Of a stretch of 64,000 nt of DNA, positions 1-64,000 are shown one piece after another. Positions within the stretch are counted from its first letter, which is position 1; every line of letters starts with the position of its first letter. The stretch covers positions 9,946,137-10,010,136 of the forward strand of contig OY970235.1 of NCBI GenBank assembly GCA_963714145.1, read 5' to 3'. The DNA is from an uncultured Actinomycetota bacterium (GTDB lineage Bacteria > Actinomycetota > Actinomycetes > Mycobacteriales > CADCTP01). The notes under the pieces are model-generated. The model ran no database searches. It was not told where the DNA came from and was given only the letters and a program-made list of their open reading frames with translations. The translations under genes were made by a program, and so were the position numbers.

Positions 1-545
1 CCGGGGCAGATCGCGTTCACCCGGATCCCCTGGCCGGCATAGTCGGCGGCGATCGACTTGGTCAGCCCGACCAGCGCGAACTTGCTCGCGGTGTAGGCGG
101 CCCGGTCGCGGATCGCCACCACCCCGGCTACCGAGGCGATGTTCACGATGATGCCGCCGCCGCGTGCCAGCATCCCGGGCAGCACCGCCTTGCAGGAATG
201 GAACGCCGCCCGCACGTTCACCGCGAAGATCCGGTCCCAGTCCACAGTGGACGTCGTCAGCAGCGGCTCGGCCACCCCGACGCCGGCCACGTTGCAGAGC
301 ACGTCGATCGGGCCCAGCGCGGCCTCGACGGCCGGTACGACGCGGTCGAACGCGTCGGCCGGTACGACGTCCGCGACGATCGCGGTGGCCGGCGTGCCGG
401 CGGCGGTCAGCTCCTCGACCGTGGCGGCCAGGCCGGCCGGGTCGATGTCGACGCCGGCGATCGCGTGCCCGTCGGCGGCCAGCCGGCGGGCGATGCTGCG
501 GCCGATGCCGGATGCGGCGCCGGTGACGACGACGACCTTGCCCAT
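1..545 (-). CDS. SDR family NAD(P)-dependent oxidoreductase (3' end runs off the window)
   Basis: Not in the ORF track; read manually from ATG at 545: MGKVVVVTGAASGIG...NVAG...NIASVAG...YTASK, i.e. TGxxxGIG, NxAG and YxxxK SDR motifs. Confidence 0.9.
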   Translation of the reverse strand, partial: MGKVVVVTGAASGIGRSIARRLAADGHAIAGVDIDPAGLAATVEELTAAGTPATAIVADVVPADAFDRVVPAVEAALGPIDVLCNVAGVGVAEPLLTTSTVDWDRIFAVNVRAAFHSCKAVLPGMLARGGGIIVNIASVAGVVAIRDRAAYTASKFALVGLTKSIAADYAGQGIRVNAICP

Positions 546-562
546 GGCAGCCTCCTCGGCGG

Positions 563-1015
563 TCAGCGCGGGCGCTTCTCGACCAGGTACAGGTGCACCA
601 GCGCGATCACCGTATCGCCGTCCTGGTTGGTCGCGGTCACCTGTTCCTCCAGGTACCCGAACTCGGCCGGCCTGCTGCGGTGGTCGCGCTTGCCGGTTGT
701 CTCGGCCCGGACGGTGATCGTGTCGCCGATGTGGACCGGCCGGATGAAGCGCACCCTGTCGTAGCCGTAGCTGATCGAGCGCGGGTTGATGTCGCCGGCG
801 GTCATCCCGACCGCGACCGACATGACCAGCGTGCCGTGGGCGATCCGGCGGCCGAACGGCTGGCTGGCGCACCAGTGCGCGTCCATGTGGTGCGGGAACA
901 GGTCGCCGGTCTGGCCGGCGTGCAGCACCACGTCCGCCTCGGTGATCGTCCGGCCGGTGCTGGTGCGGACCAGGCCGATCTCGATGTCCTCGAAGAACCG
1001 TTCGTCCACCTTCAC
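563..1015 (-). CDS. MaoC-family (hotdog-fold) acyl-CoA dehydratase
   Basis: [20 protein letters not shown]...IAHG motif; GTG start with AAAGAGG RBS. Confidence 0.88.
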
Positions 1016-1028
1016 CGATGTGCCTCTT

Positions 1029-2171
1029 TCACCGGGGTGCCTCCGCTCGGCCGGTCAGCGAGCCGGCGTACACGGCTTCCGCGCCGCGCAGGCAGGCCTC
1101 GATCGTCAGTTCGCCGGCCAGCACGGCGTTCACCAGCGTGCCGACGCGGTCCTGCACGTCCAGCCAGCCGGGGTAGCGGGGCCGCAGCCAGGCGCCGTCC
1201 AGCGTCCGGCGGGTGTTGCGGAAGAAGTCGAGGCTGTCCAGGTTGAGCGCGTCGTCCCGCCAGGCGGCGGCGTGCCCGGGTTGCCCACCGCAGGCGTAGT
1301 ACGGCCCGCGCTGCACTGTCTCGCTGGCCAGCCAGAACGCGTGTTCGACGGCCGCCCCGGCCTGAGTGGTGCGGGCCGGGACGGCGATGCCGGCACCACC
1401 GAGGCAGGAACCGGCCACCCCGGCCGCACCGGCCGGAATGTCCACATAGGCCAGACGATGTGGACGGAACCCGGCCCGGCTGTAGTTCGTGTAGCCGAAC
1501 GCCAGCGGGGCGTACCACCAGTCGTCGCGGGTGGACAGCCGCTCGGCGGTCTGGATCGGGTTCTCGGTCAGGCACCCGGCCGGGACGAGGGTGGCCAGCC
1601 GGCACATCAGGTCCAGCGCGGCGGCGCCGGCGTCCGGGTCGGCGAAGCCGCCACCGGCGGTGACCGGGGCGCCGGAGTTCGCGCACAGGGTGAGGAAGCT
1701 GGAGATCGCGTCCACCGGTTTCGCCGGCCAGAGCACCCGACCGGCCCGGGCCAGCTCGAGCACCTCGCCCCAGCCGGACGGTGGCTCGGCCAGCAGGTCG
1801 GGCCGGTACACGGCCACCTGCGCGGCGGTGTCGATGGCCAGCCCGTACTGGTGGCCGCCGTGCTGGTAGCTGCGGTGCGACAGCCCGACCGAGTTGGCCG
1901 CGAGGTCGGCCAGCTCGGCGTCGTGGCCGGTGCCGTCCAGCGGCAGCAGCAGGCCCTCGGCGTGCGCCACCGGGATGTGCGGGTGATCCAGCACCACCAG
2001 GTCGTACCCGGCGACCAGCGACTCCAGCGGCTGGTCGGCGAACCCCTGCAGGCTGCGCACGTCCCACTCCACCCGGCTGTCCGGGTGTTCCCGCCGCCAG
2101 GCCGCCGCGGCGCCCCGGACGCTGGCCAGGCCGCGCGGGTGATCCCAGGTGATGCCGCGCAGGACGGTCAT
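1029..2171 (-). CDS. Solute-binding protein family 1-like protein lacking a signal peptide
   Basis: C-terminal part of ORF 1029..3410; ATG at 2171 overlaps the upstream stop. [14 protein letters not shown]...LVVLDHPH...YAPLAFGY...GGAGIAV resembles SBP_bac_1. No hydrophobic leader or lipobox. Confidence 0.75.
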
Positions 2172-3394
2172 GCCGACCGGGCCGGCGGGGCGGCCACCCC
2201 GAACTCGGCCTCGATCGCCGTGGTGTGTTCGCCGAGGCGGGGCGAGCCGGCCGGCCGGGTGAGCACCTGACCGTCGATGCGCAGCGGGCTGCGGGTGGTG
2301 GTCAACCGCACCGGGTCGCCGCCGGCCAGCGGTGCCCGCTGGGTCTGCTGCGCCATCCGCAGCGCGGTGAAGCCCTCGTGCCGGACCAGTTCCGGCAGGG
2401 TCAGCACCGGCGCGCACCAGACCCCGGCCGGGTCGAGCCGGTCGAGCCAGTGCTGGGTCGGCTCGGTGGCCAGGTGGGTGGCGAGCAGGCCCTCGATCTC
2501 GACCCGGTGTGACCACCAGGTCTGCGGGTCGGTGAACCGGGCCAGCGCGGCCAGCCCGATCAGCTCGCCGATCCGTGGCACCGGGTTCATCGCCAGCGCC
2601 AGGTAGCCGTCGCTGGTCGGGTAGGTGCCGTACGGCGCGGACAGGAACGCGTTCGCGCCGTGCGGGCCGCCGCGCCGCACCGTCACCCGCGGATCGGTCA
2701 GGTGCGCGCTGAGCAGTTCGAACTGCAGGTCGAGCATGCCTTCCAGCAGGCTGGTCTCGACCAGACCGCCCAGGCCGGTGCGTTCCCGGCGGAGCAGCAG
2801 CGCGGTCACCCCGTGTGCCAGGTGGACGGAGGCGAGCAGGTCGGCCACGCTCAGCCCGACCGGCACCGGGCCCTGGTCGTGCTGGCCGTTCAGCCAGGGC
2901 AGCCCGGACATCGACTGGGCCAGCAGATCCTGGCCGGGCCGGTCGCGCCAGGGGCCGGTGTCGCCGAAGCCGGTGACGCTGCCGTAGACCAGTCGCGGGT
3001 TCAGGCCGCGCAGGCTGGGGTAGTCGAGCCCGATCCGTTCCATCACGCCGGGCCGGAAGTTCTGGATCAGCACATCCGCGCGGGCCACCAGGGCGCGCAC
3101 CAGCGCCAGCCCGCGGGCGTCCTTGAGGTCGGCGGCCAGGCTCTCCTTGTTCCGGTTCATGATGTGGAACGAGAGCGTGTCGCCGTCCGCGACGATGCCA
3201 CCGAAGGCCAGCGTCCGGCCGAGGTCGCCGACATCCGGCCGCTCGATCTTGATCACCCGGGCGCCGAGGTCGCCGAGCCGCATCGCGGCCACCGGGCCGG
3301 CCAGGAACTGGCTGAAGTCCAGCACGAGCATGCCGTCCAGCGGGCCAGGGGTCGGGGTCGCGGTTGGGGGTTCCGCCCCGACAGCACCAGTCAT
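2168..3394 (-). CDS. CaiB/BaiF family III CoA-transferase
   Basis: LDGMLVLDFSQFLAGP...LGDLGARVIKIE...NRNKES...NFRPG...GQDLLAQ. Start placed at ATG 3394 within ORF 2168..3505. Confidence 0.92.
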   Translation of the reverse strand: MTGAVGAEPPTATPTPGPLDGMLVLDFSQFLAGPVAAMRLGDLGARVIKIERPDVGDLGRTLAFGGIVADGDTLSFHIMNRNKESLAADLKDARGLALVRALVARADVLIQNFRPGVMERIGLDYPSLRGLNPRLVYGSVTGFGDTGPWRDRPGQDLLAQSMSGLPWLNGQHDQGPVPVGLSVADLLASVHLAHGVTALLLRRERTGLGGLVETSLLEGMLDLQFELLSAHLTDPRVTVRRGGPHGANAFLSAPYGTYPTSDGYLALAMNPVPRIGELIGLAALARFTDPQTWWSHRVEIEGLLATHLATEPTQHWLDRLDPAGVWCAPVLTLPELVRHEGFTALRMAQQTQRAPLAGGDPVRLTTTRSPLRIDGQVLTRPAGSPRLGEHTTAIEAEFGVAAPPARSA

Positions 3395-3463
3395 CCGAAG
3401 CCAGCTCCACTCCGCACCGCGCGGCGCGCGTCGTCCGGGCCGCGCGGCGCGCGCCCGAGCACG

Positions 3464-3646
3464 AAATCGTTTGTTCATTAGAGCCGTGTCGCTATGTGGT
3501 GTCAAGCAACCCGAGGGGGTGCCAGCGCTCCACCCGGACGGCCTAGCGCCGACTCCTTGAGGTAACGATTTTCTGTCGCTGCTCTTGCCCCTTCACACTG
3601 CCGACATCTGGGTCTACAGTCCGGCCGTATGGATGAACAAGCGTTT
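3464..3646. promoter_or_regulatory. Divergent sigma70-type promoters with a repeated operator-like motif ATGAACAA(A/G)CG(A/T)TT
   Basis: Minus strand TTGACA (3505-3500) N17 TCTAAT (3482-3477); plus strand TTCACA (3592-3597) N17 TACAGT (3615-3620). Motif copies at 3464-3478 (minus) and 3633-3646 (plus), each just downstream of a -10. Confidence 0.6.
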
Positions 3647-4498
3647 GTCCTAGCCGCAGGTCAACCACCCGGTGTCGGCGTGCCCGCCGCGGAGCTGGCC
3701 CCCCTCACCTCGGCCATCCTGGCCGACTCGCTGGACGAGGTCGGTCGGCGCCACCAGGTGTTACGGCCCGGGTTAGGCCCGGTCTGGCCCGGTGCCCACG
3801 CACTCGGCCGGGCCCGCACGGTCCGCTTCGCGCCCGTCGACACCGGGTCCGTCGGGACCGGGTCCGTCGACACCGGGTCCGTCGACACTGGGTCCGTCGG
3901 GACCGTGTCGGTCGGGACCCCGCCGGTCGAGGTTGCCCCGGGCGAGGCTGTCCCGGTCGATACCGTGCCCGTCGATACCGTGCCCGTCGATACCGTCGCG
4001 AACGCCGTCGATATCGACCCGCCCGGCGCCGATCCGTACGGCCCGATGATGAGCTTCGTGGACGGGCTGGAACCGGGCGACCTGGCCGTGGTCGCGACCG
4101 GCCCGGACGACCGCACCGGCTACTGGGGTGAGCTGTTCTCCGCCGCCGCGATCGGCCGCGGCGCGGTCGGCACGATCTGCGACGGCCCGGTGCGCGACGT
4201 GGACAAGGTCGCCGCGCTGGGCTACCCGTTGTTCGCCGCCGGCACCCGTCCGGTCGACTTCGCCGGCCGGATGCGGGTGGTCGAGACCGGCGCCCCGGTC
4301 GAGCTGGCCGGCGTCGTGATCACCCCGGGCGACCTGGTGCTGGCCGACCGGGACGGCGTGGTGGTGGTGCCCCGGGACGTGATCGACCCGGTGCTGGAGC
4401 GGGCGCTGCGCCGGGCCGGCGCCGAACGCGACGTGCTGCGCGCGCTGCTGGACGGTGCTTCGCTGCGCCAGGTCTGGCAGCGCTGGGGGGTGCTGTGA
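3629..4498 (+). CDS. RraA-family / HMG-aldolase-like protein with a repeat insertion
   Basis: TSAILADSLD...GRARTVRF...GYWGELFSAAA...RGAVGTICDGPVRD...PGDLVLADRDGVVVVP. Confidence 0.85.
   Translation: MDEQAFVLAAGQPPGVGVPAAELAPLTSAILADSLDEVGRRHQVLRPGLGPVWPGAHALGRARTVRFAPVDTGSVGTGSVDTGSVDTGSVGTVSVGTPPVEVAPGEAVPVDTVPVDTVPVDTVANAVDIDPPGADPYGPMMSFVDGLEPGDLAVVATGPDDRTGYWGELFSAAAIGRGAVGTICDGPVRDVDKVAALGYPLFAAGTRPVDFAGRMRVVETGAPVELAGVVITPGDLVLADRDGVVVVPRDVIDPVLERALRRAGAERDVLRALLDGASLRQVWQRWGVL
3834..4000 (+). repeat. In-frame 15-bp tandem repeat (about 11 degenerate units; VDTGS/VGTGS/VDTVP)
   Basis: cgtcgacaccgggtc-type units read directly in the sequence. Confidence 0.85.
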
Positions 4499-4794
4499 CA
4501 CCGGTCCACCCGCAGTTGCTCCGCCTCCGGGAGGCTGACGACGTGCTGATCGCGGCCCGCCCGATCGCGGCCGGCGAGCAGCTGCAACTGGGTGCCGGCA
4601 CCGAGGTCGCCGCTGCCGCCGACATCCCGACCGGGTTCAAGGTGGCCGCGCGCGACCTGGCCGCCGGCGACATCGTGCACCGGCTGGGCATGCCGATCGG
4701 CCGGGCCACCGTACCGATCGGGCGAGGTGAGGTGGTGCACGTGCACAACCTGGAGAGCCAGTACCTGCGGACGCACCGGCGGGGGGAGGCGTGA
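4495..4794 (+). CDS. SAF-domain small subunit of a UxaA-family dehydratase
   Basis: DDVLIAARPI...IPTGFKVAARDL..GDIVHRLGMPIG.AT..I..GEVVHVHNLES; stop/start overlaps on both sides. Confidence 0.85.
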   Translation: MTPVHPQLLRLREADDVLIAARPIAAGEQLQLGAGTEVAAAADIPTGFKVAARDLAAGDIVHRLGMPIGRATVPIGRGEVVHVHNLESQYLRTHRRGEA

Positions 4795-6017
4795 TGCGGG
4801 GCTACCCGCGCAGCGACGGCCGCAAGGGCATCCGCAACGTGATCGTGGTGGCCTACCTGGTCGAGTGCGCGCACCACGTGGCCGGCCGGATCGCGGCGGC
4901 GTTCGACGACGACGTGCAGGTGATCGGCTTCGGCGGCTGCTACCCGAACGACTACGCCGCGATGATGCTGCGCCGGCTGACCACGCACCCGAACGTCGGC
5001 GGTGCGCTGCTGGTCTCGCTCGGCTGCGAAGGCTTCGACCGGGCCGGGCTGGAGGCGGCGGTGCGAGCCACCGGCCGGCCGGTCGCGACCCTGGTGATCC
5101 AGCAGGAGCACGGCACCCGCAGCACGATCGAGCGCGGCCGGGCCTGGGTGGCCCAGGCCCGGGCCCAGCTGGACGCGCTCGAGCAGGTGCCGGTCGAGCT
5201 GTCCGACCTGGTGGTCGGCACGATCTGCGGCGGTTCGGACAGCACCAGCGGGATCACCGCGAACCCGGCGGTGGGGGTCGCGTTCGACCGGCTGGTCGCG
5301 GCCGGTGGCACCGCGATCTTCGAGGAGACCGGCGAGCTGATCGGCTGCGAGTACATGATGCGCGACCGCGCGATCACCCCGGAACTGGGCGCCGAACTGG
5401 TCGGCGCGGTGCAGAAGGCGGAGGCGTACTACACCACGCTCGGGCACGGCAGCTTCGCCCCGGGCAACGCCGAGGGCGGGCTGACCACCATCGAGGAGAA
5501 GTCGCTCGGCGCGTACAGCAAAAGCGGGAGCGCGCCGATCAGCGGGCTGCTCAAGCCGGGCGACCGGGCCCCCGCCCCGGGCCTGTACCTGCTCGACGTG
5601 GTGCCGGACGGGGAGGTCCGCTGGGGCTTCCCGAACATCAACGACAACGCCGAGGCGGCCGAGCTGATGGTCTGCGGTGCGCAGCTGATCCTGTTCACCA
5701 CCGGGCGCGGCTCGGTGGTCGGCTCGGCGATCTCGCCGCTGGTGAAGGTGTGTGCGAACCCGCAGACCTACCGGGCGATGGCCGAGGACATGGACGTCGA
5801 CGCCGGCGCGGTGCTGGAGGGGCGGTCCACTTTGGACCAGGTCGGTGCCGAGATCCTCGACCTGATCCGCCGGGTGGCGGCCGGCGAGCAGACCGCCAGC
5901 GAGGCGATGGGGCACCAGGAGTTCGTCCTGACCTACAAGGCTTTCGAGCCGGTCGGCCCGAGCTGTCTACCGCTGACCGTCCTTACCGGACCAGATACTT
6001 CCAGGAGCGCGACATGA
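4791..6017 (+). CDS. UxaA-family (altronate/galactarate-type) dehydratase, large subunit
   Basis: GYPRSDGRKGIRN, HPNVGGALLVSLGCE, CGGSDSTSGITANP, GNAEGGLTTIEEKSLG, FTTGRG. Confidence 0.92.
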   Translation: MMRGYPRSDGRKGIRNVIVVAYLVECAHHVAGRIAAAFDDDVQVIGFGGCYPNDYAAMMLRRLTTHPNVGGALLVSLGCEGFDRAGLEAAVRATGRPVATLVIQQEHGTRSTIERGRAWVAQARAQLDALEQVPVELSDLVVGTICGGSDSTSGITANPAVGVAFDRLVAAGGTAIFEETGELIGCEYMMRDRAITPELGAELVGAVQKAEAYYTTLGHGSFAPGNAEGGLTTIEEKSLGAYSKSGSAPISGLLKPGDRAPAPGLYLLDVVPDGEVRWGFPNINDNAEAAELMVCGAQLILFTTGRGSVVGSAISPLVKVCANPQTYRAMAEDMDVDAGAVLEGRSTLDQVGAEILDLIRRVAAGEQTASEAMGHQEFVLTYKAFEPVGPSCLPLTVLTGPDTSRSAT

Positions 6018-7378
6018 AAGCATCGATCCGGCAGCGGACGGCCCGACGCTGGCTGACCGCGTCCGGTGCCGCTGTGCTGGCCGTCGCGCTCGCCGCGTGC
6101 GGCTCGTCCACCGGTGCCGGCGGCAGCACCGGCAGCGGCGAGCAGCGGGATAATGCGAGCGACTCCGGCGGCCCGATCACGGTCTGGGTGGACGCGCCCC
6201 GGGTGCCGGCGGTGGAGGCGTTCAAGAAGGCCCACCCGGAGATCCAGCTCACCATGAACACGATCGACGGCAACGTCGGCAGCACCGCGCTGCAGCAGAA
6301 GTTCTCCCTGTTCAACCAGGCCGGCAAGGGCTGGCCGGACGCCATCTTCTTCCCGTCCAACGACGACATCGCCTGGGCGACCAGCTCGAAGATCGACTTC
6401 GCCCGCGACCTGAGCACCGACATGAAGGACACGATCTCGGGCTACTCGAGCGCCTCGATAGCGCCCTGCGTGATCGACAACAAGATCCGGTGCGTGCGCA
6501 ACGACGCCGCCCCGGACGTGTTCTGGTACAACGCCGAGCTGTTCAAGAAGTGGAAGTACACCCCGCCGACCAGTTGGGACGAATACGGCACGCTGGCGGT
6601 GAAGATCGCCCAGGAGCACCCGGGCTACCTCAGCGGCATGCTCGGCGACGCCTACGCCCCGGACCGCTACCTCTGGGCCAGCGGCTGCCCGACCAACGAC
6701 CGGCTGTCCGAAACCAAGGTGCACATCGACCTGACCGATCCGCTCTGCGGCCGGGCGGTGTCGCTTGTGGACAAACTGGTCGCGGCCAAGGCGCTGTCCC
6801 CGGTCGGCATCTTCGACCCGGCCGCGGCCAAGGTCGGGCAGAAGCTGGCGATGAGCCCGGGCGCGGTCTGGTGGGGCAACTACCTGTTCCGCGACACCTG
6901 GAAGATCCCGGCCAGGCAGATGACCGCGACCGCGCCGCTGAAGTGGTCCGACGACGCGCAGGGGTACACCGGTGACGAGGGCGGCGGCCTGTGGGGCGTC
7001 TCCAGCCACATCAAGGGCAAGCAACTGGAGAACACGCTGGTGTTCGCCAAGTTCGTGGCCAGCGACCCGGCCTGGCAGGTGGAGCTGACCACCGGCCTGC
7101 CGGCGTACGGGCCGATCCAGGACGAGTGGCTGCAGAAGCAGTCCAGCGTCGGCTACCTGGCCGACTTCGAGACCTCGGCCAAGGCGTTCAAGGCCGCCGT
7201 CGACATCGTCCGGCCGAAGCACGCCTACATGCTCTACAACACCGGCGGCATCTGGACCCAGACCGTCACCCCGCTGCTGACCCAGGGCAAGGATCTCAGC
7301 GCCGGCTGGGACGCCTTCGGCAAGCGGCTGAACAACGAGGCGAAGACGTTCGGGTACCAGGTCGTCACGACCTCGTAG
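6014..7378 (+). CDS. Carbohydrate ABC transporter substrate-binding lipoprotein
   Basis: ATG 6014 with AGGAG RBS; lipobox LAAC; C-terminal part of ORF 4592..7378. Confidence 0.85.
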   Translation: MKASIRQRTARRWLTASGAAVLAVALAACGSSTGAGGSTGSGEQRDNASDSGGPITVWVDAPRVPAVEAFKKAHPEIQLTMNTIDGNVGSTALQQKFSLFNQAGKGWPDAIFFPSNDDIAWATSSKIDFARDLSTDMKDTISGYSSASIAPCVIDNKIRCVRNDAAPDVFWYNAELFKKWKYTPPTSWDEYGTLAVKIAQEHPGYLSGMLGDAYAPDRYLWASGCPTNDRLSETKVHIDLTDPLCGRAVSLVDKLVAAKALSPVGIFDPAAAKVGQKLAMSPGAVWWGNYLFRDTWKIPARQMTATAPLKWSDDAQGYTGDEGGGLWGVSSHIKGKQLENTLVFAKFVASDPAWQVELTTGLPAYGPIQDEWLQKQSSVGYLADFETSAKAFKAAVDIVRPKHAYMLYNTGGIWTQTVTPLLTQGKDLSAGWDAFGKRLNNEAKTFGYQVVTTS

Positions 7379-7433
7379 CGGTAGCGGCAGGCCGGGGCAG
7401 GGGCGGGCAGCGGCAGCGGCAGGGGTAGCGAGC

Positions 7434-8408
7434 ATGAGGCTGGACGGGACGACAGACCGGGACGTCGAACAGCCGCGCCCGGCCCCAGCCGCGGCGGCCG
7501 GGCGGGCCGCGCCGGCCCGGCCGCGCCGCCGCGGCTACGCGTCGCGGCACGAGTCCCGCGGCGCCGCGATCCTGGTCGCGCCGTACGTCGTGCTGCTGCT
7601 GGTCGGCGGGCTGATCCCGGCCGGCTACGCGATCGTGAAGAGCCTGCAGGACGAGACCGGCACCAGGTTCGGCGGGCTGACCAGCTTCCAGCGGGTCACC
7701 AACGACTTCCGGTTCGTGGATACGTTCACGAACATCCTCACCGTGATGGCGGTCTGGCTGCCGATCATGATGATCGGCGTGGTCGGCCTGGCGCTGCTGG
7801 TGCACGCGACGCCGAACCGGTTCGGCGCCACCGTGCGGTTCATCTACTACCTGCCCGGGGCGCTGGCCGGCATCGCCAACTTCATGCTCTGGCTCTACCT
7901 GCTCAACCCCGGCCAGAGCCCGCTGGACTTCCTCTGGCGCGGCTTCGGCTACGAGACGCTCAACGAGGTGGCCAGCCCCGGCAACCTGCCGGTGGTGCTG
8001 GCCGCGATGCTGTTCTTCCAGGGCGCCGGCACCTGGCTGGTGGTCGTCAACGGCGGCCTGAACGGCATCTCCGACGACGTGCTGGAAGCGGCCACTTTGG
8101 ACGGTGCGAACGCCTGGCAGGTGGCCTGGCGGGTGAAGCTGCCGATCATCCGGCCCTGGCTGGGCTACATGGCGCTGCTGAACATCGCGTACGGCTTCCA
8201 GCTGTTCCTGGAGCCGCAGGTGCTCAGCCAGGCCACGCACGGGCTGATCTCGCCGCAGTACACGCCGAACCAGCTCAGCTACACCTACGCCTACCAGATC
8301 CTCGACCTGCCGGCGGCCGCCGCGATGTCCGTCCTGCTGCTGCTCATCACGCTGGTCCTCGGGCTGCTCGTGGTGTTCCGCAGCGGGCTGTTCGCCGAGG
8401 AGAGGTGA
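7434..8408 (+). CDS. Carbohydrate ABC transporter permease
   Basis: Multiple TM segments; EAATLDGA (EAA loop). Confidence 0.9.
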   Translation: MRLDGTTDRDVEQPRPAPAAAAGRAAPARPRRRGYASRHESRGAAILVAPYVVLLLVGGLIPAGYAIVKSLQDETGTRFGGLTSFQRVTNDFRFVDTFTNILTVMAVWLPIMMIGVVGLALLVHATPNRFGATVRFIYYLPGALAGIANFMLWLYLLNPGQSPLDFLWRGFGYETLNEVASPGNLPVVLAAMLFFQGAGTWLVVVNGGLNGISDDVLEAATLDGANAWQVAWRVKLPIIRPWLGYMALLNIAYGFQLFLEPQVLSQATHGLISPQYTPNQLSYTYAYQILDLPAAAAMSVLLLLITLVLGLLVVFRSGLFAEER

Positions 8409-9349
8409 CCGGCGTGACCAGCACCGACGTCCCGGTGGGTTCCCGGGCCGCGACCAACGCCCGGGCCGGCTGGTCGCCCGGCCGGCTGGCCCGGCTGGTC
8501 ACGCTGGCCGCGGTCGCGTTCCTGTTCGCGTACCCGATCCTCGGCTTCCTGCTCACCGGCTTCCGGGCGCAGACCGACACCGGGGTCGCCGGCCGCGGCC
8601 CGCTCGGTGTCACCGGCGTCTCGCTGGGCAATGCCCGGGACAGCTGGCGTACCGTGCTCGACTTCAACAACGGCGTGTTCCTGCACTGGATCGTCAACTC
8701 GCTGGTGGTCTCGATCGGCGGCGCGGTGCTCGCGGTGGTCGCCGGTATCCCGGCCGGGTACGCGATGGCCCGGCTGCGGTTCCGCGGCCGCCGGCTGCTG
8801 CGGTTCCTCACCCTGGTGCTGATGGTGATGCCGAACACCGTGCTGGTGATCCCGTTGTTCCTGGAGGTCAGCGCGGTCGGCGCGATCGACCAGCTGTGGC
8901 CGGTGATCGTCATCATGGGCTTCTTCCCGTTCGGTGTGTACCTGGCCTACATCCACTTCGCCACCGCGCTGCCGTACGAGCTGGTCGAGGCCGGCCGCGT
9001 GGACGGGCTGAGCGAGCTGGGCATCTTCTTCCGGGTCGCGGTGCCACTGTCCAATCAGGCCGTCGCGCTGACCGCGTTCTTCGCGTTCGTGGCCGCCTGG
9101 ACGAACTACTTCCTGCCGCTGGTGCTGCTGCCGCTGACCGACCACGCGACGGTCTCGGTCGGGTTGCAGCAGCTGATCGGCAGCAGCCCGCTGTTCGACC
9201 CGACCACCGCCGCCGGGCTGGACGTGAAGCTCTACATGCCGCAGCTCTCGCTGGCCACGTTCGTTACGATGCTGCCGGTGATCGTGGTGTTCATCGGCGC
9301 GCAGAAGTACCTGATGCGCGGCCAGACCGTCGGCGCGGTCAAGGGATGA
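8405..9349 (+). CDS. Carbohydrate ABC transporter permease
   Basis: EAGRVDG loop, NSLVVS...AGYAMAR, WTNYFLP. Confidence 0.9.
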   Translation: MTGVTSTDVPVGSRAATNARAGWSPGRLARLVTLAAVAFLFAYPILGFLLTGFRAQTDTGVAGRGPLGVTGVSLGNARDSWRTVLDFNNGVFLHWIVNSLVVSIGGAVLAVVAGIPAGYAMARLRFRGRRLLRFLTLVLMVMPNTVLVIPLFLEVSAVGAIDQLWPVIVIMGFFPFGVYLAYIHFATALPYELVEAGRVDGLSELGIFFRVAVPLSNQAVALTAFFAFVAAWTNYFLPLVLLPLTDHATVSVGLQQLIGSSPLFDPTTAAGLDVKLYMPQLSLATFVTMLPVIVVFIGAQKYLMRGQTVGAVKG

Positions 9350-10383
9350 CGCTGCCGGCGCGGGTCGGCCCGCTCGGCCTGGGTTGCGCCCCGTTCGGCA
9401 ACCTCTACCGGGAGATCACCGACGAGCAGGCGGCCGAGACGTTCCGGACCGCCTGGGATCTCGGCGTGCGGCTGTTCGACGTGGCGCCGCACTACGGGCT
9501 CGGCCTGGCTGAGCGCCGGCTCGGCCGGCTGCTGACCGGCGTGCCGCGGGCGGACGTGATCGTCAGCACCAAGGTCGGCCGGCTGCTCGAACCGTACCCG
9601 GACGGGCGGGCCCGCCCGGACGCCGAGGGGTTCGCGGTGCGCTCGCCGCTGCGCCGGGTCCGCGACTACAGCGCCGACGGCGTGCGCCGCAGTGTCGAGT
9701 CCAGTTTGGACCGGCTCGGGCTGGATCGGCTGGACATAGCGCTGGTTCACGACCCGGACGAGCACGTCGAGCAGGCGTTGACCGGGGCGCTGCCGGCGCT
9801 GGCGCTACTGCGTGCCGAAGGCGTGGTCGGTGCGATCGGGGTCGGGATGAACCAGGTGGCCGGGCCCGAGCGGTTCGTCCGCGAGTCCGATGTGGACGTC
9901 CTGCTGGTGGCCGGCCGGTGGACGCTGCTGGACCGCAGCGCCGGCGCGACCCTGTTCCCGCTCTGCCAGCAGCGCGGGGTGAGCGTGCTGCTCGGCGGGG
10001 TGCTCAACTCCGGCCTGCTCGGCCAGGACCATCCGGACGGCTCGGCCACCTACGACTACCGGCCGGCGGCCCGGTCGGTGCTGGAGCGGGCGGCCGCGTT
10101 CGCCGCCGCCAGCCGCCGGCACGGCCTGCCGCTGGCCCGGGCCGCGACCGCGTTCGCCGCCCGGCATCCGGCGGTGACCTCCGTCCTGATCGGAGCGCGC
10201 ACGCCGGACGAGGTGCGGGCCGCGCACACCGCGCTGACCGAGCCGATCCCGGCCCGGATACTGGACGACATCGCCGCCGCACGGCCGGCCGACCCAGCCG
10301 CTGCGCGGCCGGGCGACCAGGCCGGCCCGCGGCCGGGTGACAGCGCCGCCGATGACCGGGCCGCCGCGCGGCCGGACGACTGA
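9346..10383 (+). CDS. Aldo/keto reductase (D-threo-aldose / L-fucose dehydrogenase-like)
   Basis: ATG 9346 overlaps the upstream stop; LGLGCAPFGNL, FDVAPHYGLGLAE, STKVGRLL, SLDRLGLDRLDIALVHDPD. Confidence 0.88.
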   Translation: MTLPARVGPLGLGCAPFGNLYREITDEQAAETFRTAWDLGVRLFDVAPHYGLGLAERRLGRLLTGVPRADVIVSTKVGRLLEPYPDGRARPDAEGFAVRSPLRRVRDYSADGVRRSVESSLDRLGLDRLDIALVHDPDEHVEQALTGALPALALLRAEGVVGAIGVGMNQVAGPERFVRESDVDVLLVAGRWTLLDRSAGATLFPLCQQRGVSVLLGGVLNSGLLGQDHPDGSATYDYRPAARSVLERAAAFAAASRRHGLPLARAATAFAARHPAVTSVLIGARTPDEVRAAHTALTEPIPARILDDIAAARPADPAAARPGDQAGPRPGDSAADDRAAARPDD

Positions 10384-10391
10384 GGAGACCC

Positions 10392-11243
10392 ATGCGGATC
10401 GTGACCGTGCAGCTGGACGGGGCCGAGCGGCTCGGCGTGCTGGCCGGCGACGAGGTGGCCGTCCCGGCCGCCGGGCCACGCGTCGCCGAGGAACTGCTGT
10501 CCGATGTGGACGCGGGCCTGGCCGCGCTGCGGTCGGCGACCCGGCGGGTGCCGGTCGGCTCGGTCCGGCTGCTGGCCCCGGTGCCGCGGCCGCGGAACAT
10601 CGTCTGCATCGGCAAGAACTACGCCGACCACGCCGCCGAGGGCGACGGCGAGCTGCCGGCCGAGCCGCTGATCTTCATGAAGCACACCGGCTCGGTGATC
10701 GGCCCGGCGGACCAGATCCGCTGGTCGACCGGGCTGGCGACGCAGGTCGACTGGGAGGCCGAGCTGGCGGTGGTGATCGGCCGCCGGGCCTGGCAGGTGC
10801 CGGCCGACCGGGCCCTCGACCACGTCCTGGGCTACACCTGCCTGAACGACGTCTCGGCGCGCGACCTGCAGTTCGGTGACGGGCAGTGGGTGCGCGGGAA
10901 GTCGCTGGCCACGTTCTGCCCGCTGGGCCCCGCCCTGGTCACCGCCGACGAGGTGGCCGACCCGCAGGCGCTGCCGATCCGCTGCCTGGTGAACGGCGTG
11001 ACCATGCAGTCGGCCAACACCAAGCAGATGGTGCATCCGGTCGCCGCGATCATCGCGCACTGCTCGGCCGCGTTCCCGCTGCTGCCCGGCGACGTGATCG
11101 CCACCGGAACCCCGTCCGGCGTCGGCGTCTTCCGCGACCCGCCGGTGCTGCTGGCCGACGGTGACGAGGTCACCGTCGAGATCGACGGGGTGGGCCGGCT
11201 GACCAACCGGTGCGTAGCCGGCCCAGCCCCTGCCGACCTTTAG
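10392..11243 (+). CDS. Fumarylacetoacetate hydrolase family protein
   Basis: CIGKNYADH, DWEAELAVVIG, NDVSARDLQ, WVRGKS, PGDVIATGTPSGVG. Confidence 0.92.
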   Translation: MRIVTVQLDGAERLGVLAGDEVAVPAAGPRVAEELLSDVDAGLAALRSATRRVPVGSVRLLAPVPRPRNIVCIGKNYADHAAEGDGELPAEPLIFMKHTGSVIGPADQIRWSTGLATQVDWEAELAVVIGRRAWQVPADRALDHVLGYTCLNDVSARDLQFGDGQWVRGKSLATFCPLGPALVTADEVADPQALPIRCLVNGVTMQSANTKQMVHPVAAIIAHCSAAFPLLPGDVIATGTPSGVGVFRDPPVLLADGDEVTVEIDGVGRLTNRCVAGPAPADL

Positions 11244-11244
11244 T

Positions 11245-12972
<1,728 letters not shown>

Positions 12973-13096
12973 GGGTTCCTCCCGGGTGGACGGTGGGTCG
13001 GGGTGGGCGTGGCGGCTGCCCGAGAGCCGCCACGAGGGTGTCCGATGTGGACAGCGGGCCGCCCCGGCAGTGCTGCCGGGGCGGCCCTGGTGCCGA

Positions 13097-14485
13097 TCAG
13101 CCGCGGTACTGGGCGAAGATCCGGGTGAAGTCCCAGGCTGCCTGGCCGATGCCGCTGCAACTGTCGGCCACGCCGCCGGTGCACGGCCGGTCCCGGTTCA
13201 CCGACCAGAACGTCAGCCGGGCCAGGTGGTGCTGCTGCGCGTAGGCCAGGATCGTCTGGAAGTTCGCCTGCGTGACGGTCTCCTGCACGTCGGTGATGCC
13301 GTTCATGGACGAGATACCGGAGTGCCGGTAGGCCGTGTCGGCCGAATAGCCGAACGCCGCCACCAGCCGGTTCTTCAGACCCTCGGTGGCCTGCACGGTC
13401 AGCGTGCCCATGTTCTGGCCGGCCCCGCCGAAGTCGAACGGCATGATGCTCCAGCCGTCCGCGGCGAACCCGCTGGCCGCCGCCCTGCCGATCATCGTGT
13501 TGTCCGGCCCGGACGGTCCACTCGGGAACGTCACGTAGATGTGCAGGCCCGGGTTGCTCGCCCGGACGATCTTCAACGCGTCCACGGTGCGCTGCTGGAT
13601 GGCCCCGTCGGCGTAGGCGTCGGTCTCGATGTCGATGTCGATCGCCCGCAGCGCGTACGCGTTGATCACCCGCTGGTACGCACCGGCCAGCGTCGCCGGC
13701 GTGGTGCAACTGCGCTCCAGCTTGTTGCCGGACGCGCCGCCGAAGGACGGCATCACGTCACCACCGCCGGCCCGGATCGAGTTGATGGTGGACTGGTCCA
13801 CCCCGCCGGTGAGCGCCCGGCCGCCGTCCCACTGCGGGTTGCAGGTGCCGTTGGAGAGGATGAACGCCATCGTGAACCAGCGGACGCCGGTCGCGTTCTG
13901 CACGGTGCGCGGGTCCGGCGGGTTGCCCCAGCCCTCGTACAGGTACGGCGCCACCTGCTCGCCGGCCACCCCGGTGGGCGGGGTGGTGGTGCCGCCCGTG
14001 GGCGCCGTCCACTTCTGGTTCGCGGCGCCGGTGCAGGTCCAGATCTGCAGCCGGGTGGCGTCGGCGGAGGAGTTGCCGGTGACGTCCAGACACTTGTTCG
14101 CCGCCGGGTTCACCAGGTCGCGGGCAGTGCTGTAGCGCCACTGCTGAGCGCCGGTGCCGTTGCAGTCGTACAACTGCACCTTGGCGCCGTCCGCGGTGGA
14201 GGCCGCGGTGACGTCCAGGCACTTGCCCAGCGCCCGGACGCTGCCGTCGGCCGCCATCGTCCAGCTCTGCGCGGCGGTCCCGTTGCAGGTGAACAACTGC
14301 ACGGCCGTGCCGTTCGCGGTGCTCGCGGCCGCCACGTCGACGCACTTGCCGGCCAGTCCGGTGATCTGGCCGACCGGGTCGGCGGCGCCGGCCGGCGTGG
14401 CGCCGGTCAGTACCGCGGCGGTGAGGCCGCCGGCGACCGCCAGGGTCGCCGCGGCGAGGACGCGGGCGGTTCGATGAAGTCTCAT
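13097..14485 (-). CDS. Secreted ricin-B (CBM13) + GH18 chitinase-like protein
   Basis: ATG 14485 overlaps the upstream stop; signal peptide; QxW ricin repeats; SFGGA and AIDIDIE (DxDxE) GH18 motifs. Confidence 0.88.
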   Translation of the reverse strand: MRLHRTARVLAAATLAVAGGLTAAVLTGATPAGAADPVGQITGLAGKCVDVAAASTANGTAVQLFTCNGTAAQSWTMAADGSVRALGKCLDVTAASTADGAKVQLYDCNGTGAQQWRYSTARDLVNPAANKCLDVTGNSSADATRLQIWTCTGAANQKWTAPTGGTTTPPTGVAGEQVAPYLYEGWGNPPDPRTVQNATGVRWFTMAFILSNGTCNPQWDGGRALTGGVDQSTINSIRAGGGDVMPSFGGASGNKLERSCTTPATLAGAYQRVINAYALRAIDIDIETDAYADGAIQQRTVDALKIVRASNPGLHIYVTFPSGPSGPDNTMIGRAAASGFAADGWSIMPFDFGGAGQNMGTLTVQATEGLKNRLVAAFGYSADTAYRHSGISSMNGITDVQETVTQANFQTILAYAQQHHLARLTFWSVNRDRPCTGGVADSCSGIGQAAWDFTRIFAQYRG

Positions 14486-14862
14486 GCGCTCGGGACCGTC
14501 CACTTCTGGTTGGCCGCGCCGGTGCAGGTCCAGATCTGCAGCCGGGTGGCGTCGGCGGAGGAGTTGCCGGTGACGTCCAGACACTTGTTCGAGGCCACGT
14601 TCACCAGGTCGCGCCCGGCGGTCGCGCTCCAGGACTGGGCCCCGGTGCCGTTGCAGTCGAACAACTGCACCTTGGCACCGTCCGCGGTGGACGCCGCGGT
14701 GACGTCCAGGCACTTGCCCAGCGCCCGCACGGTCCCGTCGGTGCCCATCGTCCACTGCTGCGCCGCGCTGCCGTTGCAGCCGAACAGCTGCACGGCGGCG
14801 CCGTTCGCGGTCGAGCCGCCGGCCACGTCCACGCACTTACCGGCCAGCCCGGTGATCTGCCC
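14008..14862 (-). repeat. Two highly similar ricin-B coding segments (about 14008-14371 and 14498-14862) in adjacent genes
   Basis: GQITGLAGKCVDVA...RALGKCLDVTAASTADGAKVQL...NKCLDVTGNSSADATRLQIWTCTGAANQKWT shared; 491-bp offset with no indels seen. Confidence 0.85.
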
Positions 14863-16384
14863 GGTACGCGCGCCGCCGCCGGCCTGGGTGCCGGACCAGG
14901 TGAAGGTCGCGGTCGTCTTGGTCGGCAGGTTGTACGCGAACGACTGGCCGCCCCAGTTCACCCGAACCGTCTGCGCGCTGCCGGTGTCGTTGTAGGCGAC
15001 CAGTGCCTTGGAGCCGTCCGGGTTGATCCAGGCCACGTTCGGCACGCTGGTGTTCGCGGTGGAGGCGATCCGGAACGCGCCGGGCTTGACGAACTTCGTC
15101 AGGTGGCCCATCGAGTAGTACTCGATCGTGTAGTCGACCTGCCCGCTCCGGCCGTCTCCATTGTGGACGGTGATCAGGCCGGTGCAGGTGCCGCAGCCGC
15201 CGTCGTGCGGGCCCATGTTCTGGTCCACCGCGAGGCTCCACTTGGTCACCGTGCGGCCCCAGTTGCGGGTGTAGTCGACGATGTTGCGCATGTCCTCCTG
15301 CTGCTGGTTGACGATCCAGGTGCCGCCGGAGTGCTCGGTGTCGAACGCGCTCACCGCCGGGAACTGGTTGTGGATCGTCGTCTGCAGCGCGACGTCACCG
15401 CCGTAGCCGTGCCAGGCGATGCCGCCGAACAGCGGGTCGTTGCGCAGCGCGGCGTCGTTCAGCGGAACCGAGCCGAAGTCGTCGTAGTTGCTCCAGTTCC
15501 AGTCCAGCACGAGTACCTTGGTGTTGATCCCGGCGGCCCGGAACGCCGGCAGCAGGTTGCTGCGCAGGAAGAAGTCCAGCCCGTTGCCGTTCCAGTTCAT
15601 CGACGCGTAGCCGGCGCAGCAGGTCGGCTCGTTCTGCGGGGAGACGTAGTCGATCGGCACCCCCTGGGCCTGGTACGCCTGGATGTACTTGACGAAGTAC
15701 TGGGCGTACGCGGGGTAGTACTGCGACTCGAGCCAGCCGCCGACGACGTTGTCGTTGTCCTTCATCCACGGCGGCGCGCTCCACGGCACCGCCATCACCT
15801 TGAGGTTCGGGTTCAGCGACCGGGCCTGCTTGGTCAGCGGCAGCACGTCGGCCAGGTCGTGCGCAATGGAGAACCGGGCCAGGCCCGGGTCGGTCTGCCC
15901 GGCCGGCATGTCGTCGTAGGAGTAGTTGAACCGGGCCAGGTCGGACGAGCCCATCGGGTTGCGCAGCCAGGCCAGGCCGATGCCGGCGGTCGGGCTGAAC
16001 AGCTTGGTCATGGTGTCGTTGCGGGTGGCCGCCGACAGCGCGCCGCTGCTGTTCATCAGCCAGGCGGCGGTGTCGGTGAACGAGGCACCGGCACCGATGA
16101 ACTGCTGGTAGCGGGTGTTCTCGTCGACGCTGATGTTCTGGCCGCTGCCGCCGGTACCCGCGCTGAACGCGATCGGCGCCTGCTGCTGCAGGCCGCGGGT
16201 GACGTGCCGGCCGGCGGCGTCGTCGGTGCGTGGTGAGCCAGATGTTGACCGTCTCGCCGGCGGCGCCCGCCGGCGCCGGTTGCACGATCAGCAGGCCGGC
16301 CGCGCCCAGCAGGGCGGCGGCTCCGGCCGCGGCGAGCGGGCGCGTCCGGGGTCTGCCGCGTGGGGACGCGAAGGACAAGGCCAT
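14482..16384 (-). pseudogene. GH30 (beta-1,6-glucanase/glucosylceramidase-like) + ricin-B; one extra base near 16228 splits the frame (pseudogene or sequencing error)
   Basis: MALSF... signal peptide to GETVNIWLTT in one frame; ACC ACG [C] ACC GAC GAC rejoins the frame with YQQFIGAGASFTD...PQNEP...FDTEHSGG of ORF 14482..16056. Confidence 0.85.
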
Positions 16385-16510
16385 GCGACTCCGCCTTTCA
16401 ACCTGGGGATGGCGGGCAGCGGGGAACCGCCCGGCCACTCCTTGCGGGATGGACGAGGCGAACGCGCGGCAGCGGAACCGGGGCGCGACCGACCGCCGAT
16501 CGGCAATGCC

Positions 16511-16554
16511 TTAGTTCAAGACGTGTTTTAACCTGCCGGCTATGCCCGCGTCAA
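16511..16554 (-). promoter_or_regulatory. Putative promoter of the glycanase operon (TTGACG N18 TAAAAC)
   Basis: AT-rich patch; -35 at 16554-16549, -10 at 16530-16525. Confidence 0.45.
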
Positions 16555-16714
16555 GCACGGGACGCAGCGTCACTGGGCCGGCCGGCGGACCAACCTTGCG
16601 GCCGGACAGGCGCCGGACACGACGGCGGCCGGCGGCGCAGAGCGCCACCGGCCGCCGCGGGCGGGGTTTCAGTCGACTACATCGGACGGTGTGCTGACCA
16701 GGGTGGTGCCGAGC

Positions 16715-17053
16715 TCAGGTGTCGAGATCATCCGTCGCCTGCAGTTGCTGCAGATAGGTGTCCAGCCGGTCGTGGCTCGCCGCCCAGAACTGCCGGTAGC
16801 CGTCGGCCCATTCGGTGACCTGCCGCAGCGGTGCCGCGTCCAGCCGGCACGGGCGGCGCTGCGCCTCCCGGCCGCGGCTGATCAGCCCGGCTCGCTCCAG
16901 CACCCGCAGGTGCTTGGAGACCGCCGGCCCGCTCATCGCGAACGGCGCGGACAGTTCCTTCACCGTCGCCGGCCCGGTGGCCAGCCGGGCCAGGATCGCC
17001 CGCCGGGTCGGATCGGCCAGCGCGGCGAACGTCGTGCTCAGGGTATCCGGCAT
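16715..17053 (-). CDS. ArsR/SmtB-family transcriptional regulator
   Basis: FAALADPTRRAILARL...SKHLRVLERAGLI.RGR.AQ.RPCRL. Confidence 0.9.
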   Translation of the reverse strand: MPDTLSTTFAALADPTRRAILARLATGPATVKELSAPFAMSGPAVSKHLRVLERAGLISRGREAQRRPCRLDAAPLRQVTEWADGYRQFWAASHDRLDTYLQQLQATDDLDT

Positions 17054-17056
17054 AAG

Positions 17057-17086
17057 GAACCAATCAGTTAGATAACCTTGCGGTTA
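17057..17086. promoter_or_regulatory. Tandem (T)AACC-N4-(G)GTTA palindromes, probable ArsR autoregulatory operator
   Basis: TAACCTTGCGGTTA (17073-17086) and GAACCAATCAGTTA (17057-17070) immediately upstream of the ArsR start. Confidence 0.5.
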
Positions 17087-17137
17087 GATAATCTGATCGG
17101 CGGCCCGGTGTCAAGCCGGCCGCCGCGCCGGGCCAGG

Positions 17138-17893
17138 ATGGGCGGGGTGAGCGTCGAGCCGGTGACGGTGACCGCGACCCGCCCGGTGCGGCCGCCGTTG
17201 CTGGTGCAGCGCTGGCACGATCTGGCCTTCCTGCACTGGCCGGCGCCGCCCGCGGTGGTCGCGCCGTTCCTGCCGGCCGGCACCCGGCCGGACACGCTGG
17301 ACGGGGTCACCTACATCGGGCTGATCGGGTTCCGGATGGTCCGGCTCGGGCTGCTGGCCGGGCCCGGCCTGCCCTACCTGGGCACGTTCTGCGAGACGAA
17401 CGTCCGGCTGTACTCGGTGGACCGGGCCGGCCGGCGCGGCGTGGTGTTCCTGTCCCTGGACGCGTCCCGGCTGCTGCCGGTGCTGGTGGCGCAGGCCAGC
17501 CTGCGGCTGCCGTACCGGTGGGCGCGGATGCGGCTGGACGTCGACGGGCCGGTCTTCCGGTACACCGCCCGGCGCCGCCGGGGCACCCGGCCGACCAACC
17601 GGATGGCGGTCCGGGCCGGCGCCCCGATCGCCGCGCCGAGCCCACTGGAACACTTCGTCACCGCCCGCTGGGGCCTGCACGTCCGGGCGTACGGCCGCAC
17701 CCGGTACCTGCCGAACGTCCATCCACAGTGGACGCTGCACCGGGCGGAACTGCTCGACCTGGACGACCGGTTGGTGGCCGCCACCGGCCTGCCGGCCCCC
17801 GCGGGCGCGCCGGCCAGCGTGCTCTACTCGCCCGGCGTGCCGGTCCGCTTCGGCCGCCCGATCAGTGTCGACCGGGAAGGATCAGCATCGTGA
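17138..17893 (+). CDS. YqjF / DUF2071 family protein
   Basis: QRWHDLAFLHW, FCETNVRLYS, GVVFLSLDA, FVTARWGL, HPQW. Confidence 0.85.
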   Translation: MGGVSVEPVTVTATRPVRPPLLVQRWHDLAFLHWPAPPAVVAPFLPAGTRPDTLDGVTYIGLIGFRMVRLGLLAGPGLPYLGTFCETNVRLYSVDRAGRRGVVFLSLDASRLLPVLVAQASLRLPYRWARMRLDVDGPVFRYTARRRRGTRPTNRMAVRAGAPIAAPSPLEHFVTARWGLHVRAYGRTRYLPNVHPQWTLHRAELLDLDDRLVAATGLPAPAGAPASVLYSPGVPVRFGRPISVDREGSAS

Positions 17894-18501
17894 CGCTCAA
17901 CCTGGACGGCCTCCCGCTGCCGGCGTCCACCCGGCAGCAGTTCGACTTCCTGGTCACCGCGCACCGGTTGACCTCGGTCGCCCGGGTGAACCGGCTGACC
18001 GACGGCAGCCGGGCCGAGAGCAGCGCCGAGCACAGCTGGCACCTGGCGCTGATGGCGCTGGTGCTCGCCGCCGACCACGCCGCCGGCATCGACCTGGGCC
18101 GGGTGCTGACGATGCTGGTCATCCACGACCTGGTCGAGGTCGAGGTGGGCGATGTGCCGATCTACGACGAGCAGCGGCGGGTCGACATCGTGGCGCTGGA
18201 GCACGCCGCGGCGGCCCGGCTGTTCGGCCGGCTGCCCGCCGCCGAGGTCGACCTGCTCGCGCTGTGGACCGAGTTCGAGGACGCGCGGACCGACGACGCC
18301 CGGTTCGCCCGCGCGGTGGACCGGCTGCAGCCGCTGCTGATGCACTGCGCCTCGGACGGCGCGGCCTGGGCCGAGCGGCGCATCACGGTCGGCCAGGAAC
18401 GCCGGTTGATGGCCATGATCGCCGACTTCTGGCCGTCCCTCGGCCCGGTCGCCGACGCCCTGATCGCCGACGCGCACCGGCGCGGCCTGCTGGCCGACTG
18501 A
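17890..18501 (+). CDS. HD-domain hydrolase (HD_3/YfbR-like nucleotidase)
   Basis: GTG 17890 overlaps the upstream stop; ESSAEHSWH, HDLVE, FARAVDRLQP. Confidence 0.85.
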   Translation: MTLNLDGLPLPASTRQQFDFLVTAHRLTSVARVNRLTDGSRAESSAEHSWHLALMALVLAADHAAGIDLGRVLTMLVIHDLVEVEVGDVPIYDEQRRVDIVALEHAAAARLFGRLPAAEVDLLALWTEFEDARTDDARFARAVDRLQPLLMHCASDGAAWAERRITVGQERRLMAMIADFWPSLGPVADALIADAHRRGLLAD

Positions 18502-18571
18502 CCACACTGGACGGTTCGGCCGGCCGGCAACCCGCCGGACGGGGCCGCCCGCGTTCGCTAGCCTGGACGGG

Positions 18572-19897
18572 TTGTCCGAGCCAGCTGGAAGGATCTTGTC
18601 GGTGAGCGGTTACCTACCGACCACGCCGTACCGCGGAACCCGGGACTTCCTCCCGGACGAGATGTCGGTGCGGCAGCAGGTCTTCCATCGGCTCTACGAG
18701 GTGGTGGAGCGGTACGGGTACGTCCGGTACGACGGGCCGATCCTGGAGTCGGCGGAGATCTACGAGGCCAAGTCCGGCCGGGAGATCGCCGAGCAGCAGC
18801 TCTACTCGCTCACCGACCGGGCCGACCGCCGGCTGGCGCTGCGCCCGGAGATGACCCCGTCGGTGGCCCGGATCATCGCCGGGCATGCCAGCGAGCTGCA
18901 GTTCCCGGTGCGCTGGTACTGCCACGTGAACTGCCACCGGTACGAGCGGCCGCAGCGTGGCCGGGTGCGCGAGCACTGGCAGATCAACGTCGACATCTTC
19001 GGCTCGGACAGCGCCAACAGCGAGCTGGAGATGTTCGAGCTGATCCACGACATGATGGGCGCGGTCGGCGCCACCCGGGACATGTACCTGCTGCGCGCGA
19101 ACGACCGCACCCTGCTCGGCAGCATGCTCACCGACCTGGTCGGCATCCCGGCCGACCAGGTGCGCGCCGTCTCCTCCGTCCTGGACCGCTGGGCCAAGTA
19201 CCCGCGGGCCGAACTGCTCGCCAGCGCGGTCGAGATCGGCGTCACCGAGCGGCAGTTCGAGCGGCTCGAGGAGGTGCTCAAGGCGGACGAGCAGATCGTC
19301 GCGGAGCTGCCGGCCGAGGTCCGGGCCGGCTCGCCGCTGGCCCAGATCCTGGCCACCGACGCGCGCGAGCTGGTGGTGTTCGACCCGTTGATCGTGCGCG
19401 GGCTGGAGTACTACACCGGCACCGTGTTCGAGGTCTTCGACACCGATCCGGCGAACAACCGTTCGCTGTTCGGTGGCGGCCGGTACGACGACCTGGTCGG
19501 CATCTTCGCCAGCCAGCGCATCCCCGCGGTCGGCTTCGCGATGGGCGACGTGACCCTGTTCGACTTCCTCGGCACGCACGGGCTGCTGCCCGCGCCGGCC
19601 GCGGAGTACGAGGTGATCGTCGCGCCGCTGGAGGAGAGCCTGCTTCCGGTCGCCCGGGAGATCGCCCGCGACCTGCGGGCCGCCGGCCACCGCACCTCGG
19701 TGCCGCTGGAGCCGCGCCGGCTGGGCAAGGAGCTCAAGCGGGCCGACCGGGCCGGCGCCCGCGCCGTCGTGATCGTCGGCCCGGAGGACTGGGCCCGGGC
19801 CGAGGTCAGCGTCCGTGACCTCAGCAGCCGGGACCAGCTGACCGTCCCCCGGGCCGAGGTCACCGCCGCGGTCGGCCGGCTGCTGCGGCCGTCCTGA
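18572..19897 (+). CDS. hisS: Histidine--tRNA ligase (start may be GTG 18602)
   Basis: RGTRDFLP, LALRPEMTPSVAR, RYERPQRGR.RE, VRGLEYYTG.VFE, GGGRYDDL, AVGFAMG and an anticodon-binding domain. Confidence 0.93.
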   Translation: MSEPAGRILSVSGYLPTTPYRGTRDFLPDEMSVRQQVFHRLYEVVERYGYVRYDGPILESAEIYEAKSGREIAEQQLYSLTDRADRRLALRPEMTPSVARIIAGHASELQFPVRWYCHVNCHRYERPQRGRVREHWQINVDIFGSDSANSELEMFELIHDMMGAVGATRDMYLLRANDRTLLGSMLTDLVGIPADQVRAVSSVLDRWAKYPRAELLASAVEIGVTERQFERLEEVLKADEQIVAELPAEVRAGSPLAQILATDARELVVFDPLIVRGLEYYTGTVFEVFDTDPANNRSLFGGGRYDDLVGIFASQRIPAVGFAMGDVTLFDFLGTHGLLPAPAAEYEVIVAPLEESLLPVAREIARDLRAAGHRTSVPLEPRRLGKELKRADRAGARAVVIVGPEDWARAEVSVRDLSSRDQLTVPRAEVTAAVGRLLRPS

Positions 19898-19903
19898 CCG
19901 CGA

Positions 19904-19940
19904 TCCACTCCGGACGTCCACAGTGGACGTCCGGAGTGGA
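19904..19940. terminator. Perfect 37-bp palindrome (18-1-18) between convergent genes, centred on TCCACAGTGGA
   Basis: TCCACTCCGGACGTCCAC-A-GTGGACGTCCGGAGTGGA; no U-tract, so terminator function is inferred only. Confidence 0.6.
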
Positions 19941-19975
19941 CGCCTGGCGGTGGAACCGGCGGGCGGCCGCGGCGG

Positions 19976-22018
19976 CTACCGGCTGAACTGGCCGATCGGG
20001 TCGCCGTGCCGCAGGTGGGTCGCGGCCTCGGCCTTGGGCACGGCGACCGTGCGGCCGTGGTGGCAGATGTTGACCAGGTCCGGCACCGCGATCGTGACGG
20101 TCGCCGGCCGGCTGGTCAGCTTCCGGTCGTCGGCGACCACGGTCAGCGTGTACCGGCTGCGGTGCGCCAGGTCGAGCTGCTGCGGGTGCGGGATCGTGAT
20201 CCGGCCGCTGTCCCGGTTGATGCTGAACCGGCCGGCGCCGGTGCCACCGGTGATCTGCCAGTTGGCCGGCGTGCCCCCGTCCGGGTCGCTGGCCTGGACG
20301 GTGCCGACCACGTTCGCCGGACCGTGCCCGAGGACGAAGTGCTGCGCCGGCGCGACCACCGGCCGGTGGCCATCGAAGTGCCGCGCGGTCAGCCGCATGA
20401 ACGTCGGCCAGTCCGCCGTCGGGGTGTGGCCCTCGGCGTGCCGGCGCCAGCCGACCGTGCCGTCGATGAACGTGGCACCGATCGGTGGCGTGCCGCCCAC
20501 GGACTCGGTCGGCCCGCTGGTGAATTCCGTCCCGGCCGGGATGACCTGCCCCGGCCAGCCGAGCGTGGTCCAGACCTGGCTGGCGACCGCGCCGGCCAGG
20601 TACATGCCGCGCGGGTCCTGCCAGGCGTCGCCGAAGCCGGGCGGGGTGTCGGTGCCGCCGTTGGTCAGCACCACCCGCGGCGCGATCAGCGCCAGCACCG
20701 AGTGCACGTCCACCGGCAGGTGCTCCACCTTGCGCGGCCAGTAGCTGCCCGGGTGCAGTTCGCCCGCGTAGCGCATCGTGTTGCCGGCCACCCAGTGGTA
20801 CTCGGAGTCCGAGCCGCAGACGAACTCCAGGTTCTCGCCCCAGGACCGGCGCGCCCAGGACGTGCCGAGCGCACCGCCGCAGCTCGGGTAGGCGGCGCCG
20901 ATCCGCTCGTCGTAGGCGGCCGCGACCAGGGTGGCCTTGCCGAACCGGGAATGGCCCTGCGCGCCGATCCGGGTGGCGTCCACGGACGGCTCGGTCTCGA
21001 ACCAGTCGATCAGCCGGCTGATCCCCCAGCTCCAGGCGGCCAGCGCGCCCCAGTCCCGGGGTGAGCGCCAGTTGCCCTTGTTGATCAGGCCGATGATGAA
21101 GCTGGACATGTTCGCGCCGCCGCTGTCCGGCTGCAGCGGCGCCGGGTTGAAGCCGCAGACCGCGTAGCCGAACGGCGCGGTGAACGGCCAGGCGCTGGCC
21201 GCCGAGCCGAACGTGATGATCACCGGGACCGGCTCGCCGGCCCGGTCCAGCGGCGTGCGCAGGATGGCCTGGATGGTCGGCGCGTTCCGGACCTGCGGGT
21301 AGCCGCTGGTGTCGATGACTCCGGTGATCGTCCGGTCGGTGTAGCCGAAGCCGTTCGCGCTGCCGGTCGTCGCCGGGCCGGTGGTCCAGGCGACCGCCGG
21401 CCACCGGTCCCGGTCCGGGATGCGGCCGTACAGGTGGTCCTGGACGTCCCGGAGGATCTCCGGGCGCCGGGTCAGCCACCACTGCTCGGGCGTCCGCACC
21501 GGGGTGCCGTCGCGGGTGGTGAGTAACTCGATGTCGGTGTAGCGGGGCGCCGAGAGCGGGCCGTAGTCGCCGAACGGGGCCTGCGCCCCGCCGGCCGCGC
21601 CGGCGTCGCTGTCGTACGTGATCCACTGGCCGAACGCGCCGCGCTCGACGGTGTGCCCGACCGGGTCGGTCCAGTTGCCGTCCGGGTTCGCCGGGTTGCG
21701 CGGGAAGGCGTTCGGCGGGGCGTTCGGGTCGGCCGCCTTGGCCGGCAGCGTGGGCTGGGTGAGGCCGAGCTGCCAGAGCATCTGCCGCCGGTCCTCGGCC
21801 GCGGTGGTGGCGGCGGACGGGACGGCCGGGAACGGGGACGCCGGCACCGGCGGCGGGCCGCCGACGCTCGCCGGCCCCGGTCCGGCGGCCGGGCGAGCCC
21901 CGCCGAGGCCGACCGGGAGGGCGACCGCGGCGGCGCCGACACCGGCGAGGAACTGCCGGCGCGCGACCTGGCCGGTGGTGTCGGGCTGGGCGACTTCGGG
22001 CTGAGCGGACTCGGGCAC
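19976..22018 (-). CDS. Tat-exported CE15 glucuronoyl-esterase-like protein with a C-terminal cadherin-like domain
   Basis: GTG 22018 with GAGGAGG RBS; ARRQFL Tat motif; WGALAAWSWGISR and GHSRFGK nucleophile motif; ASDPDG...FSINRDSGRIT cadherin-like module. Confidence 0.82.
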   Translation of the reverse strand: MPESAQPEVAQPDTTGQVARRQFLAGVGAAAVALPVGLGGARPAAGPGPASVGGPPPVPASPFPAVPSAATTAAEDRRQMLWQLGLTQPTLPAKAADPNAPPNAFPRNPANPDGNWTDPVGHTVERGAFGQWITYDSDAGAAGGAQAPFGDYGPLSAPRYTDIELLTTRDGTPVRTPEQWWLTRRPEILRDVQDHLYGRIPDRDRWPAVAWTTGPATTGSANGFGYTDRTITGVIDTSGYPQVRNAPTIQAILRTPLDRAGEPVPVIITFGSAASAWPFTAPFGYAVCGFNPAPLQPDSGGANMSSFIIGLINKGNWRSPRDWGALAAWSWGISRLIDWFETEPSVDATRIGAQGHSRFGKATLVAAAYDERIGAAYPSCGGALGTSWARRSWGENLEFVCGSDSEYHWVAGNTMRYAGELHPGSYWPRKVEHLPVDVHSVLALIAPRVVLTNGGTDTPPGFGDAWQDPRGMYLAGAVASQVWTTLGWPGQVIPAGTEFTSGPTESVGGTPPIGATFIDGTVGWRRHAEGHTPTADWPTFMRLTARHFDGHRPVVAPAQHFVLGHGPANVVGTVQASDPDGGTPANWQITGGTGAGRFSINRDSGRITIPHPQQLDLAHRSRYTLTVVADDRKLTSRPATVTIAVPDLVNICHHGRTVAVPKAEAATHLRHGDPIGQFSR

Positions 22019-22100
22019 GCGCCCCTCCTCACGCTGGCGGGGAAGTGCCACGACGCGACCGGAGGCGTCCGCAGGGCAGGGCCACGCAGCAGGCCTGGAA

Positions 22101-22123
22101 ATTATCGGAAGCAGACCGATAAT
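22101..22123. promoter_or_regulatory. Inverted repeat ATTATCGG-N7-CCGATAAT, probable operator
   Basis: Perfect AT-rich 8-7-8 palindrome in the divergent CE15/GrpB intergenic region. Confidence 0.5.
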
Positions 22124-22296
22124 AGCCGGAGCTGGAACCGCCCTGCCGGCCGGTGGCCGAGCAGGGCGGGCTGGTCGTCGACAGTGGGCGGCGCCTCCCA
22201 CCGAACTCAGGATACGGGCTGGTGGCCGGCTTGCGGCAAGCCCCCCGAACCGGCGCACACTCCTCGCCGACCCCCGATCGGCGAAGCGAGGTAGGC

Positions 22297-22893
22297 ATGG
22301 CACGCGGCGACCGGAACGACCCGTACACCGAGGAGGAGCTGGCGGAGATCTGGGTGGGCGGCGCTCCGCCGAAGCTGACCGCCCCGATCGTCGTGGCCGA
22401 CTACGACCCCGGCTGGCCGGCGCTGTTCGCCCGGGAGGAGGCGCGGATCCGGTCGTTGCTGGGGGAGCGGGCGCTGCTGATCGAGCACGTCGGCTCCACC
22501 TCGGTGCCCGGGCTGCCAGCGAAGCCGATCATCGACCTGGACCTGGTGGTGGCCGATTCCGCCGACGAGGAAACCTACCTGCCGGCCCTGGTCGCGGCCG
22601 GCTACCGGCTGGTGATCCGGGAGCCGCAGTGGTACGAGCACCGCTGCTGCAAGGGCCCGGACACCAACATCAACCTGCACATCTTCTCGCCCGGCTCGGC
22701 CGAGGTGGAACGGCACCTGCTGTTCCGGGACTGGCTGCGCGGCCACCAGGCCGACCGGCACCACTACGCCGCCGCCAAGCGCGAGTTGGCCAGCCGCGAG
22801 TGGACGTACATCCAGCAGTACGCCTACGCCAAGACCGACGTGATCACCGAGATCCTGGCCCGGGCCCGCGCCGCCGCGGCGCCCGCCGGCTGA
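22297..22893 (+). CDS. GrpB / UPF0157 family nucleotidyltransferase-like protein
   Basis: YDPGWP..F..E, IEHVGSTSVPGLPAKPIIDLD, HLLFRDWLR, YAYAKT. Confidence 0.88.
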   Translation: MARGDRNDPYTEEELAEIWVGGAPPKLTAPIVVADYDPGWPALFAREEARIRSLLGERALLIEHVGSTSVPGLPAKPIIDLDLVVADSADEETYLPALVAAGYRLVIREPQWYEHRCCKGPDTNINLHIFSPGSAEVERHLLFRDWLRGHQADRHHYAAAKRELASREWTYIQQYAYAKTDVITEILARARAAAAPAG

Positions 22894-23005
22894 CGTCGGC
22901 CCACGCCGGTACCCCGGTCGGTTCCGCTGGCGGCCCCGCGGGCGGCCGGCCGCGGCGGGCTGCGGGCTGCGGGCTGCGGCGGGCCGGGGTGCGCCCGCGC
23001 CGGGC

Positions 23006-23941
23006 TCAGGCGAGGCAGCGCAGCGGCTGGCCGCCGTTGTAGGCGATCATGCCGGTGAGTGCGGCGAGGTAGTCGATCGGGCCGCCCGGCGGCACACCGT
23101 CCGCCTCGGCGTAGGCGCGGTGCAGGTTGCCGACGATGCGCTCCGGGTCGAGCAGGTCGGCGAACCGGCCGAGGTCGGTCTGCCGGGCCGCGTCCAGCGG
23201 GGCCAGCCCGGCGGCCCGGCCGCGGTCGGCGACGTCCTGCACGAACCGCAGGTAGTCGGCGACCGCGTCGATCACCTCCGGCCCGCAGACGGCGCCGTGT
23301 CCGGGGACGATCGTGGCGGCGTCCAACTCGCGCAGCTGGTCCAGCGCCCGCAGCGCGCCGCTGACCGAGCCCTGCAGCAGGAACGGCGTGCTGCCGTTGA
23401 ACAGCAGGTCGCCGGCGAACAACAGCCGCCGGTCCGGGATCCACAGGTACGAGTCGCTGCCGGTGTGCGCGGCCGCGCCGACGTAGCGCAGCTCGCAGCG
23501 CAGGTCGTCGACCCACAGGGTCACCCCGTCCCGGAAGGTGAGGAACGGCGGGGCGAGTTCGACCGGGCCCCAGTCGACCTCGGTCCAGATCGGTGCCGAC
23601 ACCGGCTGGCCCCAGGCCAGCAGCAGGTCGCGGACGCCGTCCTGGGCGACGATGGTGGCCCCGCCGAACAGGTAGTTGCCGAACGTGTGGTCGCCGTGGT
23701 GATGCGTGTTGATCAGGGTCCGGACCGGTTGGTCGGTGATCGCGCCGATCGCCGCCAGGTACGCCCGGGTGCGCCGCTCGGTGGCGCAGGCGTCGACGCT
23801 GATGACGCCGCGCCGGCCGACCAGGAAGCCGGTGTTGTTGATGAACCAGCTGCCGTCCGGCTGGATGTAGGCGTAGACCCCGGCGCTGACCTCCTGCACG
23901 GCGCCCGGCGGCAGGCCCGGCGGGTGCGGTTGGCTGCTCAT
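23006..23941 (-). CDS. MBL-fold metallo-hydrolase (cyclase-like)
   Basis: NTHHHGDHTFGN, AHT, GDLLF, VPGHG. Confidence 0.9.
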   Translation of the reverse strand: MSSQPHPPGLPPGAVQEVSAGVYAYIQPDGSWFINNTGFLVGRRGVISVDACATERRTRAYLAAIGAITDQPVRTLINTHHHGDHTFGNYLFGGATIVAQDGVRDLLLAWGQPVSAPIWTEVDWGPVELAPPFLTFRDGVTLWVDDLRCELRYVGAAAHTGSDSYLWIPDRRLLFAGDLLFNGSTPFLLQGSVSGALRALDQLRELDAATIVPGHGAVCGPEVIDAVADYLRFVQDVADRGRAAGLAPLDAARQTDLGRFADLLDPERIVGNLHRAYAEADGVPPGGPIDYLAALTGMIAYNGGQPLRCLA

Positions 23942-24135
23942 CGCGCCTCCTTCGGCTCGGGTCGCCAGTGGATCATCTCGCCGGCCTGGCGGGTAGCCCG
24001 CGGCGATGCCAATCCGCGGCTACCGGCCGGCCGACCACGACGCGGTCCACGAGAGCTGCGTCCGTACCGCCGGCGTGAACGCCTGCGGCAGGTGTCTGAC
24101 ACCGCCGGGGTGACGCCGGGGTCGACCCCAGCGGG

Positions 24136-26256
24136 TCAGTCCTCCGGGTCGAAGGGTGGGCCCCAGTCGTCCGGGCGCAGTACCAGGTCGCAGCTGGCCT
24201 GCTGCGGGCCGGCGGTGGCGGTGACCTGGAGCAGGCCGGCCACGTCCCGGGCGAGAATGACGAACGGCACGCTGGCCGCGCCGGCGCCGTCGGTGTGCAC
24301 GGTGATCGGGTTGCTGCCCGGTACCTCGATCTGCACGTCGGTGTCGCCCGGGAAGTGTTCGACCTCGACGGTCACCACGCCGCCGGCCTCGACGCTGAGC
24401 GGGGTGACCGCGACGGTCGCCGCCGACGTGACGGTGATGTCGACGGTGGCCGGGCTGGAGACGGCCCTGGCGTCGTTGACCGTGTAGCTGAACGAGTCGG
24501 CGCCGGTGAAGCCGGCGGCCGGGGTGTAGGTGAGGTCGGGCATGGTGCCGCTGAGCCGGCCGTGCGCCGGGCCACCGCGGACGGCGAAGGTGAGCGCGTC
24601 GCCGTCGCTGTCGGTGCCGGCGAGCGGCACATCGACCGGGATGCCCGCCGGCGTGCTGACCGTAGACGCCCGCGCGACCGGCCGGTGGTTCAGCCTCGGC
24701 GGCTCCGGGGTGACCGTGATGCCGACCGTCGCCGGGGCGGAGGTCCGCTCGCCGTCGCTCGCCGTGTAGGTGAACGAGTCGGGGCCGTCGTAGCCGGCGG
24801 CCGGAGTGTAGGTCACCGTCGGCGGCGCGCCGCTGAGCGTGCCGTGCGCCGGCTGGGTGGCGATGGCGAAGGTGATCTCGTCGCCGTCCGGGTCGGAGCC
24901 GGTCAGCTCGATGTTGACCGGGACGCCCGCGGCGGTGGTGACGGTGACCGGGTCGGCCGTCGGCGGCTGGTTCGCCTGCTGCACCGGGCTCACCACGACC
25001 GGCGCGGTCGGCCCGGTGCCGGCGACGGTGAAGCCCTCCGCGGTGCCCTCGGCGTCGTCGGTGTAGGTGCCCGGCACGGTGCTGACCGTCACTCCGAAGT
25101 GGAGGGTGAGGATGCCGCCGGCCGGCACGGTGAGGCCGGGCCAGAACAGCGTCGGTCCGTCGATCGCCGGGTCCGCGGTGGTCGCCCCGGTGGTCGTCCC
25201 GGGCAGGTAGGTGAAGCCGGCCGGCAGCGTGTCGCTGAGCGTGTCGAGGGTGACGTCGGTGATGTTCGGGTTGGCGACGGTGATCGTGTAGCCGTCGGTG
25301 CCGCCGGCCGGGGCGTTCGCGGCGTCCGCGGTCTTCGTGATGGTCAGCGGGGTGCGCCCGACCGGCGAGAACGTGACCAGCGAGGAGAACGTCTGGCTGG
25401 TGCCGGCGGCCAGGGTCAGATCCCAGGAGATGCCCAGGCCGTTGTCCTGCAGGGTGTCGCACTCGCAGGTGTCGTTGAACGGCGCCCGGCTGTTCACCTG
25501 GTTCCAGACGGTGCCGAAGCCGGCCTCGAAGAAGTGGCTGCCGGCGGTCAGCGGCAGCATCTGCTCGATCCGCCCGACCGCGGCCACGCTCGGCCCGGAG
25601 CCGGAGTCAGTGGGCGGGTCGCTCGGTGGCGGCTCGGCTGGCGGGTTGGGGTTCGCGACGCAGGCGACCGCGCCGGTCGACGGGTCCACCTCGCCGAGGC
25701 CGATGTCGCTGTTCTGCAGGAAGCAGTCGCCGGCCCGGTACAGCACGACATTCGGGCTGCCGGTGCCGCCGTTGCTCACCGCGATGTCGGTGCGGTACGA
25801 CTCCTCGCCGATCACGTACCGGTCGGTCTGGGTGAGCTGGACCCCGGTGGTACCGGCGGCGACGACGGTGACCACCCGGAGCGGGTCGGCGTTGGTGCCG
25901 GTGCCGCTGACCGCGCTCTGGCTGACCGGTGTCCAGGGTGTGCGCCCGGTCGGCGGCGGGCCGGCCGGGATGTTGGCCGGGCCGTACAGCGTGTCGCCCA
26001 CCACCAGCAGGGTGCCGCAGGCGGTGTCGTCCGCCTGGTTGCTGACCGGCGCCTGGAACCACTCCGAGTGCGTGTCACCGACGTGGTTGACGTTGCAGTT
26101 CAGCAGGTCGTTGGTCTGGATCAGGTTCAGCGGGCCGGCCGACGTGATCGACGCGGTGGCCGCGTAGGCCACCGGCTCGATCGCCCCGCCGGCCAGCAGG
26201 ACCACGCCGCTGACGCACGCCAAGCGCAGCCAGCGGCGGCGCCACCCAGCAGACAT
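24136..26256 (-). CDS. Secreted Ig-like repeat protein (DUF11-like plus two Big_9/cadherin-like domains)
   Basis: ATG 26256 and signal peptide; LTITKTAD...YTITVAN...DTLPAGFTY; two GxDxDGDxxTF...PAHG.LSG...YTP..G..G.DSF.Y repeats. Confidence 0.8.
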   Translation of the reverse strand: MSAGWRRRWLRLACVSGVVLLAGGAIEPVAYAATASITSAGPLNLIQTNDLLNCNVNHVGDTHSEWFQAPVSNQADDTACGTLLVVGDTLYGPANIPAGPPPTGRTPWTPVSQSAVSGTGTNADPLRVVTVVAAGTTGVQLTQTDRYVIGEESYRTDIAVSNGGTGSPNVVLYRAGDCFLQNSDIGLGEVDPSTGAVACVANPNPPAEPPPSDPPTDSGSGPSVAAVGRIEQMLPLTAGSHFFEAGFGTVWNQVNSRAPFNDTCECDTLQDNGLGISWDLTLAAGTSQTFSSLVTFSPVGRTPLTITKTADAANAPAGGTDGYTITVANPNITDVTLDTLSDTLPAGFTYLPGTTTGATTADPAIDGPTLFWPGLTVPAGGILTLHFGVTVSTVPGTYTDDAEGTAEGFTVAGTGPTAPVVVSPVQQANQPPTADPVTVTTAAGVPVNIELTGSDPDGDEITFAIATQPAHGTLSGAPPTVTYTPAAGYDGPDSFTYTASDGERTSAPATVGITVTPEPPRLNHRPVARASTVSTPAGIPVDVPLAGTDSDGDALTFAVRGGPAHGRLSGTMPDLTYTPAAGFTGADSFSYTVNDARAVSSPATVDITVTSAATVAVTPLSVEAGGVVTVEVEHFPGDTDVQIEVPGSNPITVHTDGAGAASVPFVILARDVAGLLQVTATAGPQQASCDLVLRPDDWGPPFDPED

Positions 26257-26382
26257 ACTTCCCCCTCGCGCCACGCCCGGACGCCACCTGTAACTGTCCG
26301 CTGTTCCGGGCCAACCCGGCACCGGCCAAAAGGGCAGCAGATCCTTCCCCTGCGCCCCATCCGGCCCGGATCGGCCAGCGGT

Positions 26383-26784
26383 TCAGTCCAGATCGGTGAA
26401 GAGGGTCAGTTGCAGGCCGGCAGGTGCGGTGAGGCGCGCGTTCACCGAGTTCCACGGGGTGCGGGTGGGTTCGGCCAGCACGGTGGCGCCGGCCTCGGCG
26501 AGGGCGGCGGTGGTCGCGGCCGAGTCGGGCACCCCGAACGCGACCCGGATGTGGCCGGCGACCCGGCGGCCGACCTCGACCTCGTCGATGTACGCGGCGT
26601 GCCCCGGGTCGGCGATCTCCAGGGTGGCCCGGCCGGCCTCCAGGATCGTCACCCGGCCGTCCGGGGACGCGTAGCTGGCCCGCTCCGGCAGGCCCAGCAC
26701 ATCCCGGTAGAACCGGAGCGCGTCGGCGTAGTCATCGGCGGTCACGACCAGCCGCAGCTCCCGGACCGGTGCGTCCTCGGTCAT
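26383..26784 (-). CDS. VOC / glyoxalase family protein
   Basis: MTEDAPVRELRLVV...ALRFYRDVLG...TPWNSVNARL...LQLTLF. Confidence 0.85.
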   Translation of the reverse strand: MTEDAPVRELRLVVTADDYADALRFYRDVLGLPERASYASPDGRVTILEAGRATLEIADPGHAAYIDEVEVGRRVAGHIRVAFGVPDSAATTAALAEAGATVLAEPTRTPWNSVNARLTAPAGLQLTLFTDLD

Positions 26785-26889
26785 CGCCACCTCGCTCCAC
26801 AGTGGACAGCACGACCAACCTACCCCGGGTGCCGGGCCGGTGCTCGGGGCGGCGACCATGGACGCCGGTCTTCGAGCGAGGGGGCGACG

Positions 26890-27378
26890 GTGCCGGCACC
26901 ATCCGATGTGGACGGCTTCTTCCGGCCACTGGACTACCCGATGTACGTGGTGACCGCGGCCGGCGGGGGCGAGCGGGACGGCTGCCTGGTCGGGTTCACG
27001 ACCCAGTGCGGTATCGACCCGCCCCGGTTCCTGGCCTGCCTGTCCACGGCGAACCGGACGTACCGGATCGCCCGGTCGGCCCGGCTGCTCGCGGTGCACC
27101 TGCTCGGCGCCGGCCAGCACGAACTGGCCGCGCTGTTCGGCCAGCAGACCGGGGACGAGACCGACAAGCTCGCGCAGTGCGACTGGCAGCCCGGGCCGGA
27201 CGGGGTGCCGCTGCTGGCCGACTGCCCGCACCGGTTCGTCGGCGAGATCCTGGACCGGGTCGATCTCGGCGACCACCACGGCTTCCTGCTCCGGCCGACC
27301 GAGGTGGCCGCCGCCCTGACCGGCCCGCCGCTGATGTTCAGCGCCGTGCAGGACCTGGAGCCCGGCCATCCGGCGTGA
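26890..27378 (+). CDS. Flavin reductase-like protein
   Basis: C-terminus of ORF 24295..27378 from GTG 26890: PMYVVTA...GCLVGF...GDH. Confidence 0.85.
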   Translation: MPAPSDVDGFFRPLDYPMYVVTAAGGGERDGCLVGFTTQCGIDPPRFLACLSTANRTYRIARSARLLAVHLLGAGQHELAALFGQQTGDETDKLAQCDWQPGPDGVPLLADCPHRFVGEILDRVDLGDHHGFLLRPTEVAAALTGPPLMFSAVQDLEPGHPA

Positions 27379-27480
27379 CTTGCTGCCCGTTGGGGCAGCC
27401 GCGGCCGCATCCCGGCCGCGCCGACCTAGCATCGGCGCGGCGGCCCGGCCGGGGGCCGGCGGGCGGCGTCGGGAGCGTGC

Positions 27481-28443
27481 ATGCGGAACTGGGCGGTGCT
27501 GCGGAAGTTGTCCGGGCGGACCCAGCCGGTCGGGCCACCGCCGGCAGCCCCGCCCCAGCCCTCGCCGACAGCCGCCGAGGGCCCGATCACGCCGGGCACC
27601 GGGGCCGGGCCGGCCGCGGCGGCAGCGCCCGGGCCCGGGACGGGCGGAATGCCGGCTGAGCCGGCGGCACAGTCGTCGGACCCGGCTGGGCCGGGAACGC
27701 CGGTCGGGCCCGCGGAGCCGGTCGGGCCCGCGGAGCCGGTCGGGCCCGCGGAGCCGGTCGGGCCCGCCGAGCCGGTCGGGCCCGCACTGCCGGTCGGGCC
27801 CGCGGAACAGATCGGGCCCGCGGCGCCGGTCGGGCCCGCGGAACAGGTCGGGCTCGCGGAGGCGGTCGGGGCGGCAGCCGCCGGGGCGGGGCTGATCGAG
27901 TTGGGGCCGGCCGCGCCGGGGCTGATCGAGCTCGGGCCGGTCGTGCCGGCCGCGGACCCCGCGCCCGGGACGGGTGGGCGGCCGGCACCGGACGAGCCCG
28001 CCGCCCGGCCCGCGGCTCAGGCCCGGCCCGCGGCTCAGGCGCTGCCCGCGGCTCAGTCGCTGCCTGCGGCTCGGGCGCTGCCCGCGGCGGGGCGGCTGCG
28101 GGCCGGGCTGGACGGCGCCGAGCGGGTGGCCGGCGTGCTGCGCGACGACGTGTGGCCGGACCCGTACCGGGCGCGCCGCCCGCCGTTCGTCAGCGGCTAC
28201 CGGGACGTCCTGGCCGAGCTGGTCACGCTGATGCGCCAACTGCTCGCGGTGGACGGGCTGGACCTGACCCTGCTGGGCAACCTGGTCATGTTCCACCAGC
28301 GCACCAACGAGTTCGCCGGTGGCGCCATCTGGCCGGTGGCGCTGGTCGAGCACGGCAAGGCGGCCGAGGTGATCAGGTACTGCGAGCAGTCGGCCGCGCT
28401 GCTGCGGGCGCTGCTACCGCTGCCGGCCCGCGACCGCGGCTGA
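27481..28443 (+). CDS. Hypothetical protein: Pro/Ala-rich repeat stalk plus a compact C-terminal domain
   Basis: The C-terminal ~110 aa look globular with host-like codon use; the middle is (PVGPAE)n and (ARPAAQ)n. Start uncertain. Confidence 0.5.
27699..28085 (+). repeat. 18-bp tandem arrays (gccggtcgggcccgcgga about x9; gcccggcccgcggctcag about x4-5) plus a 30-bp doublet
   Basis: Read directly; head-to-tail, no spacers. Confidence 0.85.
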
Positions 28444-28586
28444 GCCGGGCCGCCCTGCGGCGGAGCCGGGCCCGCCCCCCTGCGGCGGAGCCGGGCCCGC
28501 CCCGGCCGAGGCGTCCGTGGTTGAGCGTCCGTGGTTGAGGTCGTGGCCCGGCGTGGCGGCGCCGGGCCCCGACATCTCGCGTCAGG

Positions 28587-30092
28587 TCAGTTGCTGACGC
28601 TGGCCAGGCGGGTTTTCAGGCCCTGGCCGAAGTTGGTCGCCGTGCCGTTGAAGTCGCTGACCAGGGACGGCCCGGTGCTGCAGTCCCAGTTGTTCCAGGT
28701 CCAGCCGAGGTAGCCCACGCCGTGCGCGTCGGCCCAGCTCATCAGGCCGTCGACGAAGCCGTGCGCGCAGTCGTTCTCGCCGATCTCGCTGAGCGTCAGC
28801 GGGACCTGCGCGGCGACCGGGGCCAGTTGGCTGTCCCAGCAGGCGCTGTTCGAGCAGGTGTTGAAGTTGTAGATGTGCGCGAACGCCATCAGGTTGTTCA
28901 TCGGGTCGGTCGGCCGGAACTGCAGCCACTGGGTCAGGTCGTTCGAGAACGCCAGCCCGCCGACCATGATGATGTTGCCGGCGCCGGTGCCGCGGACGGA
29001 GTTCACCAGGCTCTGGAAACCGGCCACCTGGTAGCCGATGCCCGGGCAGGTGCCGCCGTTCTTGAAGCAGTTCCAGCCGGCGGTCGCGCTGCTGCCCTGC
29101 GCCCGCTCCGGGAACGGCTCGTTGAACAGGTCGAGGATGACCGCGTTGTTGCCCTTGAACGCGTTCGCCACGCTGGTCCAGAACGCCGGCGCGTTCTGCG
29201 CGTCCGGCATCGGCTTCTGGCAGGTCGCCTTCACGTCGCTGCAGCCGGCGGACGGGCCGGTGTACTGGCCGAAGTTCCAGTGCATCTCCAGGATCGGGTT
29301 GATGCCGCTGGCGACCAGCAGGTTCACGTAGTTGCGGACGTTGGTCTGGTACGCCGCGCCGCTGGCGCCGCCGGCCGGCACGCTGCTGGTGCCCAGCCAG
29401 CATTCCTCGTTCAGCGGCACCCGGACCACCCGGATCTTCCAGGTGCGCATCGCGTTGATCGAGGCCTGGTCCATCGGGCCGTTCCACATGCCGTTGCCCT
29501 GGATGCAGGCGAACTCGCCGCCGGACCGGTTCACGCCGAGCAGCCGGACGGTCTGCCCGGACGCGTTCACGATGTGGTTGCCGCTGACGTGCAGCGCCGG
29601 GGCCGCGCCGTTCGGTGGCGGGTTGGTCGGTGGGGTCGTCGGGGGTGTGGTGGGCGGCGTGGTCGGCGGGTTCGTCGGCGGGACGGTGCCGGTGCAGGTG
29701 GTGCCGTTGACTGTGAACGCGGTCGGCATCGCGTTGACCCCGGTCCAGGACGCGTTGAAGCCCGCGCTGACCGACGCGTTGGTGGCCACCGAGCCGTTCC
29801 AGCTCAGGTTGGTGGCGGTTACGTTCGCGCCGCTCTGCGCCCAGGTCGCTTCCCAGCCGGACGAGATGACCTGCCCGGCCGGGAACGCGAAGCGGAGCGA
29901 CCAGCCGGTCAGCGGGTCGCCCAGGTTGGTGATCGTGACCCGGCCGCCGAAGCCGGTGTCCCACTGGTTCTGGATGGTGTAGTCGACCCGGCAGCCGGGC
30001 GCGGCGGACGCGGCGTTCGGCAGCACCGAGATCAGCCCACCCGCTGCCAGTACCGCCGCCCCTGACACGGCCAGGGCAGTACGACGTCTCAT
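28587..30092 (-). CDS. Secreted CBM2 + GH5 endoglucanase
   Basis: ATG 30092; signal peptide; CRVDYTIQNQWDTGF...W.L.F CBM2; PT-rich linker; LFNEP and LSEIGE catalytic glutamates. Confidence 0.92.
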   Translation of the reverse strand: MRRRTALAVSGAAVLAAGGLISVLPNAASAAPGCRVDYTIQNQWDTGFGGRVTITNLGDPLTGWSLRFAFPAGQVISSGWEATWAQSGANVTATNLSWNGSVATNASVSAGFNASWTGVNAMPTAFTVNGTTCTGTVPPTNPPTTPPTTPPTTPPTNPPPNGAAPALHVSGNHIVNASGQTVRLLGVNRSGGEFACIQGNGMWNGPMDQASINAMRTWKIRVVRVPLNEECWLGTSSVPAGGASGAAYQTNVRNYVNLLVASGINPILEMHWNFGQYTGPSAGCSDVKATCQKPMPDAQNAPAFWTSVANAFKGNNAVILDLFNEPFPERAQGSSATAGWNCFKNGGTCPGIGYQVAGFQSLVNSVRGTGAGNIIMVGGLAFSNDLTQWLQFRPTDPMNNLMAFAHIYNFNTCSNSACWDSQLAPVAAQVPLTLSEIGENDCAHGFVDGLMSWADAHGVGYLGWTWNNWDCSTGPSLVSDFNGTATNFGQGLKTRLASVSN

Positions 30093-30221
30093 TGTGAATG
30101 ACCTCCCACCGCGCGGGATTCGGCCCCCGCGCGGAACGGAACGGGCACCTGCAGCCGCAGAGACGTCGCCGCGCCCCAAGCCCGGGAGGTGGCGGCCCCG
30201 GTGGGAAGCCCTGAGCTCAAG

Positions 30222-30263
30222 TGAGAGCGCTCTCAATCCTCCGCGCCGATCCGGCAATGTCAA
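30222..30263 (-). promoter_or_regulatory. LacI-type operator TGAGAGCGCTCTCA (CebR-box-like) downstream of a TTGACA -35
   Basis: Perfect 14-bp palindrome at 30222-30235, two substitutions from the actinomycete CebR box TGGGAGCGCTCCCA; TTGACA at 30263-30258; upstream of a cellulase. Confidence 0.75.
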
Positions 30264-30452
30264 GGCATCTCATCCCGTACCTGTCCGGATCGGACAATCG
30301 ACGCCGTCCGTCGCGGTGCCAGTGCGGACCGTAGTAGTCGGCCCGGCCCGCCAACCCTGGGTGCGTTCGGCTACTCATCCCGGGAGAGACTCCACCTCCG
30401 TGCCGGTGGTGGGACCGGCCCGGACCCGTACCCGATTCGATGGGAGACCCAA

Positions 30453-31505
30453 GTGGCAGGGCAACTGAACCGGCGGGCCGCGCTCGGCCTGGGCACCGTG
30501 GTGGCCGGCGGCGCTGTGCTCGGCGCGGCGAAGGCGGCCGGCGCGGTCGGCGGCGGTGCCGAACCGGCCGCGAACGCCGAACCGGCCGCGACCCCACCGG
30601 GCGTGCCGAAGCCGGCGCTGGCCTGGCTGGACAAGGTGTACCGGTGGCAGACCGCACTGGCCGGCGGCACCTGGAACTCGTACGTCAGCCTCACCGACGA
30701 GACCGGCGTCCCACAGCCGGCCGTGGTGCAGGACGCGGACACGGTGGTCCAGGCGTACAGCGTGAACAAGCTCGCGGTGGCCACCGCGCTGCTGGACAAG
30801 GTGGACCGCGGGCTGATCGCGCTCGACCAGCACGTCGACGTCACCGCGGCCATCGTCATCCCGGACGGCGACGGCATCTTCCGGCTGGACCGGGCCTACC
30901 CGTCCTCGATCACCGTCGGGCACGCGCTGGCCGCGCTGCTGACCATCTCGGACGACACCGCGGTGCGGCTGTGCGGGCTGGTCGTCCCGGCGGCCGAGCT
31001 GAACGCGATCATGGTGGCCAAGGGCTTCCCGCACACGCAGGTGGTGCCGGTGGCCAACCCGAACCGGTTCTTCCTCGGTACCACCACGCCGAAGGAGACG
31101 CACGACCTGCTGCGCGCGCTGGTCGGCGGCACGCTGCTGTCCGCCGCGTCGACCGACCACCTGCTCAGCCTGATCCGGTCGCCGATCGCGTTCACCGACG
31201 GCATCCGCCGGACCATGTCCTCGGACGAGCGGCTGCGGATCGGCACCAAGGCCGGCTGGTTCGCCGACGGCCGGAACGAGGCCGGCATCATGTTCGACCC
31301 GTCCGGCGCCCCGGTGCTGACGTACTCGTTCTTCGCGCACGGGCAAGCGCACCCGGAGGACTTCGGCGCCACCCACCCGGCGGTGCAGGCGCGGGCCGTT
31401 ATCGGCCGCCGCTACCTGGACGCGGTCGACCGGCTGGCCGGCATCTCGGTCGCGACCACCCGCAGCTACCACGCCCCGGCCTACCGCCCGTCCAACGGCG
31501 GCTGA
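30453..31505 (+). CDS. Tat-exported class A beta-lactamase-like serine hydrolase
   Basis: NRRAAL Tat motif; SVNK (SxxK), SDD (SDN position), KAG (KTG position). Confidence 0.8.
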   Translation: MAGQLNRRAALGLGTVVAGGAVLGAAKAAGAVGGGAEPAANAEPAATPPGVPKPALAWLDKVYRWQTALAGGTWNSYVSLTDETGVPQPAVVQDADTVVQAYSVNKLAVATALLDKVDRGLIALDQHVDVTAAIVIPDGDGIFRLDRAYPSSITVGHALAALLTISDDTAVRLCGLVVPAAELNAIMVAKGFPHTQVVPVANPNRFFLGTTTPKETHDLLRALVGGTLLSAASTDHLLSLIRSPIAFTDGIRRTMSSDERLRIGTKAGWFADGRNEAGIMFDPSGAPVLTYSFFAHGQAHPEDFGATHPAVQARAVIGRRYLDAVDRLAGISVATTRSYHAPAYRPSNGG

Positions 31506-31544
31506 CCGGGCACCCCGGGCCGGCTCCCCGCCGGCCCGGGGTAA

Positions 31545-31670
31545 GTCCACTGTGGACGGACCTGGCCGGCGGACCGGGGCTGGCGGTGGTCGACGGGCAA
31601 CCGGGCGGGTGCGGTCGGTGGGAGACGGTCGGGGTCCCGGGCGGTCGGTCCACTGTGGACGGACCTGGCC
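31545..31670 (+). repeat. 23-bp direct repeat GTCCACTGTGGACGGACCTGGCC (31545-31567, 31648-31670)
   Basis: Read directly, in the intergenic region between convergent genes. Confidence 0.8.
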
Positions 31671-31690
31671 CGGCGGGCCGGGCCGGCGGC

Positions 31691-32821
31691 TCAGCGGGCC
31701 GGGGCCGGCATCCACTCGCGGTGCAGGTCGCCGTCCGGGCCGGACCGGCCGGGGTCGGCGCCGCGGATCCGGATCGTGCCGGGCGGGTCGCGCCGGGCCG
31801 GCGTCACGTGCAGCCGGCGCACCCCCGGCTCCGCCGCGGCCAGCCCCGCCTGGCAGCCGCAGGGCTGCTCGACCAGGCCGGCCGAACCGTACGCCGCGGC
31901 CATGATCCCGTTCCGGTCGGTGGCCCGGAAGTCGGCGACCAGGTGCACGCCGGCCGCCGCGGCCCGGTCCAGCAGCCAACCCAGCAGCGCCGGGCCGGTG
32001 CCGAACGGCACCGCCCGGCAGGTCGTGGCGAGCAGCGTCAGGTGCCAGGCCGGCCGGTGCCGGTGCAGCAGTGCGATCCCGACCGTGCCGTGCGGGCCGA
32101 ACCGGTCGGCCATCGTGACCAGCAGCAGCAGGTGCCGCGGGTCGGCCAGCTCGGCGCGCAGGTCGGCCACCGCCCGGGGTGCCCCGGTCGCGGTCAGCTG
32201 GCCGGCCCGCTGGGTCAGCTCCGCCACCCGGGGCAGGTCAGCGCTGGTGGCGGCGCCGATCAGCATGGTCAGGTCGAGCGTGCGCAGGAACTCGGCGTCC
32301 GGGCCGGGGAAGCCGGAGCGGGCCGCCTCCCGCCGGAACCCGGCCTGGTAGCGCTCGCGGCGGCGGCGCCCGTCCGGGGTGACCGCGGCCGGGCTGAACT
32401 CCGGCAGGCTGGGCAGCGCCGGCACCTGCCGGGCCGGATAGCAGCGGACCGCCGGAAGGTGCACGGCGACCTCGGCGCACCCGCCCGGCTGCCCGTCGAC
32501 CACCGCCAGCGCCGGCTCGGCGACGCCCAGCCCGGCCGCGATCGCCCGCACCGACTCCGCCTTCGGGGCCCAGCCGATCCGCGGCAGCACCAGGTAGTCG
32601 GCCACGCCGAGCCGCTGCAGCCGGGCCCGGGCCCGGTCCGGGTCGTTGCGGCTGGCCACCGACTGCAGCACGCCGCGGCGGTCCAGCGTCCGGATCACAT
32701 CCAGCACGGCCGGGGCCAGTTCGCCCGCGTCCCCGTCGGCCAGGGTGCCGCGCCACAGCGTGCCGTCCAGGTCCCAGACCAGGCACTTGACGAGCGCCGC
32801 CGGCCCCCGGCTGTCGGTCAC
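31691..32821 (-). CDS. FkbH-like HAD-IIIC phosphatase / glyceryl transferase (possibly degenerate)
   Basis: GTG 32821; VKCLVWDLDGTLW, SVASRND, DRFGPHGTVG, TCR. Confidence 0.82.
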   Translation of the reverse strand: MTDSRGPAALVKCLVWDLDGTLWRGTLADGDAGELAPAVLDVIRTLDRRGVLQSVASRNDPDRARARLQRLGVADYLVLPRIGWAPKAESVRAIAAGLGVAEPALAVVDGQPGGCAEVAVHLPAVRCYPARQVPALPSLPEFSPAAVTPDGRRRRERYQAGFRREAARSGFPGPDAEFLRTLDLTMLIGAATSADLPRVAELTQRAGQLTATGAPRAVADLRAELADPRHLLLLVTMADRFGPHGTVGIALLHRHRPAWHLTLLATTCRAVPFGTGPALLGWLLDRAAAAGVHLVADFRATDRNGIMAAAYGSAGLVEQPCGCQAGLAAAEPGVRRLHVTPARRDPPGTIRIRGADPGRSGPDGDLHREWMPAPAR

Positions 32822-33098
32822 CCACACCTCCTGACGGGCAGCGGCCAGCCACCACCGGGCGGGCGGTCCGCCGGTGCGGGACACCGTCTGCCGCCGGCCG
32901 GACCGGTTACAAGCCTTGTGACCTGGGCTGAATAGACAGCGCCGGGTGACCGGTTTGACCGACGGATGGCGACCCGGCCAGGTCGGGTCACCGGACCGCC
33001 AGATACGTCCGTGCTGCCCGATCTCCGCTGCTACCGTTGACCTTGTTGGTTGGCGACAGGGCGTCGGGGACGGCCGACCCGCACGGGGGACGATCACC

Positions 33099-34493
33099 AT
33101 GGAAACCGGCTACGCGATGCAGATCGCCAGCGTCTACGGGACGCACTGGCGGCGGTCGACGAGCTCCACCGGCCGGCCGGCGTTCGACTTCGATCTCTGG
33201 CGGCGCTCCGGCCGGCTGGATCCGTTCGTCGAGGCACAGTTGCCGCTGGTGCTGGTGCACCGCCGGCTCGACCCGGCCCAGCTGCGATTCGCCGGCCCCG
33301 GGCCTGGCGGCGGCTCCGACCAGCCGAACCCCGCGATCACCGGTGCCGAGATCTTCATCTTCGCGCTGCCGTTCCCGGCCGACCAGGTCGTGGCCGCGCT
33401 CCGGATCGACTTCGACAGCCCCGACCTGAACCTCGACGCCTCGCTGACCAAGGGCATCCTGTCCTGCTGCACCGAGGCCGAGGTCAGCATCGGCGGGCAG
33501 GATCTGGCCAGCTACATCGACGGCCTGGCCAGGTCCGCGAAGGCGGAGAAGAAGGCGCTGCCCGGCCTGCGGGGCCGGCGCACCGGCCTGCCGCTGGAGC
33601 GGCACCACCTGGTGCTGATCCGCGAGCTGAACGACACCCGCCCGCCGGACGACGACGTGATCATGCCGATCCTGTACGGGATCGAGCCGCCGTACCGGCC
33701 GGAGTTCGTCGCGCTGCGCCGGCCCGAGGGGCTCAACCGGGAGGAGGACGCGTTCGGCGCGGTCAGCGGCACGGTCAGCTTCCTCTACGGGCACGAGGAC
33801 GACGTGGAGAAGAGCGTCTTCCTGACCACCGTGCAGGCGGTCGGCACCGCGTCCCGGTTCCAGCAGATCTGGCAGGACGCCTACCACCAGGTGCAGGAGT
33901 TCCAGACCAGCAAGCAGGCCAAGGAAACCGGCGTGCAGTTGCGCAGAGACCTGGAGACGCTGGCCGACCACATGGGCAACCTGGAGCTCGACCTGGCCTT
34001 CAGCGTGGAGACCGCGGCCGACCTCGGCCTGCAGACGTCCACGCTGAGCATCGACAGCTTCCACCACGACCTGTACGAGGTCATGCAGATCCGCACCCGG
34101 GCACACACGGTCAGCGAGATGTTCGTCCGGCTGGGCGGCAGCATCCGGTCCGAACTGACCGCGATCGAGAGCCGGGAGCGGCAGCAGGAGGAGCAGCTGC
34201 GCGAGGAACTGGAGGCGCGCCGCCGGCTGGAGCGGGAGCAGGAGGAGTCGCGCCGGCTGCATGGCGCGCTCGCGCTCGGCGTGCTCAGCTGCGTGGCCGC
34301 GCCGCTCGGCTTCTTCGTCGGGTTCTTCGGGATGAACGCCAGCCAGGTGCACCAGAACACGTCCATGTGGGACTGGCACGTCTACCACTGGGTCTACCTG
34401 ATCGCGGTGCTGATCGCGCTGATCCCGGCGGCCGCCTTCGGCGCCCTGCACGGCCCGACCCTCTGGCGCCGCTGGCGCCGCCCCGCGGTCTGA
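33099..34493 (+). CDS. Membrane protein with a CorA-like C-terminus (GFFGMN) and an unrecognised N-terminus
   Basis: Helical/coiled-coil region followed by two TM helices flanking GMN. Confidence 0.65.
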   Translation: METGYAMQIASVYGTHWRRSTSSTGRPAFDFDLWRRSGRLDPFVEAQLPLVLVHRRLDPAQLRFAGPGPGGGSDQPNPAITGAEIFIFALPFPADQVVAALRIDFDSPDLNLDASLTKGILSCCTEAEVSIGGQDLASYIDGLARSAKAEKKALPGLRGRRTGLPLERHHLVLIRELNDTRPPDDDVIMPILYGIEPPYRPEFVALRRPEGLNREEDAFGAVSGTVSFLYGHEDDVEKSVFLTTVQAVGTASRFQQIWQDAYHQVQEFQTSKQAKETGVQLRRDLETLADHMGNLELDLAFSVETAADLGLQTSTLSIDSFHHDLYEVMQIRTRAHTVSEMFVRLGGSIRSELTAIESRERQQEEQLREELEARRRLEREQEESRRLHGALALGVLSCVAAPLGFFVGFFGMNASQVHQNTSMWDWHVYHWVYLIAVLIALIPAAAFGALHGPTLWRRWRRPAV

Positions 34494-34646
34494 CGCCGGC
34501 CCCCGGGCCCGGGCCGGGCTCCGGCCTGGCCCCGGGCCCGGGGCGGGCTCTGTCGGGTTATGCCGGATCGGTCGGCATGAGCCTGGTTGTGGCCGGCCTG
34601 TGGGATGTTGACCGTCCTGGGTGCGGCGACAGGGAGGCGGGCGGCC

Positions 34647-35351
34647 ATGGCAGTGATCCACCGAGCCTTGGACGGCCGGCAGTTCCAGCTCGCCGGCCAG
34701 TTGGATCTCGGGCAGCCGGCCACCTCGGTGCTCGGGGTGTCCGCGGCCGGCCGGCTGCACGAGTTCACCGCCGGGCTGGCGGCGCTCGGCGCCGAGGTCG
34801 CGGCCGGGCTGGGTGGCTCCGGGCCGGGCGCGGGCTTCGACGAGGAGCTGAGCTACCAGGGCGGCGCGTTGCGGATCGGCCGGCTGCACCCGTACGACCC
34901 GCAGATCAAGCTCACCGAGGATCTGCTCGTGGCCTGCTGGCAGGGCGAGCGGCACTGCCTGGTCACCCAGCTGTACGCGGCCGGCACGACCGACCTGCTC
35001 GGCCTGCTGCGCACGCTGCGGATCGAGGAGCACCCGGACGGGCTGGCCGTCCGGCCGGCCCTGGCCGGCGGCAGCGAGTTCACCGGGCCGGCCACCGTGA
35101 TCAAGCAGGTGCCGGCGCTCGGCCTGCTGGAGATGTCGCCGCTGACCAGCGAGCACGTCAAGACGCTGCCGTCCTGGGGCGGCCTGCGCACACCGGCCGG
35201 CGAGCTGTTCGCGGACAACCTCACCGACGGCAAGCCGTACTACGTGCTGGCCGCCCCGGACACCTGGACCACCCTGGTACCGGCCGCCGGCCTGGCCGGC
35301 GACCGGCTGGCCGGGCAGGTCGGCCGGCTGCGCATCCAGCTGGTCGGCTGA
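34647..35351 (+). CDS. Hypothetical soluble protein, first gene of the Mau-like operon
   Basis: ATG 34647 with AGGGAGG RBS; host-like codon use; 3 bp from the next gene. Confidence 0.7.
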   Translation: MAVIHRALDGRQFQLAGQLDLGQPATSVLGVSAAGRLHEFTAGLAALGAEVAAGLGGSGPGAGFDEELSYQGGALRIGRLHPYDPQIKLTEDLLVACWQGERHCLVTQLYAAGTTDLLGLLRTLRIEEHPDGLAVRPALAGGSEFTGPATVIKQVPALGLLEMSPLTSEHVKTLPSWGGLRTPAGELFADNLTDGKPYYVLAAPDTWTTLVPAAGLAGDRLAGQVGRLRIQLVG

Positions 35352-35354
35352 ACC

Positions 35355-36047
35355 GTGGCCGCGGTGCTCGGGAGCGTCGCCGGCTACGCGGTGCTGCTGA
35401 CGCTGGTCTGCGCCGGCGCGGGGCACCTGGCCAGGCCGGGGACGTTGCGGTCGGCGTTGGTCACGCACGGGGTGCTGCCGGTGCCGGGTCTGGTCGCGGT
35501 CGCGGTGCCGGTCGTCGAGCTCGGGCTGGGCGCCGCCGGGGTGGCCGGGCTGTTCGACCGCCCGGTGCTGCTGGCCGTCGCGCTGGCCGGCGCGGCCGTG
35601 CTGCTGGCCGGGTACGCCGGCTACGGCTGGCGGGTGCTCGCGGCCGGGGCCGGCGGGCCGTGCGGCTGTTCCCGGCATGAGCTGCCGATGTCCGGCTGGG
35701 TGCTCGCCCGGGCCGGCGGGCTCGCCGGGCTGGCGGTGCTCGGCCTGACGCTGACCGGCTCGGTGCTGTCGCCGCGGGCCGTCGACAGCCGGTTCTCCCT
35801 GGTGCTGCTGGCCGCGGCCACCTTCAGCCTGCTGCTCTGGCAGCTGCCGGCGGCCATGTACGACCCCACGCCGGCGGTAGCCGCCGGCCGGGCCACGGTG
35901 GCCGGCCCCGCCAGGCCGGCCGCCGGCCCGGCCGGCCCCGCCGGGTCTGGCGGATCCGACCGAGTGGTGGGCGGACCGGCTCTGTTGGGGATGCCGGCGC
36001 AGCCGGCCCGCGCCGGCCAGGCGGACCACCGGGAGGTGCCGGTATGA
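35355..36047 (+). CDS. MauE/DoxX-family redox-associated membrane protein
   Basis: TM helices, P..EL.LG segment and GPCGCS (MauE CGC motif). Confidence 0.82.
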   Translation: MAAVLGSVAGYAVLLTLVCAGAGHLARPGTLRSALVTHGVLPVPGLVAVAVPVVELGLGAAGVAGLFDRPVLLAVALAGAAVLLAGYAGYGWRVLAAGAGGPCGCSRHELPMSGWVLARAGGLAGLAVLGLTLTGSVLSPRAVDSRFSLVLLAAATFSLLLWQLPAAMYDPTPAVAAGRATVAGPARPAAGPAGPAGSGGSDRVVGGPALLGMPAQPARAGQADHREVPV

Positions 36048-36601
36048 GCTTCCAGACCAGCGCGCTGATCCTGAGCTGGGTGGCGATCCTGCTGCTGGCC
36101 CTGGTGGTGTCCGGGCTGGTGCGGCAGGTGCACGCCCTGTCATCCGGGCTGGTGCGGCCGGCCGGGCCGGGTGGGTCCACCGGGCCGGTCGGGCTCGCCC
36201 CGGGGGCGCTCGCACCCGGCCTCGATCTGCTCGGCACCGACCGGTCCGGGCCGGTGCTGCTGCTGTTCCTCAGCGCCGACTGCCACACCTGCTCGGCCGT
36301 CCTCACCGAGGCCGCCCACCTCACCGGCTCGGCCCACCTCACTGGCTCGGCCCACCTCACCGGGGCCGCCCAGGATGCCGGCGACCTGTCCGTCCGGGCG
36401 CTGTACGCCGGGCCGGCGCCGGCGACCGACCTGGGGATCGGCGTGTACGGCGGCCAGGCCGAGCTGTTCGAGCGGTACGACGCGATCGCGACCCCGTTCG
36501 CCGTCCTGGTCGACCCGTCCGGCCGGGTGGTCCGCTCCGAACCCGTCGGTTCCCCGGCCGCGCTACGGACCCTGCTCGACCGGGTCGTCCAGGAGGCATG
36601 A
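36044..36601 (+). CDS. MauD-like membrane-anchored thioredoxin-fold protein
   Basis: N-terminal TM ...LVRQV; GL.PG..AP; LFLSADCHTC (CxxC); TPFAVLVDPSG.V. Confidence 0.8.
   Translation: MSFQTSALILSWVAILLLALVVSGLVRQVHALSSGLVRPAGPGGSTGPVGLAPGALAPGLDLLGTDRSGPVLLLFLSADCHTCSAVLTEAAHLTGSAHLTGSAHLTGAAQDAGDLSVRALYAGPAPATDLGIGVYGGQAELFERYDAIATPFAVLVDPSGRVVRSEPVGSPAALRTLLDRVVQEA
36314..36367 (+). repeat. 3 x 18-bp in-frame repeat (AHLTGS) right after the CxxC helix
   Basis: gcccacctcaccggctcg / gcccacctcactggctcg / gcccacctcaccggggcc. Confidence 0.85.
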
Positions 36602-37554
36602 TGAACACGCTGATCCCACCGCTGCGGGCGGCTGACGCGCCGGCGGCCGAGCCGGCGGCGCCCCGGGAGCCGGCGGCGTCCCGGGCCGAGCTGCGGCCGA
36701 TCACCTGGTCACCGGTGCAGCGGCGGACCGTGCTGCGGGCCGGAGCCGCGATCGGCACCGCGATCGGGATGGCCGCGATCGGCGTGTTCCCGGCCGCCCG
36801 GCGGGCCCGCGCGGACGGCTTCGACATCTACCCGAGCTGCCCGTCCTACGCGACCGATCACAACTGCTCGCCCGGCTGCGGCCCGAGCACGATCTTCGGC
36901 GACTCCTGCAACACGTCCGGGCCGAACCTGGGCTTCCACAAGGACGACGGCGTCACCTGGATGCTGCGGCCGAACCAGTGCTTCTCGAACATGTACGACG
37001 GCTGGATCTGGCGGTACCAGAACGCCTGCGGCACCTGCGCCTGCTTCGTCGAGCGCCGCTGCCACGACGGCTACCGGATGACCAGCGCCGGCTGGGTGCG
37101 CTCGATCTGCCGGTGGAACACCGACTGCGGCTGCCAGGGCGCGGTGCCGTGGCCCACCGTCCAGCGGGGCAACTCCGGCCCGAACGTGTACGCGGTGCAG
37201 CACCTGCTGAACTTCCGCGGCGCCACCCTCACCGCGGACGGCGCGTTCGGCCCGCTCACCGAAACGGCGGTGAAGAACTTCCAGAGCGGCAACGCGCTGC
37301 CACCGACCGGCATCGTGGACACCACCACCTGGCCGGTGCTCGTGGTCACCGTGCGCAGGTCGGACAGCAACGAGGCGGTCCGCGCCGCCCAGCGCGAGCT
37401 GAACAAGTGGGGCTACCAGCTGACCGTGGACGGCGTCTTCGGCGCGCTCACCGACGGCGCGATCCGCGACTTCCAGCGGCAGAACGCGCTCACCGTGGAC
37501 GGCGTGATCGGTGCCAGCAGCTGGCGCACGCTCACCGGCGGAGCCGGCGTGTGA
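36598..37554 (+). CDS. Tat-exported protein: 12-Cys domain plus two peptidoglycan-binding (PG_binding_1) domains
   Basis: QRRTVL Tat motif and ARA cleavage site; 12 Cys in about 100 aa; two ...DG.FG..T..A...FQ....L..(T/D)G.(V/I)...(T/S)W repeats. Confidence 0.82.
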   Translation: MMNTLIPPLRAADAPAAEPAAPREPAASRAELRPITWSPVQRRTVLRAGAAIGTAIGMAAIGVFPAARRARADGFDIYPSCPSYATDHNCSPGCGPSTIFGDSCNTSGPNLGFHKDDGVTWMLRPNQCFSNMYDGWIWRYQNACGTCACFVERRCHDGYRMTSAGWVRSICRWNTDCGCQGAVPWPTVQRGNSGPNVYAVQHLLNFRGATLTADGAFGPLTETAVKNFQSGNALPPTGIVDTTTWPVLVVTVRRSDSNEAVRAAQRELNKWGYQLTVDGVFGALTDGAIRDFQRQNALTVDGVIGASSWRTLTGGAGV

Positions 37555-38354
37555 CCATTCCGGCCGGCCAGCCGGCCGAGCCGGCGGGGGAGCCGGCGCG
37601 GGCGGTGGGCCGCCGGCGGGCCGGCGTGGCGGTGTGGCGGTGGGCGACGGACCCGATCCTGCCGGTGCTGCTGCTGGCCCCGGCCGCGGTACTGGCGGCG
37701 GCCCGGGTGCCGGTGCTGACCTGGGCGGTGCTCGGCGGGCTGGCCGGCTACTCGCTGTCCGGCTCGGTTTGAACCCGTAACAGCGCGCTGGCGCTGTCCC
37801 CGCCCGGGCGGCGGGATCGGAGGTTGCCGTCGGCGCCGCTGGCGGTGTTCACGGTCGGGCTGCTGCTCGGTGGCCTGCTCAGCGGGCTGGTGCTGGCCGT
37901 GGCCGGCGGCCTGCTGGCGCCGCTGCCGCTGGCCGGCCGGCAGGTCGCCGTGCTGGCGGTCGCGCTGCTCGGGCTGCTGCGCGAGGCGGGGTTGATCGTG
38001 ATCCCGCTGCCGCAGAACAGCCGGCAGATCGGCCAGGAGGTGCTGCGCAACCCGATCCGCGGCGCGCTGCAGTTCGGCTTCGAGCTGGGCACCGGGGTGC
38101 GTACCTATGTCTCGGCCACCGCGCCGTACGTGCTGGCGCTCGGGGTGCTGCTGGCCGGTTCGCCGCGGGCCGCGGTGCTGGCCGGGCTCGGCTTCGGCGC
38201 CGGCCGGGCGCTCACCCCGCTGGTGCGCCAGGCGTCGGCCGCGCCGGCCAGTTGGGACGCGCTGCTGACCACCCGGCTGCGGGCCATCGCGCTGCTGGCC
38301 GGGGCCGCCGCCCTGATCGCGTTCGCGGTGCTGTTCGCGCTCAGTCGCCGGTGA
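37551..38354 (+). CDS. MauF-like membrane protein containing an in-frame TGA at 37770-37772 (codon 74)
   Basis: GTG 37551 overlaps the upstream stop; the frame continues through TGA into ORF 37824..38354 (LPQNSRQI...GFELGTGVRTY). Confidence 0.7.
37780..37797 (+). promoter_or_regulatory. Hairpin ACAGCGC-GCTG-GCGCTGT 7 nt after the in-frame TGA (SECIS-like or readthrough element)
   Basis: Perfect 7-bp stem, 4-nt loop starting with G; function inferred. Confidence 0.4.
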
Positions 38355-38862
38355 CGCCGTCGATCCGCTCGCGCAGCAGGTCGGCGTGCCCGTTGTGGCG
38401 GGCGTACTCCTCGATCATGTGCACATAGACCCAGCGCACGTTCATGTCCTTCTTCGAGCGCTGGTGGGTGAACGTCTCGTCCAGCGGGTGCCCGGCCGCC
38501 GCCGCCCGGGCCAGCTCCAGTTCGGCCTCGTACGCGGCGAGGTCCGCCGCGGCGTCCGCGCCGTCCACCTCGTCGAAGTCGGTGTCGTCGGTGCCGTCGC
38601 GGCTGTAGACGTAGCCGACCTGCTCGCCGCCGACCCGGCGCCGGAACCAGCCGCGTTCCACCTCGGTCATGTGCCGCACCAGGCCGAGCAGCGACATGCT
38701 GGACGGTTCGGCGCTACGCTGCTTGAGCTGCTCCGCGGTCAACCCGGCGCACTTGAACAGCAGCGTCTGCCGGTGGTAGTCGAGCCAACTGTCCAGCATC
38801 GGCCGTTCGGCTTCGACCAGTGGTGGCCGGCTGCGGGCAGTCTCCGGGACGGTCCAGGTCAT
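38341..38862 (-). CDS. DinB / DUF664 family protein
   Basis: LLGLVRHMTEVE..W, HMIEEYARHNGHADLLRE.IDG. Confidence 0.9.
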   Translation of the reverse strand: MTWTVPETARSRPPLVEAERPMLDSWLDYHRQTLLFKCAGLTAEQLKQRSAEPSSMSLLGLVRHMTEVERGWFRRRVGGEQVGYVYSRDGTDDTDFDEVDGADAAADLAAYEAELELARAAAAGHPLDETFTHQRSKKDMNVRWVYVHMIEEYARHNGHADLLRERIDGVTGD

Positions 38863-38923
38863 GCGTGGCATCCTGCCGGCTGGCGGCTCGGCCGGCACCA
38901 GGTTTTCGTGCCAGGATGCGGCC

Positions 38924-39970
38924 GTGCGGGCGGTGCTCTACGAGGCGTTCGGCGGCCGGCCGGAGGTGCGGGAAGTGCCCGACCCGGTGCCGCCGTCCGA
39001 TGGTGTGCTGGTCCGGGTCGTGCTGACCGGGCTGTGCCGCAGTGACTGGTACGGCTGGCGGGGCGACGACCCCGGGATCACGTTGCCGCAGGTGCCCGGG
39101 CACGAGTTCGCCGGCGAGGTGGCGGCGCTGGGCGCCGGCGTCACCGGCTGGCGGGTCGGCGACCGGGTCACCGCACCGTTCGTCTACGCCTGCGGCAGCT
39201 GCCCGCAGTGCCTGGCCGGCGACCAGCAGGTGTGCGCGCGGCAGGAGCAGCCGGGCTTCACCCAGTGGGGCTCGTTCGCCGAGTACGTGACCGTGCGGCA
39301 CGCCGCGGTGAACCTGGTCCGGCTGCCGGCCGCGGTCGGCTTCCCGGCCGCGGCGGTGCTCGGCTGCCGGTTCGGCACCGCGTTCCGGGCCGTGCTGGCC
39401 CGCGGCCGGGCCACCGCCGGGGAGTGGGTCGCGGTGTACGGCTGCGGCGGGGTGGGTCTGTCCGCGGTGCTGATCGCCGCCGCGGTCGGCGCCCGGGTGG
39501 TCGCGGTGGACGTGGCCGAGCCGGCGCTGGCGCTGGCCCGCCGGCACGGCGCGGTGGCGTGCGTCCCGGCCGCGGGGCTGACCCCGGCGCAGTTGGCCGA
39601 CGCCGTCCGGGACGCCACCGGTGGCGGGGCGCACGTCTCGATCGACGCGCTGGGCAGCGCGGTCCTCCTGGACGCCGGGGTGCGCAGCCTGCGCCGGCGC
39701 GGCCGGCACGTGCAGGTCGGCCTGTTCCCGGCCGACGGCACCAGCCCGCCGGTGCCGATGGACCGGGTCATCGCGTACGAGCTGGAACTGCACGGCAGCC
39801 ACGGCCTGCCGGCGCACGCCTACCCGCGGCTGCTCGAACTGGTGGCGGCCGGCGGGCTGCGCCCGGCCGAGCTGGTCAGCGGAACCCTCACCCTGGCCGA
39901 GGCCGCCACCGCGCTGACCACGATGGACCAGCCCGGGCCGCCCGGCGTCCGCCTGATCACCCCGACCTGA
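38924..39970 (+). CDS. Zn-dependent alcohol dehydrogenase family protein
   Basis: GLCRSD, PGHEFAG, CGSCPQC..G...VC, GCGGVG. Confidence 0.92.
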   Translation: MRAVLYEAFGGRPEVREVPDPVPPSDGVLVRVVLTGLCRSDWYGWRGDDPGITLPQVPGHEFAGEVAALGAGVTGWRVGDRVTAPFVYACGSCPQCLAGDQQVCARQEQPGFTQWGSFAEYVTVRHAAVNLVRLPAAVGFPAAAVLGCRFGTAFRAVLARGRATAGEWVAVYGCGGVGLSAVLIAAAVGARVVAVDVAEPALALARRHGAVACVPAAGLTPAQLADAVRDATGGGAHVSIDALGSAVLLDAGVRSLRRRGRHVQVGLFPADGTSPPVPMDRVIAYELELHGSHGLPAHAYPRLLELVAAGGLRPAELVSGTLTLAEAATALTTMDQPGPPGVRLITPT

Positions 39971-39983
39971 CCGTCCACAGTGG

Positions 39984-40583
39984 TCAGTCGAGCGCCTCGC
40001 CGGGGGCCAGGTAGCGGTAGCCGGCGCCGGCGCTGAGGCCGAGCCAGTAGTTCACCGAGCCCAGCCCGCGCTCGTTGATCTGCCCGTCATGGATCGGCAC
40101 GGTGCGGCGCGCCCGCACCGCGGCGGCGAGGTCGAGCGCCTCGGTCAGCTTCAGCCAGCCCGCGTGCGCCGGCACCAGCAGCGTCTCGATCGGACGGTCC
40201 GGCAGGTGCACCGAGTCGCCCGGGTGGTAGATGCCACCGGCCACGATGTAGCCGAGGTTGGCGCAGTCCGGCAGTCCATCGTGGATGAACGCGTGCCGGC
40301 CGCCGACCGCGCGGATGTCCAGCCCGGCCGCGGTGAACTCCGCGCCGGCGACCAGCCCGGTGACGGTCAGCTCGGGTATCTTCGCGTCCGCCGGGGCGTA
40401 GATCGGCGCGGCCAGCCCGGCCAGCTTCGCCGGGTCGACGTGGTCGGCGTGCTCGTGCGTGAGCAGGATCGCGTCCGCCCCGGCCAGCGCCTCCGGCTCG
40501 GACCAGACCCCCGGGTCGATGACGAGTACCTGCCCGGCGTGCTCGATCCGGACGCAGGCATGGGTGTACTTGATGATCCGCAT
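39984..40583 (-). CDS. MBL-fold metallo-hydrolase
   Basis: HACVRIE, THEHADH, HPGDS, PIHDG. Confidence 0.9.
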   Translation of the reverse strand: MRIIKYTHACVRIEHAGQVLVIDPGVWSEPEALAGADAILLTHEHADHVDPAKLAGLAAPIYAPADAKIPELTVTGLVAGAEFTAAGLDIRAVGGRHAFIHDGLPDCANLGYIVAGGIYHPGDSVHLPDRPIETLLVPAHAGWLKLTEALDLAAAVRARRTVPIHDGQINERGLGSVNYWLGLSAGAGYRYLAPGEALD

Positions 40584-40591
40584 GCCTCAAC

Positions 40592-41155
40592 CTACTTCGC
40601 GGTCTGTTCCCACTCGGCCCGGGTAAGGGCGTATTCGACGTCGCCGTGCTCGTCGCCCTCGATCCGGTACGGCCATTCCTGGTGGAAGGTGCGGACGTAG
40701 CGCAGGCCGGCCTTCTCCATCACCCGCCGGGACGCGGTGTTGACCGCCATCGTCTCGGCGTACACCCGGGTCGCGCCGAGCTCGGTGAACGCCTTGTGGA
40801 TCAGCGCGCGGGAGCCCTCGGAGCCGTAGCCCTTGCCCCACGCGACCCGGCGCAGCCGGTAGCCGAGCTCCGGTTCGGCCGGCGGGCTGCCGGCCGGCGG
40901 GCGGAGGTGGAACCAGCCGAGGAACTCCCCGGTGCCCTTCTCGATCGCGGCCCAGAAGCCGTAGCCGGCGTACCGATCGTAGTAGGACAGCCAGGCCGGC
41001 AGGTAGTCGGTCTCGATCTCGGCCCGCGGGGTCGTCCGGCCGCCGGTGATGTAGTGCATCACCGCCGGGTCGCTGTCCAGCTCGACCGCGTTGTCGACGT
41101 CGGCCATCGTGAACCGGCGCAGCACCAGCCGCTCGGTCTCCAGCAAGACGTCCAT
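40592..41155 (-). CDS. GNAT (RimJ/RimL-type) N-acetyltransferase
   Basis: LETERLVLRRF, ELGYRL...WGKGYGSE, NTASRRVMEKAG. Confidence 0.9.
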   Translation of the reverse strand: MDVLLETERLVLRRFTMADVDNAVELDSDPAVMHYITGGRTTPRAEIETDYLPAWLSYYDRYAGYGFWAAIEKGTGEFLGWFHLRPPAGSPPAEPELGYRLRRVAWGKGYGSEGSRALIHKAFTELGATRVYAETMAVNTASRRVMEKAGLRYVRTFHQEWPYRIEGDEHGDVEYALTRAEWEQTAK

Positions 41156-41227
41156 CCCGCCCCCCACCGTCCACAGCGGACCGTGCCGGCAGGGTAGGCC
41201 GGGCCGCCGCCCCGGGGCGAGCGGGTT

Positions 41228-41923
41228 TCAGCGCAGCAGCAGCCAGCCGCCGCCGGCCAGGGCGGCGAGCGCGGTCAGCGCGAACATGAAGATCCACAGC
41301 GGTGCCGGCACCCGGGTGAGCGTGCCGAGCTGGTCGGCGTCGGAGTTCCGGGCCTGGCCGCGGCGGCGCTGCCGGCGCAGTTCGAACACCGGCCGTACCC
41401 CGCCGATCAGCAGGAACCAGACGGCCGCGTGCCCGAACGCGGCCTGCGTGTCGGCCGAGGCGTACCAGGCGACCAGCCCGATCGCGGTGCCGGTGACCAG
41501 AATGGACAGCGCGCCGTAGCCGTTGCGGATCAGCGTGAGCATCGCCAGCAGCAGCCCGACCGCGACCCAGAGCGCGACCGTCACCCGGCCGGCGGCGAGC
41601 ACCGCGACCCCGCACAGCCCGAGCAGGGACGGGGCCAGGTAGCCGACGGCCGCGGTCAGCACCATCCCGGCCCCCTCCGGCCGGCCGACCGAGAGGGTGA
41701 GCCCGGAGGTGTCCGAGTGCAGCCGGATGCCGGTCAGCCGCCGGCCGGTGAGCATCGCCACCACCGCGTGCCCGGCCTCGTGCACGATCGTGATGAGGTT
41801 CCGGGTCCACCGCCATACCCCGTCCACCACGACCGCGAGCAGCGCGACCCCGGCGGTGGCCAGCACCAACGCCGAGGACGGATCGAGCCGGTAACCGGAG
41901 ACCCGGTCCACCACGTCGTGCAC
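41228..41923 (-). CDS. M50B-family membrane metallopeptidase
   Basis: HEAGH, GYLAP, SDADQL; several TM helices. Confidence 0.88.
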   Translation of the reverse strand: MHDVVDRVSGYRLDPSSALVLATAGVALLAVVVDGVWRWTRNLITIVHEAGHAVVAMLTGRRLTGIRLHSDTSGLTLSVGRPEGAGMVLTAAVGYLAPSLLGLCGVAVLAAGRVTVALWVAVGLLLAMLTLIRNGYGALSILVTGTAIGLVAWYASADTQAAFGHAAVWFLLIGGVRPVFELRRQRRRGQARNSDADQLGTLTRVPAPLWIFMFALTALAALAGGGWLLLR

Positions 41924-42233
41924 GCTCCGCTCCTCCGCCCCGCGAGTTCGTCAGCCGTCGCGAGTTGGTCCAGCCTGCCAGGCCGCGGCCGGCGCTCGCA
42001 CGGCGGTCGGTCGAGCACTCTAGGTAGTCATTGATGCCGTCAGTGCGACGACTGCGCCGTTTGGCGCAGGTTTCCGGCCGCTCCACGCGCGGCCGTTGCC
42101 GACCAAGTGGATCAGGGTGGGATTCTTGCCGGAGCAATCAGGTTCGTGCGCTCGGTGGCCGGGGCCTCACGGCGCCGCTGCCGGCACTCAGGGCCGGCTC
42201 GCGATGCTGCGCCGGCCGGACGAGGATCGGACG

Positions 42234-44495
42234 ATGGGAAAGCGACGCGGAAGCCGCGAGAAGCGGTTCGACCGCTCCAACTGGGCCAGCCTCGTCCCGT
42301 TCGGGATCGGCGAGCAGAAGCCGAACAACTACCTCGAGCTGTACAAGGCCGCCCGGGACAACCGCGATCAGCTCGGCTACGCCTGGCGGATCCTGCGCGA
42401 GGGCACCTGCGACGGCTGCGCGCTGGGCACCACCGGCCTGCGCGACTGGACGATGGACGAGGTCCACCTGTGCAACATCCGGCTGCGCCTGCTCCGGCTG
42501 AACACGATGCCGGCGCTGGACCCGGCCCTGCTGGTGGACGCGGCCGCGCTGGTCGGCAAGCGCGAATCGGAGCTGCGCGAGCTCGGCCGGATCCCGTTCC
42601 CGATGGTGCGCCGGCGCGGTGATCCGGGGTTCCACGAGGTCTCCTGGGACGAGGCGCTGGACCTCACCGCGAGCCGGGTGGCCGGCACCGCGCCGGGCCG
42701 GCTCGGCTTCTACCTGACCAGCCGGGGGATGCCGAACGAGAACTACTTCGCGGCCAGCAAGGCGGTCCGCGCGATTGGCACGAACTCGATCGACAACGCC
42801 GCCCGGGTCTGCCACTCGCCGAGCACGTTCGGGCTCAAGGGTGCGCTCGGGGTGGCCGCGACGACCTGCTCGTACACCGACTGGATCGGCTCGGATCTGG
42901 TCGTGTTCGTCGGCTCCAACGTGGCGAACAACCAGCCGGTCGCGATGAAGTACCTCTACCACGCGAAGAAGGCCGGCACCAAGGTCGCGGTCATCAACAG
43001 CTACCGCGAGCCCGGCATGGAGCGGTACTGGGTGCCGTCCAATGTGGAGAGTGCGGTCTTCGGCACCAAGGTGACCGACCGGTTCTTCGCCGTGAACACC
43101 GGCGGCGACATCGGTTTCCTGAACGGCGTGCTCAAGCACCTGCTGGCCGAGGGCTGGGTGGACGAGCGGTTCATCGCCGAGCACACCACCGGGTTCGATG
43201 AGCTGGCCGCCGCGCTGGCCGAGCAGAGCTGGGAGCGGCTGGAGGCGCTGTCCGGAGCGTCCACTTCGGACATGCGGGAGATGGCCGAACTGATCGCGGG
43301 CGCCCGCACCGCGGTGTTCGTCTGGAGCATGGGCATCACCCAGCACGAGTTCGGTGAGGACAACGTCCGGGCGATCATCAACCTGGCCCTGTCCAAGGGT
43401 TTCGTCGGCCGGGACAAGTGCGGGCTGATGCCGATCCGCGGCCACTCCGGCGTGCAGGGCGGCGCCGAGATGGGCGCGTACTCGACCGTGCTGCCCGGCG
43501 GGGTGCCGATCGACGCGGCTTCGGTGGCCCGGTTCGAGCAGCTGTGGGGGTTCCCGATCCCGGCGCAGCGCGGGATGACCGCACCGGAGATGATCGACGC
43601 GGCGCACGACAACAGCCTGGACGTGCTGGTCTCGGTCGGCGGCAACTTCCTGGACGTGCTGCCCGACCCGAAGTACTGCAAGCAGGCGCTGCAGCGCATC
43701 CCGCTGCGGGTGCACATGGACCTCTGCGTGTCCAAGCAGATGCTGGTGGACCCGGCCGACACGGTGCTGCTGCTGCCCGCGCAGACCCGGTACGAGCTGG
43801 TCGGCGGCTGCACCGAGACCACCACCGAGCGGCGGATCATCTTCAGCCCGGAGGTGGCCGGCCCGCGGATCCCGGGGGCCCGGCCGGAGTGGTGGGTGTT
43901 CGGCGAGCTGGCCGCCCGGGTCAGGCCGGAACTGGCCGCGGCGGTGCGCTATCCCGGCACGCCGGAGATCCGCGCGGACATCGCCCGCGCGGTGCCGGCG
44001 TACGCGGGCATCCAGCATCTGGCCAAGCAGGGTGACAACTTCCAGTACGGCGGCAGCCATCTGTGTTTCGGCTGGCAGTTCCCCACCCCGGACGGCAAGG
44101 CCCACTTCTCCGCGCTGACGCCGCCGGACACCGAGCGCCCGGACGGCACCTTCATGGTCGCGACCCGGCGCGGCAAGCAGTTCAACAGCATGGTGTACGA
44201 GCACCGGGACGCGCTCACCGGCGCGGAGCGGGACGCGGTGCTGATGAACAAGCTGGACGCCGCCCGGCTCGACCTCGCCGACGGCGACCGGGTGCGGCTG
44301 ACCAGCCCGGTCGGCTCGTACCAGGGCACCGTCCGGCTGGCCGCGGTGACCCCGGGGAACCTGCAGGTGCACTGGCCGGAGGGCAACGTGCTGATCGACC
44401 GGACCCGGCGCTCGCCGCAGGCCGGGATCCCCGACTACAACGCGGTCGTCACGGTCGAGCGGGTGACCACGCCGAGCGCACCGGCCCGGGTGTGA
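42234..44495 (+). CDS. FdhF/YdeP-family molybdopterin oxidoreductase (Cys ligand)
   Basis: CDGCALGT...HLC, YLTSRG..NE, NSIDNAARVCHSPS, PIRGHSGVQG, RGKQFNSM. Confidence 0.92.
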   Translation: MGKRRGSREKRFDRSNWASLVPFGIGEQKPNNYLELYKAARDNRDQLGYAWRILREGTCDGCALGTTGLRDWTMDEVHLCNIRLRLLRLNTMPALDPALLVDAAALVGKRESELRELGRIPFPMVRRRGDPGFHEVSWDEALDLTASRVAGTAPGRLGFYLTSRGMPNENYFAASKAVRAIGTNSIDNAARVCHSPSTFGLKGALGVAATTCSYTDWIGSDLVVFVGSNVANNQPVAMKYLYHAKKAGTKVAVINSYREPGMERYWVPSNVESAVFGTKVTDRFFAVNTGGDIGFLNGVLKHLLAEGWVDERFIAEHTTGFDELAAALAEQSWERLEALSGASTSDMREMAELIAGARTAVFVWSMGITQHEFGEDNVRAIINLALSKGFVGRDKCGLMPIRGHSGVQGGAEMGAYSTVLPGGVPIDAASVARFEQLWGFPIPAQRGMTAPEMIDAAHDNSLDVLVSVGGNFLDVLPDPKYCKQALQRIPLRVHMDLCVSKQMLVDPADTVLLLPAQTRYELVGGCTETTTERRIIFSPEVAGPRIPGARPEWWVFGELAARVRPELAAAVRYPGTPEIRADIARAVPAYAGIQHLAKQGDNFQYGGSHLCFGWQFPTPDGKAHFSALTPPDTERPDGTFMVATRRGKQFNSMVYEHRDALTGAERDAVLMNKLDAARLDLADGDRVRLTSPVGSYQGTVRLAAVTPGNLQVHWPEGNVLIDRTRRSPQAGIPDYNAVVTVERVTTPSAPARV

Positions 44496-44500
44496 GCCCG

Positions 44501-45442
44501 ATGCGGGACCGGCCGGGCAGCACCGCCCGCGGTCGGGTGCGCAGCCTCGACGGCGACCGCGAGGTACTGCGCCGGGACACCCTCGCCGTGGAGGAACCGC
44601 TGGAGATCCGGCTTGCCGCCGGCGGAGCCGGCCGGGCCGGGGCGGCCGGCCCGGCCGGGACACGCGGCCGGGCGGGGTCGGCCGGCGGAGCCGGGGCGGC
44701 CGGTGGCCGCACCGAGACCGTCGCGATCACCATGCGGACCCCGGGCAACGACTTCGAACTGGCCGCCGGATTCCTCTCCGGCGAGGGGATCGTCGGGCCC
44801 GGCTCGATCCGCCGGATCGGGTACTGCGAGGACCCGGAACTGGATATCGAGCAGCGGTACAACGTGGTGACCGTGACACTGGCCGCCGACACGCTGCCCG
44901 ACCTGCGCGGGTTGGAGCGGCACTTCTACACCTCCAGTGCGTGCGGGGTGTGCGGGAAGGCCAGCCTGGAGGCGCTGGCCCTGCGCGGCTGCGGGCCGCT
45001 ACCGCCAGGCGGTCCGCAGCTCACCCCGGACACGCTCTACCAGCTACCCGAGACGCTGCGGGCGGCGCAGAACGTCTTCGACTCCACCGGCGGCCTGCAC
45101 GCCGCCGGTCTGTTCACTGTGGACGGACGGTTGCTGGCCGCGCGGGAGGACGTCGGCCGGCACAACGCGGTGGACAAGCTGGTCGGCTGGGCGCTGCTGT
45201 CCGGCCGGCTCCCTGGCTCGGACCTGGTCCTGCTGGTCAGCGGGCGGGCCAGCTACGAGATCGTGCAGAAGGCATTGGCGGCCGGGATTCCGGTGATCGG
45301 CGCGGTGTCCGCGCCGTCCAGTCTCGCGGTCGCGGTGGCCGAGGAGTTCGGCCTGACCCTGGTCGGGTTCCTGCGGGGGCGGCGATGCAACGTGTACGCC
45401 GACAGCGGGCGGATCGTGCTGCCGGCGGCCGTCACCTCATGA
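44501..45442 (+). CDS. fdhD: Formate dehydrogenase accessory sulfurtransferase
   Basis: EEPLEIR, MRTPG.DFELAAGFL, SACGVCGK, TGGLHAAG, REDVGRHNAVDK, SAPSSLAV. Confidence 0.93.
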   Translation: MRDRPGSTARGRVRSLDGDREVLRRDTLAVEEPLEIRLAAGGAGRAGAAGPAGTRGRAGSAGGAGAAGGRTETVAITMRTPGNDFELAAGFLSGEGIVGPGSIRRIGYCEDPELDIEQRYNVVTVTLAADTLPDLRGLERHFYTSSACGVCGKASLEALALRGCGPLPPGGPQLTPDTLYQLPETLRAAQNVFDSTGGLHAAGLFTVDGRLLAAREDVGRHNAVDKLVGWALLSGRLPGSDLVLLVSGRASYEIVQKALAAGIPVIGAVSAPSSLAVAVAEEFGLTLVGFLRGRRCNVYADSGRIVLPAAVTS

Positions 45443-45455
45443 GGAGGAGCGCGAG

Positions 45456-46754
45456 ATGGTCGCACCGTCAAGCTCCGACACCGGGCAGCCGATCCGAGGC
45501 AGATGGGGGATCGCCGCCGCGGCGGTGATCTTCCAGCTCGCTCTCGGCGCGGTCTACGCGTGGAGCGTGTTCGCCAGCGAGCTGAAGAAGCAGAACGCTT
45601 TCGCGCTCACCAAGACCGAGGCGGCGCTGCCGTTCTCGGTGACGATCGGCATGATCTTCCTCGGCACCTATGTCGGCGGCCGGATCCAGGATCGGCGCGG
45701 GCCGCGCACGGTCGCGCTCACCGGCGGCGTGGTCTACTCGATCGGCATCCTGCTGGCCGCCGCGGCCAGCGGCAAGGACCAGCTCTGGCTGCTGATCCTC
45801 GGCTACGGCGTGATCGCCGGGTTCGGCCTCGGCCTCGGCTACATCGTGCCGATCGCGATGCTGCAGAAGTGGTTCCCGGACAAGCGCGGGCTGATCACCG
45901 GGATCGCGGTCGGCGGCTTCGGGCTCGGCGCGTTCGTCACCTCGCCGGTCGCGCAGCAGCTGGTCGAGGGCACCCGGGTGCCGACCCGGGCGTTCCTGCC
46001 GCTGGGCATCGCCTACCTGGTAATGACCGTCGCCGGCGCCTGGTTCTTCCGCAACCCGCCGGCCGGCTACGCCGTCCCCGGCTGGACGCCGCGGGTCACC
46101 GGTCGGGTCATCGACAGCAGCCGCGACTACACCCAGGGCGAGGCGCTGCGCACCCCGCAGTGGTACCTGCTGACCGGGATCCTGGCGCTGAACGTGACCG
46201 CCGGCATCGGGCTGATCTCGGTCGCCAAGGACGCCGCGATCGACGTCGGCGGGTACTCGTCCGCCGCCGCCGGCACGCTGGTCGGCGCGCTGGCCCTGTT
46301 CAACGGTGGCGGCCGGATCTTCTTCGGCTGGATCTCCGACCGGATCGGCCGGATGCCGGCGTTCCTGGCCATGCTGGGGCTGCAGGCGATCTGCTTCCTG
46401 ATCCTGCCGCACGCCTCCTCGATGGCCCTGTTCGCGGTGCTGGCCGCGGTCATCTACCTCTGCTACGGCGGCGGCTTCGGCACGATGCCGGCCACCGCGG
46501 GCGACTTCTTCGGGCTGCGCAACGCCGGCGCCATCTACGGCCTGATGATCGTGGCCTGGAGCGCCGGTGGCGTGCTCGGCCCGCTGCTGGTCGCCGCGCT
46601 GATCGACGGCAAGGTCTACACCACCGCGTTCACGGTCGTCGCCGTCATCGCGATCGCCGCCCTGGTGTTGCCGCTGATCACCCGCCCGCCGGCCGGCCAC
46701 GCGCTGGCCACGAAGCCGGCCGATGCGGAGGAGCCCAGCACCGCCCCGGCCTGA
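45456..46754 (+). CDS. OFA-family MFS transporter (oxalate/formate antiporter-like)
   Basis: LGAVYAWSVF, KWFPDKRGLITG.AV.GFG, FNGGGR.FFG.ISD.IGR, YGGGFG.MPA. Confidence 0.9.
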   Translation: MVAPSSSDTGQPIRGRWGIAAAAVIFQLALGAVYAWSVFASELKKQNAFALTKTEAALPFSVTIGMIFLGTYVGGRIQDRRGPRTVALTGGVVYSIGILLAAAASGKDQLWLLILGYGVIAGFGLGLGYIVPIAMLQKWFPDKRGLITGIAVGGFGLGAFVTSPVAQQLVEGTRVPTRAFLPLGIAYLVMTVAGAWFFRNPPAGYAVPGWTPRVTGRVIDSSRDYTQGEALRTPQWYLLTGILALNVTAGIGLISVAKDAAIDVGGYSSAAAGTLVGALALFNGGGRIFFGWISDRIGRMPAFLAMLGLQAICFLILPHASSMALFAVLAAVIYLCYGGGFGTMPATAGDFFGLRNAGAIYGLMIVAWSAGGVLGPLLVAALIDGKVYTTAFTVVAVIAIAALVLPLITRPPAGHALATKPADAEEPSTAPA

Positions 46755-46918
46755 CCCCGATCGCGGCGCGAGCCGCGGTCAGCCCATCGCGCGAGCAGTT
46801 CCGGCCGGGCGGGAGCACGGACCGCTCCCGCCCGGGGCGACTGCGCACTCGGGACGCGGGTTGCTCCTTCGGGCGGTGGCGGACGCTTCGGCCGGCGCCG
46901 AACCGTCCGGGTCCTAGG

Positions 46919-47980
46919 GTGGACGCTGTGCGGATACAGGTACCCCGGCCGGCGGACCGGCTGCTGCCGGTGCTGGCGGCGCTGGTGACGGTGCTGTTCT
47001 GGGCGTCCGCGTTCGTGGCGATCCGGCACGTCCGGGCAGACTTCACCGCCGGGCCGCTCGCGCTGGGCCGGCTGCTGACCGGCAGCCTGGTGCTCGGTGT
47101 GGTGGCGCTGCCGCGCCGCCGCCGCTGGCCGGACCGTCGCGAGTGGACGCTGCTGGTGGTCTGCGGGCTGGCCTGGTTCGGCGTCTACAACGTGGCGCTG
47201 AACGCGGCCGAGCGCCGGGTGGACGCGGGCACCGCCGCGATGCTGGTCAACGTCGGCCCGATCCTGCTCGCGGTGCTGGCCGGTGTGCTGCTGAAGGAGG
47301 GTTTCCCGTCCCGGCTGCTGGCCGGCTTCGCGGTCGCGTTCGCCGGGGTGCTGGTGATCGGGCTGGCCACCTCGACCCGGGCCGGCGCGGACGGCACCGG
47401 CGTGCTGCTCTGCCTGCTCGCCGCGGTCGGCTACGCGATCGGCGTGGTGGCGCAGAAGCCGCTGCTGGCCGGCCTGCCGGCGCTGCAGGTGACCTGGCTG
47501 GCCTGCACCATCGGCATGATCGGCACGCTGCCCTACGCGCCGGCGCTGGTGCACGAGATCGGCGCGGCCCGGCCGTCCGCCATCGGCTGGGTGGTCTACC
47601 TCGGCGCGCTGCCGACGGCCCTGGCGTTCAGCACCTGGGCGTACGCGCTCTCGCACACCACTGCCGGCCGGCTCGGCGCCACCACGTACCTGGTGCCGCC
47701 GCTGGCCGTCCTGCTCGGCTGGCTGGTGCTGGCCGAGACGCCGGCCCCGCTCGCCCTGGCCGGCGGCGCACTCTGCCTGGCCGGCGTGGTTCTCGCCCGC
47801 AGCCGGCGCCGGCAGCCCGCCGCACCAGCATCCGGCCCAGCCGTTGCCGCCGGTCACGTCGGCCCGGCCGACCCAGCCGACCCGGCCCGTCCGCCCGGCC
47901 CAGTCGGCCCAGCCGGTCAGGTCGGCCCGGCCGGGCCGGTTGATCCGCCGGCAGTGCCGGTTCCGGCGGCCCGGCGATGA
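46919..47980 (+). CDS. EamA/DMT-family transporter
   Basis: GTG 46919; FWASAFVAIR, AAML, AFSTW.YAL, YLVP; about 10 TM helices. Confidence 0.88.
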   Translation: MDAVRIQVPRPADRLLPVLAALVTVLFWASAFVAIRHVRADFTAGPLALGRLLTGSLVLGVVALPRRRRWPDRREWTLLVVCGLAWFGVYNVALNAAERRVDAGTAAMLVNVGPILLAVLAGVLLKEGFPSRLLAGFAVAFAGVLVIGLATSTRAGADGTGVLLCLLAAVGYAIGVVAQKPLLAGLPALQVTWLACTIGMIGTLPYAPALVHEIGAARPSAIGWVVYLGALPTALAFSTWAYALSHTTAGRLGATTYLVPPLAVLLGWLVLAETPAPLALAGGALCLAGVVLARSRRRQPAAPASGPAVAAGHVGPADPADPARPPGPVGPAGQVGPAGPVDPPAVPVPAARR

Positions 47981-48711
47981 CCGAACCGGCCACTGTGGAC
48001 GGCGCCGCGCTGGCCCAGGTCGCCGCGCTGCTCGCGGACCGGACCCGGGCCAGCATCTGCCTGGCCCTGCTGGACGGGCGGGCCTGGACCGCGGGCGAGT
48101 TGGCCCGGCTGGCCGGGGTCACCCCGGCGACCGCCAGCGAGCAGCTGAACCGGCTGGTGGCCGGCGGCCTGCTGGCCGAGGTACGGCAGGGCCGGCACCG
48201 GTACCTGCGGCTGGCCGGGCCGCGGGTGGCGCAGCTGGTGGAAGACCTGTCCAGCTACCCCGCGCCGGGGCCGCCGCCGCCGTCGCTGCGCGGCTCCAGC
48301 AGCCGGGCCGCGCTGGTGGCCGCCCGCACCTGCTACGACCACCTGGCCGGCCGGCTCGGCGTCGGCCTGCTGGCCGCGATGACCTCGCGGGGCCTGTTCG
48401 ACCAGTCCGCCGGCGCGGCGCTGACCCCGGCCGGGCTGGGTTGGCTGGCCGGGCTCGGCATCGAGCTGCCCGAACCCGCGGCCGGGCGCAGGCCGGTGGT
48501 CCGGCTCTGTCTGGATTGGACGGAGCGCCGGCCGCACCTGGCCGGGGCGGCCGGGGCGGCGCTGTGCGCGCGGTTCCTGGCCGCCGGCTGGATCGAGCGG
48601 ACCACCCGGCACCGGGCGATCCGGGTCACCCCGGCCGGTGAGCGGGCGCTGGCCGAGCACCTCGGCCTGGATGCCCCCGGGCTGACCAGCACCCTGCCGG
48701 CCACCGGGTAG
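47977..48711 (+). CDS. ArsR-type winged-helix regulator with a C-terminal extension
   Basis: LADRTRA.I.LALLDGRAWTAGELA...SEQL..L; ARTCYDHLAGRLG; CLDWTERRPHLAG. Confidence 0.88.
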   Translation: MTEPATVDGAALAQVAALLADRTRASICLALLDGRAWTAGELARLAGVTPATASEQLNRLVAGGLLAEVRQGRHRYLRLAGPRVAQLVEDLSSYPAPGPPPPSLRGSSSRAALVAARTCYDHLAGRLGVGLLAAMTSRGLFDQSAGAALTPAGLGWLAGLGIELPEPAAGRRPVVRLCLDWTERRPHLAGAAGAALCARFLAAGWIERTTRHRAIRVTPAGERALAEHLGLDAPGLTSTLPATG

Positions 48712-48730
48712 ACCCGCCGGCAGTTGCTGG

Positions 48731-48885
48731 CTAGGGGTGTCTGCTAAAGATCTGGGTTCGGGTGGGTGATCGTGGGGGTTCCGGGGCGGGGCGCCGTGGC
48801 GTGACGTCCCGGCCGGGTTCGGGTCGTGTAGGTCGTTGTGGAAGCGGCATCGGCTGTGGTCCACCGAGGGGACGTACGAGAAGGC
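48731..48885 (+). mobile_element. IS5-family remnant: putative left end and N-terminal transposase fragment
   Basis: ctaggggtgtctg end-like sequence; one frame reads WGFRGGAPWRDVPAGFGSCRSLWKRHRLWSTEGTYEK (DUF4096-type). Confidence 0.7.
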
Positions 48886-49290
48886 TGGAAGACACCGGCC
48901 GAAGCACTCAACGAACAGCCACTCTCACTCCACAAGCCGGTGTTGCGTCCACCGGTTGAATCCGGTCAGTACATGTCCCAAGAGTTCGCCGACCCCACCG
49001 CCACACTCGGCATACGGCGTTCCGGCACCGGCGTGCCGGACAACGCACAAGCCGAGTCCTTCAACGCCGCCGTAAAAGTCGAACGAGTCAACCCGCACCG
49101 CCTACCCGACCCGCGAACACGCCCGGAAGACCGCACCCGGTACATCGAGTTTCGTTTCAATACCCGCAGGTTCCACTCCGTACTCGACTACCGCACCCCA
49201 CGCAAGCCGACAACGACTACCAGAACACCAACCGGGCAGCATGAACTAACCACAAATCAACTGTCCGGAAGATGCGAGGCAGACCACGGG
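48886..49290 (+). mobile_element. Nested IS30 3' end followed by an IS3-family integrase C-terminal remnant and right end
   Basis: GWKTPAEAL...GVASTG* resembles IS30 tails; GQYMS..FA...DNAQAESFNAAVKVE...YIEFRFNTRRFHSVLDYRTP is rve_3-like; ends ...ggcagacCA at about 49286. Confidence 0.7.
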
Positions 49291-49634
49291 TCAAGCGTTC
49301 ACCCATGCCACACTGCACGTCAGTGGCACTCACACCCTCACCATCTCCACGACCCCCAGCAAGACCCCGGGCGTGGAATCCGGCGCACTCAGCCCGACCA
49401 CCACCACGCCCCAGAACCGAAATCACGCTCCATACACCACCAAAAGATCACCACAGGCTCACCAAACCCGCCGAACAGCTTCGGCTCCCTGGCATTGGCA
49501 TCACACCAGCCTTCTCTTTCGGTGGCGTATCCGGGCCGTGGACGGGTCGAGTGCGGCGAGGATATGCTCGCGAATAGGTCTACCGCGCCGGGGGGTGGCG
49601 ATGCCTTCCGACGCTATTGTCGGAGGTGAGGTCG

Positions 49635-52600
49635 ATGGCGGACGTTCGTTCCGTGAGCGTCCTGGACGGGCGCGAGATCCCATCTCGTTGTCTCGTTGGT
49701 GAGTTCGAACTATTGCTCGCCGAGCTCACCGCCGGCAGGTTCGACGAACGCGACGGCGTGTTCCGTGAGGTGGCGGGAACGGCGTGGTTGCAGCTGCCGA
49801 GCGCACGGCCACCGATCTTCGGCCCGGTGCTCGAGCACACGGACCTCCTGCGGTTGACGCACGCCGTCCAGGTCGTCGACGAGGTCCTCTACCCACAGAC
49901 CGAGGTGAGCCTCACCTACGCGCAGCGCGTCCAGCCCGGCGCGAAGGTGGGTGACACGGTGTCGCTCGGCATCGATGTCGACCGGGCGGACCTGGGCGAC
50001 ATCATCGCGCTCGGCCGAGGCGTGCCGGACTGGTTGGGCGCCGGGCCTCGCAGCGCCGGCTTCGTCGTCGAGTTCAGCGACGTCACGATCGACGTCACCA
50101 ACGGCCGGCTGGGGCTGTCCCGCATCATCGAGGGCGACGTGACCTACCCGGTCGCCGAACCGTTCCGGAGCCCCATCGAGATCACCATCGACGGGTTCAC
50201 GCTGATCATCTCGTCGCTCCAGCTATCGCACACGCGATCGACGGCCGTGGCGTCCGCGCGGCTGCCCGGGGGGCTCACAGACGTGAACTCGTGCCGGCCG
50301 GCCTCCATCGCCCTCGGTGTGATCTCGATGTCGCCGCGCTGCGAGTTCTACGTCGAAGCACCCGCCCAGGACTATGGCCCCTGGTTGCTCGCCGACACGG
50401 GGCTGCTCATCGAGGGCACCGGCTTCGTGCTCGACCTGAGCTCCGCCGCGAGCCCCGCACCGTGGCCGCCGGACTGGCAGGGTCTGTGGCTCGGCGCGGG
50501 CACCGCGACCGGCGAGACCACCGTGCCGGACCCGTGCAACACCGGCTACCTGCGCGGCCACTACACCTACGACCACGCCATCGTCGTCAGCTCGGGGTTC
50601 TTTGGCAGCATCAACCTGGCGCGCCCCGTCTCGTTCAACGCCCTCAACCCGTTCGGGCAGTCCTTCACGTTCAACGACGGGGCCATGGACATCTGGTACA
50701 GCAAGATCGTCCGCGGGGAGATGAAGGACGGGTGGACCGGCCTGCCGTCCGATGCGGTGTGCGAGCGCACCCCCGGGATCCGCGTGCGTACGCCGATCGC
50801 CGTCGTCTCCATCCAGCCCGACCTCGATCTCGCGGGCGCGCTCGACCACGGCGACCGCGAGATCAGCTGGGGCGAACTCACCCGCCACGGGGACGAGGTG
50901 GTGGCGTGGACCTGCACCTGCGGCGACGGCTACCTCTATCTCCCCGCGGGACCGTGTGCGTCGTACTCGCCCGTCGCCGGCGGGACGTTCTCGGGCCCGA
51001 CCATCGACTCCGTCGTGGAGGCCAGCCTTGCCGAGCTCGAGAACCATCAGGTCGCCGGCGTCTCGTTCCCCGTGGCCTCGACCGGGCTGGTGTTCTCCCC
51101 GGACCGACCGGGCGGGAGAGGCAACCCCATCAGGCTCGCCCGACTGCAGGGGTGGATCCGCATCGGCATCACCGGGGTCGACGGCGCCCTGTCGACCCGT
51201 CTGCAGTCCCGATCGGAGGAGCTGGGTGATCCGCGGAGCACCGGCTACGAGGGCAACGTCCCGTTCGTCTCGAGGCTGTTCGTGAACGACAACGAGAAGC
51301 ACCTGCTGGCCGAGTTCGTCACCAGTGCGAGCTTCGACTCCAACGTCGCCGGACGTTGCGAGATACCCACGCCATGCAACATTCCGCAGCTCGACTTCGC
51401 CCAGATGAAGCTCACCTCCACTGCCTGCCTCGTCGGCGGCGACCTGTCGCTACCCAGCACCGGTCTGCCGCTCGGGTACTGGGACCTGCAGCTGGTGCCC
51501 ACCGGCGTACCCGGCCAGTCCGGGGTCCTGAGCGTCCGCACCGGACGCGTGCTCCTCACGGCGGCCGGCCTCGCCGAACCAGCTCACTTCGCCAAGCCGT
51601 TCGGGCTCACCTGGGGTGAGCTGCTCGCAGACGGCAACCTCGGTGAGCTCTACATCGACTTCAACAACTGGGGCCAGCGGTTCGACGGCCTGACGTTCAA
51701 CCCGCACGAGCTGACACTCTCGGACTACGACCCGCAGGTCGCCGACCCCTACCTGGGGGTGTCGGGGCCGATCTGCTTCCCCTTCTTCGGGCTGCACGAC
51801 GTCAACATCCGCGACGCCACGGACCTGACCACCAGCGTTCCGCACCCGCGGACAGTCACCGTCCCGAAGACGCCGATCACACCGCACGCACCGGTCACCC
51901 GGCTCGCCCTCTCCCGTACGTGGCACGACGTCAACTCCGATGACCTGGCCGTCTTCGCCTGCCTCGAGGCAGACGTGGACTACAACGTCGCAGGGCAGAA
52001 CGGCTTCCTCGGCACGGGGGACGGCGAGCTCGGGTTCCTACACTCGGACCCGCTCACCATCCAGGTCGAGATCCACGGCAACGCCACCGACATCCGCTTC
52101 ACCTCGACCGACACCCACGACCTCGACCTGGGGCTGTACGCGAGGCTCGGCGGCTTGGGCCAGATCGCCGGCAACGCCCGCATCGAAGGGCCCACCCTCG
52201 CCCGTATCACCCTGTACGGGACGCTCGAGCAGAGTGCGGTCGCCGGGTCGATCTTCGGTCCGAAGGCGGGTTTCGAGACCGAGGTCAACATCTCGGTCAC
52301 TCCGACCATGTTGGACTTCTACGCGTCTGGCGACATGCTCCTGTCTGTCGCGCTCGTGGATCTCGAGGCCTCGGCGACCGCACACCTGCTGTTCGACTTC
52401 GCCATGGGTTCGGCCGAGGGCGAGCTCTACGGACGCGTCGACTGCGACGCCGCCGTGGCCGGCCTGTCCGGCGAGGGCCAGCTGACCTGGCACTCCAGCT
52501 CGGCGATGCAGTACCTGCAGGGCCGGCTGAAGGTCGGCGTGATATCGATGATCGTCAGTGGGGGCCTCGAGGGCGGCTTCTTCATCGGAAGCAACGTGCC

Positions 52601-53045
52601 GAAGGCACTCGCCTGGGTCCTCGACCCCACGGGAACTCACTTCGGGATGTCGAGGAGCATCCTTCCCGCGAAGCTGACCGGCGTCTTCGGATACGGCCAG
52701 GCCTCGATCGGCGTGAACGACTACCTTTTCGGCGGCGGGGTCGACATCTACGCCGGCGCCGGGGCGTTCAGTGCACCGATCGCCCCGGGCGGTCCGCTTG
52801 CCCCCTTCGCCGGTAACCCGCTGCTCCCGTACGTCGTCGGGGCCTGCGGCATCTACGTACACGGCGAGATCCTGGGCGGACTGGTCAGCGCCTCGGCGTG
52901 GGCCAACCTCAGCCTGCGAGGGCCGGTCCCGACGTACTTCGAAGGCACCTTCGGGCTGCGGGGGTGCGTGATGTGGGCACTCTGCGCGTCGGTGAGCGTG
53001 ACCGCCGGCATCAACAGCTCCGGGCTCTACCTGGTGCGGCAATAG
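49635..53045 (+). CDS. Large hypothetical beta-rich protein (about 1136 aa), no signal peptide
   Basis: GGAGGTG RBS and ATG 49635; long Gly/aromatic alternating strands; C-terminal GCVMWALCASV. Confidence 0.8.
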   Translation: MADVRSVSVLDGREIPSRCLVGEFELLLAELTAGRFDERDGVFREVAGTAWLQLPSARPPIFGPVLEHTDLLRLTHAVQVVDEVLYPQTEVSLTYAQRVQPGAKVGDTVSLGIDVDRADLGDIIALGRGVPDWLGAGPRSAGFVVEFSDVTIDVTNGRLGLSRIIEGDVTYPVAEPFRSPIEITIDGFTLIISSLQLSHTRSTAVASARLPGGLTDVNSCRPASIALGVISMSPRCEFYVEAPAQDYGPWLLADTGLLIEGTGFVLDLSSAASPAPWPPDWQGLWLGAGTATGETTVPDPCNTGYLRGHYTYDHAIVVSSGFFGSINLARPVSFNALNPFGQSFTFNDGAMDIWYSKIVRGEMKDGWTGLPSDAVCERTPGIRVRTPIAVVSIQPDLDLAGALDHGDREISWGELTRHGDEVVAWTCTCGDGYLYLPAGPCASYSPVAGGTFSGPTIDSVVEASLAELENHQVAGVSFPVASTGLVFSPDRPGGRGNPIRLARLQGWIRIGITGVDGALSTRLQSRSEELGDPRSTGYEGNVPFVSRLFVNDNEKHLLAEFVTSASFDSNVAGRCEIPTPCNIPQLDFAQMKLTSTACLVGGDLSLPSTGLPLGYWDLQLVPTGVPGQSGVLSVRTGRVLLTAAGLAEPAHFAKPFGLTWGELLADGNLGELYIDFNNWGQRFDGLTFNPHELTLSDYDPQVADPYLGVSGPICFPFFGLHDVNIRDATDLTTSVPHPRTVTVPKTPITPHAPVTRLALSRTWHDVNSDDLAVFACLEADVDYNVAGQNGFLGTGDGELGFLHSDPLTIQVEIHGNATDIRFTSTDTHDLDLGLYARLGGLGQIAGNARIEGPTLARITLYGTLEQSAVAGSIFGPKAGFETEVNISVTPTMLDFYASGDMLLSVALVDLEASATAHLLFDFAMGSAEGELYGRVDCDAAVAGLSGEGQLTWHSSSAMQYLQGRLKVGVISMIVSGGLEGGFFIGSNVPKALAWVLDPTGTHFGMSRSILPAKLTGVFGYGQASIGVNDYLFGGGVDIYAGAGAFSAPIAPGGPLAPFAGNPLLPYVVGACGIYVHGEILGGLVSASAWANLSLRGPVPTYFEGTFGLRGCVMWALCASVSVTAGINSSGLYLVRQ

Positions 53046-53060
53046 CCTGAGAGAGGACGC

Positions 53061-55439
53061 ATGGCAGCCGAAGCGGCACTGCTCCAAGCTACCTCCGCGG
53101 GGGTGGCAAAAGATGGCAGCACCTACGTCGTCCTGCGCTGGGAGGCCGTCGACGAGGTCGTCGGCTACAACCTGTACCGCCGCGTGGAGGGGACGCCGCC
53201 TCGCGAGACCAGGCCAATCAACGGCAGTACGCCGATCACGCCGCCGAGGACGGGCCGCCGCCTGCGCGAGCTGGTCCGGCCAGACTCACCCGAGTGGCAC
53301 GCGCTCGCCCATGGCTTCGGCCTCACGGCGGACCCCCCGAATTCCCTCGAGCCGGCGAACCCCGCGACACACTTCGAGCGTGGTCTGACGGCCGAGGAGC
53401 TGCAGCTCGTCCGCGCCACCGCCCAGGCCAACCTGGCGATGGGCCAAGCGGCGGGGCTGGCCTACACCGACCGGCGAGTGATAACCGACGAGCGCTACCT
53501 CTACGAGCTCCGTGGGGTGCTGGCGGGCGACATCGAACGAGTGCTTGCCGTCGACGTGCCCATCTGGGCCGGGCATTTCGTCCTGCCCGATCCACCATCC
53601 GGCATCACTACCCAGGCCGGCGACCGCCGCGCCCTGGTGCTCTGGAACCGCAACCCCTATGCGGCCACGTTCATCGTCCAGCGCAGCACCAGTCCCGGCG
53701 GCCCTTTCCAGCGCGTCAACCCGAAGCCGGTCGCCTACGACGTGGACGCCGGGCTCGACGGTCAGCCGCTCCCGGCTCCGCAGCCCGGGTTCCTCGACGT
53801 CGGCGCGTGGGACGCCGACGGGCTGCCCACCAGCCATGTGGTCGAGGGAGCCGCTGTCCACGGACCCGACAACGCCATCACCTACTGGTACCAGGTGGCC
53901 TCACGCGACACACTCGACCGGGCCGGGGCGTGGTCGGCAGCGGTCGCCGCAACGCCGGTCCGTTCGGTACCGCCGATGGCGCCCGACGACCTGCAGGTGT
54001 CGCCCACCACATCGGCCGACGGACTCGTCGTCACCTGGCGCAAGGTGACGCGCAACGTCGAGAACCACCACCTTCCCGACGTGTCGCAGACCAACTCCCT
54101 CTACCGGGCCGAGACGCGGGCGGCCCTTGAGAATCTGGCGGCGCTGCCCGGCCACCTCGTGGCCACCCTCACGGCGAACCCGCAGGATCCGACGACGCCC
54201 CTCCTGTCGTGGATCGACCTCGACGTGGCCCTCGTCCCGCCATACGGCACGAAGCCCTACTACTACCGGGTCCGCGTCACCGACCAGTTCGGGAACCTCA
54301 GCGCGCCCTCAGCAGTGATCACCGGAACGGTCCCCGACACCAGGCCGCCAGGCCCGACCGACCTCATCACCGCGAGTGGGTCGGCCGACCACCTCCGCGT
54401 TGAGTGGAAGCCCAACGCGGAGCCCGATCTGGCGGGGTACCAGATCTACCGCGGGGTGTGCGACCGCGGCTTCATCTACGTTCCCGGGATCATCCACGAG
54501 AAGGACAGCGAGGGTCGCGTCACCACAGCGGGCGAGAGCGGCTACCAGTGCGACATGACCCTCGTGGGAGACGTCCCTCTCGGGGCCGCCAACGCGATGT
54601 GGGCCGCTGACGGCAGCATCTGGTTCGACGACTACAGCGTCCCCCAGGGCTCACCGGTCTGCTACGGCTACTGGGTCCGCGCGTACGACCTGGCCGGCAA
54701 CCTGTACGACGGGAACAACGGCTGTCCCCGACCCGGCGAGTACCTTTGCACGCGACTTCGGGAGCGGACACCGCCGCCGGCGCCGGTCATGACCGGTCTA
54801 CGCGCACGGAACAACGGTGTGCTCGTGGAGTGGATGAGCTCACCAGTCCAGGATCTGCGCGCCTTCCACGTCTACCGTTCCGACTCCGAGCTCGACCCGC
54901 CCCGGTTCCTCGCCTGCGTCTTCACGGACGGCGCGGTCAGCTCCAAACCGTGGACGGGACTCATCCCCTCCTGCGGCGACGTGCCCGCCGTCCCCGACCC
55001 GCTCGCGGCGCGGGGTGCCTACCTGGACGACACCGCCCAGCCGCACCACGTCTACTGGTACCGCATCTCGGCGCTCGACTGGCTCGGCAATGAGAGCGAC
55101 GGCTCCACCATCGCCGACATCCCGTCGAGCAGCACGTTCACGTTCACCAGCGACCTGCCGCCGACACCCGCCGTACTCCCGCCCACCCCGCCGACGACCC
55201 CCGACTGTGGGCTCGACATAGCCTGGGGTCCGACGTTCGATCCGGCCGCCCTGCAGGGTTTCGTCGTCTACCGCGCGACTGCGGGCGAGACGTTCCGACA
55301 GGTGTCCGGTGTCCTGGCCGCGAACGCTTTCACCGACCTCATGGCCAGGAGAGGCGTCGACTACCTCTACTGCGTCCAGTCGATCGACCACATCGGCGTG
55401 TTGTCCCCACCCTCGCTCCCGGTCCTGCACTGGTACTGA
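53061..55439 (+). CDS. Fibronectin type III repeat protein (792 aa), no signal peptide
   Basis: Repeated LxW...Y.(I/V)YR...(F/Y)xD......Y.Y.V.A.D..GN.S modules; GAGAGGA RBS. Confidence 0.82.
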   Translation: MAAEAALLQATSAGVAKDGSTYVVLRWEAVDEVVGYNLYRRVEGTPPRETRPINGSTPITPPRTGRRLRELVRPDSPEWHALAHGFGLTADPPNSLEPANPATHFERGLTAEELQLVRATAQANLAMGQAAGLAYTDRRVITDERYLYELRGVLAGDIERVLAVDVPIWAGHFVLPDPPSGITTQAGDRRALVLWNRNPYAATFIVQRSTSPGGPFQRVNPKPVAYDVDAGLDGQPLPAPQPGFLDVGAWDADGLPTSHVVEGAAVHGPDNAITYWYQVASRDTLDRAGAWSAAVAATPVRSVPPMAPDDLQVSPTTSADGLVVTWRKVTRNVENHHLPDVSQTNSLYRAETRAALENLAALPGHLVATLTANPQDPTTPLLSWIDLDVALVPPYGTKPYYYRVRVTDQFGNLSAPSAVITGTVPDTRPPGPTDLITASGSADHLRVEWKPNAEPDLAGYQIYRGVCDRGFIYVPGIIHEKDSEGRVTTAGESGYQCDMTLVGDVPLGAANAMWAADGSIWFDDYSVPQGSPVCYGYWVRAYDLAGNLYDGNNGCPRPGEYLCTRLRERTPPPAPVMTGLRARNNGVLVEWMSSPVQDLRAFHVYRSDSELDPPRFLACVFTDGAVSSKPWTGLIPSCGDVPAVPDPLAARGAYLDDTAQPHHVYWYRISALDWLGNESDGSTIADIPSSSTFTFTSDLPPTPAVLPPTPPTTPDCGLDIAWGPTFDPAALQGFVVYRATAGETFRQVSGVLAANAFTDLMARRGVDYLYCVQSIDHIGVLSPPSLPVLHWY

Positions 55440-55457
55440 CACGACAAGGCGGACTCC

Positions 55458-56981
55458 ATGGGCATCCTCCACGAGTTCAACCCGCGGCGCGACGGATGGT
55501 TCTTCGAGAACTGGGGTGAAGCCGCGGACCTCGACTGGGACCTGTACCGGCGTACCTACCTCGCCATCAACCCGACGAACGACCCGGTCGAGTCGCCGCT
55601 GGACGTCGCGTTCTTCCAGATCTTCAAGAGCTGTGCCGCGAAAGGGAACTGCGGCGGGATGTCGATGCTCGCGCTTGCACTGTTCAAGTACGGCGGCTAC
55701 CTGGGCTACGGCTCACCGGCGAACTTCTACACCGGTACGGGCAACGGCCCGGACCGCGCCGACCTGCATCAGGCAGTCAACATCATGCAGGCCCGGCAGT
55801 TCAGCGCGACGGGCATCCGCAACTTTCTCGACGTCGTCAAGGCCGGACAGCTCAACGACGGCGTCGCGGCGTGGAACCGGATCCGCAGCGGCCTGGCGAG
55901 CGGCGACTACTGCATGCTCTCGCTCTCCAACGGTGTACTCGGCGACCTGGCGCACACGGTCGTCCCGTACCGCGCCGACATGATGGGCGGCTCGCGCGTG
56001 CTCCACGTCTGGGATCCCGTCCGGCCCTACGACGCCTTCCCCCAGCACTATGACGGCAACCACAACAAGATCGTGATCAACGGCCCGACGTCATGGAGCT
56101 ACGACCAGAGTGCGGGCGGCCTCTACATCGGGGGCAACCTTTACGACGGGTCGATGAAGGGGTGGTGCTTCGCGATCCCGACCTCGCTCGAGATCCACAA
56201 GGGCCGACAGCCAATCAGCGCCGGCTTCATCCTCACCGGGCTCACCGCTCTGTTCGTCAGCGGCATCGGCGCCGCGGTCACCCAGATCGAGGACGACCAG
56301 GGTCGCCGGCTCTACTCGAGCGACAGGACGCATCGGAGCCGCGGAGACCTCGAGACCGCATCCGAACGCCGGCTCACCGGGGTCGCGCCGTGGCCGTGGC
56401 CCGGCGGCCTCGGCGGCGGGCTCCCGGGTGAGCTCTTCTTCATCGAACGGCCGCCAGGGAGCCCACCTCTCAAGGTGTCCGTGCGTGGCGATGGATACCA
56501 CCTCGTGCACCTGTCGTCCGGTCATCTCACCGAGCTCACCGCGGAACCCACCGGGTCGGCCGCGAAGGACAGCATTCGCCTGGAGGGCTCGGCCGATGAT
56601 GCCCAGTCTGTCGTCGTGAGCACCCGGGCACCGCGCCGGCAGTTCGACATCCACCACCTGCGACACGACGGCCCTGACGCCTGGCGAAGCGTCAGGGTGC
56701 GCACCGCGCTCGTCACCCAGGATCGGCTCGAGGTTCGCGCGCCCGTCGCCTTCGACCTCGTCGAGATCTCGGGGACCGCCGCGCGACGCAACGTGGACGT
56801 TGAGCTCCGTCGCTACGGCGACGGCAAGCTCGCCACTCGACGCTCACCCGGCCAGCGCGTCCCGGCGGGCCGGGCTCTGCGAATCGCTCCGAGCAACTGG
56901 GACCGCCTCTCCCACGCACGGGTCGAGCAGATTCTGACGGGGGCCAGCAGCGAACTGCAAGGACCCGACCGGCGAGCCTGA
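55458..56981 (+). CDS. Hypothetical protein with a putative papain/transglutaminase-like Cys-His-Asp domain
   Basis: DGWFFEN...GNCGGMS (Cys 55650-52)...AHTVVPY (His 55953-55)...VWDP (Asp 56013-15). Confidence 0.65.
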   Translation: MGILHEFNPRRDGWFFENWGEAADLDWDLYRRTYLAINPTNDPVESPLDVAFFQIFKSCAAKGNCGGMSMLALALFKYGGYLGYGSPANFYTGTGNGPDRADLHQAVNIMQARQFSATGIRNFLDVVKAGQLNDGVAAWNRIRSGLASGDYCMLSLSNGVLGDLAHTVVPYRADMMGGSRVLHVWDPVRPYDAFPQHYDGNHNKIVINGPTSWSYDQSAGGLYIGGNLYDGSMKGWCFAIPTSLEIHKGRQPISAGFILTGLTALFVSGIGAAVTQIEDDQGRRLYSSDRTHRSRGDLETASERRLTGVAPWPWPGGLGGGLPGELFFIERPPGSPPLKVSVRGDGYHLVHLSSGHLTELTAEPTGSAAKDSIRLEGSADDAQSVVVSTRAPRRQFDIHHLRHDGPDAWRSVRVRTALVTQDRLEVRAPVAFDLVEISGTAARRNVDVELRRYGDGKLATRRSPGQRVPAGRALRIAPSNWDRLSHARVEQILTGASSELQGPDRRA

Positions 56982-56983
56982 TG

Positions 56984-57311
56984 ATCATGCGCTGGGGCTG
57001 GTCGCGGGGCGGGTGGACGACCAAGATTCACACCCTGACCGACGCCCACACCTGCCCGGTCACGATGCTGCTGACTCCTGGCCAGAGCGGGACAACGCGC
57101 AACTGGTCCGGCTGCTCGCCGCGGCCGCCCGGCAGTGCACCGGCCGGTTCCGACTGCTGGTCGACAAGGCCTACTCACATCCCTGCACCCGCGAACGGCT
57201 GCGCGCCCGGCGGATCCCGCACACCATCCCCGAGCGTCGCGACCAGATCAAACGCCGCAAGGACAAGGGCTGCGCCGGTGGCCGGCTCCCGGTCGGCCGC
57301 CGGCACCCTGG
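56984..57311 (+). mobile_element. IS5-family transposase C-terminal remnant (frameshifted, truncated)
   Basis: SRGGWTTKIH...LLTPGQ|DN...LLVDKAYSHP..RERLRARRIPHTIPERRDQ..RR..KG..GGR; frame change near 57090. Confidence 0.85.
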
Positions 57312-57322
57312 CCGGTCGGCGG

Positions 57323-58192
57323 CTAATCCGCGTCCACTGTGGATAGCGGGCCGGCACGGCTGGCCCGCCAGCGGCCGAGCGCGCCGTAGCGCGGGGCGAG
57401 CAGCCAGGAGAGGGCGAAGCAGGCGCAGGCAACCAGCACGATGGCGGCACCGGCGGCGACGTTCTGCAGCTGGGAGATGGTCAGCCCGGCAGCGCCGGCG
57501 AACACGCCGAGGCCGACGGCGATGGCGGTCATCCGGCCCAGCCGGTCTGTCCACAGGCGAGCGGTGGCGGCCGGCGCGACGATCAGCGCGACCGAGAGGA
57601 TCGTGCCGACCGCCGGCACTGCGGCGACCACGGTGGCCTCGATCAGCAGCAGCAGCACGACATCCAGCAGGCCGGCCGGGTAGCCGAGCGCGACCAACGC
57701 GCCCCGGTCGAACGCGCCCAGGATCAGCTCCTTGCCGACCGCGACCAGCACCAGCACCACCACGACCAGCACCCCGGCGGTGGCCACGATGTCGGCCCGG
57801 TCGACCGTGAGCACCGAACCGACCAGGTAGCTGGACAGGTCCCGGGTGAAACCGGCCTGGGCCGACAGCAGCGTGACCCCCAACGCGAACCCGGCGGCCA
57901 GCACCACCCCGATCACGCTGGTCTCCTCGGCGCCCGGCCGAGACCACAGCCAGGCCACCGCCAGCACCGCGAGCACGCCGAAGATGCCGGTGCCCAGCAG
58001 CAGGTTCACCCCCAGCAGCGCGGCCAGCACCACGCCGGGGAAGGTGGCGTGCGTCATCGCCTGGGTGAAGAACGCCAGCCGGCGCAGCACCACGTGCACG
58101 CCGACCAGCCCGGCCAGCGCGCCGACCAGCACCGCCTCCAGCAATGCCCGGCGGGAGAAGGCATCCGAGAACAGCGGCGCGGCCACGCTCAT
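57323..58192 (-). CDS. Metal (Zn/Mn) ABC transporter permease
   Basis: VLRRLAFFTQAMTHA.FPG, SYLVGSVL, AVGTILSVALIVAPAATA. Confidence 0.9.
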   Translation of the reverse strand: MSVAAPLFSDAFSRRALLEAVLVGALAGLVGVHVVLRRLAFFTQAMTHATFPGVVLAALLGVNLLLGTGIFGVLAVLAVAWLWSRPGAEETSVIGVVLAAGFALGVTLLSAQAGFTRDLSSYLVGSVLTVDRADIVATAGVLVVVVLVLVAVGKELILGAFDRGALVALGYPAGLLDVVLLLLIEATVVAAVPAVGTILSVALIVAPAATARLWTDRLGRMTAIAVGLGVFAGAAGLTISQLQNVAAGAAIVLVACACFALSWLLAPRYGALGRWRASRAGPLSTVDAD

Positions 58193-59067
58193 GCTGGCCG
58201 GTTCAGCCAGCCGAGTCGGTCCAGACCGCGTCGGGTTGCGGCGGCCGCGAACGCCAGTGCGTACAGGGCTACCAGTGCCAGCACGACGGTGGCGCCCGAG
58301 GCCAGCCGCAGCCCGTGGTAGACCGAGGCCTGGTACGAGGCGGCCAGCCCGAGCCAGCCGGCCAGCGTGCCGCCGGCGACCGCGGCCGGCAGGATCACGG
58401 TCAGCCGGTCCGACAGCAGCCGGGCCGCGGCCGCCGGGATGACCAGCAGCGCGATCACCAGCACCGTGCCGACCGCCTTGACCGCGGCCACCACGACGAG
58501 TGCCACCAGCACGTTCAGCGCCAGGTCCAGCAGCGGGATCCGGTAGCCGAGTGCGGCGGCACCGTCCGGGTCGAACGCCCGGAGCAGGAACTCCTTGCCG
58601 AGCAGGGCCAGCGCGACCAGCACGACCGCGGCGACCACCGCGGTCTCGACGATCTCCCGGCGGTCGACGAACAGGATGCGGCCGAACAGGAACCCGGTCA
58701 GGTCGGCGGTGTACGAGGTGCGCCGGGAGACCAGCACCACGCCGACCGAGAAGAAGCCGGTGAGCAGGATGGCCAGCGTGGCGTCCTCGGTGACCCGCCG
58801 GTTCGCCGACAGCACGGTCAGCAGCACCGCGGACAGCACCGCGAACAGCAGCGCGCCCCAGACGATGCCGCGGGTCTGCGCGACCAGGTAGCCCAGCACC
58901 ACGCCGGGGAACACGGTGTGGGTGAGCGCGTCCGAGACGAATGCCAGCCGGCGCAGCAGGACGAACACGCTCACCATGCCGCCGAGCGCGCCGAGCAGCA
59001 GCGCCTCGATCAGCGCACGCTGCATGAACGGCAGCGCGAACGGCTCGACCAGCAGCCGGTGCAGCAC
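58189..59067 (-). CDS. Metal (Zn/Mn) ABC transporter permease
   Basis: LLRRLAFVSDALTHTVFPG, FLFGRIL, AVGTVLVIALLVIPAAAA. Confidence 0.9.
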   Translation of the reverse strand: MLHRLLVEPFALPFMQRALIEALLLGALGGMVSVFVLLRRLAFVSDALTHTVFPGVVLGYLVAQTRGIVWGALLFAVLSAVLLTVLSANRRVTEDATLAILLTGFFSVGVVLVSRRTSYTADLTGFLFGRILFVDRREIVETAVVAAVVLVALALLGKEFLLRAFDPDGAAALGYRIPLLDLALNVLVALVVVAAVKAVGTVLVIALLVIPAAAARLLSDRLTVILPAAVAGGTLAGWLGLAASYQASVYHGLRLASGATVVLALVALYALAFAAAATRRGLDRLGWLNRPA

Positions 59068-59082
59068 GTCAGCGGGCCCCTG

Positions 59083-60040
59083 TCAGCTGAGACCGTCCAC
59101 AATGGTCTGGGTGTTGTGCTCCTCCATCTTGAGGTACGTGTCGCCGGCCGATCCGGCCGGGCCCAGCGTGTCGCCGTAGAGTGCGTCTTCGCCGCCGATC
59201 ACCCGGACGCCGGCCTCCCGGCCGATCGTCTGCGCGGTCTTCGGCGGCAGCGACGCCTCGGAGAAGATCGCCTTCACCCCGGTGGCCTTGATCTTGGCCA
59301 CCAGGTCGGTGATGTCCTTACCGGACAGCTCGGCCGACGTGTCGAAGCTGGGGATGATCGAGCCGACGAACTGCAGCCGGTAGCGGTCGATATAGTAGCC
59401 GAACGCGTCGTGGTTGGTCACCAGCTTGCGCTGGCCGGCCGGCAGCGCGTCGATCCGGGTCTGGATGTCGCGGTCCAGCGCGTCCAGCTTCGCGGCGTAC
59501 GCGGTGTCGTTGCGCTGGAACAGCGCCGCGTCGGCCGGATCCTTTGTGGACAGCCCGACCGCGATGTTGTGGGCCATGATCTTGGCATTCCGCGGGTTCT
59601 GCCAGATGTGCGGGTCGCCGGCCTTCTCCTCGTCGGTGCCGTTGCCGGTCCGGATCGGCACGCCCTGGCTGGCGTCGACCACGGTGCCCTCGAAGCCGGC
59701 GGACGAGATCGCCTCGTCCAGGAACTTCTCCAGCCCGACGCCGTTCTTGACCACCACGTCGGCCAGCGCGATCGCCTGCACGTCGGCCGGCGAGGCCTCG
59801 TAGTCGTGCGGGTCGACGTTCGGCTTGAGCAGCTTGGGTCAGCTGGATCCGGTCGCCGCCGATGTTGCGGGCGAAGTCGGCGACCTGCGTGGTGGTCGCC
59901 ACCACCCGCACCCGCGCCGGCCCGTCGCCGGATCCGGCGGCGCTCGGGCTGGCCGTCGGGCCGCAGCCGGCCAGCGCCCAGCCGAGCAGGCCGGCGGTGC
60001 TCAGCCCGGCGATCGCGAGGGAGAACGAGCGTGTTCGCAC
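59083..60040 (-). pseudogene. ZnuA/TroA-type metal-binding lipoprotein with a +1 frameshift near 59835 (pseudogene or sequencing error)
   Basis: Lipobox LAGC, VVATTTQVAD; ACC CA[A]G CTG CTC AAG CCG AAC GTC GAC CCG CAC GAC TAC restores DPHDYE, then DPHIW and HDAFGY. Confidence 0.85.
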
Positions 60041-60070
60041 CGAACGGCTCCTTGCTGTACGGGAGACAAC

Positions 60071-60088
60071 ATGGAAACCGTTTCTATT
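60071..60088. promoter_or_regulatory. Zur/Fur-box-like palindrome ATGGAAACCGTTTCTATT
   Basis: AT-rich imperfect palindrome about 30 bp upstream of the metal-binding protein start. Confidence 0.6.
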
Positions 60089-60127
60089 ACGGATGTCAAG
60101 TTGATCGACCGGACCGGGTCGTCGGGC

Positions 60128-60949
60128 TCAGTACGCCTCACCCAGCGGCACGTCGCACCACTGCCCACCGACCCGGTACAGCACCGGGTCGCCGGTCCAG
60201 TCCGGCTCGCCCTCGGCTGCGATGATCTGCTCGGCGTACTCCTCGGCGTCGTCCTTCGGGACGAAGCCGAGCGCCTCGCCCTCGGCCAGCGACCACCAGC
60301 GCCGGGTGTTCCGGCTGATTCCCCAGACCAGCCGGAAGCCGGGGGAGTCGACCGCCAGGCACGCCTCGATCAGCCGGGCGCCGTCGTCCGGGGAAAGCCA
60401 CATCGCCAGCCCGCGCAACCCCGGCGGGGTGGGGAACCAGAGCCCGATGCGCAGGCAGATAACGTCCAGCCCGTACCGGTCGTGGTACATCCGGCCGGCC
60501 GCCTCCACCGCCACCTTGGACCAGCCGTAGAGCGTGTCCGGCCGCGCCGGCAGGTCGGCGGGCAGTTCGGTGCCGGGAGTCTCCACGCTGGAATGGAAGC
60601 CGACCGCATGGCTGGACGAGGCGAGCACCACCCGGGTCACGCCGGCCCGGCGGGCGGCTTCCAGCACGCAGTACGTCCCGTACGCGTTGACCCGCAGCAC
60701 CTCGTCCGCGGCGGCCTCCCGGCTCTGCCCGCCGAGATGCACCACCGCGTCCATGCCGGTGCACGCCGTGGTCATCGCGTCCAGGTCGGTGACCGAGGCG
60801 AGCATGTGCTCCTCGGCTTCCAGCGGCAGGTCGAGCCGTTCCGGCTGGCGGATGTCCAGCAGGCGCAGTTGCCGCCCGGGCCGGGCCAGCCGGGGCCGCA
60901 GCGAGGTGGCCACCATGCCGGCCGCGCCGGTGACGAGGATCCGCTCCAT
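60128..60949 (-). CDS. NAD-dependent epimerase/dehydratase, uronate-dehydrogenase-like
   Basis: ATG 60949; LVTGAAG, VVHLGG, ASSSHAVGF, RPDTLYGWSK, CLRIG, WLSPDD. Confidence 0.88.
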   Translation of the reverse strand: MERILVTGAAGMVATSLRPRLARPGRQLRLLDIRQPERLDLPLEAEEHMLASVTDLDAMTTACTGMDAVVHLGGQSREAAADEVLRVNAYGTYCVLEAARRAGVTRVVLASSSHAVGFHSSVETPGTELPADLPARPDTLYGWSKVAVEAAGRMYHDRYGLDVICLRIGLWFPTPPGLRGLAMWLSPDDGARLIEACLAVDSPGFRLVWGISRNTRRWWSLAEGEALGFVPKDDAEEYAEQIIAAEGEPDWTGDPVLYRVGGQWCDVPLGEAY

Positions 60950-61139
60950 CCGCCTGCCTCCGAGTCTGATGTGGACGGTGCCGGAGCGCCGGCCCGGGAA
61001 GCCCGGAAGGGCACGGCAGGGACTGGACCTGCCGTGCCCCTCCGCCCACCGGCCACTCTCCCAGCCGGGGACGCGTGGGTCAGACGTGACCGACCCAGCG
61101 GTCACGATCCCCTTGACGTTGAGTGTTGAACCCGAGGGT

Positions 61140-61192
61140 ATTCATCCTGCTGAATGAGATTCAGATTAATGAACAGGACATAGACGTGTCAA
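61140..61192 (-). promoter_or_regulatory. Promoter (TTGACA N17-18 TTAATC/TAATCT) with TGAAT/ATTCA inverted repeats
   Basis: AT-rich patch; -35 at 61192-61187; TGAAT-GAG-ATTCA at 61151-61163. Confidence 0.5.
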
Positions 61193-61225
61193 TGCGGTCA
61201 CCGGGTCGTGTGGAGCCTCGTCGGG

Positions 61226-62071
61226 TCAGCCGGCAGGTGGCAGATCCCGGACCGATTTCCCGCCCAGGTAGGCGTGTTCCGGGTCGTCCGGGTCCGGCTC
61301 GCCGCCGGCCGGCAGTTCGCTGGCCAGCACCTCGGCGGCATGGTCCTCGGCGTTGTCGACCGGGTCGAAGCCGAGCGCCCGGCCCGGGCCCAGATCCCAC
61401 CAGCCGCGGGTGTTCGCGGAGATGCCGTAGACCACCGCGTAGCCCAGGTCCGGCGCGGTCAGGCTGGCGTGCACCAGCCGGACCAGATCGGCCGGGCTGA
61501 GCCAGGTGGACAGCTGCCGCAGCGTGGTCGGCTTCGGGAAGGCGGAACCGATCCGCAGGCTCACCACCTGCATCCCGTACTTGTCCACGTAGAGCCGGCC
61601 GAGCGCCTCGCCGAAGCACTTGGCCAGGCCGTTGAGCGTGTCCGGGCGGGGCGGCAGGTCGACGCCGGCCCACGGCTGCCGCGGCGTGAAGCCGACCGCG
61701 TGGTTGCTGCTGGCGAACACGACCCGGCGCACACCGGCCCGCCGGGCCGCCTCGAAGACCTGGTAGGTGCCGTCGATGTGGATCGACAGCGTCGCCGGCC
61801 AACTGGCCTCCCGGGGCAGCCCGGCCAGGTGCACGACCGCGGCCACCCCGGTCATCGCCGCGGCCAGCGCGGCCGGGTCGAGGATGTCGGCCAGCACCGC
61901 GTCCGGCTCGTCCGGCAGCGGTACCAGGTCGAGCAGCCGCAGCCGCCAGCCCAGCGCCGGCAGGCCGCGGCGCAGCATCGTGCCGACCCGGCCGGCGGCG
62001 CCGGTGACCAGCACCGGCGCCGCCCCGGCTCCGTCCACTGTGGAACCCCCCGGCCCGGTCACCACGCCCAC
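61226..62071 (-). CDS. Second uronate-dehydrogenase-like NAD-dependent epimerase (start uncertain)
   Basis: LVTGAAGRVG, VVHLAG, ASSNHAVGF, RPDTLNGLAK, SLRIGS, WLSP.D. Confidence 0.88.
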   Translation of the reverse strand: MGVVTGPGGSTVDGAGAAPVLVTGAAGRVGTMLRRGLPALGWRLRLLDLVPLPDEPDAVLADILDPAALAAAMTGVAAVVHLAGLPREASWPATLSIHIDGTYQVFEAARRAGVRRVVFASSNHAVGFTPRQPWAGVDLPPRPDTLNGLAKCFGEALGRLYVDKYGMQVVSLRIGSAFPKPTTLRQLSTWLSPADLVRLVHASLTAPDLGYAVVYGISANTRGWWDLGPGRALGFDPVDNAEDHAAEVLASELPAGGEPDPDDPEHAYLGGKSVRDLPPAG

Positions 62072-62141
62072 GGTTCGCCTCCTCGCTCGCTCCGCGCCTC
62101 GGCGCCCCAGACGGCACCTCGATGCTCACTCGCTCGTCGGC

Positions 62142-63299
62142 TCACCACCGCGCCAGCACGTTCGCGTCGATGTGGGCGAAGTCGAACTCGTCGCCGAGCC
62201 CGGGCCGGGTGGGCATCGCCACCCGGCCCTGCGCGTCCATCGCGTCCACCTGGGACAGCAGATGCGGGGGCAGCTCGTCGTAGTCCACCAGCGGGTGCAG
62301 CAGGCCGCGCTCGTACCAGCGCCCGTTGCTGCTGGCGCCGAGCACGGCCAGGTTGCCGGAGCCGCCGCCGTGCACTTCGCAGTCCATCCCGAACGCCTCG
62401 GCCAGGTGCATCGCCTTGAGCGTCGGCCCGATGCCGCCGACATCGGTGACGCCGGCGCGCAGGATGTCGCAGCCGCCGGCGGCCACCCACTCGGCCCGGC
62501 TCAGGTGCTTGCCCCAGGACGTCTCCGGCCCGATCACCGGCACCGCGAGCTGGTCGGCCAGCCACCGGTACGACTGCACCGAGGCCTCTTCCATCGGCTC
62601 CTCGAACCAGTAGTAGTCCAGCTCGTCCAGGGCCCGGCCGAGCCGGAGCGCGTCGGTGCGGCTGTACCAGTGGTACGCGTCCAGCATCAGCGCGATGTCC
62701 GGCCCGACCGCGTCCCGGACGGCGGTGCAGGCGGCGATGTCGAGGTCCACGTTCGCACCGCCGCGGGCCGGTGGCATCCAGGTGTGCAGTTTGATCGCCC
62801 GGTAGCCCAGTTCGACCAGCTGCTTGCCGAACGCCGCGTAGTCGGCCGGGGTGGCCAACCCGCCGGGGATCTCGTCCCCGCACATCGTGCTCGCGTACGC
62901 CGGGATGCTCGGTCGCGCACCGCCGAGCATCAGCCAGACCGGCAGCCCGGCCACCCGGCCGGCGAGGTCGGCCAGAGCCAGCTCGACGTAGCTGAGCGCG
63001 CGGTCGGTGAGCAGCCCGTGCGCGCCGCGCTGGCGGTGCGCCAGCCGGTTCCACAGCAGCTCCCGGTGCAGCGGGTCGGCGCCCAACAGCACCGGCCGGA
63101 CGTGGCCGGCCAGCACCCACTCGCGCAGGTGCTCCGGATGCGCCAGGCAGTAGCCGGCCGCGCCGTCGGAATCGGTGATGGTCAGCAGCGCCTCGCGGAC
63201 GTCGTGGAGCTGGCCGGGGTGGCGGTGCCCGGCACTGTCCACTTCGGTCCTCGCGGTGCTCCGGAAGACCGTGACGGTGACCTGCTCGATGGTGGCCAT
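62142..63299 (-). CDS. Mandelate racemase / muconate-lactonizing (enolase superfamily) acid-sugar dehydratase
   Basis: AIKLH, LMLDA, WFEEP, GPE, GGIG...H, EVHGG, RPGLG. Confidence 0.9.
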   Translation of the reverse strand: MATIEQVTVTVFRSTARTEVDSAGHRHPGQLHDVREALLTITDSDGAAGYCLAHPEHLREWVLAGHVRPVLLGADPLHRELLWNRLAHRQRGAHGLLTDRALSYVELALADLAGRVAGLPVWLMLGGARPSIPAYASTMCGDEIPGGLATPADYAAFGKQLVELGYRAIKLHTWMPPARGGANVDLDIAACTAVRDAVGPDIALMLDAYHWYSRTDALRLGRALDELDYYWFEEPMEEASVQSYRWLADQLAVPVIGPETSWGKHLSRAEWVAAGGCDILRAGVTDVGGIGPTLKAMHLAEAFGMDCEVHGGGSGNLAVLGASSNGRWYERGLLHPLVDYDELPPHLLSQVDAMDAQGRVAMPTRPGLGDEFDFAHIDANVLARW

Positions 63300-63309
63300 G
63301 GCGGTCAGC

Positions 63310-64000
63310 TCACTTGTGCCGCTTGTCCCACTCCGCCTGGGCGCCGGTCAGCTTGTCGCCCAGTTGCTTGACGAAGTCGGCCGCCGACAGCTGGCCGAGC
63401 AGCACCTTCTGGTACAGCGGCTCGCTGTCCGCCTTGGTGATCGCGGAGTACTGCGGCAGGTACACCGGTGCCTCGACGATCGTGGTCGCCGGGTTGCGGA
63501 CCAGGGCCAGCGCGTCCTTCACCGCCGCGTTCTGCCCGATCCAGGCCTCGCTCTCGACCTCGGAGTTGGCCGGAATCTGGCCGACCTTCTCGTTCCAGTA
63601 GCTGTTGCTCTCCTTGGAGACCAGGAACTCGGCGAACTTCCAGGCCGCGTCCTTGTGCTTGCTGGCCTTGAACACGGCGAACCCGTCCACCGGGTTGGCG
63701 ACCACGGTCGACTTGCTGCCATCCGTCGAGGGCAGCGGCACCGCGGCCACCTTGTCCCCGAACGCCTTCTTCACGTCCGACGAGGAGCCCAGGTTGTGAT
63801 GCATCATCGCGACCGAGCCGCTGGTGAACTCGGCCACCATCTGCGGGTAGCCGTTGTTCACGTCGGCGGCCGGGGTGGCCTTCTTGAACAGCTTGGACAT
63901 CCGGTCCACCAGCTCGGCGTTCTTCGGTGTGTCCACAGTGGACTTGCTGGCGTCGAAGAACCCGGTCTGGCCGGAGTAGGCGTACATCTCGGCGAGCAGT
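63310..64000 (-). CDS. Carbohydrate ABC transporter substrate-binding protein (5' part beyond the window)
   Basis: F.SG.VAMM.H, DGFAVFKASKHKDAAWKFAEFL; the frame is open to the window edge. Confidence 0.85.
   Translation of the reverse strand, partial: LLAEMYAYSGQTGFFDASKSTVDTPKNAELVDRMSKLFKKATPAADVNNGYPQMVAEFTSGSVAMMHHNLGSSSDVKKAFGDKVAAVPLPSTDGSKSTVVANPVDGFAVFKASKHKDAAWKFAEFLVSKESNSYWNEKVGQIPANSEVESEAWIGQNAAVKDALALVRNPATTIVEAPVYLPQYSAITKADSEPLYQKVLLGQLSAADFVKQLGDKLTGAQAEWDKRHK

Follow-up and report, generated by a model that had tools for sequence, protein, structure and literature searches.

A 13-bp palindrome iterated throughout an actinomycete genome is a candidate target of a DNA-reading system comparable to HIP1 or DNA-uptake sequences

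Introduction

DNA-uptake sequences occur preferentially as inverted pairs at the 3′ ends of genes, and molecular drive is the presumed cause of their accumulation. They are over-represented 9–12-mers that lie mainly within genes in the cheapest reading frames, distorting the proteome (Findlay & Redfield 2009, PMC2817400). In cyanobacteria, the short palindrome HIP1 (GCGATCGC) is over-represented 15–300-fold within and between ORFs, is conserved between genomes, and occurs lineage-wide with exceptional losses, while no peptide, RNA or gene-regulatory role has been found for it (PMC5861425). From the between-species conservation, per-site selection has been argued for HIP1 (Xu et al. 2018, PMC5861425).

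Here we describe an actinomycete palindrome that had been noticed as an iterated 11-mer in a 64-kb stretch of DNA (the window, taken at its whole length), and that is now analysed in the whole 10.08-Mb genome and its relatives. By analogy, this palindrome may mark the target of a putative DNA-reading system comparable to HIP1 or the DNA-uptake sequences.

Results

A 13-bp palindrome enriched throughout the genome

The preliminary description of the window had supposed the 11-mer TCCACWGTGGA (W = A/T) to be a genome-wide signature. This is indeed the case: 449 perfect copies are present in the genome against 0.8–3 expected from Markov models of orders 0–4 (a ~150–550-fold enrichment), the order 6 model still predicts just 30, and no other word at k = 8–11 is as strongly over-represented. 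The GC content of ~73% that had been assumed is also close to the measured value (73.4%). From the flanks of the perfect 11-mer, which carry G at −1 in 73% and C at +1 in 75% of copies genome-wide, it is clear that the element does not end with the 11-mer; its full form is GTCCAC-W-GTGGAC, of 13 bp, within which TCC-NN-W-GTGGA is the core. With 0, 1 and 2 mismatches, the 13-mer occurs 239, 717 and 1,251 times, versus 2, 4 and 126 times for a reversed control, and ~2,200 sites (2,207) are thus found at ⩽2 mismatches. On average there is one perfect 11-mer per 22 kb (2.85 per 64 kb). A short palindrome, in excess by one to two orders of magnitude and located in both ORFs and intergenic DNA, is the profile of a HIP-type element.

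Copies in the window

The window contains 10 perfect 11-mers, where dinucleotide-preserving shuffles average 0.05 and never exceed 1, and 29 sites within two mismatches of GTCCACWGTGGAC, compared with 2.3 expected (Table 1). The full G...C extension is present on 5 of the 10. All ten perfect and all seven one-mismatch copies reported previously were confirmed. By our home-made gene map, seven of the ten perfect copies (six in the preliminary description) lie within ORFs, the remaining three (19917, 31546 and 31649) being intergenic between convergent genes. The ORF copies read S-T-V-D at 241, 57333, 62034 and 63932, and [D/H/A]-P-Q-W at 12711, 17722 and 26796. Since the genome-wide distribution is strongly over-dispersed, the window, with its 10 copies versus the average of 2.85, is only a moderately dense patch. 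The island previously described as free of the motif does indeed lack it, even at two mismatches, and the motif is generally thinner in low-GC DNA.

The 37-bp palindrome at 19905..19941 lies 8 nt past the hisS stop codon, between convergent genes, and folds as a 17–18-bp hairpin without a U tail; its middle unit is GTCCATTGTGGAC in the same-genus genome G001. Rfam models gave zero matches at the gathering threshold across the whole window. At 5825..5837, the peptide is A-T-L-G in one of the two genomes and S-T-L-D in the other, and it is G000, the genome of the window, that uses the rare codons ACT and TTG; as no outgroup sequence was recovered, this difference is unpolarised.

Table 1. Palindrome copies, variant sites and the motif-free island in the window.
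Feature	Coordinates	Strand	Context	Remarks
Perfect 13-mer GTCCACAGTGGAC	240..252		minus-strand ORF	11-mer at 241; reads T-S-T-V-D-W, ACT codon
Perfect 11-mer (13-mer ATCCACTGTGGAT)	12711..12721		GH16/F5-F8 type C gene	D-P-Q-W-I; same in G001 (same genus)
Perfect 11-mer (ATCCACAGTGGAC)	17722..17732		DUF2071 gene	H-P-Q-W-T; same in G001
37-bp perfect palindrome, three abutting units TCCACTCCGGAC / GTCCACAGTGGAC / GTCCGGAGTGGA	19905..19941			contains copy 19917
Perfect 11-mer (CTCCACAGTGGAC)	26796..26806		putative ORF, assignment uncertain	would read A-P-Q-W-T
Perfect 13-mer	31545..31557		convergent intergenic gap 31506-31690	11-mer at 31546; extended right flank CGGACCTGGCC common to copy 31648
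Perfect 13-mer	31648..31660		second copy in gap 31506-31690	11-mer at 31649; 103 bp from copy 31545
Perfect 11-mer (GTCCACTGTGGAT)	57333..57343		final codons of minus-strand ORF	L-S-T-V-D-A
Perfect 11-mer (GTCCACTGTGGAA)	62034..62044		close to 5′ end of minus-strand ORF	G-S-T-V-D-G
Perfect 13-mer	63931..63943		minus-strand ORF	11-mer at 63932; K-S-T-V-D-T
One-sided variant GTCCGATGTGGAC, second allowed half-site	9885..9897	+	coding	same in G001
One-sided variant GTCCGATGTGGAC, further copies	10499-10511, 13040-13052			same in G001 despite diverged flanks
One-sided variant GTCCGGAGTGGAC	11923..11935	+		same in G001
One-sided variant, opposite orientation (GTCCACTTCGGAC on + strand)	43259..43271	-		
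GTCCACTTTGGAC in G000 versus GGCCACGCTGGGC in G001	5825..5837			one-mismatch 11-mer at 5826; four clustered differences in 13 bp, unpolarised
GTCCAGTTTGGAC in G000 versus GATCAGCCTGCGC in G001	9699..9711			six differences in 13 bp, flanks near-identical, unpolarised
CTCCATTGTGGAC	15156..15168			one-mismatch 11-mer at 15157; same in G001
One-mismatch 11-mers TCCACAGTGGT; TCCACAGCGGA; TCCAATGTGGA	39974; 41170; 43038		within 39973..48000	
One-mismatch 11-mers TTCACTGTGGA; GCCACTGTGGA	45113; 47989		within 39973..48000	
Motif-free island	49000..57000		three large ORFs	GC 0.64-0.71; zero sites at ⩽2 mismatches

Base-specific reading of the site

The reading of the palindrome is base-specific and not structural, and its most constrained bases are the CC pair and the W in the middle. 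Compensatory changes are absent from the arms (G5-C9 occurs once, A5-T9 239 times), and an RNA or DNA hairpin is ruled out by this lack. A strand-polar signal of the Chi or KOPS type was also rejected, since the one-sided variants are split 181 versus 158, 80 versus 59 and 75 versus 41, and the central position carries A 222 times and T 227 times. The preference for a W centre is present for every NN in TCC-NN-?-GTGGA, and the pressure is graded across partial matches. A second half-site, GTCCGA/GTCCGG, is also allowed: 339 copies combine a perfect half with a variant half, while two variant halves are observed 8 times versus ~64 expected for independent halves. Such a pattern would agree with threshold binding by a dimer.

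The actinomycete DnaA box is TTGTCCACA, and the half-site GTCCAC followed by A resembles its core, as had been pointed out previously. The palindromes could then serve as DnaA boxes in pairs, titrating free DnaA, and the ~1.4-fold higher site density in the half of the chromosome nearer the origin would suit this role. We consider it very improbable, because the one-sided variants lack the predicted preference for the box-completing centre base (172 A versus 167 T) and there is no excess of the TT extension (T at −2 in only 21%); TTGTCCACA, with its 5′ TT and its 3′ A on the box strand, is not matched. Moreover, DnaA and its box occur throughout the phylum, whereas most families lack the motif and the genome G004 has lost it, a patchy taxonomy that titration would leave unexplained.

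The preliminary description had also proposed a methyltransferase or repair site. According to this idea, which is the older one for HIP1, the motif would be a by-product, near-cognate sequences being converted into it by an orphan methyltransferase that acts with a biased repair system, of the very-short-patch type or another; a palindrome with a CWG centre and a pressure graded on partial matches are compatible with it, and the orphan methylases DmtA and DmtC recognise HIP1 (PMC4390886). However, the C-to-T changes expected from deamination are not depleted but, at each of the three C positions, more common than any other single variant, and the gains described below use all substitution kinds, transversions included. 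A regex scan that did not resolve N6/N4 enzymes gave no Vsr signature and a sole C5-methyltransferase-like ORF, located within a prophage-like block. None of the internal sub-palindromes is enriched alone (only 14 CCACWGTGG copies have neither outer T/A flank). A methylation or repair origin is thus improbable.

Action at the DNA level and its effect on the proteome

According to a home-made GC-frame gene caller covering 80% of the genome, on which all coding and intergenic figures rest, ~78% of the copies are within coding sequence, and intergenic DNA carries the motif at an equal or higher density. In 74% of the coding copies the frame is the same, TCC-ACW-GTG-GAC, encoding Ser-Thr-Val-Asp. 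The proteome contains STVD 189 times versus 29 expected (a 6.5-fold excess), and 81% of these tetrapeptides are encoded by TCC ACW GTG GAY, although ACW accounts for 3.8% of Thr codons overall. Since STVD in any other encoding is near expectation (36 versus 29), it is the DNA word that produces the surplus of the peptide. SEVD, SDVD and SIVD are each increased ~3-fold. Coding copies in the cheapest frames, together with a distorted peptide composition, are also a feature of uptake sequences. The selection or pressure therefore acts at the DNA level and not on the protein, as had been suggested from the window, and a protein motif is rejected by the rare-codon spelling of STVD and by the centre bias of the 11-mer (W in 449, S in 15 copies).

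It could be asked whether an ordinary cause would suffice, be it a frequent peptide, the usage of codons or dipeptides, families of paralogous genes or a mobile repeat dispersed in the genome. The single frame used by 74% of the coding copies would be in line with this, as would some two-mismatch matches that are conserved PKS/NRPS peptide motifs, but the explanation is already refuted and retains practically no probability: the Markov expectations fall far below the observed count at order 4 and at order 6, STVD spelled otherwise is not in comparable excess, rare W-ending codons are used, 90% of the sites have unique flanks, and the intergenic density equals or surpasses that of coding DNA.

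Distribution along the chromosome

Gaps between convergent genes carry the motif at 3.7 times the density of coding sequence, and divergent promoter gaps carry it more sparsely. Tandem and inverted arrays are found at spacings of 13–16, 21, 24 and 27 bp. The copies are over-dispersed, with 292 of the 1,007 10-kb bins empty versus 112 expected and deserts of 45–62 kb at normal GC, and the lowest-GC bins have half the motif density. These traits are reminiscent of a drive or an uptake sequence. All 250-kb bins are nevertheless occupied, the origin-proximal half being ~1.4-fold denser, and a macrodomain-restricted organising site of the matS, NBS or parS type is rejected on this ground. The arrays and the excess between convergent genes, like the 13-bp length and the second half-site, were absent from the preliminary description.

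Flanks common to another site were found for just 220 of the 2,207 sites, which are paralogous PKS/NRPS modules. The motif does resemble REP/BIME and MITE elements, being a small palindromic unit that forms arrays, tandem or inverted, at the 3′ ends of genes and in convergent gaps, but it is 78% coding, its unit is only 13 bp, and it shows neither structure-preserving covariation nor conserved flanks; a mobile repeat of these types was rejected.

Conservation, gains and loss among relatives

In G001, 21 of 33 sites with ⩽1 mismatch are identical, versus 32% of control 13-mers (p = 2 × 10−4), while the flanks of these sites diverge more than control flanks (8.4 versus 5.2 differences per 60 bp). 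The motif is common to relatives and conserved at synonymous positions, and this conservation between related genomes above background is again of the HIP type. Gains are ongoing or recent, since the motif-like state is derived in 5/5 outgroup-polarised differences, these five events being all that could be polarised. Each gain comprises 3–6 substitutions, of every kind including transversions, and among them are amino-acid replacements (E→T, A→S and A→T) as well as synonymous changes into rare codons (AAT, TTG, ACT). Multi-substitution differences are found in 7/42 versus 6%, with modest significance (p = 0.013).

The motif is abundant in the host family (324 copies in the congener, 7–158 in the sister genus), in Amycolatopsis (364 in A. 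anabasis), in Actinokineospora (266 in a MAG) and in Actinophytocola (217 in a MAG), and is missing from most of the class, nearly all of ~145 genomes of other orders having 0–4 copies. Its loss is clean in G004, a congener of motif-rich genomes: no replacement palindrome was found in G004 and G019, and the W/S ratio is back to background. ComEC (PF03772) and T2SSF (PF00482) are also present in the motif-poor G004, G016, G019, G026 and G050, and competence machinery does not track the motif. Since both are found in motif-rich and motif-poor genomes alike, the competence genes are uninformative and give no support to the uptake version of the earlier proposal.

Discussion

The analogy with HIP1 that was drawn from the window is a fair one, as the actinomycete motif is likewise enriched (~150–550-fold), conserved between genomes and lost in an exceptional case (G004). 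The two differ in that HIP1 has 8 bp whereas the present motif, from another phylum, has 13 bp with an odd A/T centre; the latter is also ~20–100 times sparser, has a second allowed half-site, and has neither a methylase for an internal sub-site in the regex scan nor a sub-palindrome enriched alone. With the USS of Pasteurellaceae and the DUS of Neisseriaceae it shares a peptide excess (here STVD), an enrichment in convergent gaps and ongoing gains. In contrast to the asymmetric USS and DUS, however, it is palindromic and 5–20 times less dense, and ComEC and pilus-platform genes do not track it.

matS/MatP, NBS/Noc, SBS/SlmA and KorB OB are 12–16-bp palindromes read by dimers, and matS and OB are, like the actinomycete motif, of 13 bp with a central base. 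These systems have tens of sites, mostly regional, versus ~2,200 genome-wide here, and to our knowledge their sites are not forced into coding sequence against codon or amino-acid preference. It is possible, though on the unlikely side, that the motif copies are architectural sites of a nucleoid-associated or chromosome-organising protein (of the matS/MatP, NBS/Noc, SBS/SlmA or Streptomyces Gbn type) under ordinary per-site selection. An odd-centred 13-bp palindrome suits a dimer, the copies span the whole chromosome, and they are conserved relative to the congener inside diverging flanks, the same reasoning by which HIP1 was given a nucleoid role (Xu et al. 2018, PMC5861425). On the other hand, selection able to change amino acids and to impose 2–14% codons would have to operate at every one of ~2,200 sites, of which many are weak. 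The clumping (292/1007 empty 10-kb bins versus 112 expected, deserts ⩽62 kb) is neither regional nor even, and the density peaks in the least constrained DNA, the convergent gaps, as tolerance to drive predicts.

Taken together, and by comparison with HIP1 and the uptake sequences, we tentatively favour, at close to an even chance, a motif that acts as a ‘self’ tag under directional drive at the DNA level. A putative sequence-specific, lineage-specific factor would read double-stranded GTCCAC-W-GTGGAC, probably as a homodimer; this dimeric reader, drive in place of per-site selection on the organism, and the kind of DNA transaction involved are what we infer. The copies are not repeat remnants, but are made and retained base by base through a directional DNA pressure that overrides codon preference and even alters amino acids. 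Conservation between species is, for its part, equally predicted by per-site selection. The tag would favour its carrier DNA in some DNA transaction, which may be exchange, recombination or maintenance; we know of no established natural transformation in these mycelial actinomycetes. With its carrier DNA so advantaged, the motif would accumulate through molecular drive at all places where its cost can be borne, namely in the S-T-V-D frame, at the 3′ ends of genes and, in the case of the variant half-site, in S-[D/E]-V-D.

Abundance and extent of the palindrome

All ten perfect copies of TCCACWGTGGA (W = A or T) that the preliminary description reported in the window were recovered at their positions, against a mean of 0.05 in dinucleotide-preserving shuffles of the window, and the seven one-mismatch copies it listed are likewise real. 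Allowing up to two mismatches to GTCCACWGTGGAC, the window holds 29 sites where 2.3 are expected. The excess extends, as had been proposed, over the whole genome (G000, a single contig of 10,076,357 bp with 73.4% GC, where the window spans C1:9946137-10010136), in which 449 perfect 11-mers are observed against 0.8-3 expected from Markov models of order 0-4, or 30 from an order-6 model. Ranked without preselection among all words, with an order-4 model as the null, the palindrome and its sub-words come top at k = 8, 9, 10 and 11. Since the 11-mer is preceded by G in 73% of copies and followed by C in 75%, the full unit is the 13-mer GTCCACWGTGGAC, GTCCAC-W-GTGGAC (probe form GTCCACAGTGGAC). This 13-mer is found 239, 717 and 1251 times with 0, 1 and 2 mismatches, compared with 2, 4 and 126 times for the control, in which the palindrome is reversed without being complemented. 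Motif-derived sites number about 2,100 in G000, approximately one per 4.6 kb. Two other iterated words of this genome, GACTGAGGCAAC and GTGACGGGTT, are entered in the table; the former has the appearance of an intergenic repeat family, dispersed and with no relation to the palindrome.

How the motif is read

Single-substitution counts in G000 place the strongest constraint on the CC at positions 3 and 4 and on the central W, with positions 1, 2 and 6 being more tolerant. A and T are equally frequent at the centre (222/227), and sites with a W centre number 449 as against 15 with a G or C centre (S). A second half-site is also in use, with GTCCGA-W-GTGGAC present in 339 copies (counted as 11-mers), GTCCGG-W in 139 and TCCATT in 116, and these variant halves are present in genes and in intergenic DNA alike. 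When both halves are variant, sites become scarce: TCCGAWTCGGA occurs 8 times, compared with about 64 expected under independent halves, a pattern that a dimer with a threshold on total binding energy would produce.

A hairpin acting as RNA or single-stranded DNA was considered, as the commonest variants seemed compatible with G:T wobble pairing; yet compensatory changes, sought in all six arm pairs, were absent (at positions 5/9, A-T 239, G-C 1, C-G 0 and T-A 0), and an Rfam search of the window returned no match. The lack of compensatory arm changes indicates that the element is read base by base and not as a hairpin. The 71-nt stretch holding the three-unit palindrome of the table folds at -45.5 kcal/mol, without a U tail. 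A Chi- or KOPS-like polarity was also rejected, since one-sided variants are split 181 vs 158 relative to replication (GC skew puts the origin near 7.45 Mb and the terminus near 2.1 Mb), with no meaningful strand skew. The resemblance of each half to the DnaA box, suggested earlier, found no support as an explanation: the predicted centre-base preference is absent and the TT extension is not enriched. The palindrome is long, specific, odd-centred and read base-specifically, and its reader would be a putative dimeric sequence-specific DNA-binding factor.

Cost to coding sequence

On a home-made GC-frame gene map (7,080 ORFs, 80% of the genome), about 78% of sites are coding, close to the share of the genome that genes occupy. 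The central W falls on the third codon position in 74% of the coding copies, which then read TCC-ACW-GTG-GAC, or S-T-V-D, and the variant half-site in coding copies is read as S-[D/E]-V-D. In G000, ACA and ACT together make up 3.8% of Thr codons, GAT 8.8% of Asp, GAA 14% of Glu and ATT 2% of Ile, while TTG has a 5.5% share when Leu codons are limited to CTG and TTG.

The proteome is affected: STVD is observed 189 times where amino-acid composition predicts 29, making it the third most over-represented tetrapeptide behind AAAA and the Walker motif GKST, and in 81% of its occurrences the codons are TCC ACW GTG GAY. In any other encoding STVD is found 36 times against the same 29, that is, at expectation, which means that the DNA word makes the peptide and not the peptide the word. 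In the pattern TCC-NN-?-GTGGA, moreover, the centre is biased towards W for every NN, the ratio of A/T to G/C being 0.8-29, compared with 0.06-0.47 when TCC is absent; the pressure is thus graded and acts on partial matches too. A codon, dipeptide or peptide cause is ruled out by the Markov nulls, this centre bias and the ordinary frequency of STVD outside the word. The palindrome is imposed at a cost on coding and non-coding DNA.

Distribution along the chromosome

A mobile element or repeat family was rejected, as only 220 of 2,207 sites resemble another site in their flanks, and these belong to paralogous PKS/NRPS modules and a single repetitive ORF. Sites do cluster: spacings of 13-16, 21, 24 and 27 bp in G000 far exceed the approximately 0.5 occurrences expected per distance, the clustered units being direct or inverted neighbours. 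Pairs of perfect sites no more than 30 bp apart are present in 10 of the 13 motif-rich genomes, and none is found for the control pattern. The paired 11-mers in the table would read S-T-V-D-S-T-V-D.

Perfect 13-mers are densest in convergent gaps (82.9 per Mb; Poisson p=1.5e-5 for the excess), followed by tandem gaps (31), coding sequence (22.7) and divergent gaps (14). A search for a recurrent neighbour gene at the intergenic arrays found none, the flanks being mostly convergent 3' ends. Every 250-kb bin of G000 contains copies, and 10-kb bins are strongly clumped, with 292 of 1,007 empty against 112 expected. Deserts of 45-62 kb are found at normal GC, the dense 10-kb bins are mostly PKS/NRPS and lanthipeptide regions, and the lowest-GC 5% of bins carry half the mean density. 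The lack of sites reported for the island of the window was borne out: the 49-57 kb stretch is lower in GC and holds zero sites. The prophage-like block at 3.427-3.444 Mb contains two one-mismatch palindromes, which is about the genome average.

Coordinates of features discussed in the text (G000, genome of the window; G001, genome of the same genus; G027, genome of another family of the order; G038 and G041, other compared genomes)
Feature	Genome	Position	Description
Three-unit palindrome	G000	window 19905-19941	Three units abut to form a perfect palindrome of 37 bp immediately downstream of hisS
Island	G000	window 49000-57000	GC 0.64-0.71; three large co-directional ORFs (about 1110, 792, 507 aa) almost without Pfam signal, sole match a weak fn3; probably horizontally acquired
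Tandem repeat	G000	C1:804139-804232	Convergent-gene gap; 40-41-bp unit in three copies, perfect GTCCACTGTGGAC in each
Repetitive ORF	G000	C1:1654940-1655320	~72-bp period; two motif-like words per unit, …V-S-T-V-D-P… and …V-S-I-V-D-S…, with rare codons ACT and ATT
Prophage-like block	G000	C1:3426615-3444398	~28 small same-strand ORFs
C5-methyltransferase-like ORF	G000	3433191-3434174	GGPPCQGFS; inside the prophage-like block
Paired 11-mers	G041	C24:5340	Two perfect 11-mers with one C between (TCCACWGTGGA-C-TCCACWGTGGA)
Paired 11-mers	G038	C52:33048	Same arrangement
Paired 11-mers	G027	C8:284376	Same arrangement
Gain	G000	419548	CACCGAGCTGGAC to GACCACATTGGAC; E to T, CTG to TTG
Gain	G000	9661814	A to S, AAC to AAT
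Gain	G000	3041300	GCG to ACT, GCC to GCG
Gain	G001	orthologous to G000 7383401	
Gain	G001	orthologous to G000 10029585	
GACTGAGGCAAC repeat	G000	C1:160967, 359285, 496263-496495, ~65 other places	68 copies vs about 0.1-0.3 expected; within a longer conserved repeat (...gcagcggcgtctgGACTGAGGCAACgcgccgacgaagtcg...); tandem at 496 kb, 116-bp period
GTGACGGGTT word	G000	C1:347177, 347217, 371096, 426126, 426167, ~175 other places	181 copies vs about 11 expected; short arrays, ~40-bp spacing (...cgGTGACGGGTTcgtgcggcgggtgg...)

Conservation and recent gains

The same-genus genome G001 was aligned with G000 over 439 kb at about 88% identity. Among G000 sites with at most one mismatch, 21 of 33 are identical in G001, compared with 32% of control 13-mers (p=2e-4), and divergence per 60 bp of flank is higher around the conserved sites, at 8.4 differences, than around identical control windows, at 5.2. 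Site divergence is bimodal; an excess is also seen at four or more differences (7/42 vs 6%, p=0.013). Seven outgroup genomes gave a direction to five multi-difference events, each of which ran towards the motif. Another compared genome (G009) has undergone an independent change of ACC CTG to ACT TTG at one of the five positions. The palindrome is both conserved and subject to continuing gain.

Where G000 and G001 differ, the changes concentrate within the motif, and the flanks do not differ significantly less than the flanks of control windows that have diverged to the same degree. The writing of a whole patch in one event is thus not needed, and stepwise changes driven by a strong directional force suffice.

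Taxonomic range and loss

G001 carries 324 copies in 7.3 Mb and sister-genus genomes carry 7-158. Of the remaining families of the order, sampled with one genome apiece, seven have 20-111 copies and eight have 0-4, with 0-3 for the reversed control. The best matches of hisS (60-72% identity) belong to Salinispora, Frankia, Micromonosporaceae and Pseudonocardiaceae, and the named genomes reached through hisS-matching loci include Amycolatopsis anabasis (364 copies), an Actinokineospora MAG (266), an Actinophytocola MAG (217), Saccharopolyspora cebuensis (26), Salinispora pacifica (6), Pseudonocardia and Nocardiopsaceae MAGs (1 each), and Frankia and Streptosporangiaceae MAGs (0 each). In a class-wide sample of 150 genomes, counts are 0-4 almost throughout, with a maximum of 13.

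We have also looked for a replacement palindrome, or 'dialect', in G004, a motif-poor congener of motif-rich genomes (7 copies in 4.6 Mb, where its congeners have 50-158), and G019, a motif-free member of the same order. None is over-represented in the approximately 0.4 Mb sampled from each, and the W:S ratio there is back at background (7:23 and 1:13, respectively). As a positive control, the same search recovered the palindrome from 0.7 Mb each of G001 (161:28) and G000 (119:24). The system is thus either present or absent, without drift in its specificity. A different, non-palindromic repeated word, GCGTGGATCAACTTC, is present in 10-13 copies in the 400 kb sampled from G019. The palindrome is limited to certain lineages and has been erased where the system was lost.

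Candidate mechanisms

The variant spectrum speaks against a drive by very-short-patch or deamination repair, with C-to-T as the commonest single change, and transversions are among the gains. A regular-expression scan of G000 for methyltransferases found no Vsr signature and a single C5-methyltransferase-like ORF, and no sub-palindrome of the motif is enriched on its own. We sought the gene of the reader through self-regulation; the 54 genes with a site within 250 bp upstream make an unremarkable assortment that includes response regulators, ribosomal protein L22, an ECF sigma factor and enzymes, none striking by eye. ComEC and T2SSF fail to separate motif-rich from motif-poor genomes, these profiles being uninformative. 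A literature search for the palindrome sequence gave only unrelated matches, as a string inside longer sequences in eukaryote and virus papers.

Discussion

We infer that a directional force at the DNA level spreads the palindrome. Drive of the kind seen with HIP1, the highly iterated palindrome of cyanobacteria, or with uptake sequences is favoured over organismal selection on each site, because thousands of sites are affected, weak partial matches among them, protein sequence is overridden, large deserts exist at normal GC, and density peaks in the least constrained DNA. Binding sites of an architectural, nucleoid-type protein are a serious rival. HIP1 itself was earlier ascribed to nucleoid structure from its conservation and periodicity (PMC5861425), and recent work has tied it to transformation efficiency and the transfer machinery. 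The same two readings compete for GTCCAC-W-GTGGAC.

We tentatively put forward, as a possibility that may well prove wrong, that part of the order holding Pseudonocardiaceae and allied families has an undescribed motif-writing system. It would pair a dedicated dimeric protein, sequence-specific in its binding, with a DNA transaction, be it transfer, recombination or protection, in which DNA bearing the motif is at an advantage. Whether selection or drive keeps such a motif, and what reads it, is a long-open question that can be addressed here with clean handles: a long specific site for pull-downs, recent gains that outgroups can polarise, and a congener with complete loss for comparative genomics. 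Motif density also flags foreign DNA even at normal GC.

If it exists, the motif-writing system would be the first 'self tag' like HIP1 or the uptake sequences in Actinomycetota, powerful enough to rewrite hundreds of proteins and cleanly lost in some lineages. The motif-bearing group includes major antibiotic producers such as Amycolatopsis, and the system could be used to better gene transfer into Amycolatopsis and its relatives, the addition of motif copies to vectors being a simple, testable route to better genetic tractability. Hyper-abundant 'written-in' palindromes would then be a recurrent means by which bacterial lineages mark their own DNA, and not a peculiarity of cyanobacteria.

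What the first reader, a model, noticed from the sequence alone, without database searches (positions are those of the whole stretch)
34647..38354. Mau-like (MauE-MauD-MauF) maturation operon serving a cell-wall-binding Cys-rich protein instead of an amine dehydrogenase
Seen: five coupled genes (gaps or overlaps of 4 bp or less): unknown soluble protein, MauE-like (CGC), MauD-like (CxxC), Tat-exported 12-Cys + 2xPG-binding protein, MauF-like membrane protein. Known: in methylamine dehydrogenase clusters MauD/MauE (with MauF) mature the Tat-exported, disulfide-rich small subunit MauA. Here there is no MauB, MauG or amicyanin. Inference: a dedicated disulfide/redox maturation and export system for a wall-anchored Cys-rich effector (enzyme, metal-binding protein, or antimicrobial/morphogenetic factor). 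To my knowledge such a system is not characterised in actinobacteria.
Basis: partly seen in the sequence, partly recalled or inferred. Interest (0 to 1): 0.82.

Follow-up and report, generated by a model that had tools for sequence, protein, structure and literature searches.

The report
Mau-like operon with selenocysteine MauF
This is a tightly coupled five-gene operon, conserved in hundreds of actinomycete species, in which relatives of the methylamine-dehydrogenase helpers MauE, MauD and MauF sit around a Tat-exported cysteine-rich wall-binding protein; its MauF relative is an unannotated selenocysteine-containing membrane protein, which offers a new way to find out what these helpers do.

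Summary
Five + strand genes between 34647 and 38354 are joined by a 3-nt gap and three 4-nt overlaps.

Profile comparisons support the Mau reading:
- Gene 2 is MauE (PF07291) with the CGC motif.
- Gene 3 is a membrane-anchored MauD homologue (hhalign 97.8%).
- Gene 5 is a MauF homologue (hhalign 90%, E 1.6e-6).

The finding as given does not mention that gene 5 carries an in-frame TGA at 37770-37772. That TGA is present in 93 of 93 related loci, never replaced by another stop. It sits in the invariant motif LSGS[VT]-U-[ST]xNS and aligns with MauF's only conserved Cys (WSPCG). A conserved hairpin with compensatory changes follows it. Genomes with the gene have the selenocysteine (Sec) machinery, and selD, tRNA-Sec, selA and selB lie within 10 kb in 35 of 85 loci. 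Gene callers always split the gene in two.

The order hyp-MauE-MauD-cargo-SecMauF is kept in all loci. The conserved part of the cargo is a 10-Cys domain without Pfam or PDB relatives, not the peptidoglycan-binding domains. It is not detectably MauA. The genome also holds a second, divergent copy without MauE.

Most likely this is a dedicated thiol/selenol-disulfide relay that matures the cargo. The direction of electron flow and the cargo's function are inferred.

The parts
34647..35351 (+). hyp: 234-aa soluble protein with no signal peptide and unknown fold. It is the first gene of the operon.
   Evidence: No Pfam, NCBIfam or PDB relative. It is not MauJ-like. It is present in the first position in every locus that reaches far enough. 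It also co-occurs with MauD-like and SecMauF in divergent paralogue loci. Invariant residues include H5, D9, D20, E39, W98, E128, K153, E186 and D190.
35355..36047 (+). MauE-family membrane protein with a CGC (CXC) motif. The window's copy has a C-terminal extension of about 40 aa rich in Pro, Ala and Gly.
   Evidence: PF07291 at E 1.5e-14, 54.8 bits against a cut-off of 27. The CXC motif is present in 78 of 78 homologues, and Paracoccus MauE has DCGCF.
36044..36601 (+). MauD-like thioredoxin-fold protein. It has an N-terminal membrane anchor, a CHTC active site and an ATPF cis-Pro loop.
   Evidence: hhalign against Paracoccus MauD gives 97.8%, E 7.7e-13 over 152 columns. CxxC is present in all homologues. 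It falls below the TIGR02661 cut-off.
36598..37554 (+). Cargo: Tat signal (residues 1-72, RR at 42-43), a new Cys-rich domain (about residues 73-190; 12 Cys, 10 of them invariant) and two PG_binding_1 domains (about residues 190-312).
   Evidence: PF01471 twice at E 1e-32. PF10518 TAT_signal matches 11 of 45 homologues. Invariant features are CSPGCGPS, YDGWxW, RCHDG and ICR. The N domain has no Pfam or PDB relative. At least 440 homologous protein clusters were found (the search scored only the top 8000 candidates).
36598..36813 (+). Long Tat signal peptide with a conserved motif, LDxVPxLRG, before the twin arginine.
   Evidence: See alignment A3. The same [LI]Dx[IVL]P motif precedes the RR in cargos of distant paralogue operons. 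The signal aligns with the MauA signal peptide.
37551..38354 (+). SecMauF: 267-aa polytopic membrane selenoprotein, homologous to MauF. Residue 74 is Sec.
   Evidence: hhalign against Paracoccus MauF gives 90%, E 1.6e-6, with U aligned to the Cys of WSPCG. The AF2 model has pLDDT 89 and pTM 0.86 and is all-helical. There is no Pfam or NCBIfam match. All public gene calls are truncated 'hypothetical proteins'.
37770..37772 (+). In-frame UGA read as selenocysteine.
   Evidence: TGA is present in 86 of 86 main-family loci and 7 of 7 divergent paralogues, within LSGS[VT]-U-[ST]xNS. Amino-acid conservation continues across it. Rare Cys forms exist (P0340 and P0250; G199).
37781..37796 (+). Hairpin 1 after the UGA: CAGCGC-GCUG-GCGCUG.
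   Evidence: It folds in most loci. 84% of cells are paired but no pair changes on both sides, and the register shifts in paralogues. Support is weaker than for hairpin 2.
37799..37815 (+). Hairpin 2, the candidate SECIS apical stem-loop. Its loop is G-rich: CGGGC here, and AGGUU, GGU or GUC elsewhere.
   Evidence: 94% of cells are paired, and 4 of 7 pairs change on both sides. Overall pairing is 89% in register against 31-52% when slid. No shuffle out of 500 reaches the observed covariation score. Compensatory changes are seen in L097 and L100.

Best explanation
The region is one translationally coupled operon. It encodes a dedicated extracytoplasmic redox-maturation system and its client.

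The client is a Tat-exported protein. Its conserved core is a new domain of about 115 aa with 10 invariant Cys. In this organism the domain is tethered to peptidoglycan by two PG_binding_1 domains.

Three of the other four genes are homologues of the methylamine dehydrogenase accessory proteins.
- MauE has a CXC motif. A 2026 preprint reports that MauE acts as a DsbB-like disulfide generator.
- MauD is a membrane-anchored CxxC thioredoxin that I read as the DsbA-like carrier.
- MauF is a polytopic membrane protein with a single conserved Cys. Here that Cys is replaced by selenocysteine, encoded by UGA 37770-37772 and decoded with a downstream hairpin and the genome's SelA, SelB, SelD and tRNA-Sec.

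My committed mechanism has three steps. MauE oxidises MauD. MauD introduces the client's five or six disulfides. SecMauF provides a single, highly nucleophilic chalcogen that forms transient selenenylsulfide bonds with MauD or the client, and so resolves or isomerises wrong or mixed disulfides. SecMauF can also partner MauD on its own, since the MauE-less second operon keeps only MauD and SecMauF.

The first gene (hyp) is a cytoplasmic partner. It most likely binds the conserved motif before the twin arginine in the client's signal peptide, as a Tat-chaperone-like factor.

Shown here: gene identities, homologies, Sec recoding signals, co-conservation and linkage to sel genes. Inferred: every catalytic step, the direction of electron flow, the role of hyp and what the client does.
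For: Operon structure and conservation:
- Order and junctions are kept in 85 loci from Micromonospora, Streptomyces, Kitasatospora, Actinophytocola, Stackebrandtia, Rhizocola, Actinoallomurus and Actinomadura.

Homology:
- MauE matches PF07291 and has CXC in 78 of 78 homologues.
- MauD-like gives 97.8%.
- MauF-like gives 90%, with U aligned to Cys.

Selenocysteine:
- TGA is present in 93 of 93 loci, with conserved residues on both sides.
- Cys forms exist in MauF, in G199 and in P0340 and P0250.
- The downstream hairpin shows covariation.
- The window's genome has tRNA-Sec, SelA, SelB and SelD.
- In the class sample, 6 of 6 genomes with the Sec form have SelA, and the Cys-form genome does not.
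- In Streptomyces, 9 of 10 carriers have SelA against 27 of 151 overall. SelA lies 2-10 kb from the gene in 8 of them.
- sel genes lie within 10 kb in 35 of 85 loci, and tRNA-Sec in 32.
- SecMauF has no conserved Cys besides U.

Function of MauE and MauD:
- The preprint bioRxiv 10.64898/2026.03.05.709764 reports that MauE homologues replace DsbB in E. coli, names CXC as the active site, and proposes MauD as the DsbA-like partner.

Second operon:
- The window's genome has a second operon, hyp2-MauD2-cargo2-SecMauF2, without MauE.
- Distant paralogue loci keep hyp, MauD-like, SecMauF and a Tat Cys-rich cargo with shared motifs.
Against: - No experiment addresses any step.
- Tat normally exports folded proteins. 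If the client folds in the cytoplasm, extracytoplasmic disulfide formation would come late or be unnecessary.
- By the positive-inside rule, Sec74 lies near the cytoplasmic end of its helix (RRDRR loop at 87-91). That fits poorly with direct contact to an extracytoplasmic MauD.
- A single chalcogen cannot shuttle two electrons the way the CcdA or DsbD Cys pair does.
- Fold similarity to CcdA is weak (Foldseek probability 0.41, TM 0.33-0.38).
- The MauD-like protein is far below the MauD equivalog cut-off.
- The cargo model is of low confidence (pLDDT 50), so disulfide pairing cannot be read from it.
- The MauE function rests on one preprint about homologues from other phyla.
Confidence: 0.62

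Rival explanations
1. The system installs a covalent feature other than, or in addition to, disulfides in the Cys/Trp-rich domain. Candidates are a Trp- or Cys-derived quinone or a thioether or selenoether cross-link, as in the TTQ and CTQ light subunits. hyp would be the unknown cytoplasmic modifying enzyme and SecMauF the catalytic chalcogen. The client would then be a redox enzyme without a heavy chain.
For: - The domain has invariant W67, W69, D65, D88 and H45 and nearly invariant H87 and W97, alongside 10 invariant Cys.
- It shares helper proteins and a long Tat signal with MauA.
- Tat export suits substrates that are modified before export.
- hyp has invariant His, Asp, Glu and Lys residues, as an enzyme would.
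- The conserved motif before the twin arginine looks like a recognition leader.
- Earlier scan notes raise the same idea for related families, but they are unchecked.
Against: - The cargo shows no similarity to MauA or PF02975 beyond the signal peptide.
- No MauG, radical-SAM or flavoprotein maturase was seen among the called genes of the loci inspected or picked up by tblastn with the Paracoccus Mau proteins in the paralogue loci.
- hyp has no recognisable catalytic fold.
- The cargo model is too poor to show a cofactor site.
Confidence: 0.2
2. SecMauF is a reductive conduit like CcdA. It carries reducing power from the cytoplasm to MauD, so the cassette keeps some client Cys reduced, for example as metal or substrate ligands, or isomerises disulfides. 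It does not oxidise the client.
For: - The best fold match, although weak, is CcdA (5vkv, probability 0.41).
- MauF has an SPC motif like the CcdA active-site motif (from my own knowledge of CcdA).
- Sec lies towards the cytoplasmic face next to a positive loop.
- The second operon lacks MauE.
- The preprint cites an earlier report that MauE may act as a reductase.
Against: - There is only one redox residue, whereas CcdA needs a Cys pair.
- PF02683 does not match.
- No cytoplasmic thioredoxin partner is encoded in the operon.
- MauE complements a DsbB defect, which is an oxidising function.
Confidence: 0.13
3. The TGA is a true stop. The locus then encodes two separate small membrane proteins of 73 aa and about 176 aa, or a decayed gene, and no selenoprotein.
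For: - Every public gene call splits it this way.
- No Rfam SECIS family is matched.
Against: - TGA is never TAA or TAG in 93 loci.
- The 17 codons between the TGA and the next start codon are strongly conserved as protein (TRNSAxALxSPGWR).
- The TGA aligns with a Cys in MauF and in rare Cys variants.
- The gene co-occurs with, and is physically linked to, the Sec machinery.
- A hairpin with covariation follows the TGA.
Confidence: 0.03

Closest known systems
mauF-mauE-mauD accessory genes of the methylamine dehydrogenase cluster (mauRFBEDACJGMN, Paracoccus denitrificans PD1222 plasmid 1; locus L092)
   Same: - Homologues of all three helpers are present.
- MauE keeps CXC, MauD keeps CxxC and its membrane anchor, and MauF keeps a single redox residue at the same position.
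- The client is a Tat-exported small domain with many Cys: 12 here, and 12 in MauA from my own knowledge.
- The mauE-mauD-client order is the same.
   Different: - The MauF residue is Sec, not Cys.
- The client is not detectably MauA.
- MauB, MauG, amicyanin, MauJ, MauM and MauN are absent.
- An unrelated cytoplasmic gene (hyp) is always first in the operon.
- The MauF homologue is last in the operon, not first.
- The hosts are aerobic actinomycetes, not methylotrophic Proteobacteria.
- The client is often fused to peptidoglycan-binding domains.
MauE as a DsbB-like disulfide-forming protein (bioRxiv 10.64898/2026.03.05.709764)
   Same: A MauE with a CXC loop, paired with a thioredoxin-fold partner, outside methylamine dehydrogenase clusters.
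   Different: The preprint does not mention MauF, selenocysteine or Actinobacteria. Here MauE is dispensable in the genome's second operon, whereas MauD-like and SecMauF are always kept.
CcdA/DsbD membrane thiol-disulfide transporters
   Same: A polytopic helical membrane protein with its redox residue at a break in a transmembrane helix. MauF has an SPC-type motif. CcdA is the best fold hit, although a weak one.
   Different: There is one redox residue, not two. PF02683 does not match. TM-scores are only 0.33-0.38.
Known bacterial selenoproteins with Cys homologues (for example thioredoxin-like, AhpD-like and DsbA-like selenoproteins, and FdhA)
   Same: - A Sec/Cys pair at a redox site.
- UGA followed within about 30 nt by a stem-loop with a G-containing apical loop.
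- Dependence on SelA, SelB, SelD and tRNA-Sec.
   Different: - It is an integral membrane protein.
- It occurs almost only as the Sec form within its subfamily.
- It is found in aerobic, high-GC actinomycetes.
- It is often the gene next to the sel island.
- It is absent from the selenoprotein surveys I could read.

Membership tests
MauE (Pfam PF07291) | Match to the family HMM above the gathering score | tested here: met
   54.8 bits against a cut-off of 27, E 1.5e-14, covering profile positions 3-127 of 128
MauE (Pfam PF07291) | CXC motif in the loop, named as the active site in the 2026 preprint | tested here: met
   GPCGCS in the window. Present in 78 of 78 homologues. Paracoccus MauE has DCGCF.
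MauE (Pfam PF07291) | Disulfide-generating activity (complementation of a DsbB defect) | not testable with these tools
   Needs an E. coli dsbB-deletion complementation assay
MauD (NCBIfam TIGR02661 equivalog) | Score above the equivalog cut-off | tested here: not met
   11 bits against 188.6. It is therefore not an equivalog of MauD.
MauD (NCBIfam TIGR02661 equivalog) | Homology over the whole length, with an N-terminal anchor, CxxC and a cis-Pro loop | tested here: met
   hhalign 97.8%, E 7.7e-13 over 152 columns. CxxC is invariant.
MauF | Sequence homology to a bona fide MauF from a mau cluster | tested here: met
   hhalign 90.1%, E 1.6e-6 over 167 columns against P. denitrificans MauF. No curated HMM exists: MauF itself hits nothing in NCBIfam.
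MauF | Single conserved Cys in the WSPCG context | tested here: not met
   The position is occupied by UGA (Sec) in the context SGSV-U-TRNS. It is a Cys only in rare variants and in G199.
MauF | Genomic association with mauA, mauB and mauG (methylamine dehydrogenase) | tested here: not met
   None of these is in the window's operon (Pfam), among the called genes of the three neighbourhoods inspected, or in the eight paralogue loci searched by tblastn with the Paracoccus proteins
Bacterial selenoprotein | In-frame UGA conserved among orthologues, with protein conservation on both sides | tested here: met
   93 of 93 loci
Bacterial selenoprotein | Homologues with Cys at the same position | tested here: met
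   MauF, G199, and P0340 and P0250
Bacterial selenoprotein | SECIS-like stem-loop shortly downstream of the UGA | tested here: met
   Hairpin 2 lies at +29 to +45, is 94% paired, and has 4 of 7 pairs with changes on both sides. There is no Rfam match.
Bacterial selenoprotein | SelA, SelB, SelD and tRNA-Sec in the same genome | tested here: met
   All four are in the window's genome. Co-occurrence and linkage are shown.
Bacterial selenoprotein | Selenium actually incorporated | not testable with these tools
   Needs 75Se labelling or MS
Methylamine dehydrogenase light chain MauA (Pfam PF02975) | Match of the Cys-rich domain to the family | tested here: not met
   No hit at E up to 10 for the window's domain, and none at E up to 5 in any of 45 homologues. 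hhalign aligns only the signal peptide, at 5% probability.
CcdA/DsbD (Pfam PF02683) | HMM match and two active-site Cys | tested here: not met
   No Pfam hit. One redox residue only.
CcdA/DsbD (Pfam PF02683) | Shared fold | tested here: inconclusive
   Foldseek against 5vkv gives probability 0.41 and TM 0.33/0.38, with E about 1
Tat substrate | Twin-arginine motif, hydrophobic region and AxA cleavage site | tested here: met
   The sequence shows QRRTVLRAG...ARA|DG. PF10518 matches 11 of 45 homologues. Export itself was not tested.

The most novel reading that the evidence does not exclude
MauF-type proteins, which have had no assigned function since the mau clusters were sequenced, are membrane (seleno)thiol catalysts. 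Together with the unknown cytoplasmic protein hyp, they install a covalent modification in a widespread family of Tat-exported Cys/Trp-rich domains. That would make the client a new kind of extracellular redox or cell-wall-acting enzyme whose maturation depends on selenium. In those Streptomyces, Actinophytocola and Stackebrandtia strains that carry the cassette, the selD, tRNA-Sec, selA and selB island would then exist mainly to serve it.
Probability: 0.15. Interest if true: 0.9.

Novelty: new variant of a known kind. Interest (0 to 1): 0.75.

Why it matters
1. It adds an integral-membrane selenoprotein family in aerobic, high-GC actinomycetes, including Streptomyces and Micromonospora. Every annotation I saw mis-calls the gene as two hypothetical proteins. 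I found no paper describing it, although my searches cover only open literature.

2. The near-exclusive use of Sec at MauF's single conserved Cys argues that this residue is catalytic and redox-active. That is the first concrete functional clue for MauF, and it bears on how the methylamine dehydrogenase light chain, with its six disulfides, is matured.

3. It offers a candidate explanation for sel gene islands in actinomycetes where I found no Sec-containing formate dehydrogenase. These include the window's genome, two Streptomyces, a Stackebrandtia and an Actinophytocola.

4. It defines a tractable system with a client, three or four helpers and selenium dependence. This could be used in genetically amenable Streptomyces to dissect a dedicated oxidative-folding pathway, and to find the function of a widespread Cys-rich wall-associated domain.

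Tried and rejected
- **Cargo N domain as MauA, or any known fold.** Pfam at E up to 10, all 45 homologues against Pfam, hhalign against MauA and a profile against PDB found nothing beyond PG_binding and the signal peptide. The AF2 model was poor (pLDDT 50), so its Foldseek hits mean nothing.
- **hyp as MauJ, or any known family.** hhalign gave 0.2%, and Pfam, NCBIfam and PDB gave nothing.
- **SecMauF as CcdA, DsbD or LysE-type.** No Pfam hit. Foldseek gave only a weak CcdA hit.
- **Rfam and tRNA scan of the window.** Nothing found.
- **Finding the mau cluster with the window's MauE in plasmids.** No match. It was reached instead through MauA.
- **'The Sec machinery exists only for this gene.'** Rejected as a general rule. 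SelA is strong in about 110 of 401 class genomes and in 27 of 151 Streptomyces, most of which lack the cassette. Micromonospora and Actinoallomurus carriers also have a molybdopterin enzyme with an in-frame TGA.
- **Other selenoprotein genes next to sel genes in the window's genome.** None is obvious.
- **Literature.** I found no paper on a Sec-containing MauF. The library holds only open papers.

Full report
**1. The observation**

ORF listing and direct reading confirm five + strand genes.

| Gene | Coordinates | Junction with previous gene |
|---|---|---|
| hyp | 34647-35351 | first gene |
| MauE | 35355-36047 | 3-nt gap |
| thioredoxin-like protein (CHTC) | 36044-36601 | 4-nt overlap |
| Tat/Cys-rich/PG-binding protein | 36598-37554 | 4-nt overlap |
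| membrane protein | 37551-38354 | GTGA overlap |

Pfam confirms MauE (PF07291, 54.8 bits against a cut-off of 27). It also confirms two PG_binding_1 domains (E 1e-32). It finds nothing for hyp, for the Cys-rich N domain or for the last gene.

The last gene is interrupted by an in-frame TGA at 37770-37772...GYSLSGSV*TRNSALALSPPGRR....

**2. Conservation**

The cargo has at least 440 homologous protein clusters, from Micromonospora, Streptomyces, Actinophytocola, Stackebrandtia, Actinokineospora and others.

Three neighbourhoods and 80 further loci, kept from 229 confirmed matches in the one-genome-per-species collection, all show the same order: hyp-MauE-MauD-like-cargo-last gene. Junctions overlap or abut in nearly all cases.

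In Actinoallomurus, Actinomadura and Streptosporangiaceae the cargo ends after the Cys-rich domain. The peptidoglycan-binding domains are therefore an optional addition.

The conserved core has 10 invariant Cys and the motifs CSPGCGPS, YDGWxW, RCHDG and ICR. It also has a conserved LDxVPxLRG motif upstream of the twin arginine.

**3. The last gene is a selenoprotein**

- In every locus the gene callers produce a piece of about 50-70 aa and a piece of about 150-190 aa.
- Reading through shows TGA at the same place in 86 of 86 loci. It is never TAA, TAG or a Cys codon. It sits inside G[YF][STA]LSGSV-U-T[RH]NS, and strong amino-acid conservation continues across it.
- Seven divergent paralogues, including a second copy in this genome, have SGS[TV]-U-SxNS.
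- The window's genome encodes tRNA-Sec, SelD, SelA and SelB.
- Downstream of the UGA are two hairpins. I analysed 31 distinct sequences, including the paralogues.
  - Hairpin 2, at +29 to +45, is paired in 94% of cells, and 4 of its 7 pairs change on both sides.
  - Over both helices, 89% of cells pair in register against 31-52% when the 3' partners are slid.
  - No shuffle out of 500 reaches the observed covariation score.
  - Its apical loop is G-rich (AGGUU, CGGGU or GUC). It lies about 33 nt from the UGA, which by my recollection of the bSECISearch model is inside the 16-37 nt range of the usual bacterial SECIS.
- Rfam has no matching family.

**4. Homology to the Mau helpers**

I retrieved the Paracoccus denitrificans mau cluster and compared profiles.

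| Comparison | Result |
|---|---|
| Selenoprotein alignment against MauF | 90% probability, E 1.6e-6, 167 columns |
| Thioredoxin-like alignment against MauD | 97.8%, E 7.7e-13, including the membrane anchor |
| hyp against MauJ | nothing |
| Cargo against MauA | only the Tat signal peptides align |

The Sec aligns with the only conserved Cys of MauF: WSPCGYSS against SGSVUTRNS.

No cargo homologue hits PF02975.

A Cys-type MauF homologue (TWSPCGAS) occurs in one actinobacterial genome that lacks SelA. Two rare Cys variants of the Sec-type family exist.

SecMauF has no conserved Cys besides U. In 30 of 86 proteins there is none at all.

Its AF2 model is confident (pLDDT 89, pTM 0.86). It has no significant PDB neighbour. 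The hit with the highest probability is CcdA, and it is weak (probability 0.41, TM 0.33/0.38).

**5. Link to the Sec machinery**

- selD, selA or selB lie within 10 kb in 35 of 85 loci, and tRNA-Sec in 32. In several loci selD sits directly upstream of hyp on the same strand.
- In a class-wide sample of 401 genomes, 6 carry the Sec form and all 6 have SelA. The background is about 110 of 401.
- In 151 Streptomyces, 10 carry it. Nine of those have SelA, and the tenth is a fragmented assembly. The background is 27 of 151. SelA lies 2-10 kb away in 8 of them.
- No molybdopterin enzyme with an in-frame stop is found in the window's genome, two Streptomyces, a Stackebrandtia or an Actinophytocola. 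Micromonospora and Actinoallomurus carriers have one each. In some carriers SecMauF may therefore be the main or only selenoprotein. I did not show this exhaustively.

**6. A wider family**

A profile search of 1.84 billion representative proteins finds 1473 clusters (E up to 1e-3) and 613 at E up to 1e-10. Nearly all of the top 150 start just after the Sec position, which means they are truncated gene calls.

The window's genome has a second, divergent operon at about C1:2525400-2527940: hyp2, MauD2 (CGLC), cargo2 and SecMauF2, with no MauE.

Other paralogue loci keep hyp, MauD-like and SecMauF. They also keep their own Tat-exported Cys-rich cargos, which share NAW[RTE]W, RC[SH]DG, [IV]CR and the [LI]Dx[IVL]P motif before the RR.

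The cargo is therefore one superfamily that co-evolves with the helpers, not a freely exchangeable client.

**7. Mechanism**

A 2026 preprint reports that MauE homologues replace DsbB in E. coli. It names the CXC loop as the active site and proposes MauD as the DsbA-like carrier. It does not mention MauF or Sec. Here CXC is present in 78 of 78 MauE homologues and CxxC in all MauD-like proteins.

I therefore propose the following. All of it is inference.

- MauE and MauD form the oxidising branch for the client's disulfides.
- SecMauF is a single-chalcogen catalyst that forms transient Se-S bonds with MauD or the client, for resolution or isomerisation. It can also work with MauD alone.
- hyp is a cytoplasmic factor that recognises the conserved part of the signal peptide.

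Open problems:

- Tat export implies folding before export.
- Charge distribution places Sec74 near the cytoplasmic face.
- One chalcogen cannot by itself carry a two-electron relay.

The main rival is that the cassette installs a cofactor or cross-link in the Cys/Trp-rich domain. A second rival is a reductive, CcdA-like role. The view that the TGA is a plain stop is very unlikely.

**8. Novelty**

I found no paper describing a Sec-containing MauF or this operon. NCBIfam and Pfam have no model for it.

Earlier notes of this scan report the same kind of cassette in at least 36 other genomes. I read those after reaching my own conclusion, and they are unchecked AI notes. They agree with my result but are not independent evidence.

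Noticed in passing
outside the window: G000:C1:~2525400-2527940 (locus L093 6397-8937): A second, divergent operon in the same genome: hyp2, MauD-like (CGLC), a 189-aa Tat Cys-rich protein without PG-binding domains, and a second SecMauF. The TGA is at L093 8350-8352, in the motif GFATSGST-U-SRNSA. There is no MauE.
   Followed up: partly
window 36320-36380 (MauD-like residues ~93-113): The window's MauD-like protein has an insertion, HLTGSAHLTGSAHLTGAAQ. It is a thrice-repeated hexapeptide, which implies an 18-nt tandem repeat. All aligned homologues lack it.
   Followed up: no
window 35900-36047: The window's MauE is about 40 aa longer than its homologues (230 aa against about 190). The extra part is a C-terminal tail rich in Pro, Ala and Gly.
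   Followed up: no
window 38341-38898 (- strand): A convergent gene of the DinB / mycothiol-S-transferase family (PF04978, E 3e-47) overlaps the 3' end of SecMauF by 14 nt. I did not check whether this thiol-related neighbour is conserved.
   Followed up: no
window 32946-34493 (+ strand): A 515-aa protein lies directly upstream, with only weak hits: a CorA-like C-terminal two-helix end at E 0.009 and ATP-grasp at E 0.003. It is not part of the conserved cassette in other loci.
   Followed up: no
L001 8106-10852 (Streptomyces niveus) and equivalent Streptomyces loci: Two further wall-related genes lie between the cassette and the selD/tRNA-Sec/selA/selB island. One is an Rv2525c-like glycoside-hydrolase-like protein with PG_binding_1. 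The other has two PG_binding_1 domains and Peptidase_M74. This hints at a cell-wall remodelling context.
   Followed up: no
G403:C1:6395480-6396820 and G404:C1:4914740-4916149: Molybdopterin oxidoreductase matches with one in-frame TGA, probably Sec-containing formate dehydrogenases, occur in the Micromonospora and Actinoallomurus carriers. The window's genome has six molybdopterin enzymes, none with an in-frame stop. One of them lies in the window, at about 42588-43916.
   Followed up: partly
L099 (G199:C24) 7709-8635: An actinobacterial Cys-type MauF homologue (TWSPCGAS, 33% identical to Paracoccus MauF) in a genome without SelA. A MauD-like ORF lies nearby on the opposite strand. Its client was not identified.
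   Followed up: partly

What the first reader, a model, noticed from the sequence alone, without database searches (positions are those of the whole stretch)
37551..38354. In-frame UGA plus hairpin in the MauF-like gene: candidate selenocysteine or programmed readthrough
Seen: the GTG at 37551 overlaps the upstream stop like every other gene in the operon. The frame reads ...GGLAGYSLSGSV-TGA(37770)-TRNSALALSPPG... and continues without a shift into the 176-aa membrane ORF, whose annotated TTG start has GGAGG directly abutting it (poor spacing). A perfect 7-bp hairpin with a G-first tetraloop starts 7 nt after the UGA (loop 14 nt from the UGA, slightly closer than the usual bacterial SECIS spacing). 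From recollection, MauF proteins have a conserved Cys (S-x-x-S-P-C-G) after the first TM segment, which is where this UGA falls. Inference: Sec or Cys/Trp readthrough at a redox-active position, which would make this a new selenoprotein or recoding family in a disulfide-maturation system.
Basis: partly seen in the sequence, partly recalled or inferred. Interest (0 to 1): 0.85.

Follow-up and report, generated by a model that had tools for sequence, protein, structure and literature searches.

The report
Hidden membrane selenoprotein gene family
The apparent stop codon inside this membrane-protein gene is almost certainly read as selenocysteine, which reveals a widespread, so far unannotated selenoprotein family in soil actinomycetes such as Streptomyces and Micromonospora. 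In many of these genomes the family sits next to the selenocysteine machinery genes and may be the reason that machinery is kept.

Summary
GTG 37551 to TGA 38354 is one frame, interrupted only by TGA 37770, and two hairpins follow that codon.

- **Conservation of the TGA:** it is present at the identical site in all 166 homologous loci where the site is visible (89 genomic, 77 metagenomic, 40-100% protein identity). The flanking motif is G[YF]x[LI]SGS[VT]-U-[ST]xNSA.
- **Cys forms:** two metagenomic homologues carry Cys instead; one was verified as TGT.
- **Database state:** gene callers cut every database copy to a 150-190 aa "hypothetical protein".
- **Sec machinery:** the genome has tRNA-Sec, selA, selB and selD. 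In 151 Streptomyces species the gene co-occurs with selA (9/10 vs 18/141, p=5e-7), usually 2-8 kb away.
- **One protein:** AlphaFold models the read-through protein as a single confident fold (pLDDT 90.5).
- **RNA signal:** both hairpins are kept by compensatory changes. The second has a GGU-type loop like the formate dehydrogenase SECIS.
- **No Sec-FDH:** about 60% of carriers, including this genome, lack a TGA-containing formate dehydrogenase (FDH) of the FdnG type.
- **Novelty:** the family is absent from Pfam, NCBIfam and the 2026 list of 119 prokaryotic selenoprotein families.

Verdict: a new selenoprotein family, with confidence about 0.9. Its role is inferred only: a membrane redox partner of MauE-like and thioredoxin-like proteins that matures a Cys-rich wall-binding protein.

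The parts
37551..38354 (+). Full selenoprotein gene: 267 codons with Sec (U) at codon 74, then stop TGA 38352-38354. A polytopic membrane protein.
   Evidence: Single frame. Homologues in 166 loci are collinear across the TGA. The AF2 model of the read-through product has pLDDT 90.5 and pTM 0.87, with residues 30-70 at 97-98.
37551..37553 (+). GTG start codon, overlapping the stop of the upstream gene (GTGA)
   Evidence: An overlapping start of this kind occurs in 59 of 88 homologous loci.
37770..37772 (+). In-frame TGA, proposed selenocysteine codon (U74)
   Evidence: Invariant in 83 unique genomic and 76 metagenomic sequences. It is TGT (Cys) in metagenomic homologue L091. It aligns to the TGA of a DsbD_2-like neighbour of selD in G038.
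37780..37797 (+). Hairpin 1: 7 bp with loop GCUG, starting 7 nt after the UGA (the core 6 bp that is conserved in homologues spans 37781-37796)
   Evidence: It is kept in two alternative registers tied to the Ser codon family (AGC or UCN). Pairing is 95.6% and 94.8% in the right register and 35-43% in the wrong one.
37799..37815 (+). Hairpin 2: 6 bp with loop CGGGC (AGGUU, GGUCU or GGUCC in relatives). Candidate SelB-binding part of the SECIS.
   Evidence: 96.6% of cells are paired in 123 unique sequences, against 42-48% for slid controls. Pair 31-45 occurs as UG 58, UA 43, GC 13, CG 6. The loop resembles the FdhA SECIS loop GGUCU of relative G002.
37824..37826 (+). TTG used by mechanical ORF calling as the start of the 176-aa fragment; most likely an internal Leu codon
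   Evidence: It is CTG in the closest relative. The first in-frame start after the TGA lies 7 to 68 codons downstream across 86 loci. Database copies begin at scattered positions.
36598..37554 (+). Upstream gene: twin-arginine (TAT-like) signal, a Cys-rich domain of about 110 aa with invariant cysteines, and two PG_binding_1 domains. Proposed client protein.
   Evidence: Pfam PF01471 at 1e-32. Present directly upstream of the U gene in 80 of 80 loci. Invariant Cys columns in alignment A4. The fold of the Cys-rich part could not be predicted. The TAT assignment rests on reading the RR motif in the sequence.
36044..36601 (+). Membrane-anchored protein with a CxxC motif (CHTC), probably thioredoxin-like
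   Evidence: Present in 80 of 80 loci. The only family match is a weak Redoxin hit (E 0.099). There is no NCBIfam hit at all, so none to a MauD model.
35355..36047 (+). MauE-family membrane protein with a conserved CGC motif
   Evidence: Pfam PF07291 at 1.5e-14, 54.8 bits, above the cut-off of 27. Found in the same position in relatives.
34587..35351 (+). First gene of the conserved five-gene operon; a 254-aa protein of unknown family (start codon uncertain)
   Evidence: Present in 77 of 80 loci in the same order. No hit in Pfam, NCBIfam or PDB sequences.

Best explanation
Window 37551-38354 is one gene for a polytopic membrane protein of about 267 aa. Codon 74, UGA, is decoded as selenocysteine by the genome's own SelA, SelB, SelD and tRNA-Sec system.

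The insertion signal lies inside the coding sequence directly after the UGA. It consists of two tandem hairpins. Hairpin 1 sits 8-9 nt after the UGA. Hairpin 2 sits 27 nt after it and has a GG(U)-containing apical loop like that of formate-dehydrogenase SECIS elements. I infer that hairpin 2 is the SelB-binding element and that hairpin 1 compacts the unusually long spacer.

The protein is the last gene of a conserved five-gene operon:
1. a protein of unknown family,
2. a MauE-family membrane protein,
3. a membrane-anchored CxxC protein,
4. a TAT-exported, Cys-rich, peptidoglycan-binding protein,
5. the selenoprotein.

The single Sec sits at the start of a short helix after the first membrane span. 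That is the position where a distant DsbD_2-like relative also has Sec in an S-P-U-G motif. No second conserved Cys exists in the protein. The inferred mechanism is therefore as follows. The selenol works as a membrane-embedded redox relay. It forms transient selenenyl-sulfide bonds with partner proteins (the CxxC protein and/or the CGC motif of MauE). This relay forms or reshuffles the many disulfides of the Cys-rich wall-binding client.

Shown here:
- the conserved UGA and the reading frame across it,
- the Sec/Cys pair,
- co-occurrence and physical linkage with the sel genes,
- the conserved hairpins,
- the single predicted fold,
- the operon.

Inferred only:
- actual Sec insertion,
- which hairpin binds SelB,
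- the redox role and its direction,
- the client.
For: **Conserved UGA.**
- One TGA lies at the identical aligned site in every homologue: 9 loci in relatives and a paralogue in the same genome, 80 of 80 loci from species genomes, and 76 of 80 metagenome loci, the other four being cut by contig ends.
- Third-codon positions vary most on both sides of the TGA, so the frame is under coding selection straight through it. Entropy by codon position is 0.43/0.26/0.83 upstream and 0.29/0.40/0.70 downstream.

**Not two genes.**
- There is no conserved restart codon; the first start lies 7-68 codons downstream.
- Of the 150 best matches among 1.84 billion representative proteins, 148 start just after the site.
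- The two that span the site have Cys, one confirmed as TGT.
- AF2 models the read-through protein with pLDDT 90.5 and pTM 0.87, with the N-terminal piece packed in.

**Sec machinery and linkage.**
- The genome has tRNA-Sec, selD, selA and selB.
- selA is present in 48 of 50 carrier genomes.
- Among 151 Streptomyces species, 27 have selA and 10 have the gene, with an overlap of 9 (Fisher p=4.7e-7). The gene lies 2-8 kb from selA in 8 of those 9.
- selD lies within 4 kb in 25 of 80 loci.
- In G028 the gene abuts selB-selA-selD.

**Hairpins.**
- Hairpin 2 is 96.6% paired, and pair 31-45 occurs as UG, UA, GC and CG.
- Hairpin 1 switches register together with the Ser codon family.
- Synonymous sites in the stems are invariant while those in the loops vary.
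- The FdhA SECIS of relative G002 has the same GGUCU loop.

**Distant relative.** hhalign places U on U of the S-P-U-G protein that lies between selB and selD in G038 (96.4% probability, E 1.3e-9).
Against: - No experiment shows selenium in the protein.
- The GGU loop of hairpin 2 lies about 14 nt further from the UGA than in E. coli fdhF or the G002 FdhA (G37/38 against G23).
- Hairpin 1 sits slightly closer than a canonical SECIS, so the signal is atypical. No Rfam model matches it.
- The folding energy of the window's own segment is not unusual for this G+C content (z = -0.94).
- One Streptomyces carrier (a very fragmented assembly) and two other incomplete carriers show no selA.
- The functional part is weakly grounded.
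  - No family model hits the protein.
  - Canonical CcdA shows no profile similarity.
  - The CcdA fold match is not significant (E 0.19, TM 0.33-0.37).
  - The CxxC protein has only a marginal Redoxin hit.
  - The client's Cys-rich domain has no recognisable fold.
Confidence: 0.88

Rival explanations
1. Programmed readthrough of UGA by something other than the Sec system, for example near-cognate insertion of Trp, Cys or Arg. The downstream hairpins would stimulate it, giving a mixture of a 73-aa peptide and a full-length protein.
For: The hairpin spacing is not that of a textbook bacterial SECIS. No Rfam SECIS model matches. Hairpins directly after a stop codon are known to stimulate readthrough (general knowledge).
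Against: - Presence of the gene tracks selA (9/10 vs 18/141 in Streptomyces, p=4.7e-7; 48/50 carriers).
- It lies within a few kb of selA, selB or selD in many genomes.
- The rare sense variants have Cys, the usual counterpart of Sec.
- The hairpin 2 loop matches the SelB-type GGU loop of FdhA in a relative.
Confidence: 0.06
2. Two separate genes: a small 73-aa membrane peptide that ends at TGA 37770, and an independent membrane protein of about 176 aa that starts downstream. The two would merely be kept in the same frame.
For: This is how all public annotation treats the locus: the best 120 database homologues are 150-189 aa 'hypothetical proteins'. A GGAGG precedes the TTG at 37824.
Against: - The same frame and the same site are kept in 166 of 166 loci.
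- The TTG is CTG in the nearest relative.
- The first possible restart codon lies 7-68 codons downstream and often inside the next membrane helix.
- The 15 codons after the TGA show a coding-type substitution pattern and invariant residues N77 and S78.
- The Cys forms are single ORFs.
- AF2 packs both parts into one confident fold.
- GGAGG with zero spacing is a poor ribosome-binding site.
Confidence: 0.03
3. Sec is inserted, but the protein is not a disulfide-relay component. It would be a transporter or trafficking protein for selenium, sulfur or a metal that serves the neighbouring sel genes, with Sec as a ligand. This would be comparable to the Sec-containing YedE/YeeE, MerT or SO_0444-type proteins.
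For: - The gene is linked to selD and selA.
- Invariant charged and polar residues lie in membrane segments (N77, R88, E178, R184, R219).
- There is no second conserved Cys.
- One UniRef name ('Sap, sulfolipid-1-addressing protein') and the best fold hit, CcdA, both point to a superfamily that, from general knowledge, also contains many small-solute and metal transporters.
- Selenoprotein transporters of this sort are listed in PMC13188914.
Against: - The gene is always the last of an operon with a CxxC protein, usually a MauE protein, and a Cys-rich exported protein (80/80). That fits protein thiol chemistry better.
- In the window's own genome neither copy is near the sel genes.
- Linkage of a client selenoprotein to sel genes is common and is not specific to selenium transport.
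Confidence: 0.2

Closest known systems
Bacterial selenoproteins with an intragenic SECIS, for example the formate dehydrogenase alpha subunit (FdhA/FdnG, TIGR01553)
   Same: In both, an in-frame UGA is followed directly by an RNA hairpin with a GGU-type apical loop. Both depend on selA, selB, selC and selD, have Cys-containing homologues, and are truncated by gene callers. FdhA of relative G002 has UGA-N12-GUCCCC-GGUCU-GGGGAC.
   Different: Here the GGU-loop hairpin lies about 14 nt further downstream, and a second conserved hairpin fills the spacer. The protein is an integral membrane protein with no cofactor domain.
CcdA / DsbD transmembrane electron transporters (DsbD and DsbD_2, PF13386; CcdA structure 5VKV). 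From recollection this group includes MauF of methylamine-dehydrogenase clusters.
   Same: It is a polytopic membrane protein with a redox-type residue just after the first membrane span, encoded next to thioredoxin-like and MauE genes. CcdA is the best, though non-significant, fold match. A homologue at 96% hhalign probability has S-P-U-G and a sub-threshold DsbD_2 hit.
   Different: PF13386 does not hit it, even at E<=1. It shows no profile similarity to a canonical CcdA. It has one Sec and no second conserved Cys, so the two-cysteine relay of CcdA cannot operate. The motif is SGS[VT]-U-[ST]xNSA, not SPC.
The mau accessory genes mauE/mauD/mauF of methylamine dehydrogenase clusters
   Same: A MauE-family protein (PF07291, 54.8 bits), a membrane-anchored CxxC protein, a polytopic membrane protein and a TAT-signal Cys-rich exported protein lie in one operon.
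   Different: No MADH light-chain or heavy-chain homologue was detected. The CxxC protein has no NCBIfam hit, so it matches no MauD model. The client carries two peptidoglycan-binding domains.
Membrane selenoproteins in the 2026 catalogue (PMC13188914): YeeE/YedE (GUxSG), putative mercuric transport protein MerT (C/SxxU), SO_0444 family Cu/Zn efflux transporter (UxC), rhodanese/DsbD fusion-like TsoB (UxxxxU)
   Same: All have Sec in an integral membrane or transporter-like protein, and some are linked to selenium genes.
   Different: None shares the motif, a family model or the operon. The NCBIfam models for those families do not hit this protein.
   Same: It describes the same kind of cassette (MauE/MauD/MauF-like plus a Cys-rich secreted protein) with an in-frame TGA in the third gene. 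It resembles the G038 cassette seen here.
   Different: It comes from a different lineage and probably a different subfamily. It is an unchecked AI note, not a publication.

Membership tests
Bacterial selenoprotein (Sec decoded at UGA) | In-frame UGA conserved among homologues, with coding conservation on both sides | tested here: met
   TGA at the same site in 166 of 166 loci where the site is visible. Codon-position entropy pattern on both sides.
Bacterial selenoprotein (Sec decoded at UGA) | Complete Sec machinery (selA, selB, selC, selD) in the genome | tested here: met
   tRNA-Sec at genome 5876477-5876571. selD 371.7 bits. selA 390.4 bits. selB 245.1 bits with its neighbours in the frame, just over the cut-off.
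Bacterial selenoprotein (Sec decoded at UGA) | Homologues with Cys aligned to the UGA | tested here: met
   P0089 has TGT at the site (L091). P0009 is a Cys form called by a standard pipeline. Only 2 of the 150 best representatives are Cys forms.
Bacterial selenoprotein (Sec decoded at UGA) | SECIS hairpin directly downstream of the UGA, with a G-containing apical loop at a suitable distance | tested here: inconclusive
   Two hairpins are conserved with compensatory changes, and one has a GGU-type loop. However, the loop of hairpin 1 is about 14 nt and that of hairpin 2 about 33 nt from the UGA, neither being the E. coli spacing. bSECISearch is not available here, and Rfam gives no match.
Bacterial selenoprotein (Sec decoded at UGA) | Presence of the gene restricted to Sec-decoding genomes | tested here: met
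   Streptomyces: 9 of 10 carriers against 18 of 141 non-carriers have selA, p=4.7e-7. Carriers overall: 48 of 50.
Bacterial selenoprotein (Sec decoded at UGA) | Selenium demonstrated in the polypeptide | not testable with these tools
   Needs 75Se labelling or mass spectrometry.
DsbD_2 / CcdA-type membrane thiol-disulfide transporter (the family in which MauF is placed, from recollection) | Match to the family model PF13386 above its gathering score | tested here: not met
   No hit in 53 members. No hit at the U loci in a six-frame search at E<=1. Only the distant G038 homologue reaches 21.6-22.4 bits, below the cut-off of 24.9.
DsbD_2 / CcdA-type membrane thiol-disulfide transporter (the family in which MauF is placed, from recollection) | Two conserved redox cysteines, one in each half of the protein | tested here: not met
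   U74 is the only invariant Cys/Sec column in 53 sequences.
DsbD_2 / CcdA-type membrane thiol-disulfide transporter (the family in which MauF is placed, from recollection) | CcdA-like fold | tested here: inconclusive
   CcdA 5VKV is the top Foldseek hit but is not significant (E 0.19, probability 0.80, TM 0.33-0.37). hhalign to a canonical CcdA finds nothing.
mau (methylamine dehydrogenase) maturation cluster | MauE-family protein in the operon | tested here: met
   PF07291, 54.8 bits against a cut-off of 27.
mau (methylamine dehydrogenase) maturation cluster | MauD-type thioredoxin-like protein | tested here: not met
   No NCBIfam hit at E<=0.1. Only Redoxin at E 0.099 and a marginal PDB match. 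A CxxC motif and a membrane anchor are present.
mau (methylamine dehydrogenase) maturation cluster | Methylamine dehydrogenase subunits (MauA light chain, MauB heavy chain) as clients | tested here: not met
   The Cys-rich neighbour hits only PG-binding families and no PDB sequence. No MauB-like gene is seen in the operon.

The most novel reading that the evidence does not exclude
This family, rather than formate dehydrogenase, may be the selenoprotein that keeps the whole selenocysteine trait alive in a large share of Sec-decoding Streptomyces, Micromonospora and related actinomycetes. It may also work by a mechanism not yet described. That mechanism would be a single membrane-embedded selenol, with no partner cysteine, that relays redox equivalents (or a selenium or sulfur species) across or within the membrane. 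Its insertion would be directed by a two-hairpin SECIS whose SelB-binding loop lies about 33 nt from the UGA.
Probability: 0.3. Interest if true: 0.85.

Novelty: new member of a known kind. Interest (0 to 1): 0.72.

Why it matters
**Annotation.** Hundreds of genomes of heavily studied, industrially important actinomycetes carry this gene as a truncated 'hypothetical protein'. It was found in 295 species genomes, and the family has 967 clusters at 50% identity. Recognising the Sec codon corrects that annotation. It also adds a family to the catalogue of prokaryotic selenoproteins.

**Why the machinery is kept.** In actinobacteria, formate dehydrogenase is usually taken to be the only selenoprotein; PMC13449736 states this for mycobacteria. 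This family gives a candidate reason why about 60% of its carriers, including this genome, keep selA, selB, selC and selD without a TGA-containing FdnG-type formate dehydrogenase.

**Biochemistry.** The family offers an integral-membrane selenoprotein with a single Sec, in a defined operon with a plausible client. The two-hairpin insertion signal can be used to test the spacing rules of SelB.

Tried and rejected
1. **Pfam, NCBIfam, PDB-sequence and Rfam searches** of the protein, its alignment and the RNA. No family was found, so no name can be borrowed.
2. **Direct membership in DsbD_2.** PF13386 searched in six frames does not hit the loci, and hhalign to a canonical CcdA finds nothing.
3. 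**Internal two-fold repeat** (GYSLSGSVUTRN against GFELGTGVRTYV, which would place R184 opposite U74). hhalign of the two halves gives no support, so this remains a visual impression only.
4. **A three-way junction** closing both hairpins, as in the minimum-free-energy fold. The closing helix is paired in only 33% of sequences, so it was rejected.
5. **The Cys-rich neighbour as a methylamine-dehydrogenase light chain.** There is no sequence hit, and AF2 gives pLDDT of about 33 for that domain. A fold search would be meaningless and was not run.
6. **Sequencing error or a recent nonsense mutation.** This is excluded by conservation in 166 loci.
7. **A Sec-type formate dehydrogenase in this genome as the reason for the machinery.** None was found. 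The nearest hits have Cys, including one inside the window.
8. **Literature searches for a prior description** (selenoprotein with MauE, MauF, Streptomyces or Micromonospora; the review tables). Nothing was found. This covers only the held open-access library.
Full report
**1. The observation.**
- GTG at 37551 overlaps the stop of the upstream gene (GTGA).
- The frame runs to TGA at 37770-37772 (...GGLAGYSLSGSV*TRNSALALSPPGRRDRR...) and continues without a shift to the stop at 38352-38354.
- Mechanical ORF calling gives only a 176-aa ORF from TTG 37824, with GGAGG abutting it.
- A 7-bp hairpin (acagcgc gctg gcgctgt) lies at 37780-37797.
- The local fold contains both hairpins, but its energy is not unusual for this G+C content (z = -0.94).

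**2. The TGA is conserved, not an accident.**
- *Close relatives.* A six-frame search of 61 related genomes with the read-through protein found homologues in six genomes besides the window's own, each with exactly one TGA inside the match. It also found a second copy in the window's own genome, at 2527202-2527915.
  - In nine of the ten matches the TGA sits in the same motif, G[YF][SA]xSGS[VT]-TGA-[ST][RQ]NSA.
  - The tenth is a distant relative, treated in section 8.
- *Species genomes.* A scan of one genome per prokaryotic species returned 295 loci. The pattern that retrieved them lies elsewhere in the protein, so the scan was blind to the codon. All 80 loci kept have TGA at the site. They come from Streptomyces, Micromonospora, Kitasatospora, Actinophytocola, Actinoallomurus, Stackebrandtia, Rhizocola and metagenome-assembled genomes.
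- *Metagenomes.* A scan with the paralogous subfamily gave 80 more diverse loci (40-70% identity). Of these, 76 have TGA at the site and the other four are cut by contig ends.
- *Coding signature.* Among 83 unique genomic sequences all three bases of the codon are invariant. On both sides the third codon positions are the most variable: entropy 0.43/0.26/0.83 upstream and 0.29/0.40/0.70 downstream. The frame is therefore under protein-coding selection straight across the stop.

**3. It is one gene.**
- The first in-frame ATG, GTG or TTG after the TGA lies anywhere from 7 to 68 codons downstream in 86 unique loci.
- The window's TTG is CTG in the nearest relative.
- HMMER against 1.84 billion representative proteins found 967 relatives (413 at E<=1e-10). 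Of the best 150, 148 are 100-250 aa fragments whose match begins at query residue 77 or later, just after position 74.
- The best 120 hits in the 5.8-billion-protein collection are all 150-189 aa, have no Pfam domain, and are named 'hypothetical protein' by NCBI and JGI.
- Two representatives span the site with Cys. P0089 was traced to its contig and the codon is TGT, with both hairpins still recognisable. P0009 is a Cys form from a JGI gene call.
- AlphaFold2, run on an alignment of 53 read-through sequences with C in place of U, gives mean pLDDT 90.5 and pTM 0.87. Residues 30-70, upstream of the TGA, score 97-98. The two 'halves' are therefore modelled as a single packed membrane fold.
- A start codon overlapping the upstream stop occurs in 59 of 88 loci.

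**4. The Sec machinery is present and linked.**
- The window's genome (one 10.08-Mb contig) has the following:
  - tRNA-Sec at 5876477-5876571,
  - selD at 5875399-5876319,
  - selA at 5878059-5879312,
  - selB at about 5833774.
- All seven genomes with matches in the first search have selA and selD at full score, plus a selB-type match. That selB match is over the family cut-off in four of them.
- In G028 the order is selB-selA-selD and then the selenoprotein gene.
- Of 50 further carrier genomes, 48 have selA. The two without it are a fragmented assembly and a small metagenome-assembled genome. In many carriers selA lies within 1-6 kb of the locus.
- selD is within 4 kb in 25 of 80 loci.
- In an even sample of 151 Streptomyces species:
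  - selA occurs in 27;
  - the gene occurs in 10, each copy with one TGA;
  - nine genomes have both, and the tenth carrier is an assembly of more than 1300 contigs;
  - Fisher's exact test gives p = 4.7e-7.
- This co-occurrence is the strongest argument that the UGA is read by the Sec system and not by another kind of readthrough.

**5. The RNA signal.** I compared 123 unique 63-nt segments from both subfamilies. Positions are numbered from the U of UGA as 1.
- *Hairpin 2* (nt 30-36 paired with 40-46) is paired in 96.6% of cells, against 42-48% when partners are slid.
  - Pair 31-45 occurs as U-G 58, U-A 43, G-C 13 and C-G 6.
  - Pairs 30-46 and 35-41 also show rare double changes.
  - Its loop reads AGGUU (41), GGUCU (34), CGGGU/C (23) or GGUCC (10).
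- *Hairpin 1* exists in two registers that follow the serine codon family.
  - With AGC it pairs 12-17 with 22-27 (95.6% paired).
  - With UCN it pairs 12-17 with 24-29 (94.8% paired).
  - Each type placed in the other's register pairs at only 35-43%.
  - This amounts to a whole-helix compensatory replacement.
- *Synonymous sites* in the stems are invariant (third bases of Ala at +21 and Ser at +30). Those in the loops vary by 1.2-1.4 bits.
- *On the smaller genomic alignment* the pair-counting tool gave 92.8% and 99.3% pairing but little formal covariation, because those sequences are very similar.
- *Comparison with a known SECIS.* The TGA-containing formate dehydrogenase of relative G002 has UGA-N12-GUCCCC-GGUCU-GGGGAC, with G23 and U24 as in E. 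coli fdhF (the E. coli numbering is from general knowledge).
  - Hairpin 2 therefore looks like a SelB-binding stem-loop placed about 14 nt further downstream.
  - Hairpin 1 fills the spacer.
- That hairpin 1 shortens the effective distance is my inference.
- No Rfam family matches the region.
- The three-way junction of the minimum-energy fold is not conserved.

**6. Context.** The gene is the last of a five-gene operon kept in the same order in 77-80 of 80 loci.
- A 254-aa protein of unknown family (34587-35351).
- A MauE-family membrane protein with a CGC motif (35355-36047; PF07291, 54.8 bits).
- A membrane-anchored CxxC protein (36044-36601; Redoxin only at E 0.099).
- A protein with a twin-arginine signal, a Cys-rich domain with invariant cysteines and two PG_binding_1 domains (36598-37554).
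- The selenoprotein.

The second copy in this genome has the same layout without MauE and without the PG-binding domains. The Cys-rich domain has no detectable relative of known structure, and AF2 could not model it.

**7. Is this the reason the Sec trait is kept?**
- The window's genome has no FdnG-type formate dehydrogenase with TGA. The nearest molybdopterin enzymes have Cys, and one of them is in the window.
- Among 48 carriers with Sec machinery:
  - 22 have no such enzyme;
  - 8 have a form with no in-frame stop;
  - 18 have a TGA form.
- In roughly 60% of carriers the machinery is therefore not explained by this formate dehydrogenase.
- Other selenoprotein families were not surveyed, so 'the only selenoprotein' remains unproven.

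**8. What kind of protein is it?**
- No Pfam, NCBIfam or PDB-sequence match exists for the protein or for any of 53 members.
- The tenth match of the first search lies in G038, between selB and selD, next to MauE-like and CxxC genes.
  - It reads ...STWSP-TGA-GESML...
  - It has a sub-threshold DsbD_2 hit (22.4 bits against 24.9).
  - hhalign relates it to the family at 96.4% probability (E 1.3e-9) and puts U on U.
- The best fold match of the AF2 model is the electron transporter CcdA (5VKV), but it is not significant (E 0.19, TM 0.33-0.37).
- A canonical CcdA shows no profile similarity, and PF13386 does not hit the loci.
- U74 is the only invariant Cys/Sec column. The other invariant polar residues are S70, S72, N77, S78, R88, E178, T181, R184, T185 and R219.
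- The protein therefore resembles the DsbD/CcdA kind in position and context but fails the membership tests. The two-cysteine relay cannot apply.
- My best mechanistic guess is a single-selenol relay that forms selenenyl-sulfides with the CxxC and/or MauE partners to mature the Cys-rich wall-binding client.
- A transporter or trafficking role for selenium, sulfur or a metal is a live alternative.

**9. Is it known?**
- The 2026 review of the prokaryotic selenoproteome lists 119 families. None has this motif, this family or this operon.
- NCBIfam release 20 has no model for it.
- Public records call the fragments hypothetical proteins.
- Literature searches found no description.
It agrees with this reading but is not independent evidence.

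**Verdict.** This is a real, conserved and unannotated selenoprotein family: a new member of a known kind. Its insertion signal and its chemistry may be unusual.

Noticed in passing
Own genome outside the window, C1:2525288-2527936 (L010 covers 2525702-2529415): A second, paralogous cassette: a 272-aa unknown protein, a CxxC (CGLC) membrane-anchored protein, a 189-aa TAT-signal Cys-rich protein without PG-binding domains, and a selenoprotein paralogue (SGST-TGA-SRNSA, 43% identical). It has no MauE gene.
   Followed up: partly
window 42735-43256, inside ORF 42096-44495 (+): A molybdopterin oxidoreductase related to formate dehydrogenase, with Cys (NAARVCHSPS) where FdhA of relatives has Sec. 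The genome has no TGA-containing FdnG-type enzyme.
   Followed up: partly
L100 (G038:C13:9500-18500), about 3690-8716 on the minus strand: Between selB and selD lies a different Mau-like cassette: selD, a MauE-like protein (CGC), a CxxC protein, a DsbD_2-like protein with S-P-TGA-G, a 150-aa unknown protein, and a TAT-signal Cys-rich protein. This is probably a second Sec-containing subfamily.
   Followed up: partly
window about 36311-36370, inside the CxxC protein gene: An in-frame tandem repeat encoding AHLTGS three times (TEAAHLTGSAHLTGSAHLTGAAQD). Relatives such as L029 and L083 lack it.
   Followed up: no
L091:175-915 (ENA metagenome contig): The Cys (TGT) form keeps both hairpins. Its C-terminal third diverges from the family consensus (IRSVRAVAVRIHRRCGVWPG...), as if frameshifted. 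It may be a decaying copy or carry an assembly error.
   Followed up: no
Own genome, C1:3429390-3429487 and three other sites: ARAGORN calls a 98-nt 'tRNA-Pyl (cta)' and three tRNAs of undetermined type. These are likely false positives or odd tRNAs. No pyl genes were looked for.
   Followed up: no
window 38341-38898 (-): A convergent downstream gene of the mycothiol S-transferase / DinB family (PF04978, E 3e-47). This is another thiol-chemistry gene next to the operon, but it is not conserved in the Streptomyces loci inspected.
   Followed up: no
Carrier genomes G065, G079, G080, G081, G093, G095, G097, G102: These Sec-decoding carriers have an FdnG-type formate dehydrogenase with no in-frame TGA in the N-terminal part, apparently a Cys form. 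Sec in this enzyme therefore seems to have been lost or was never present, while the machinery stays.
   Followed up: no
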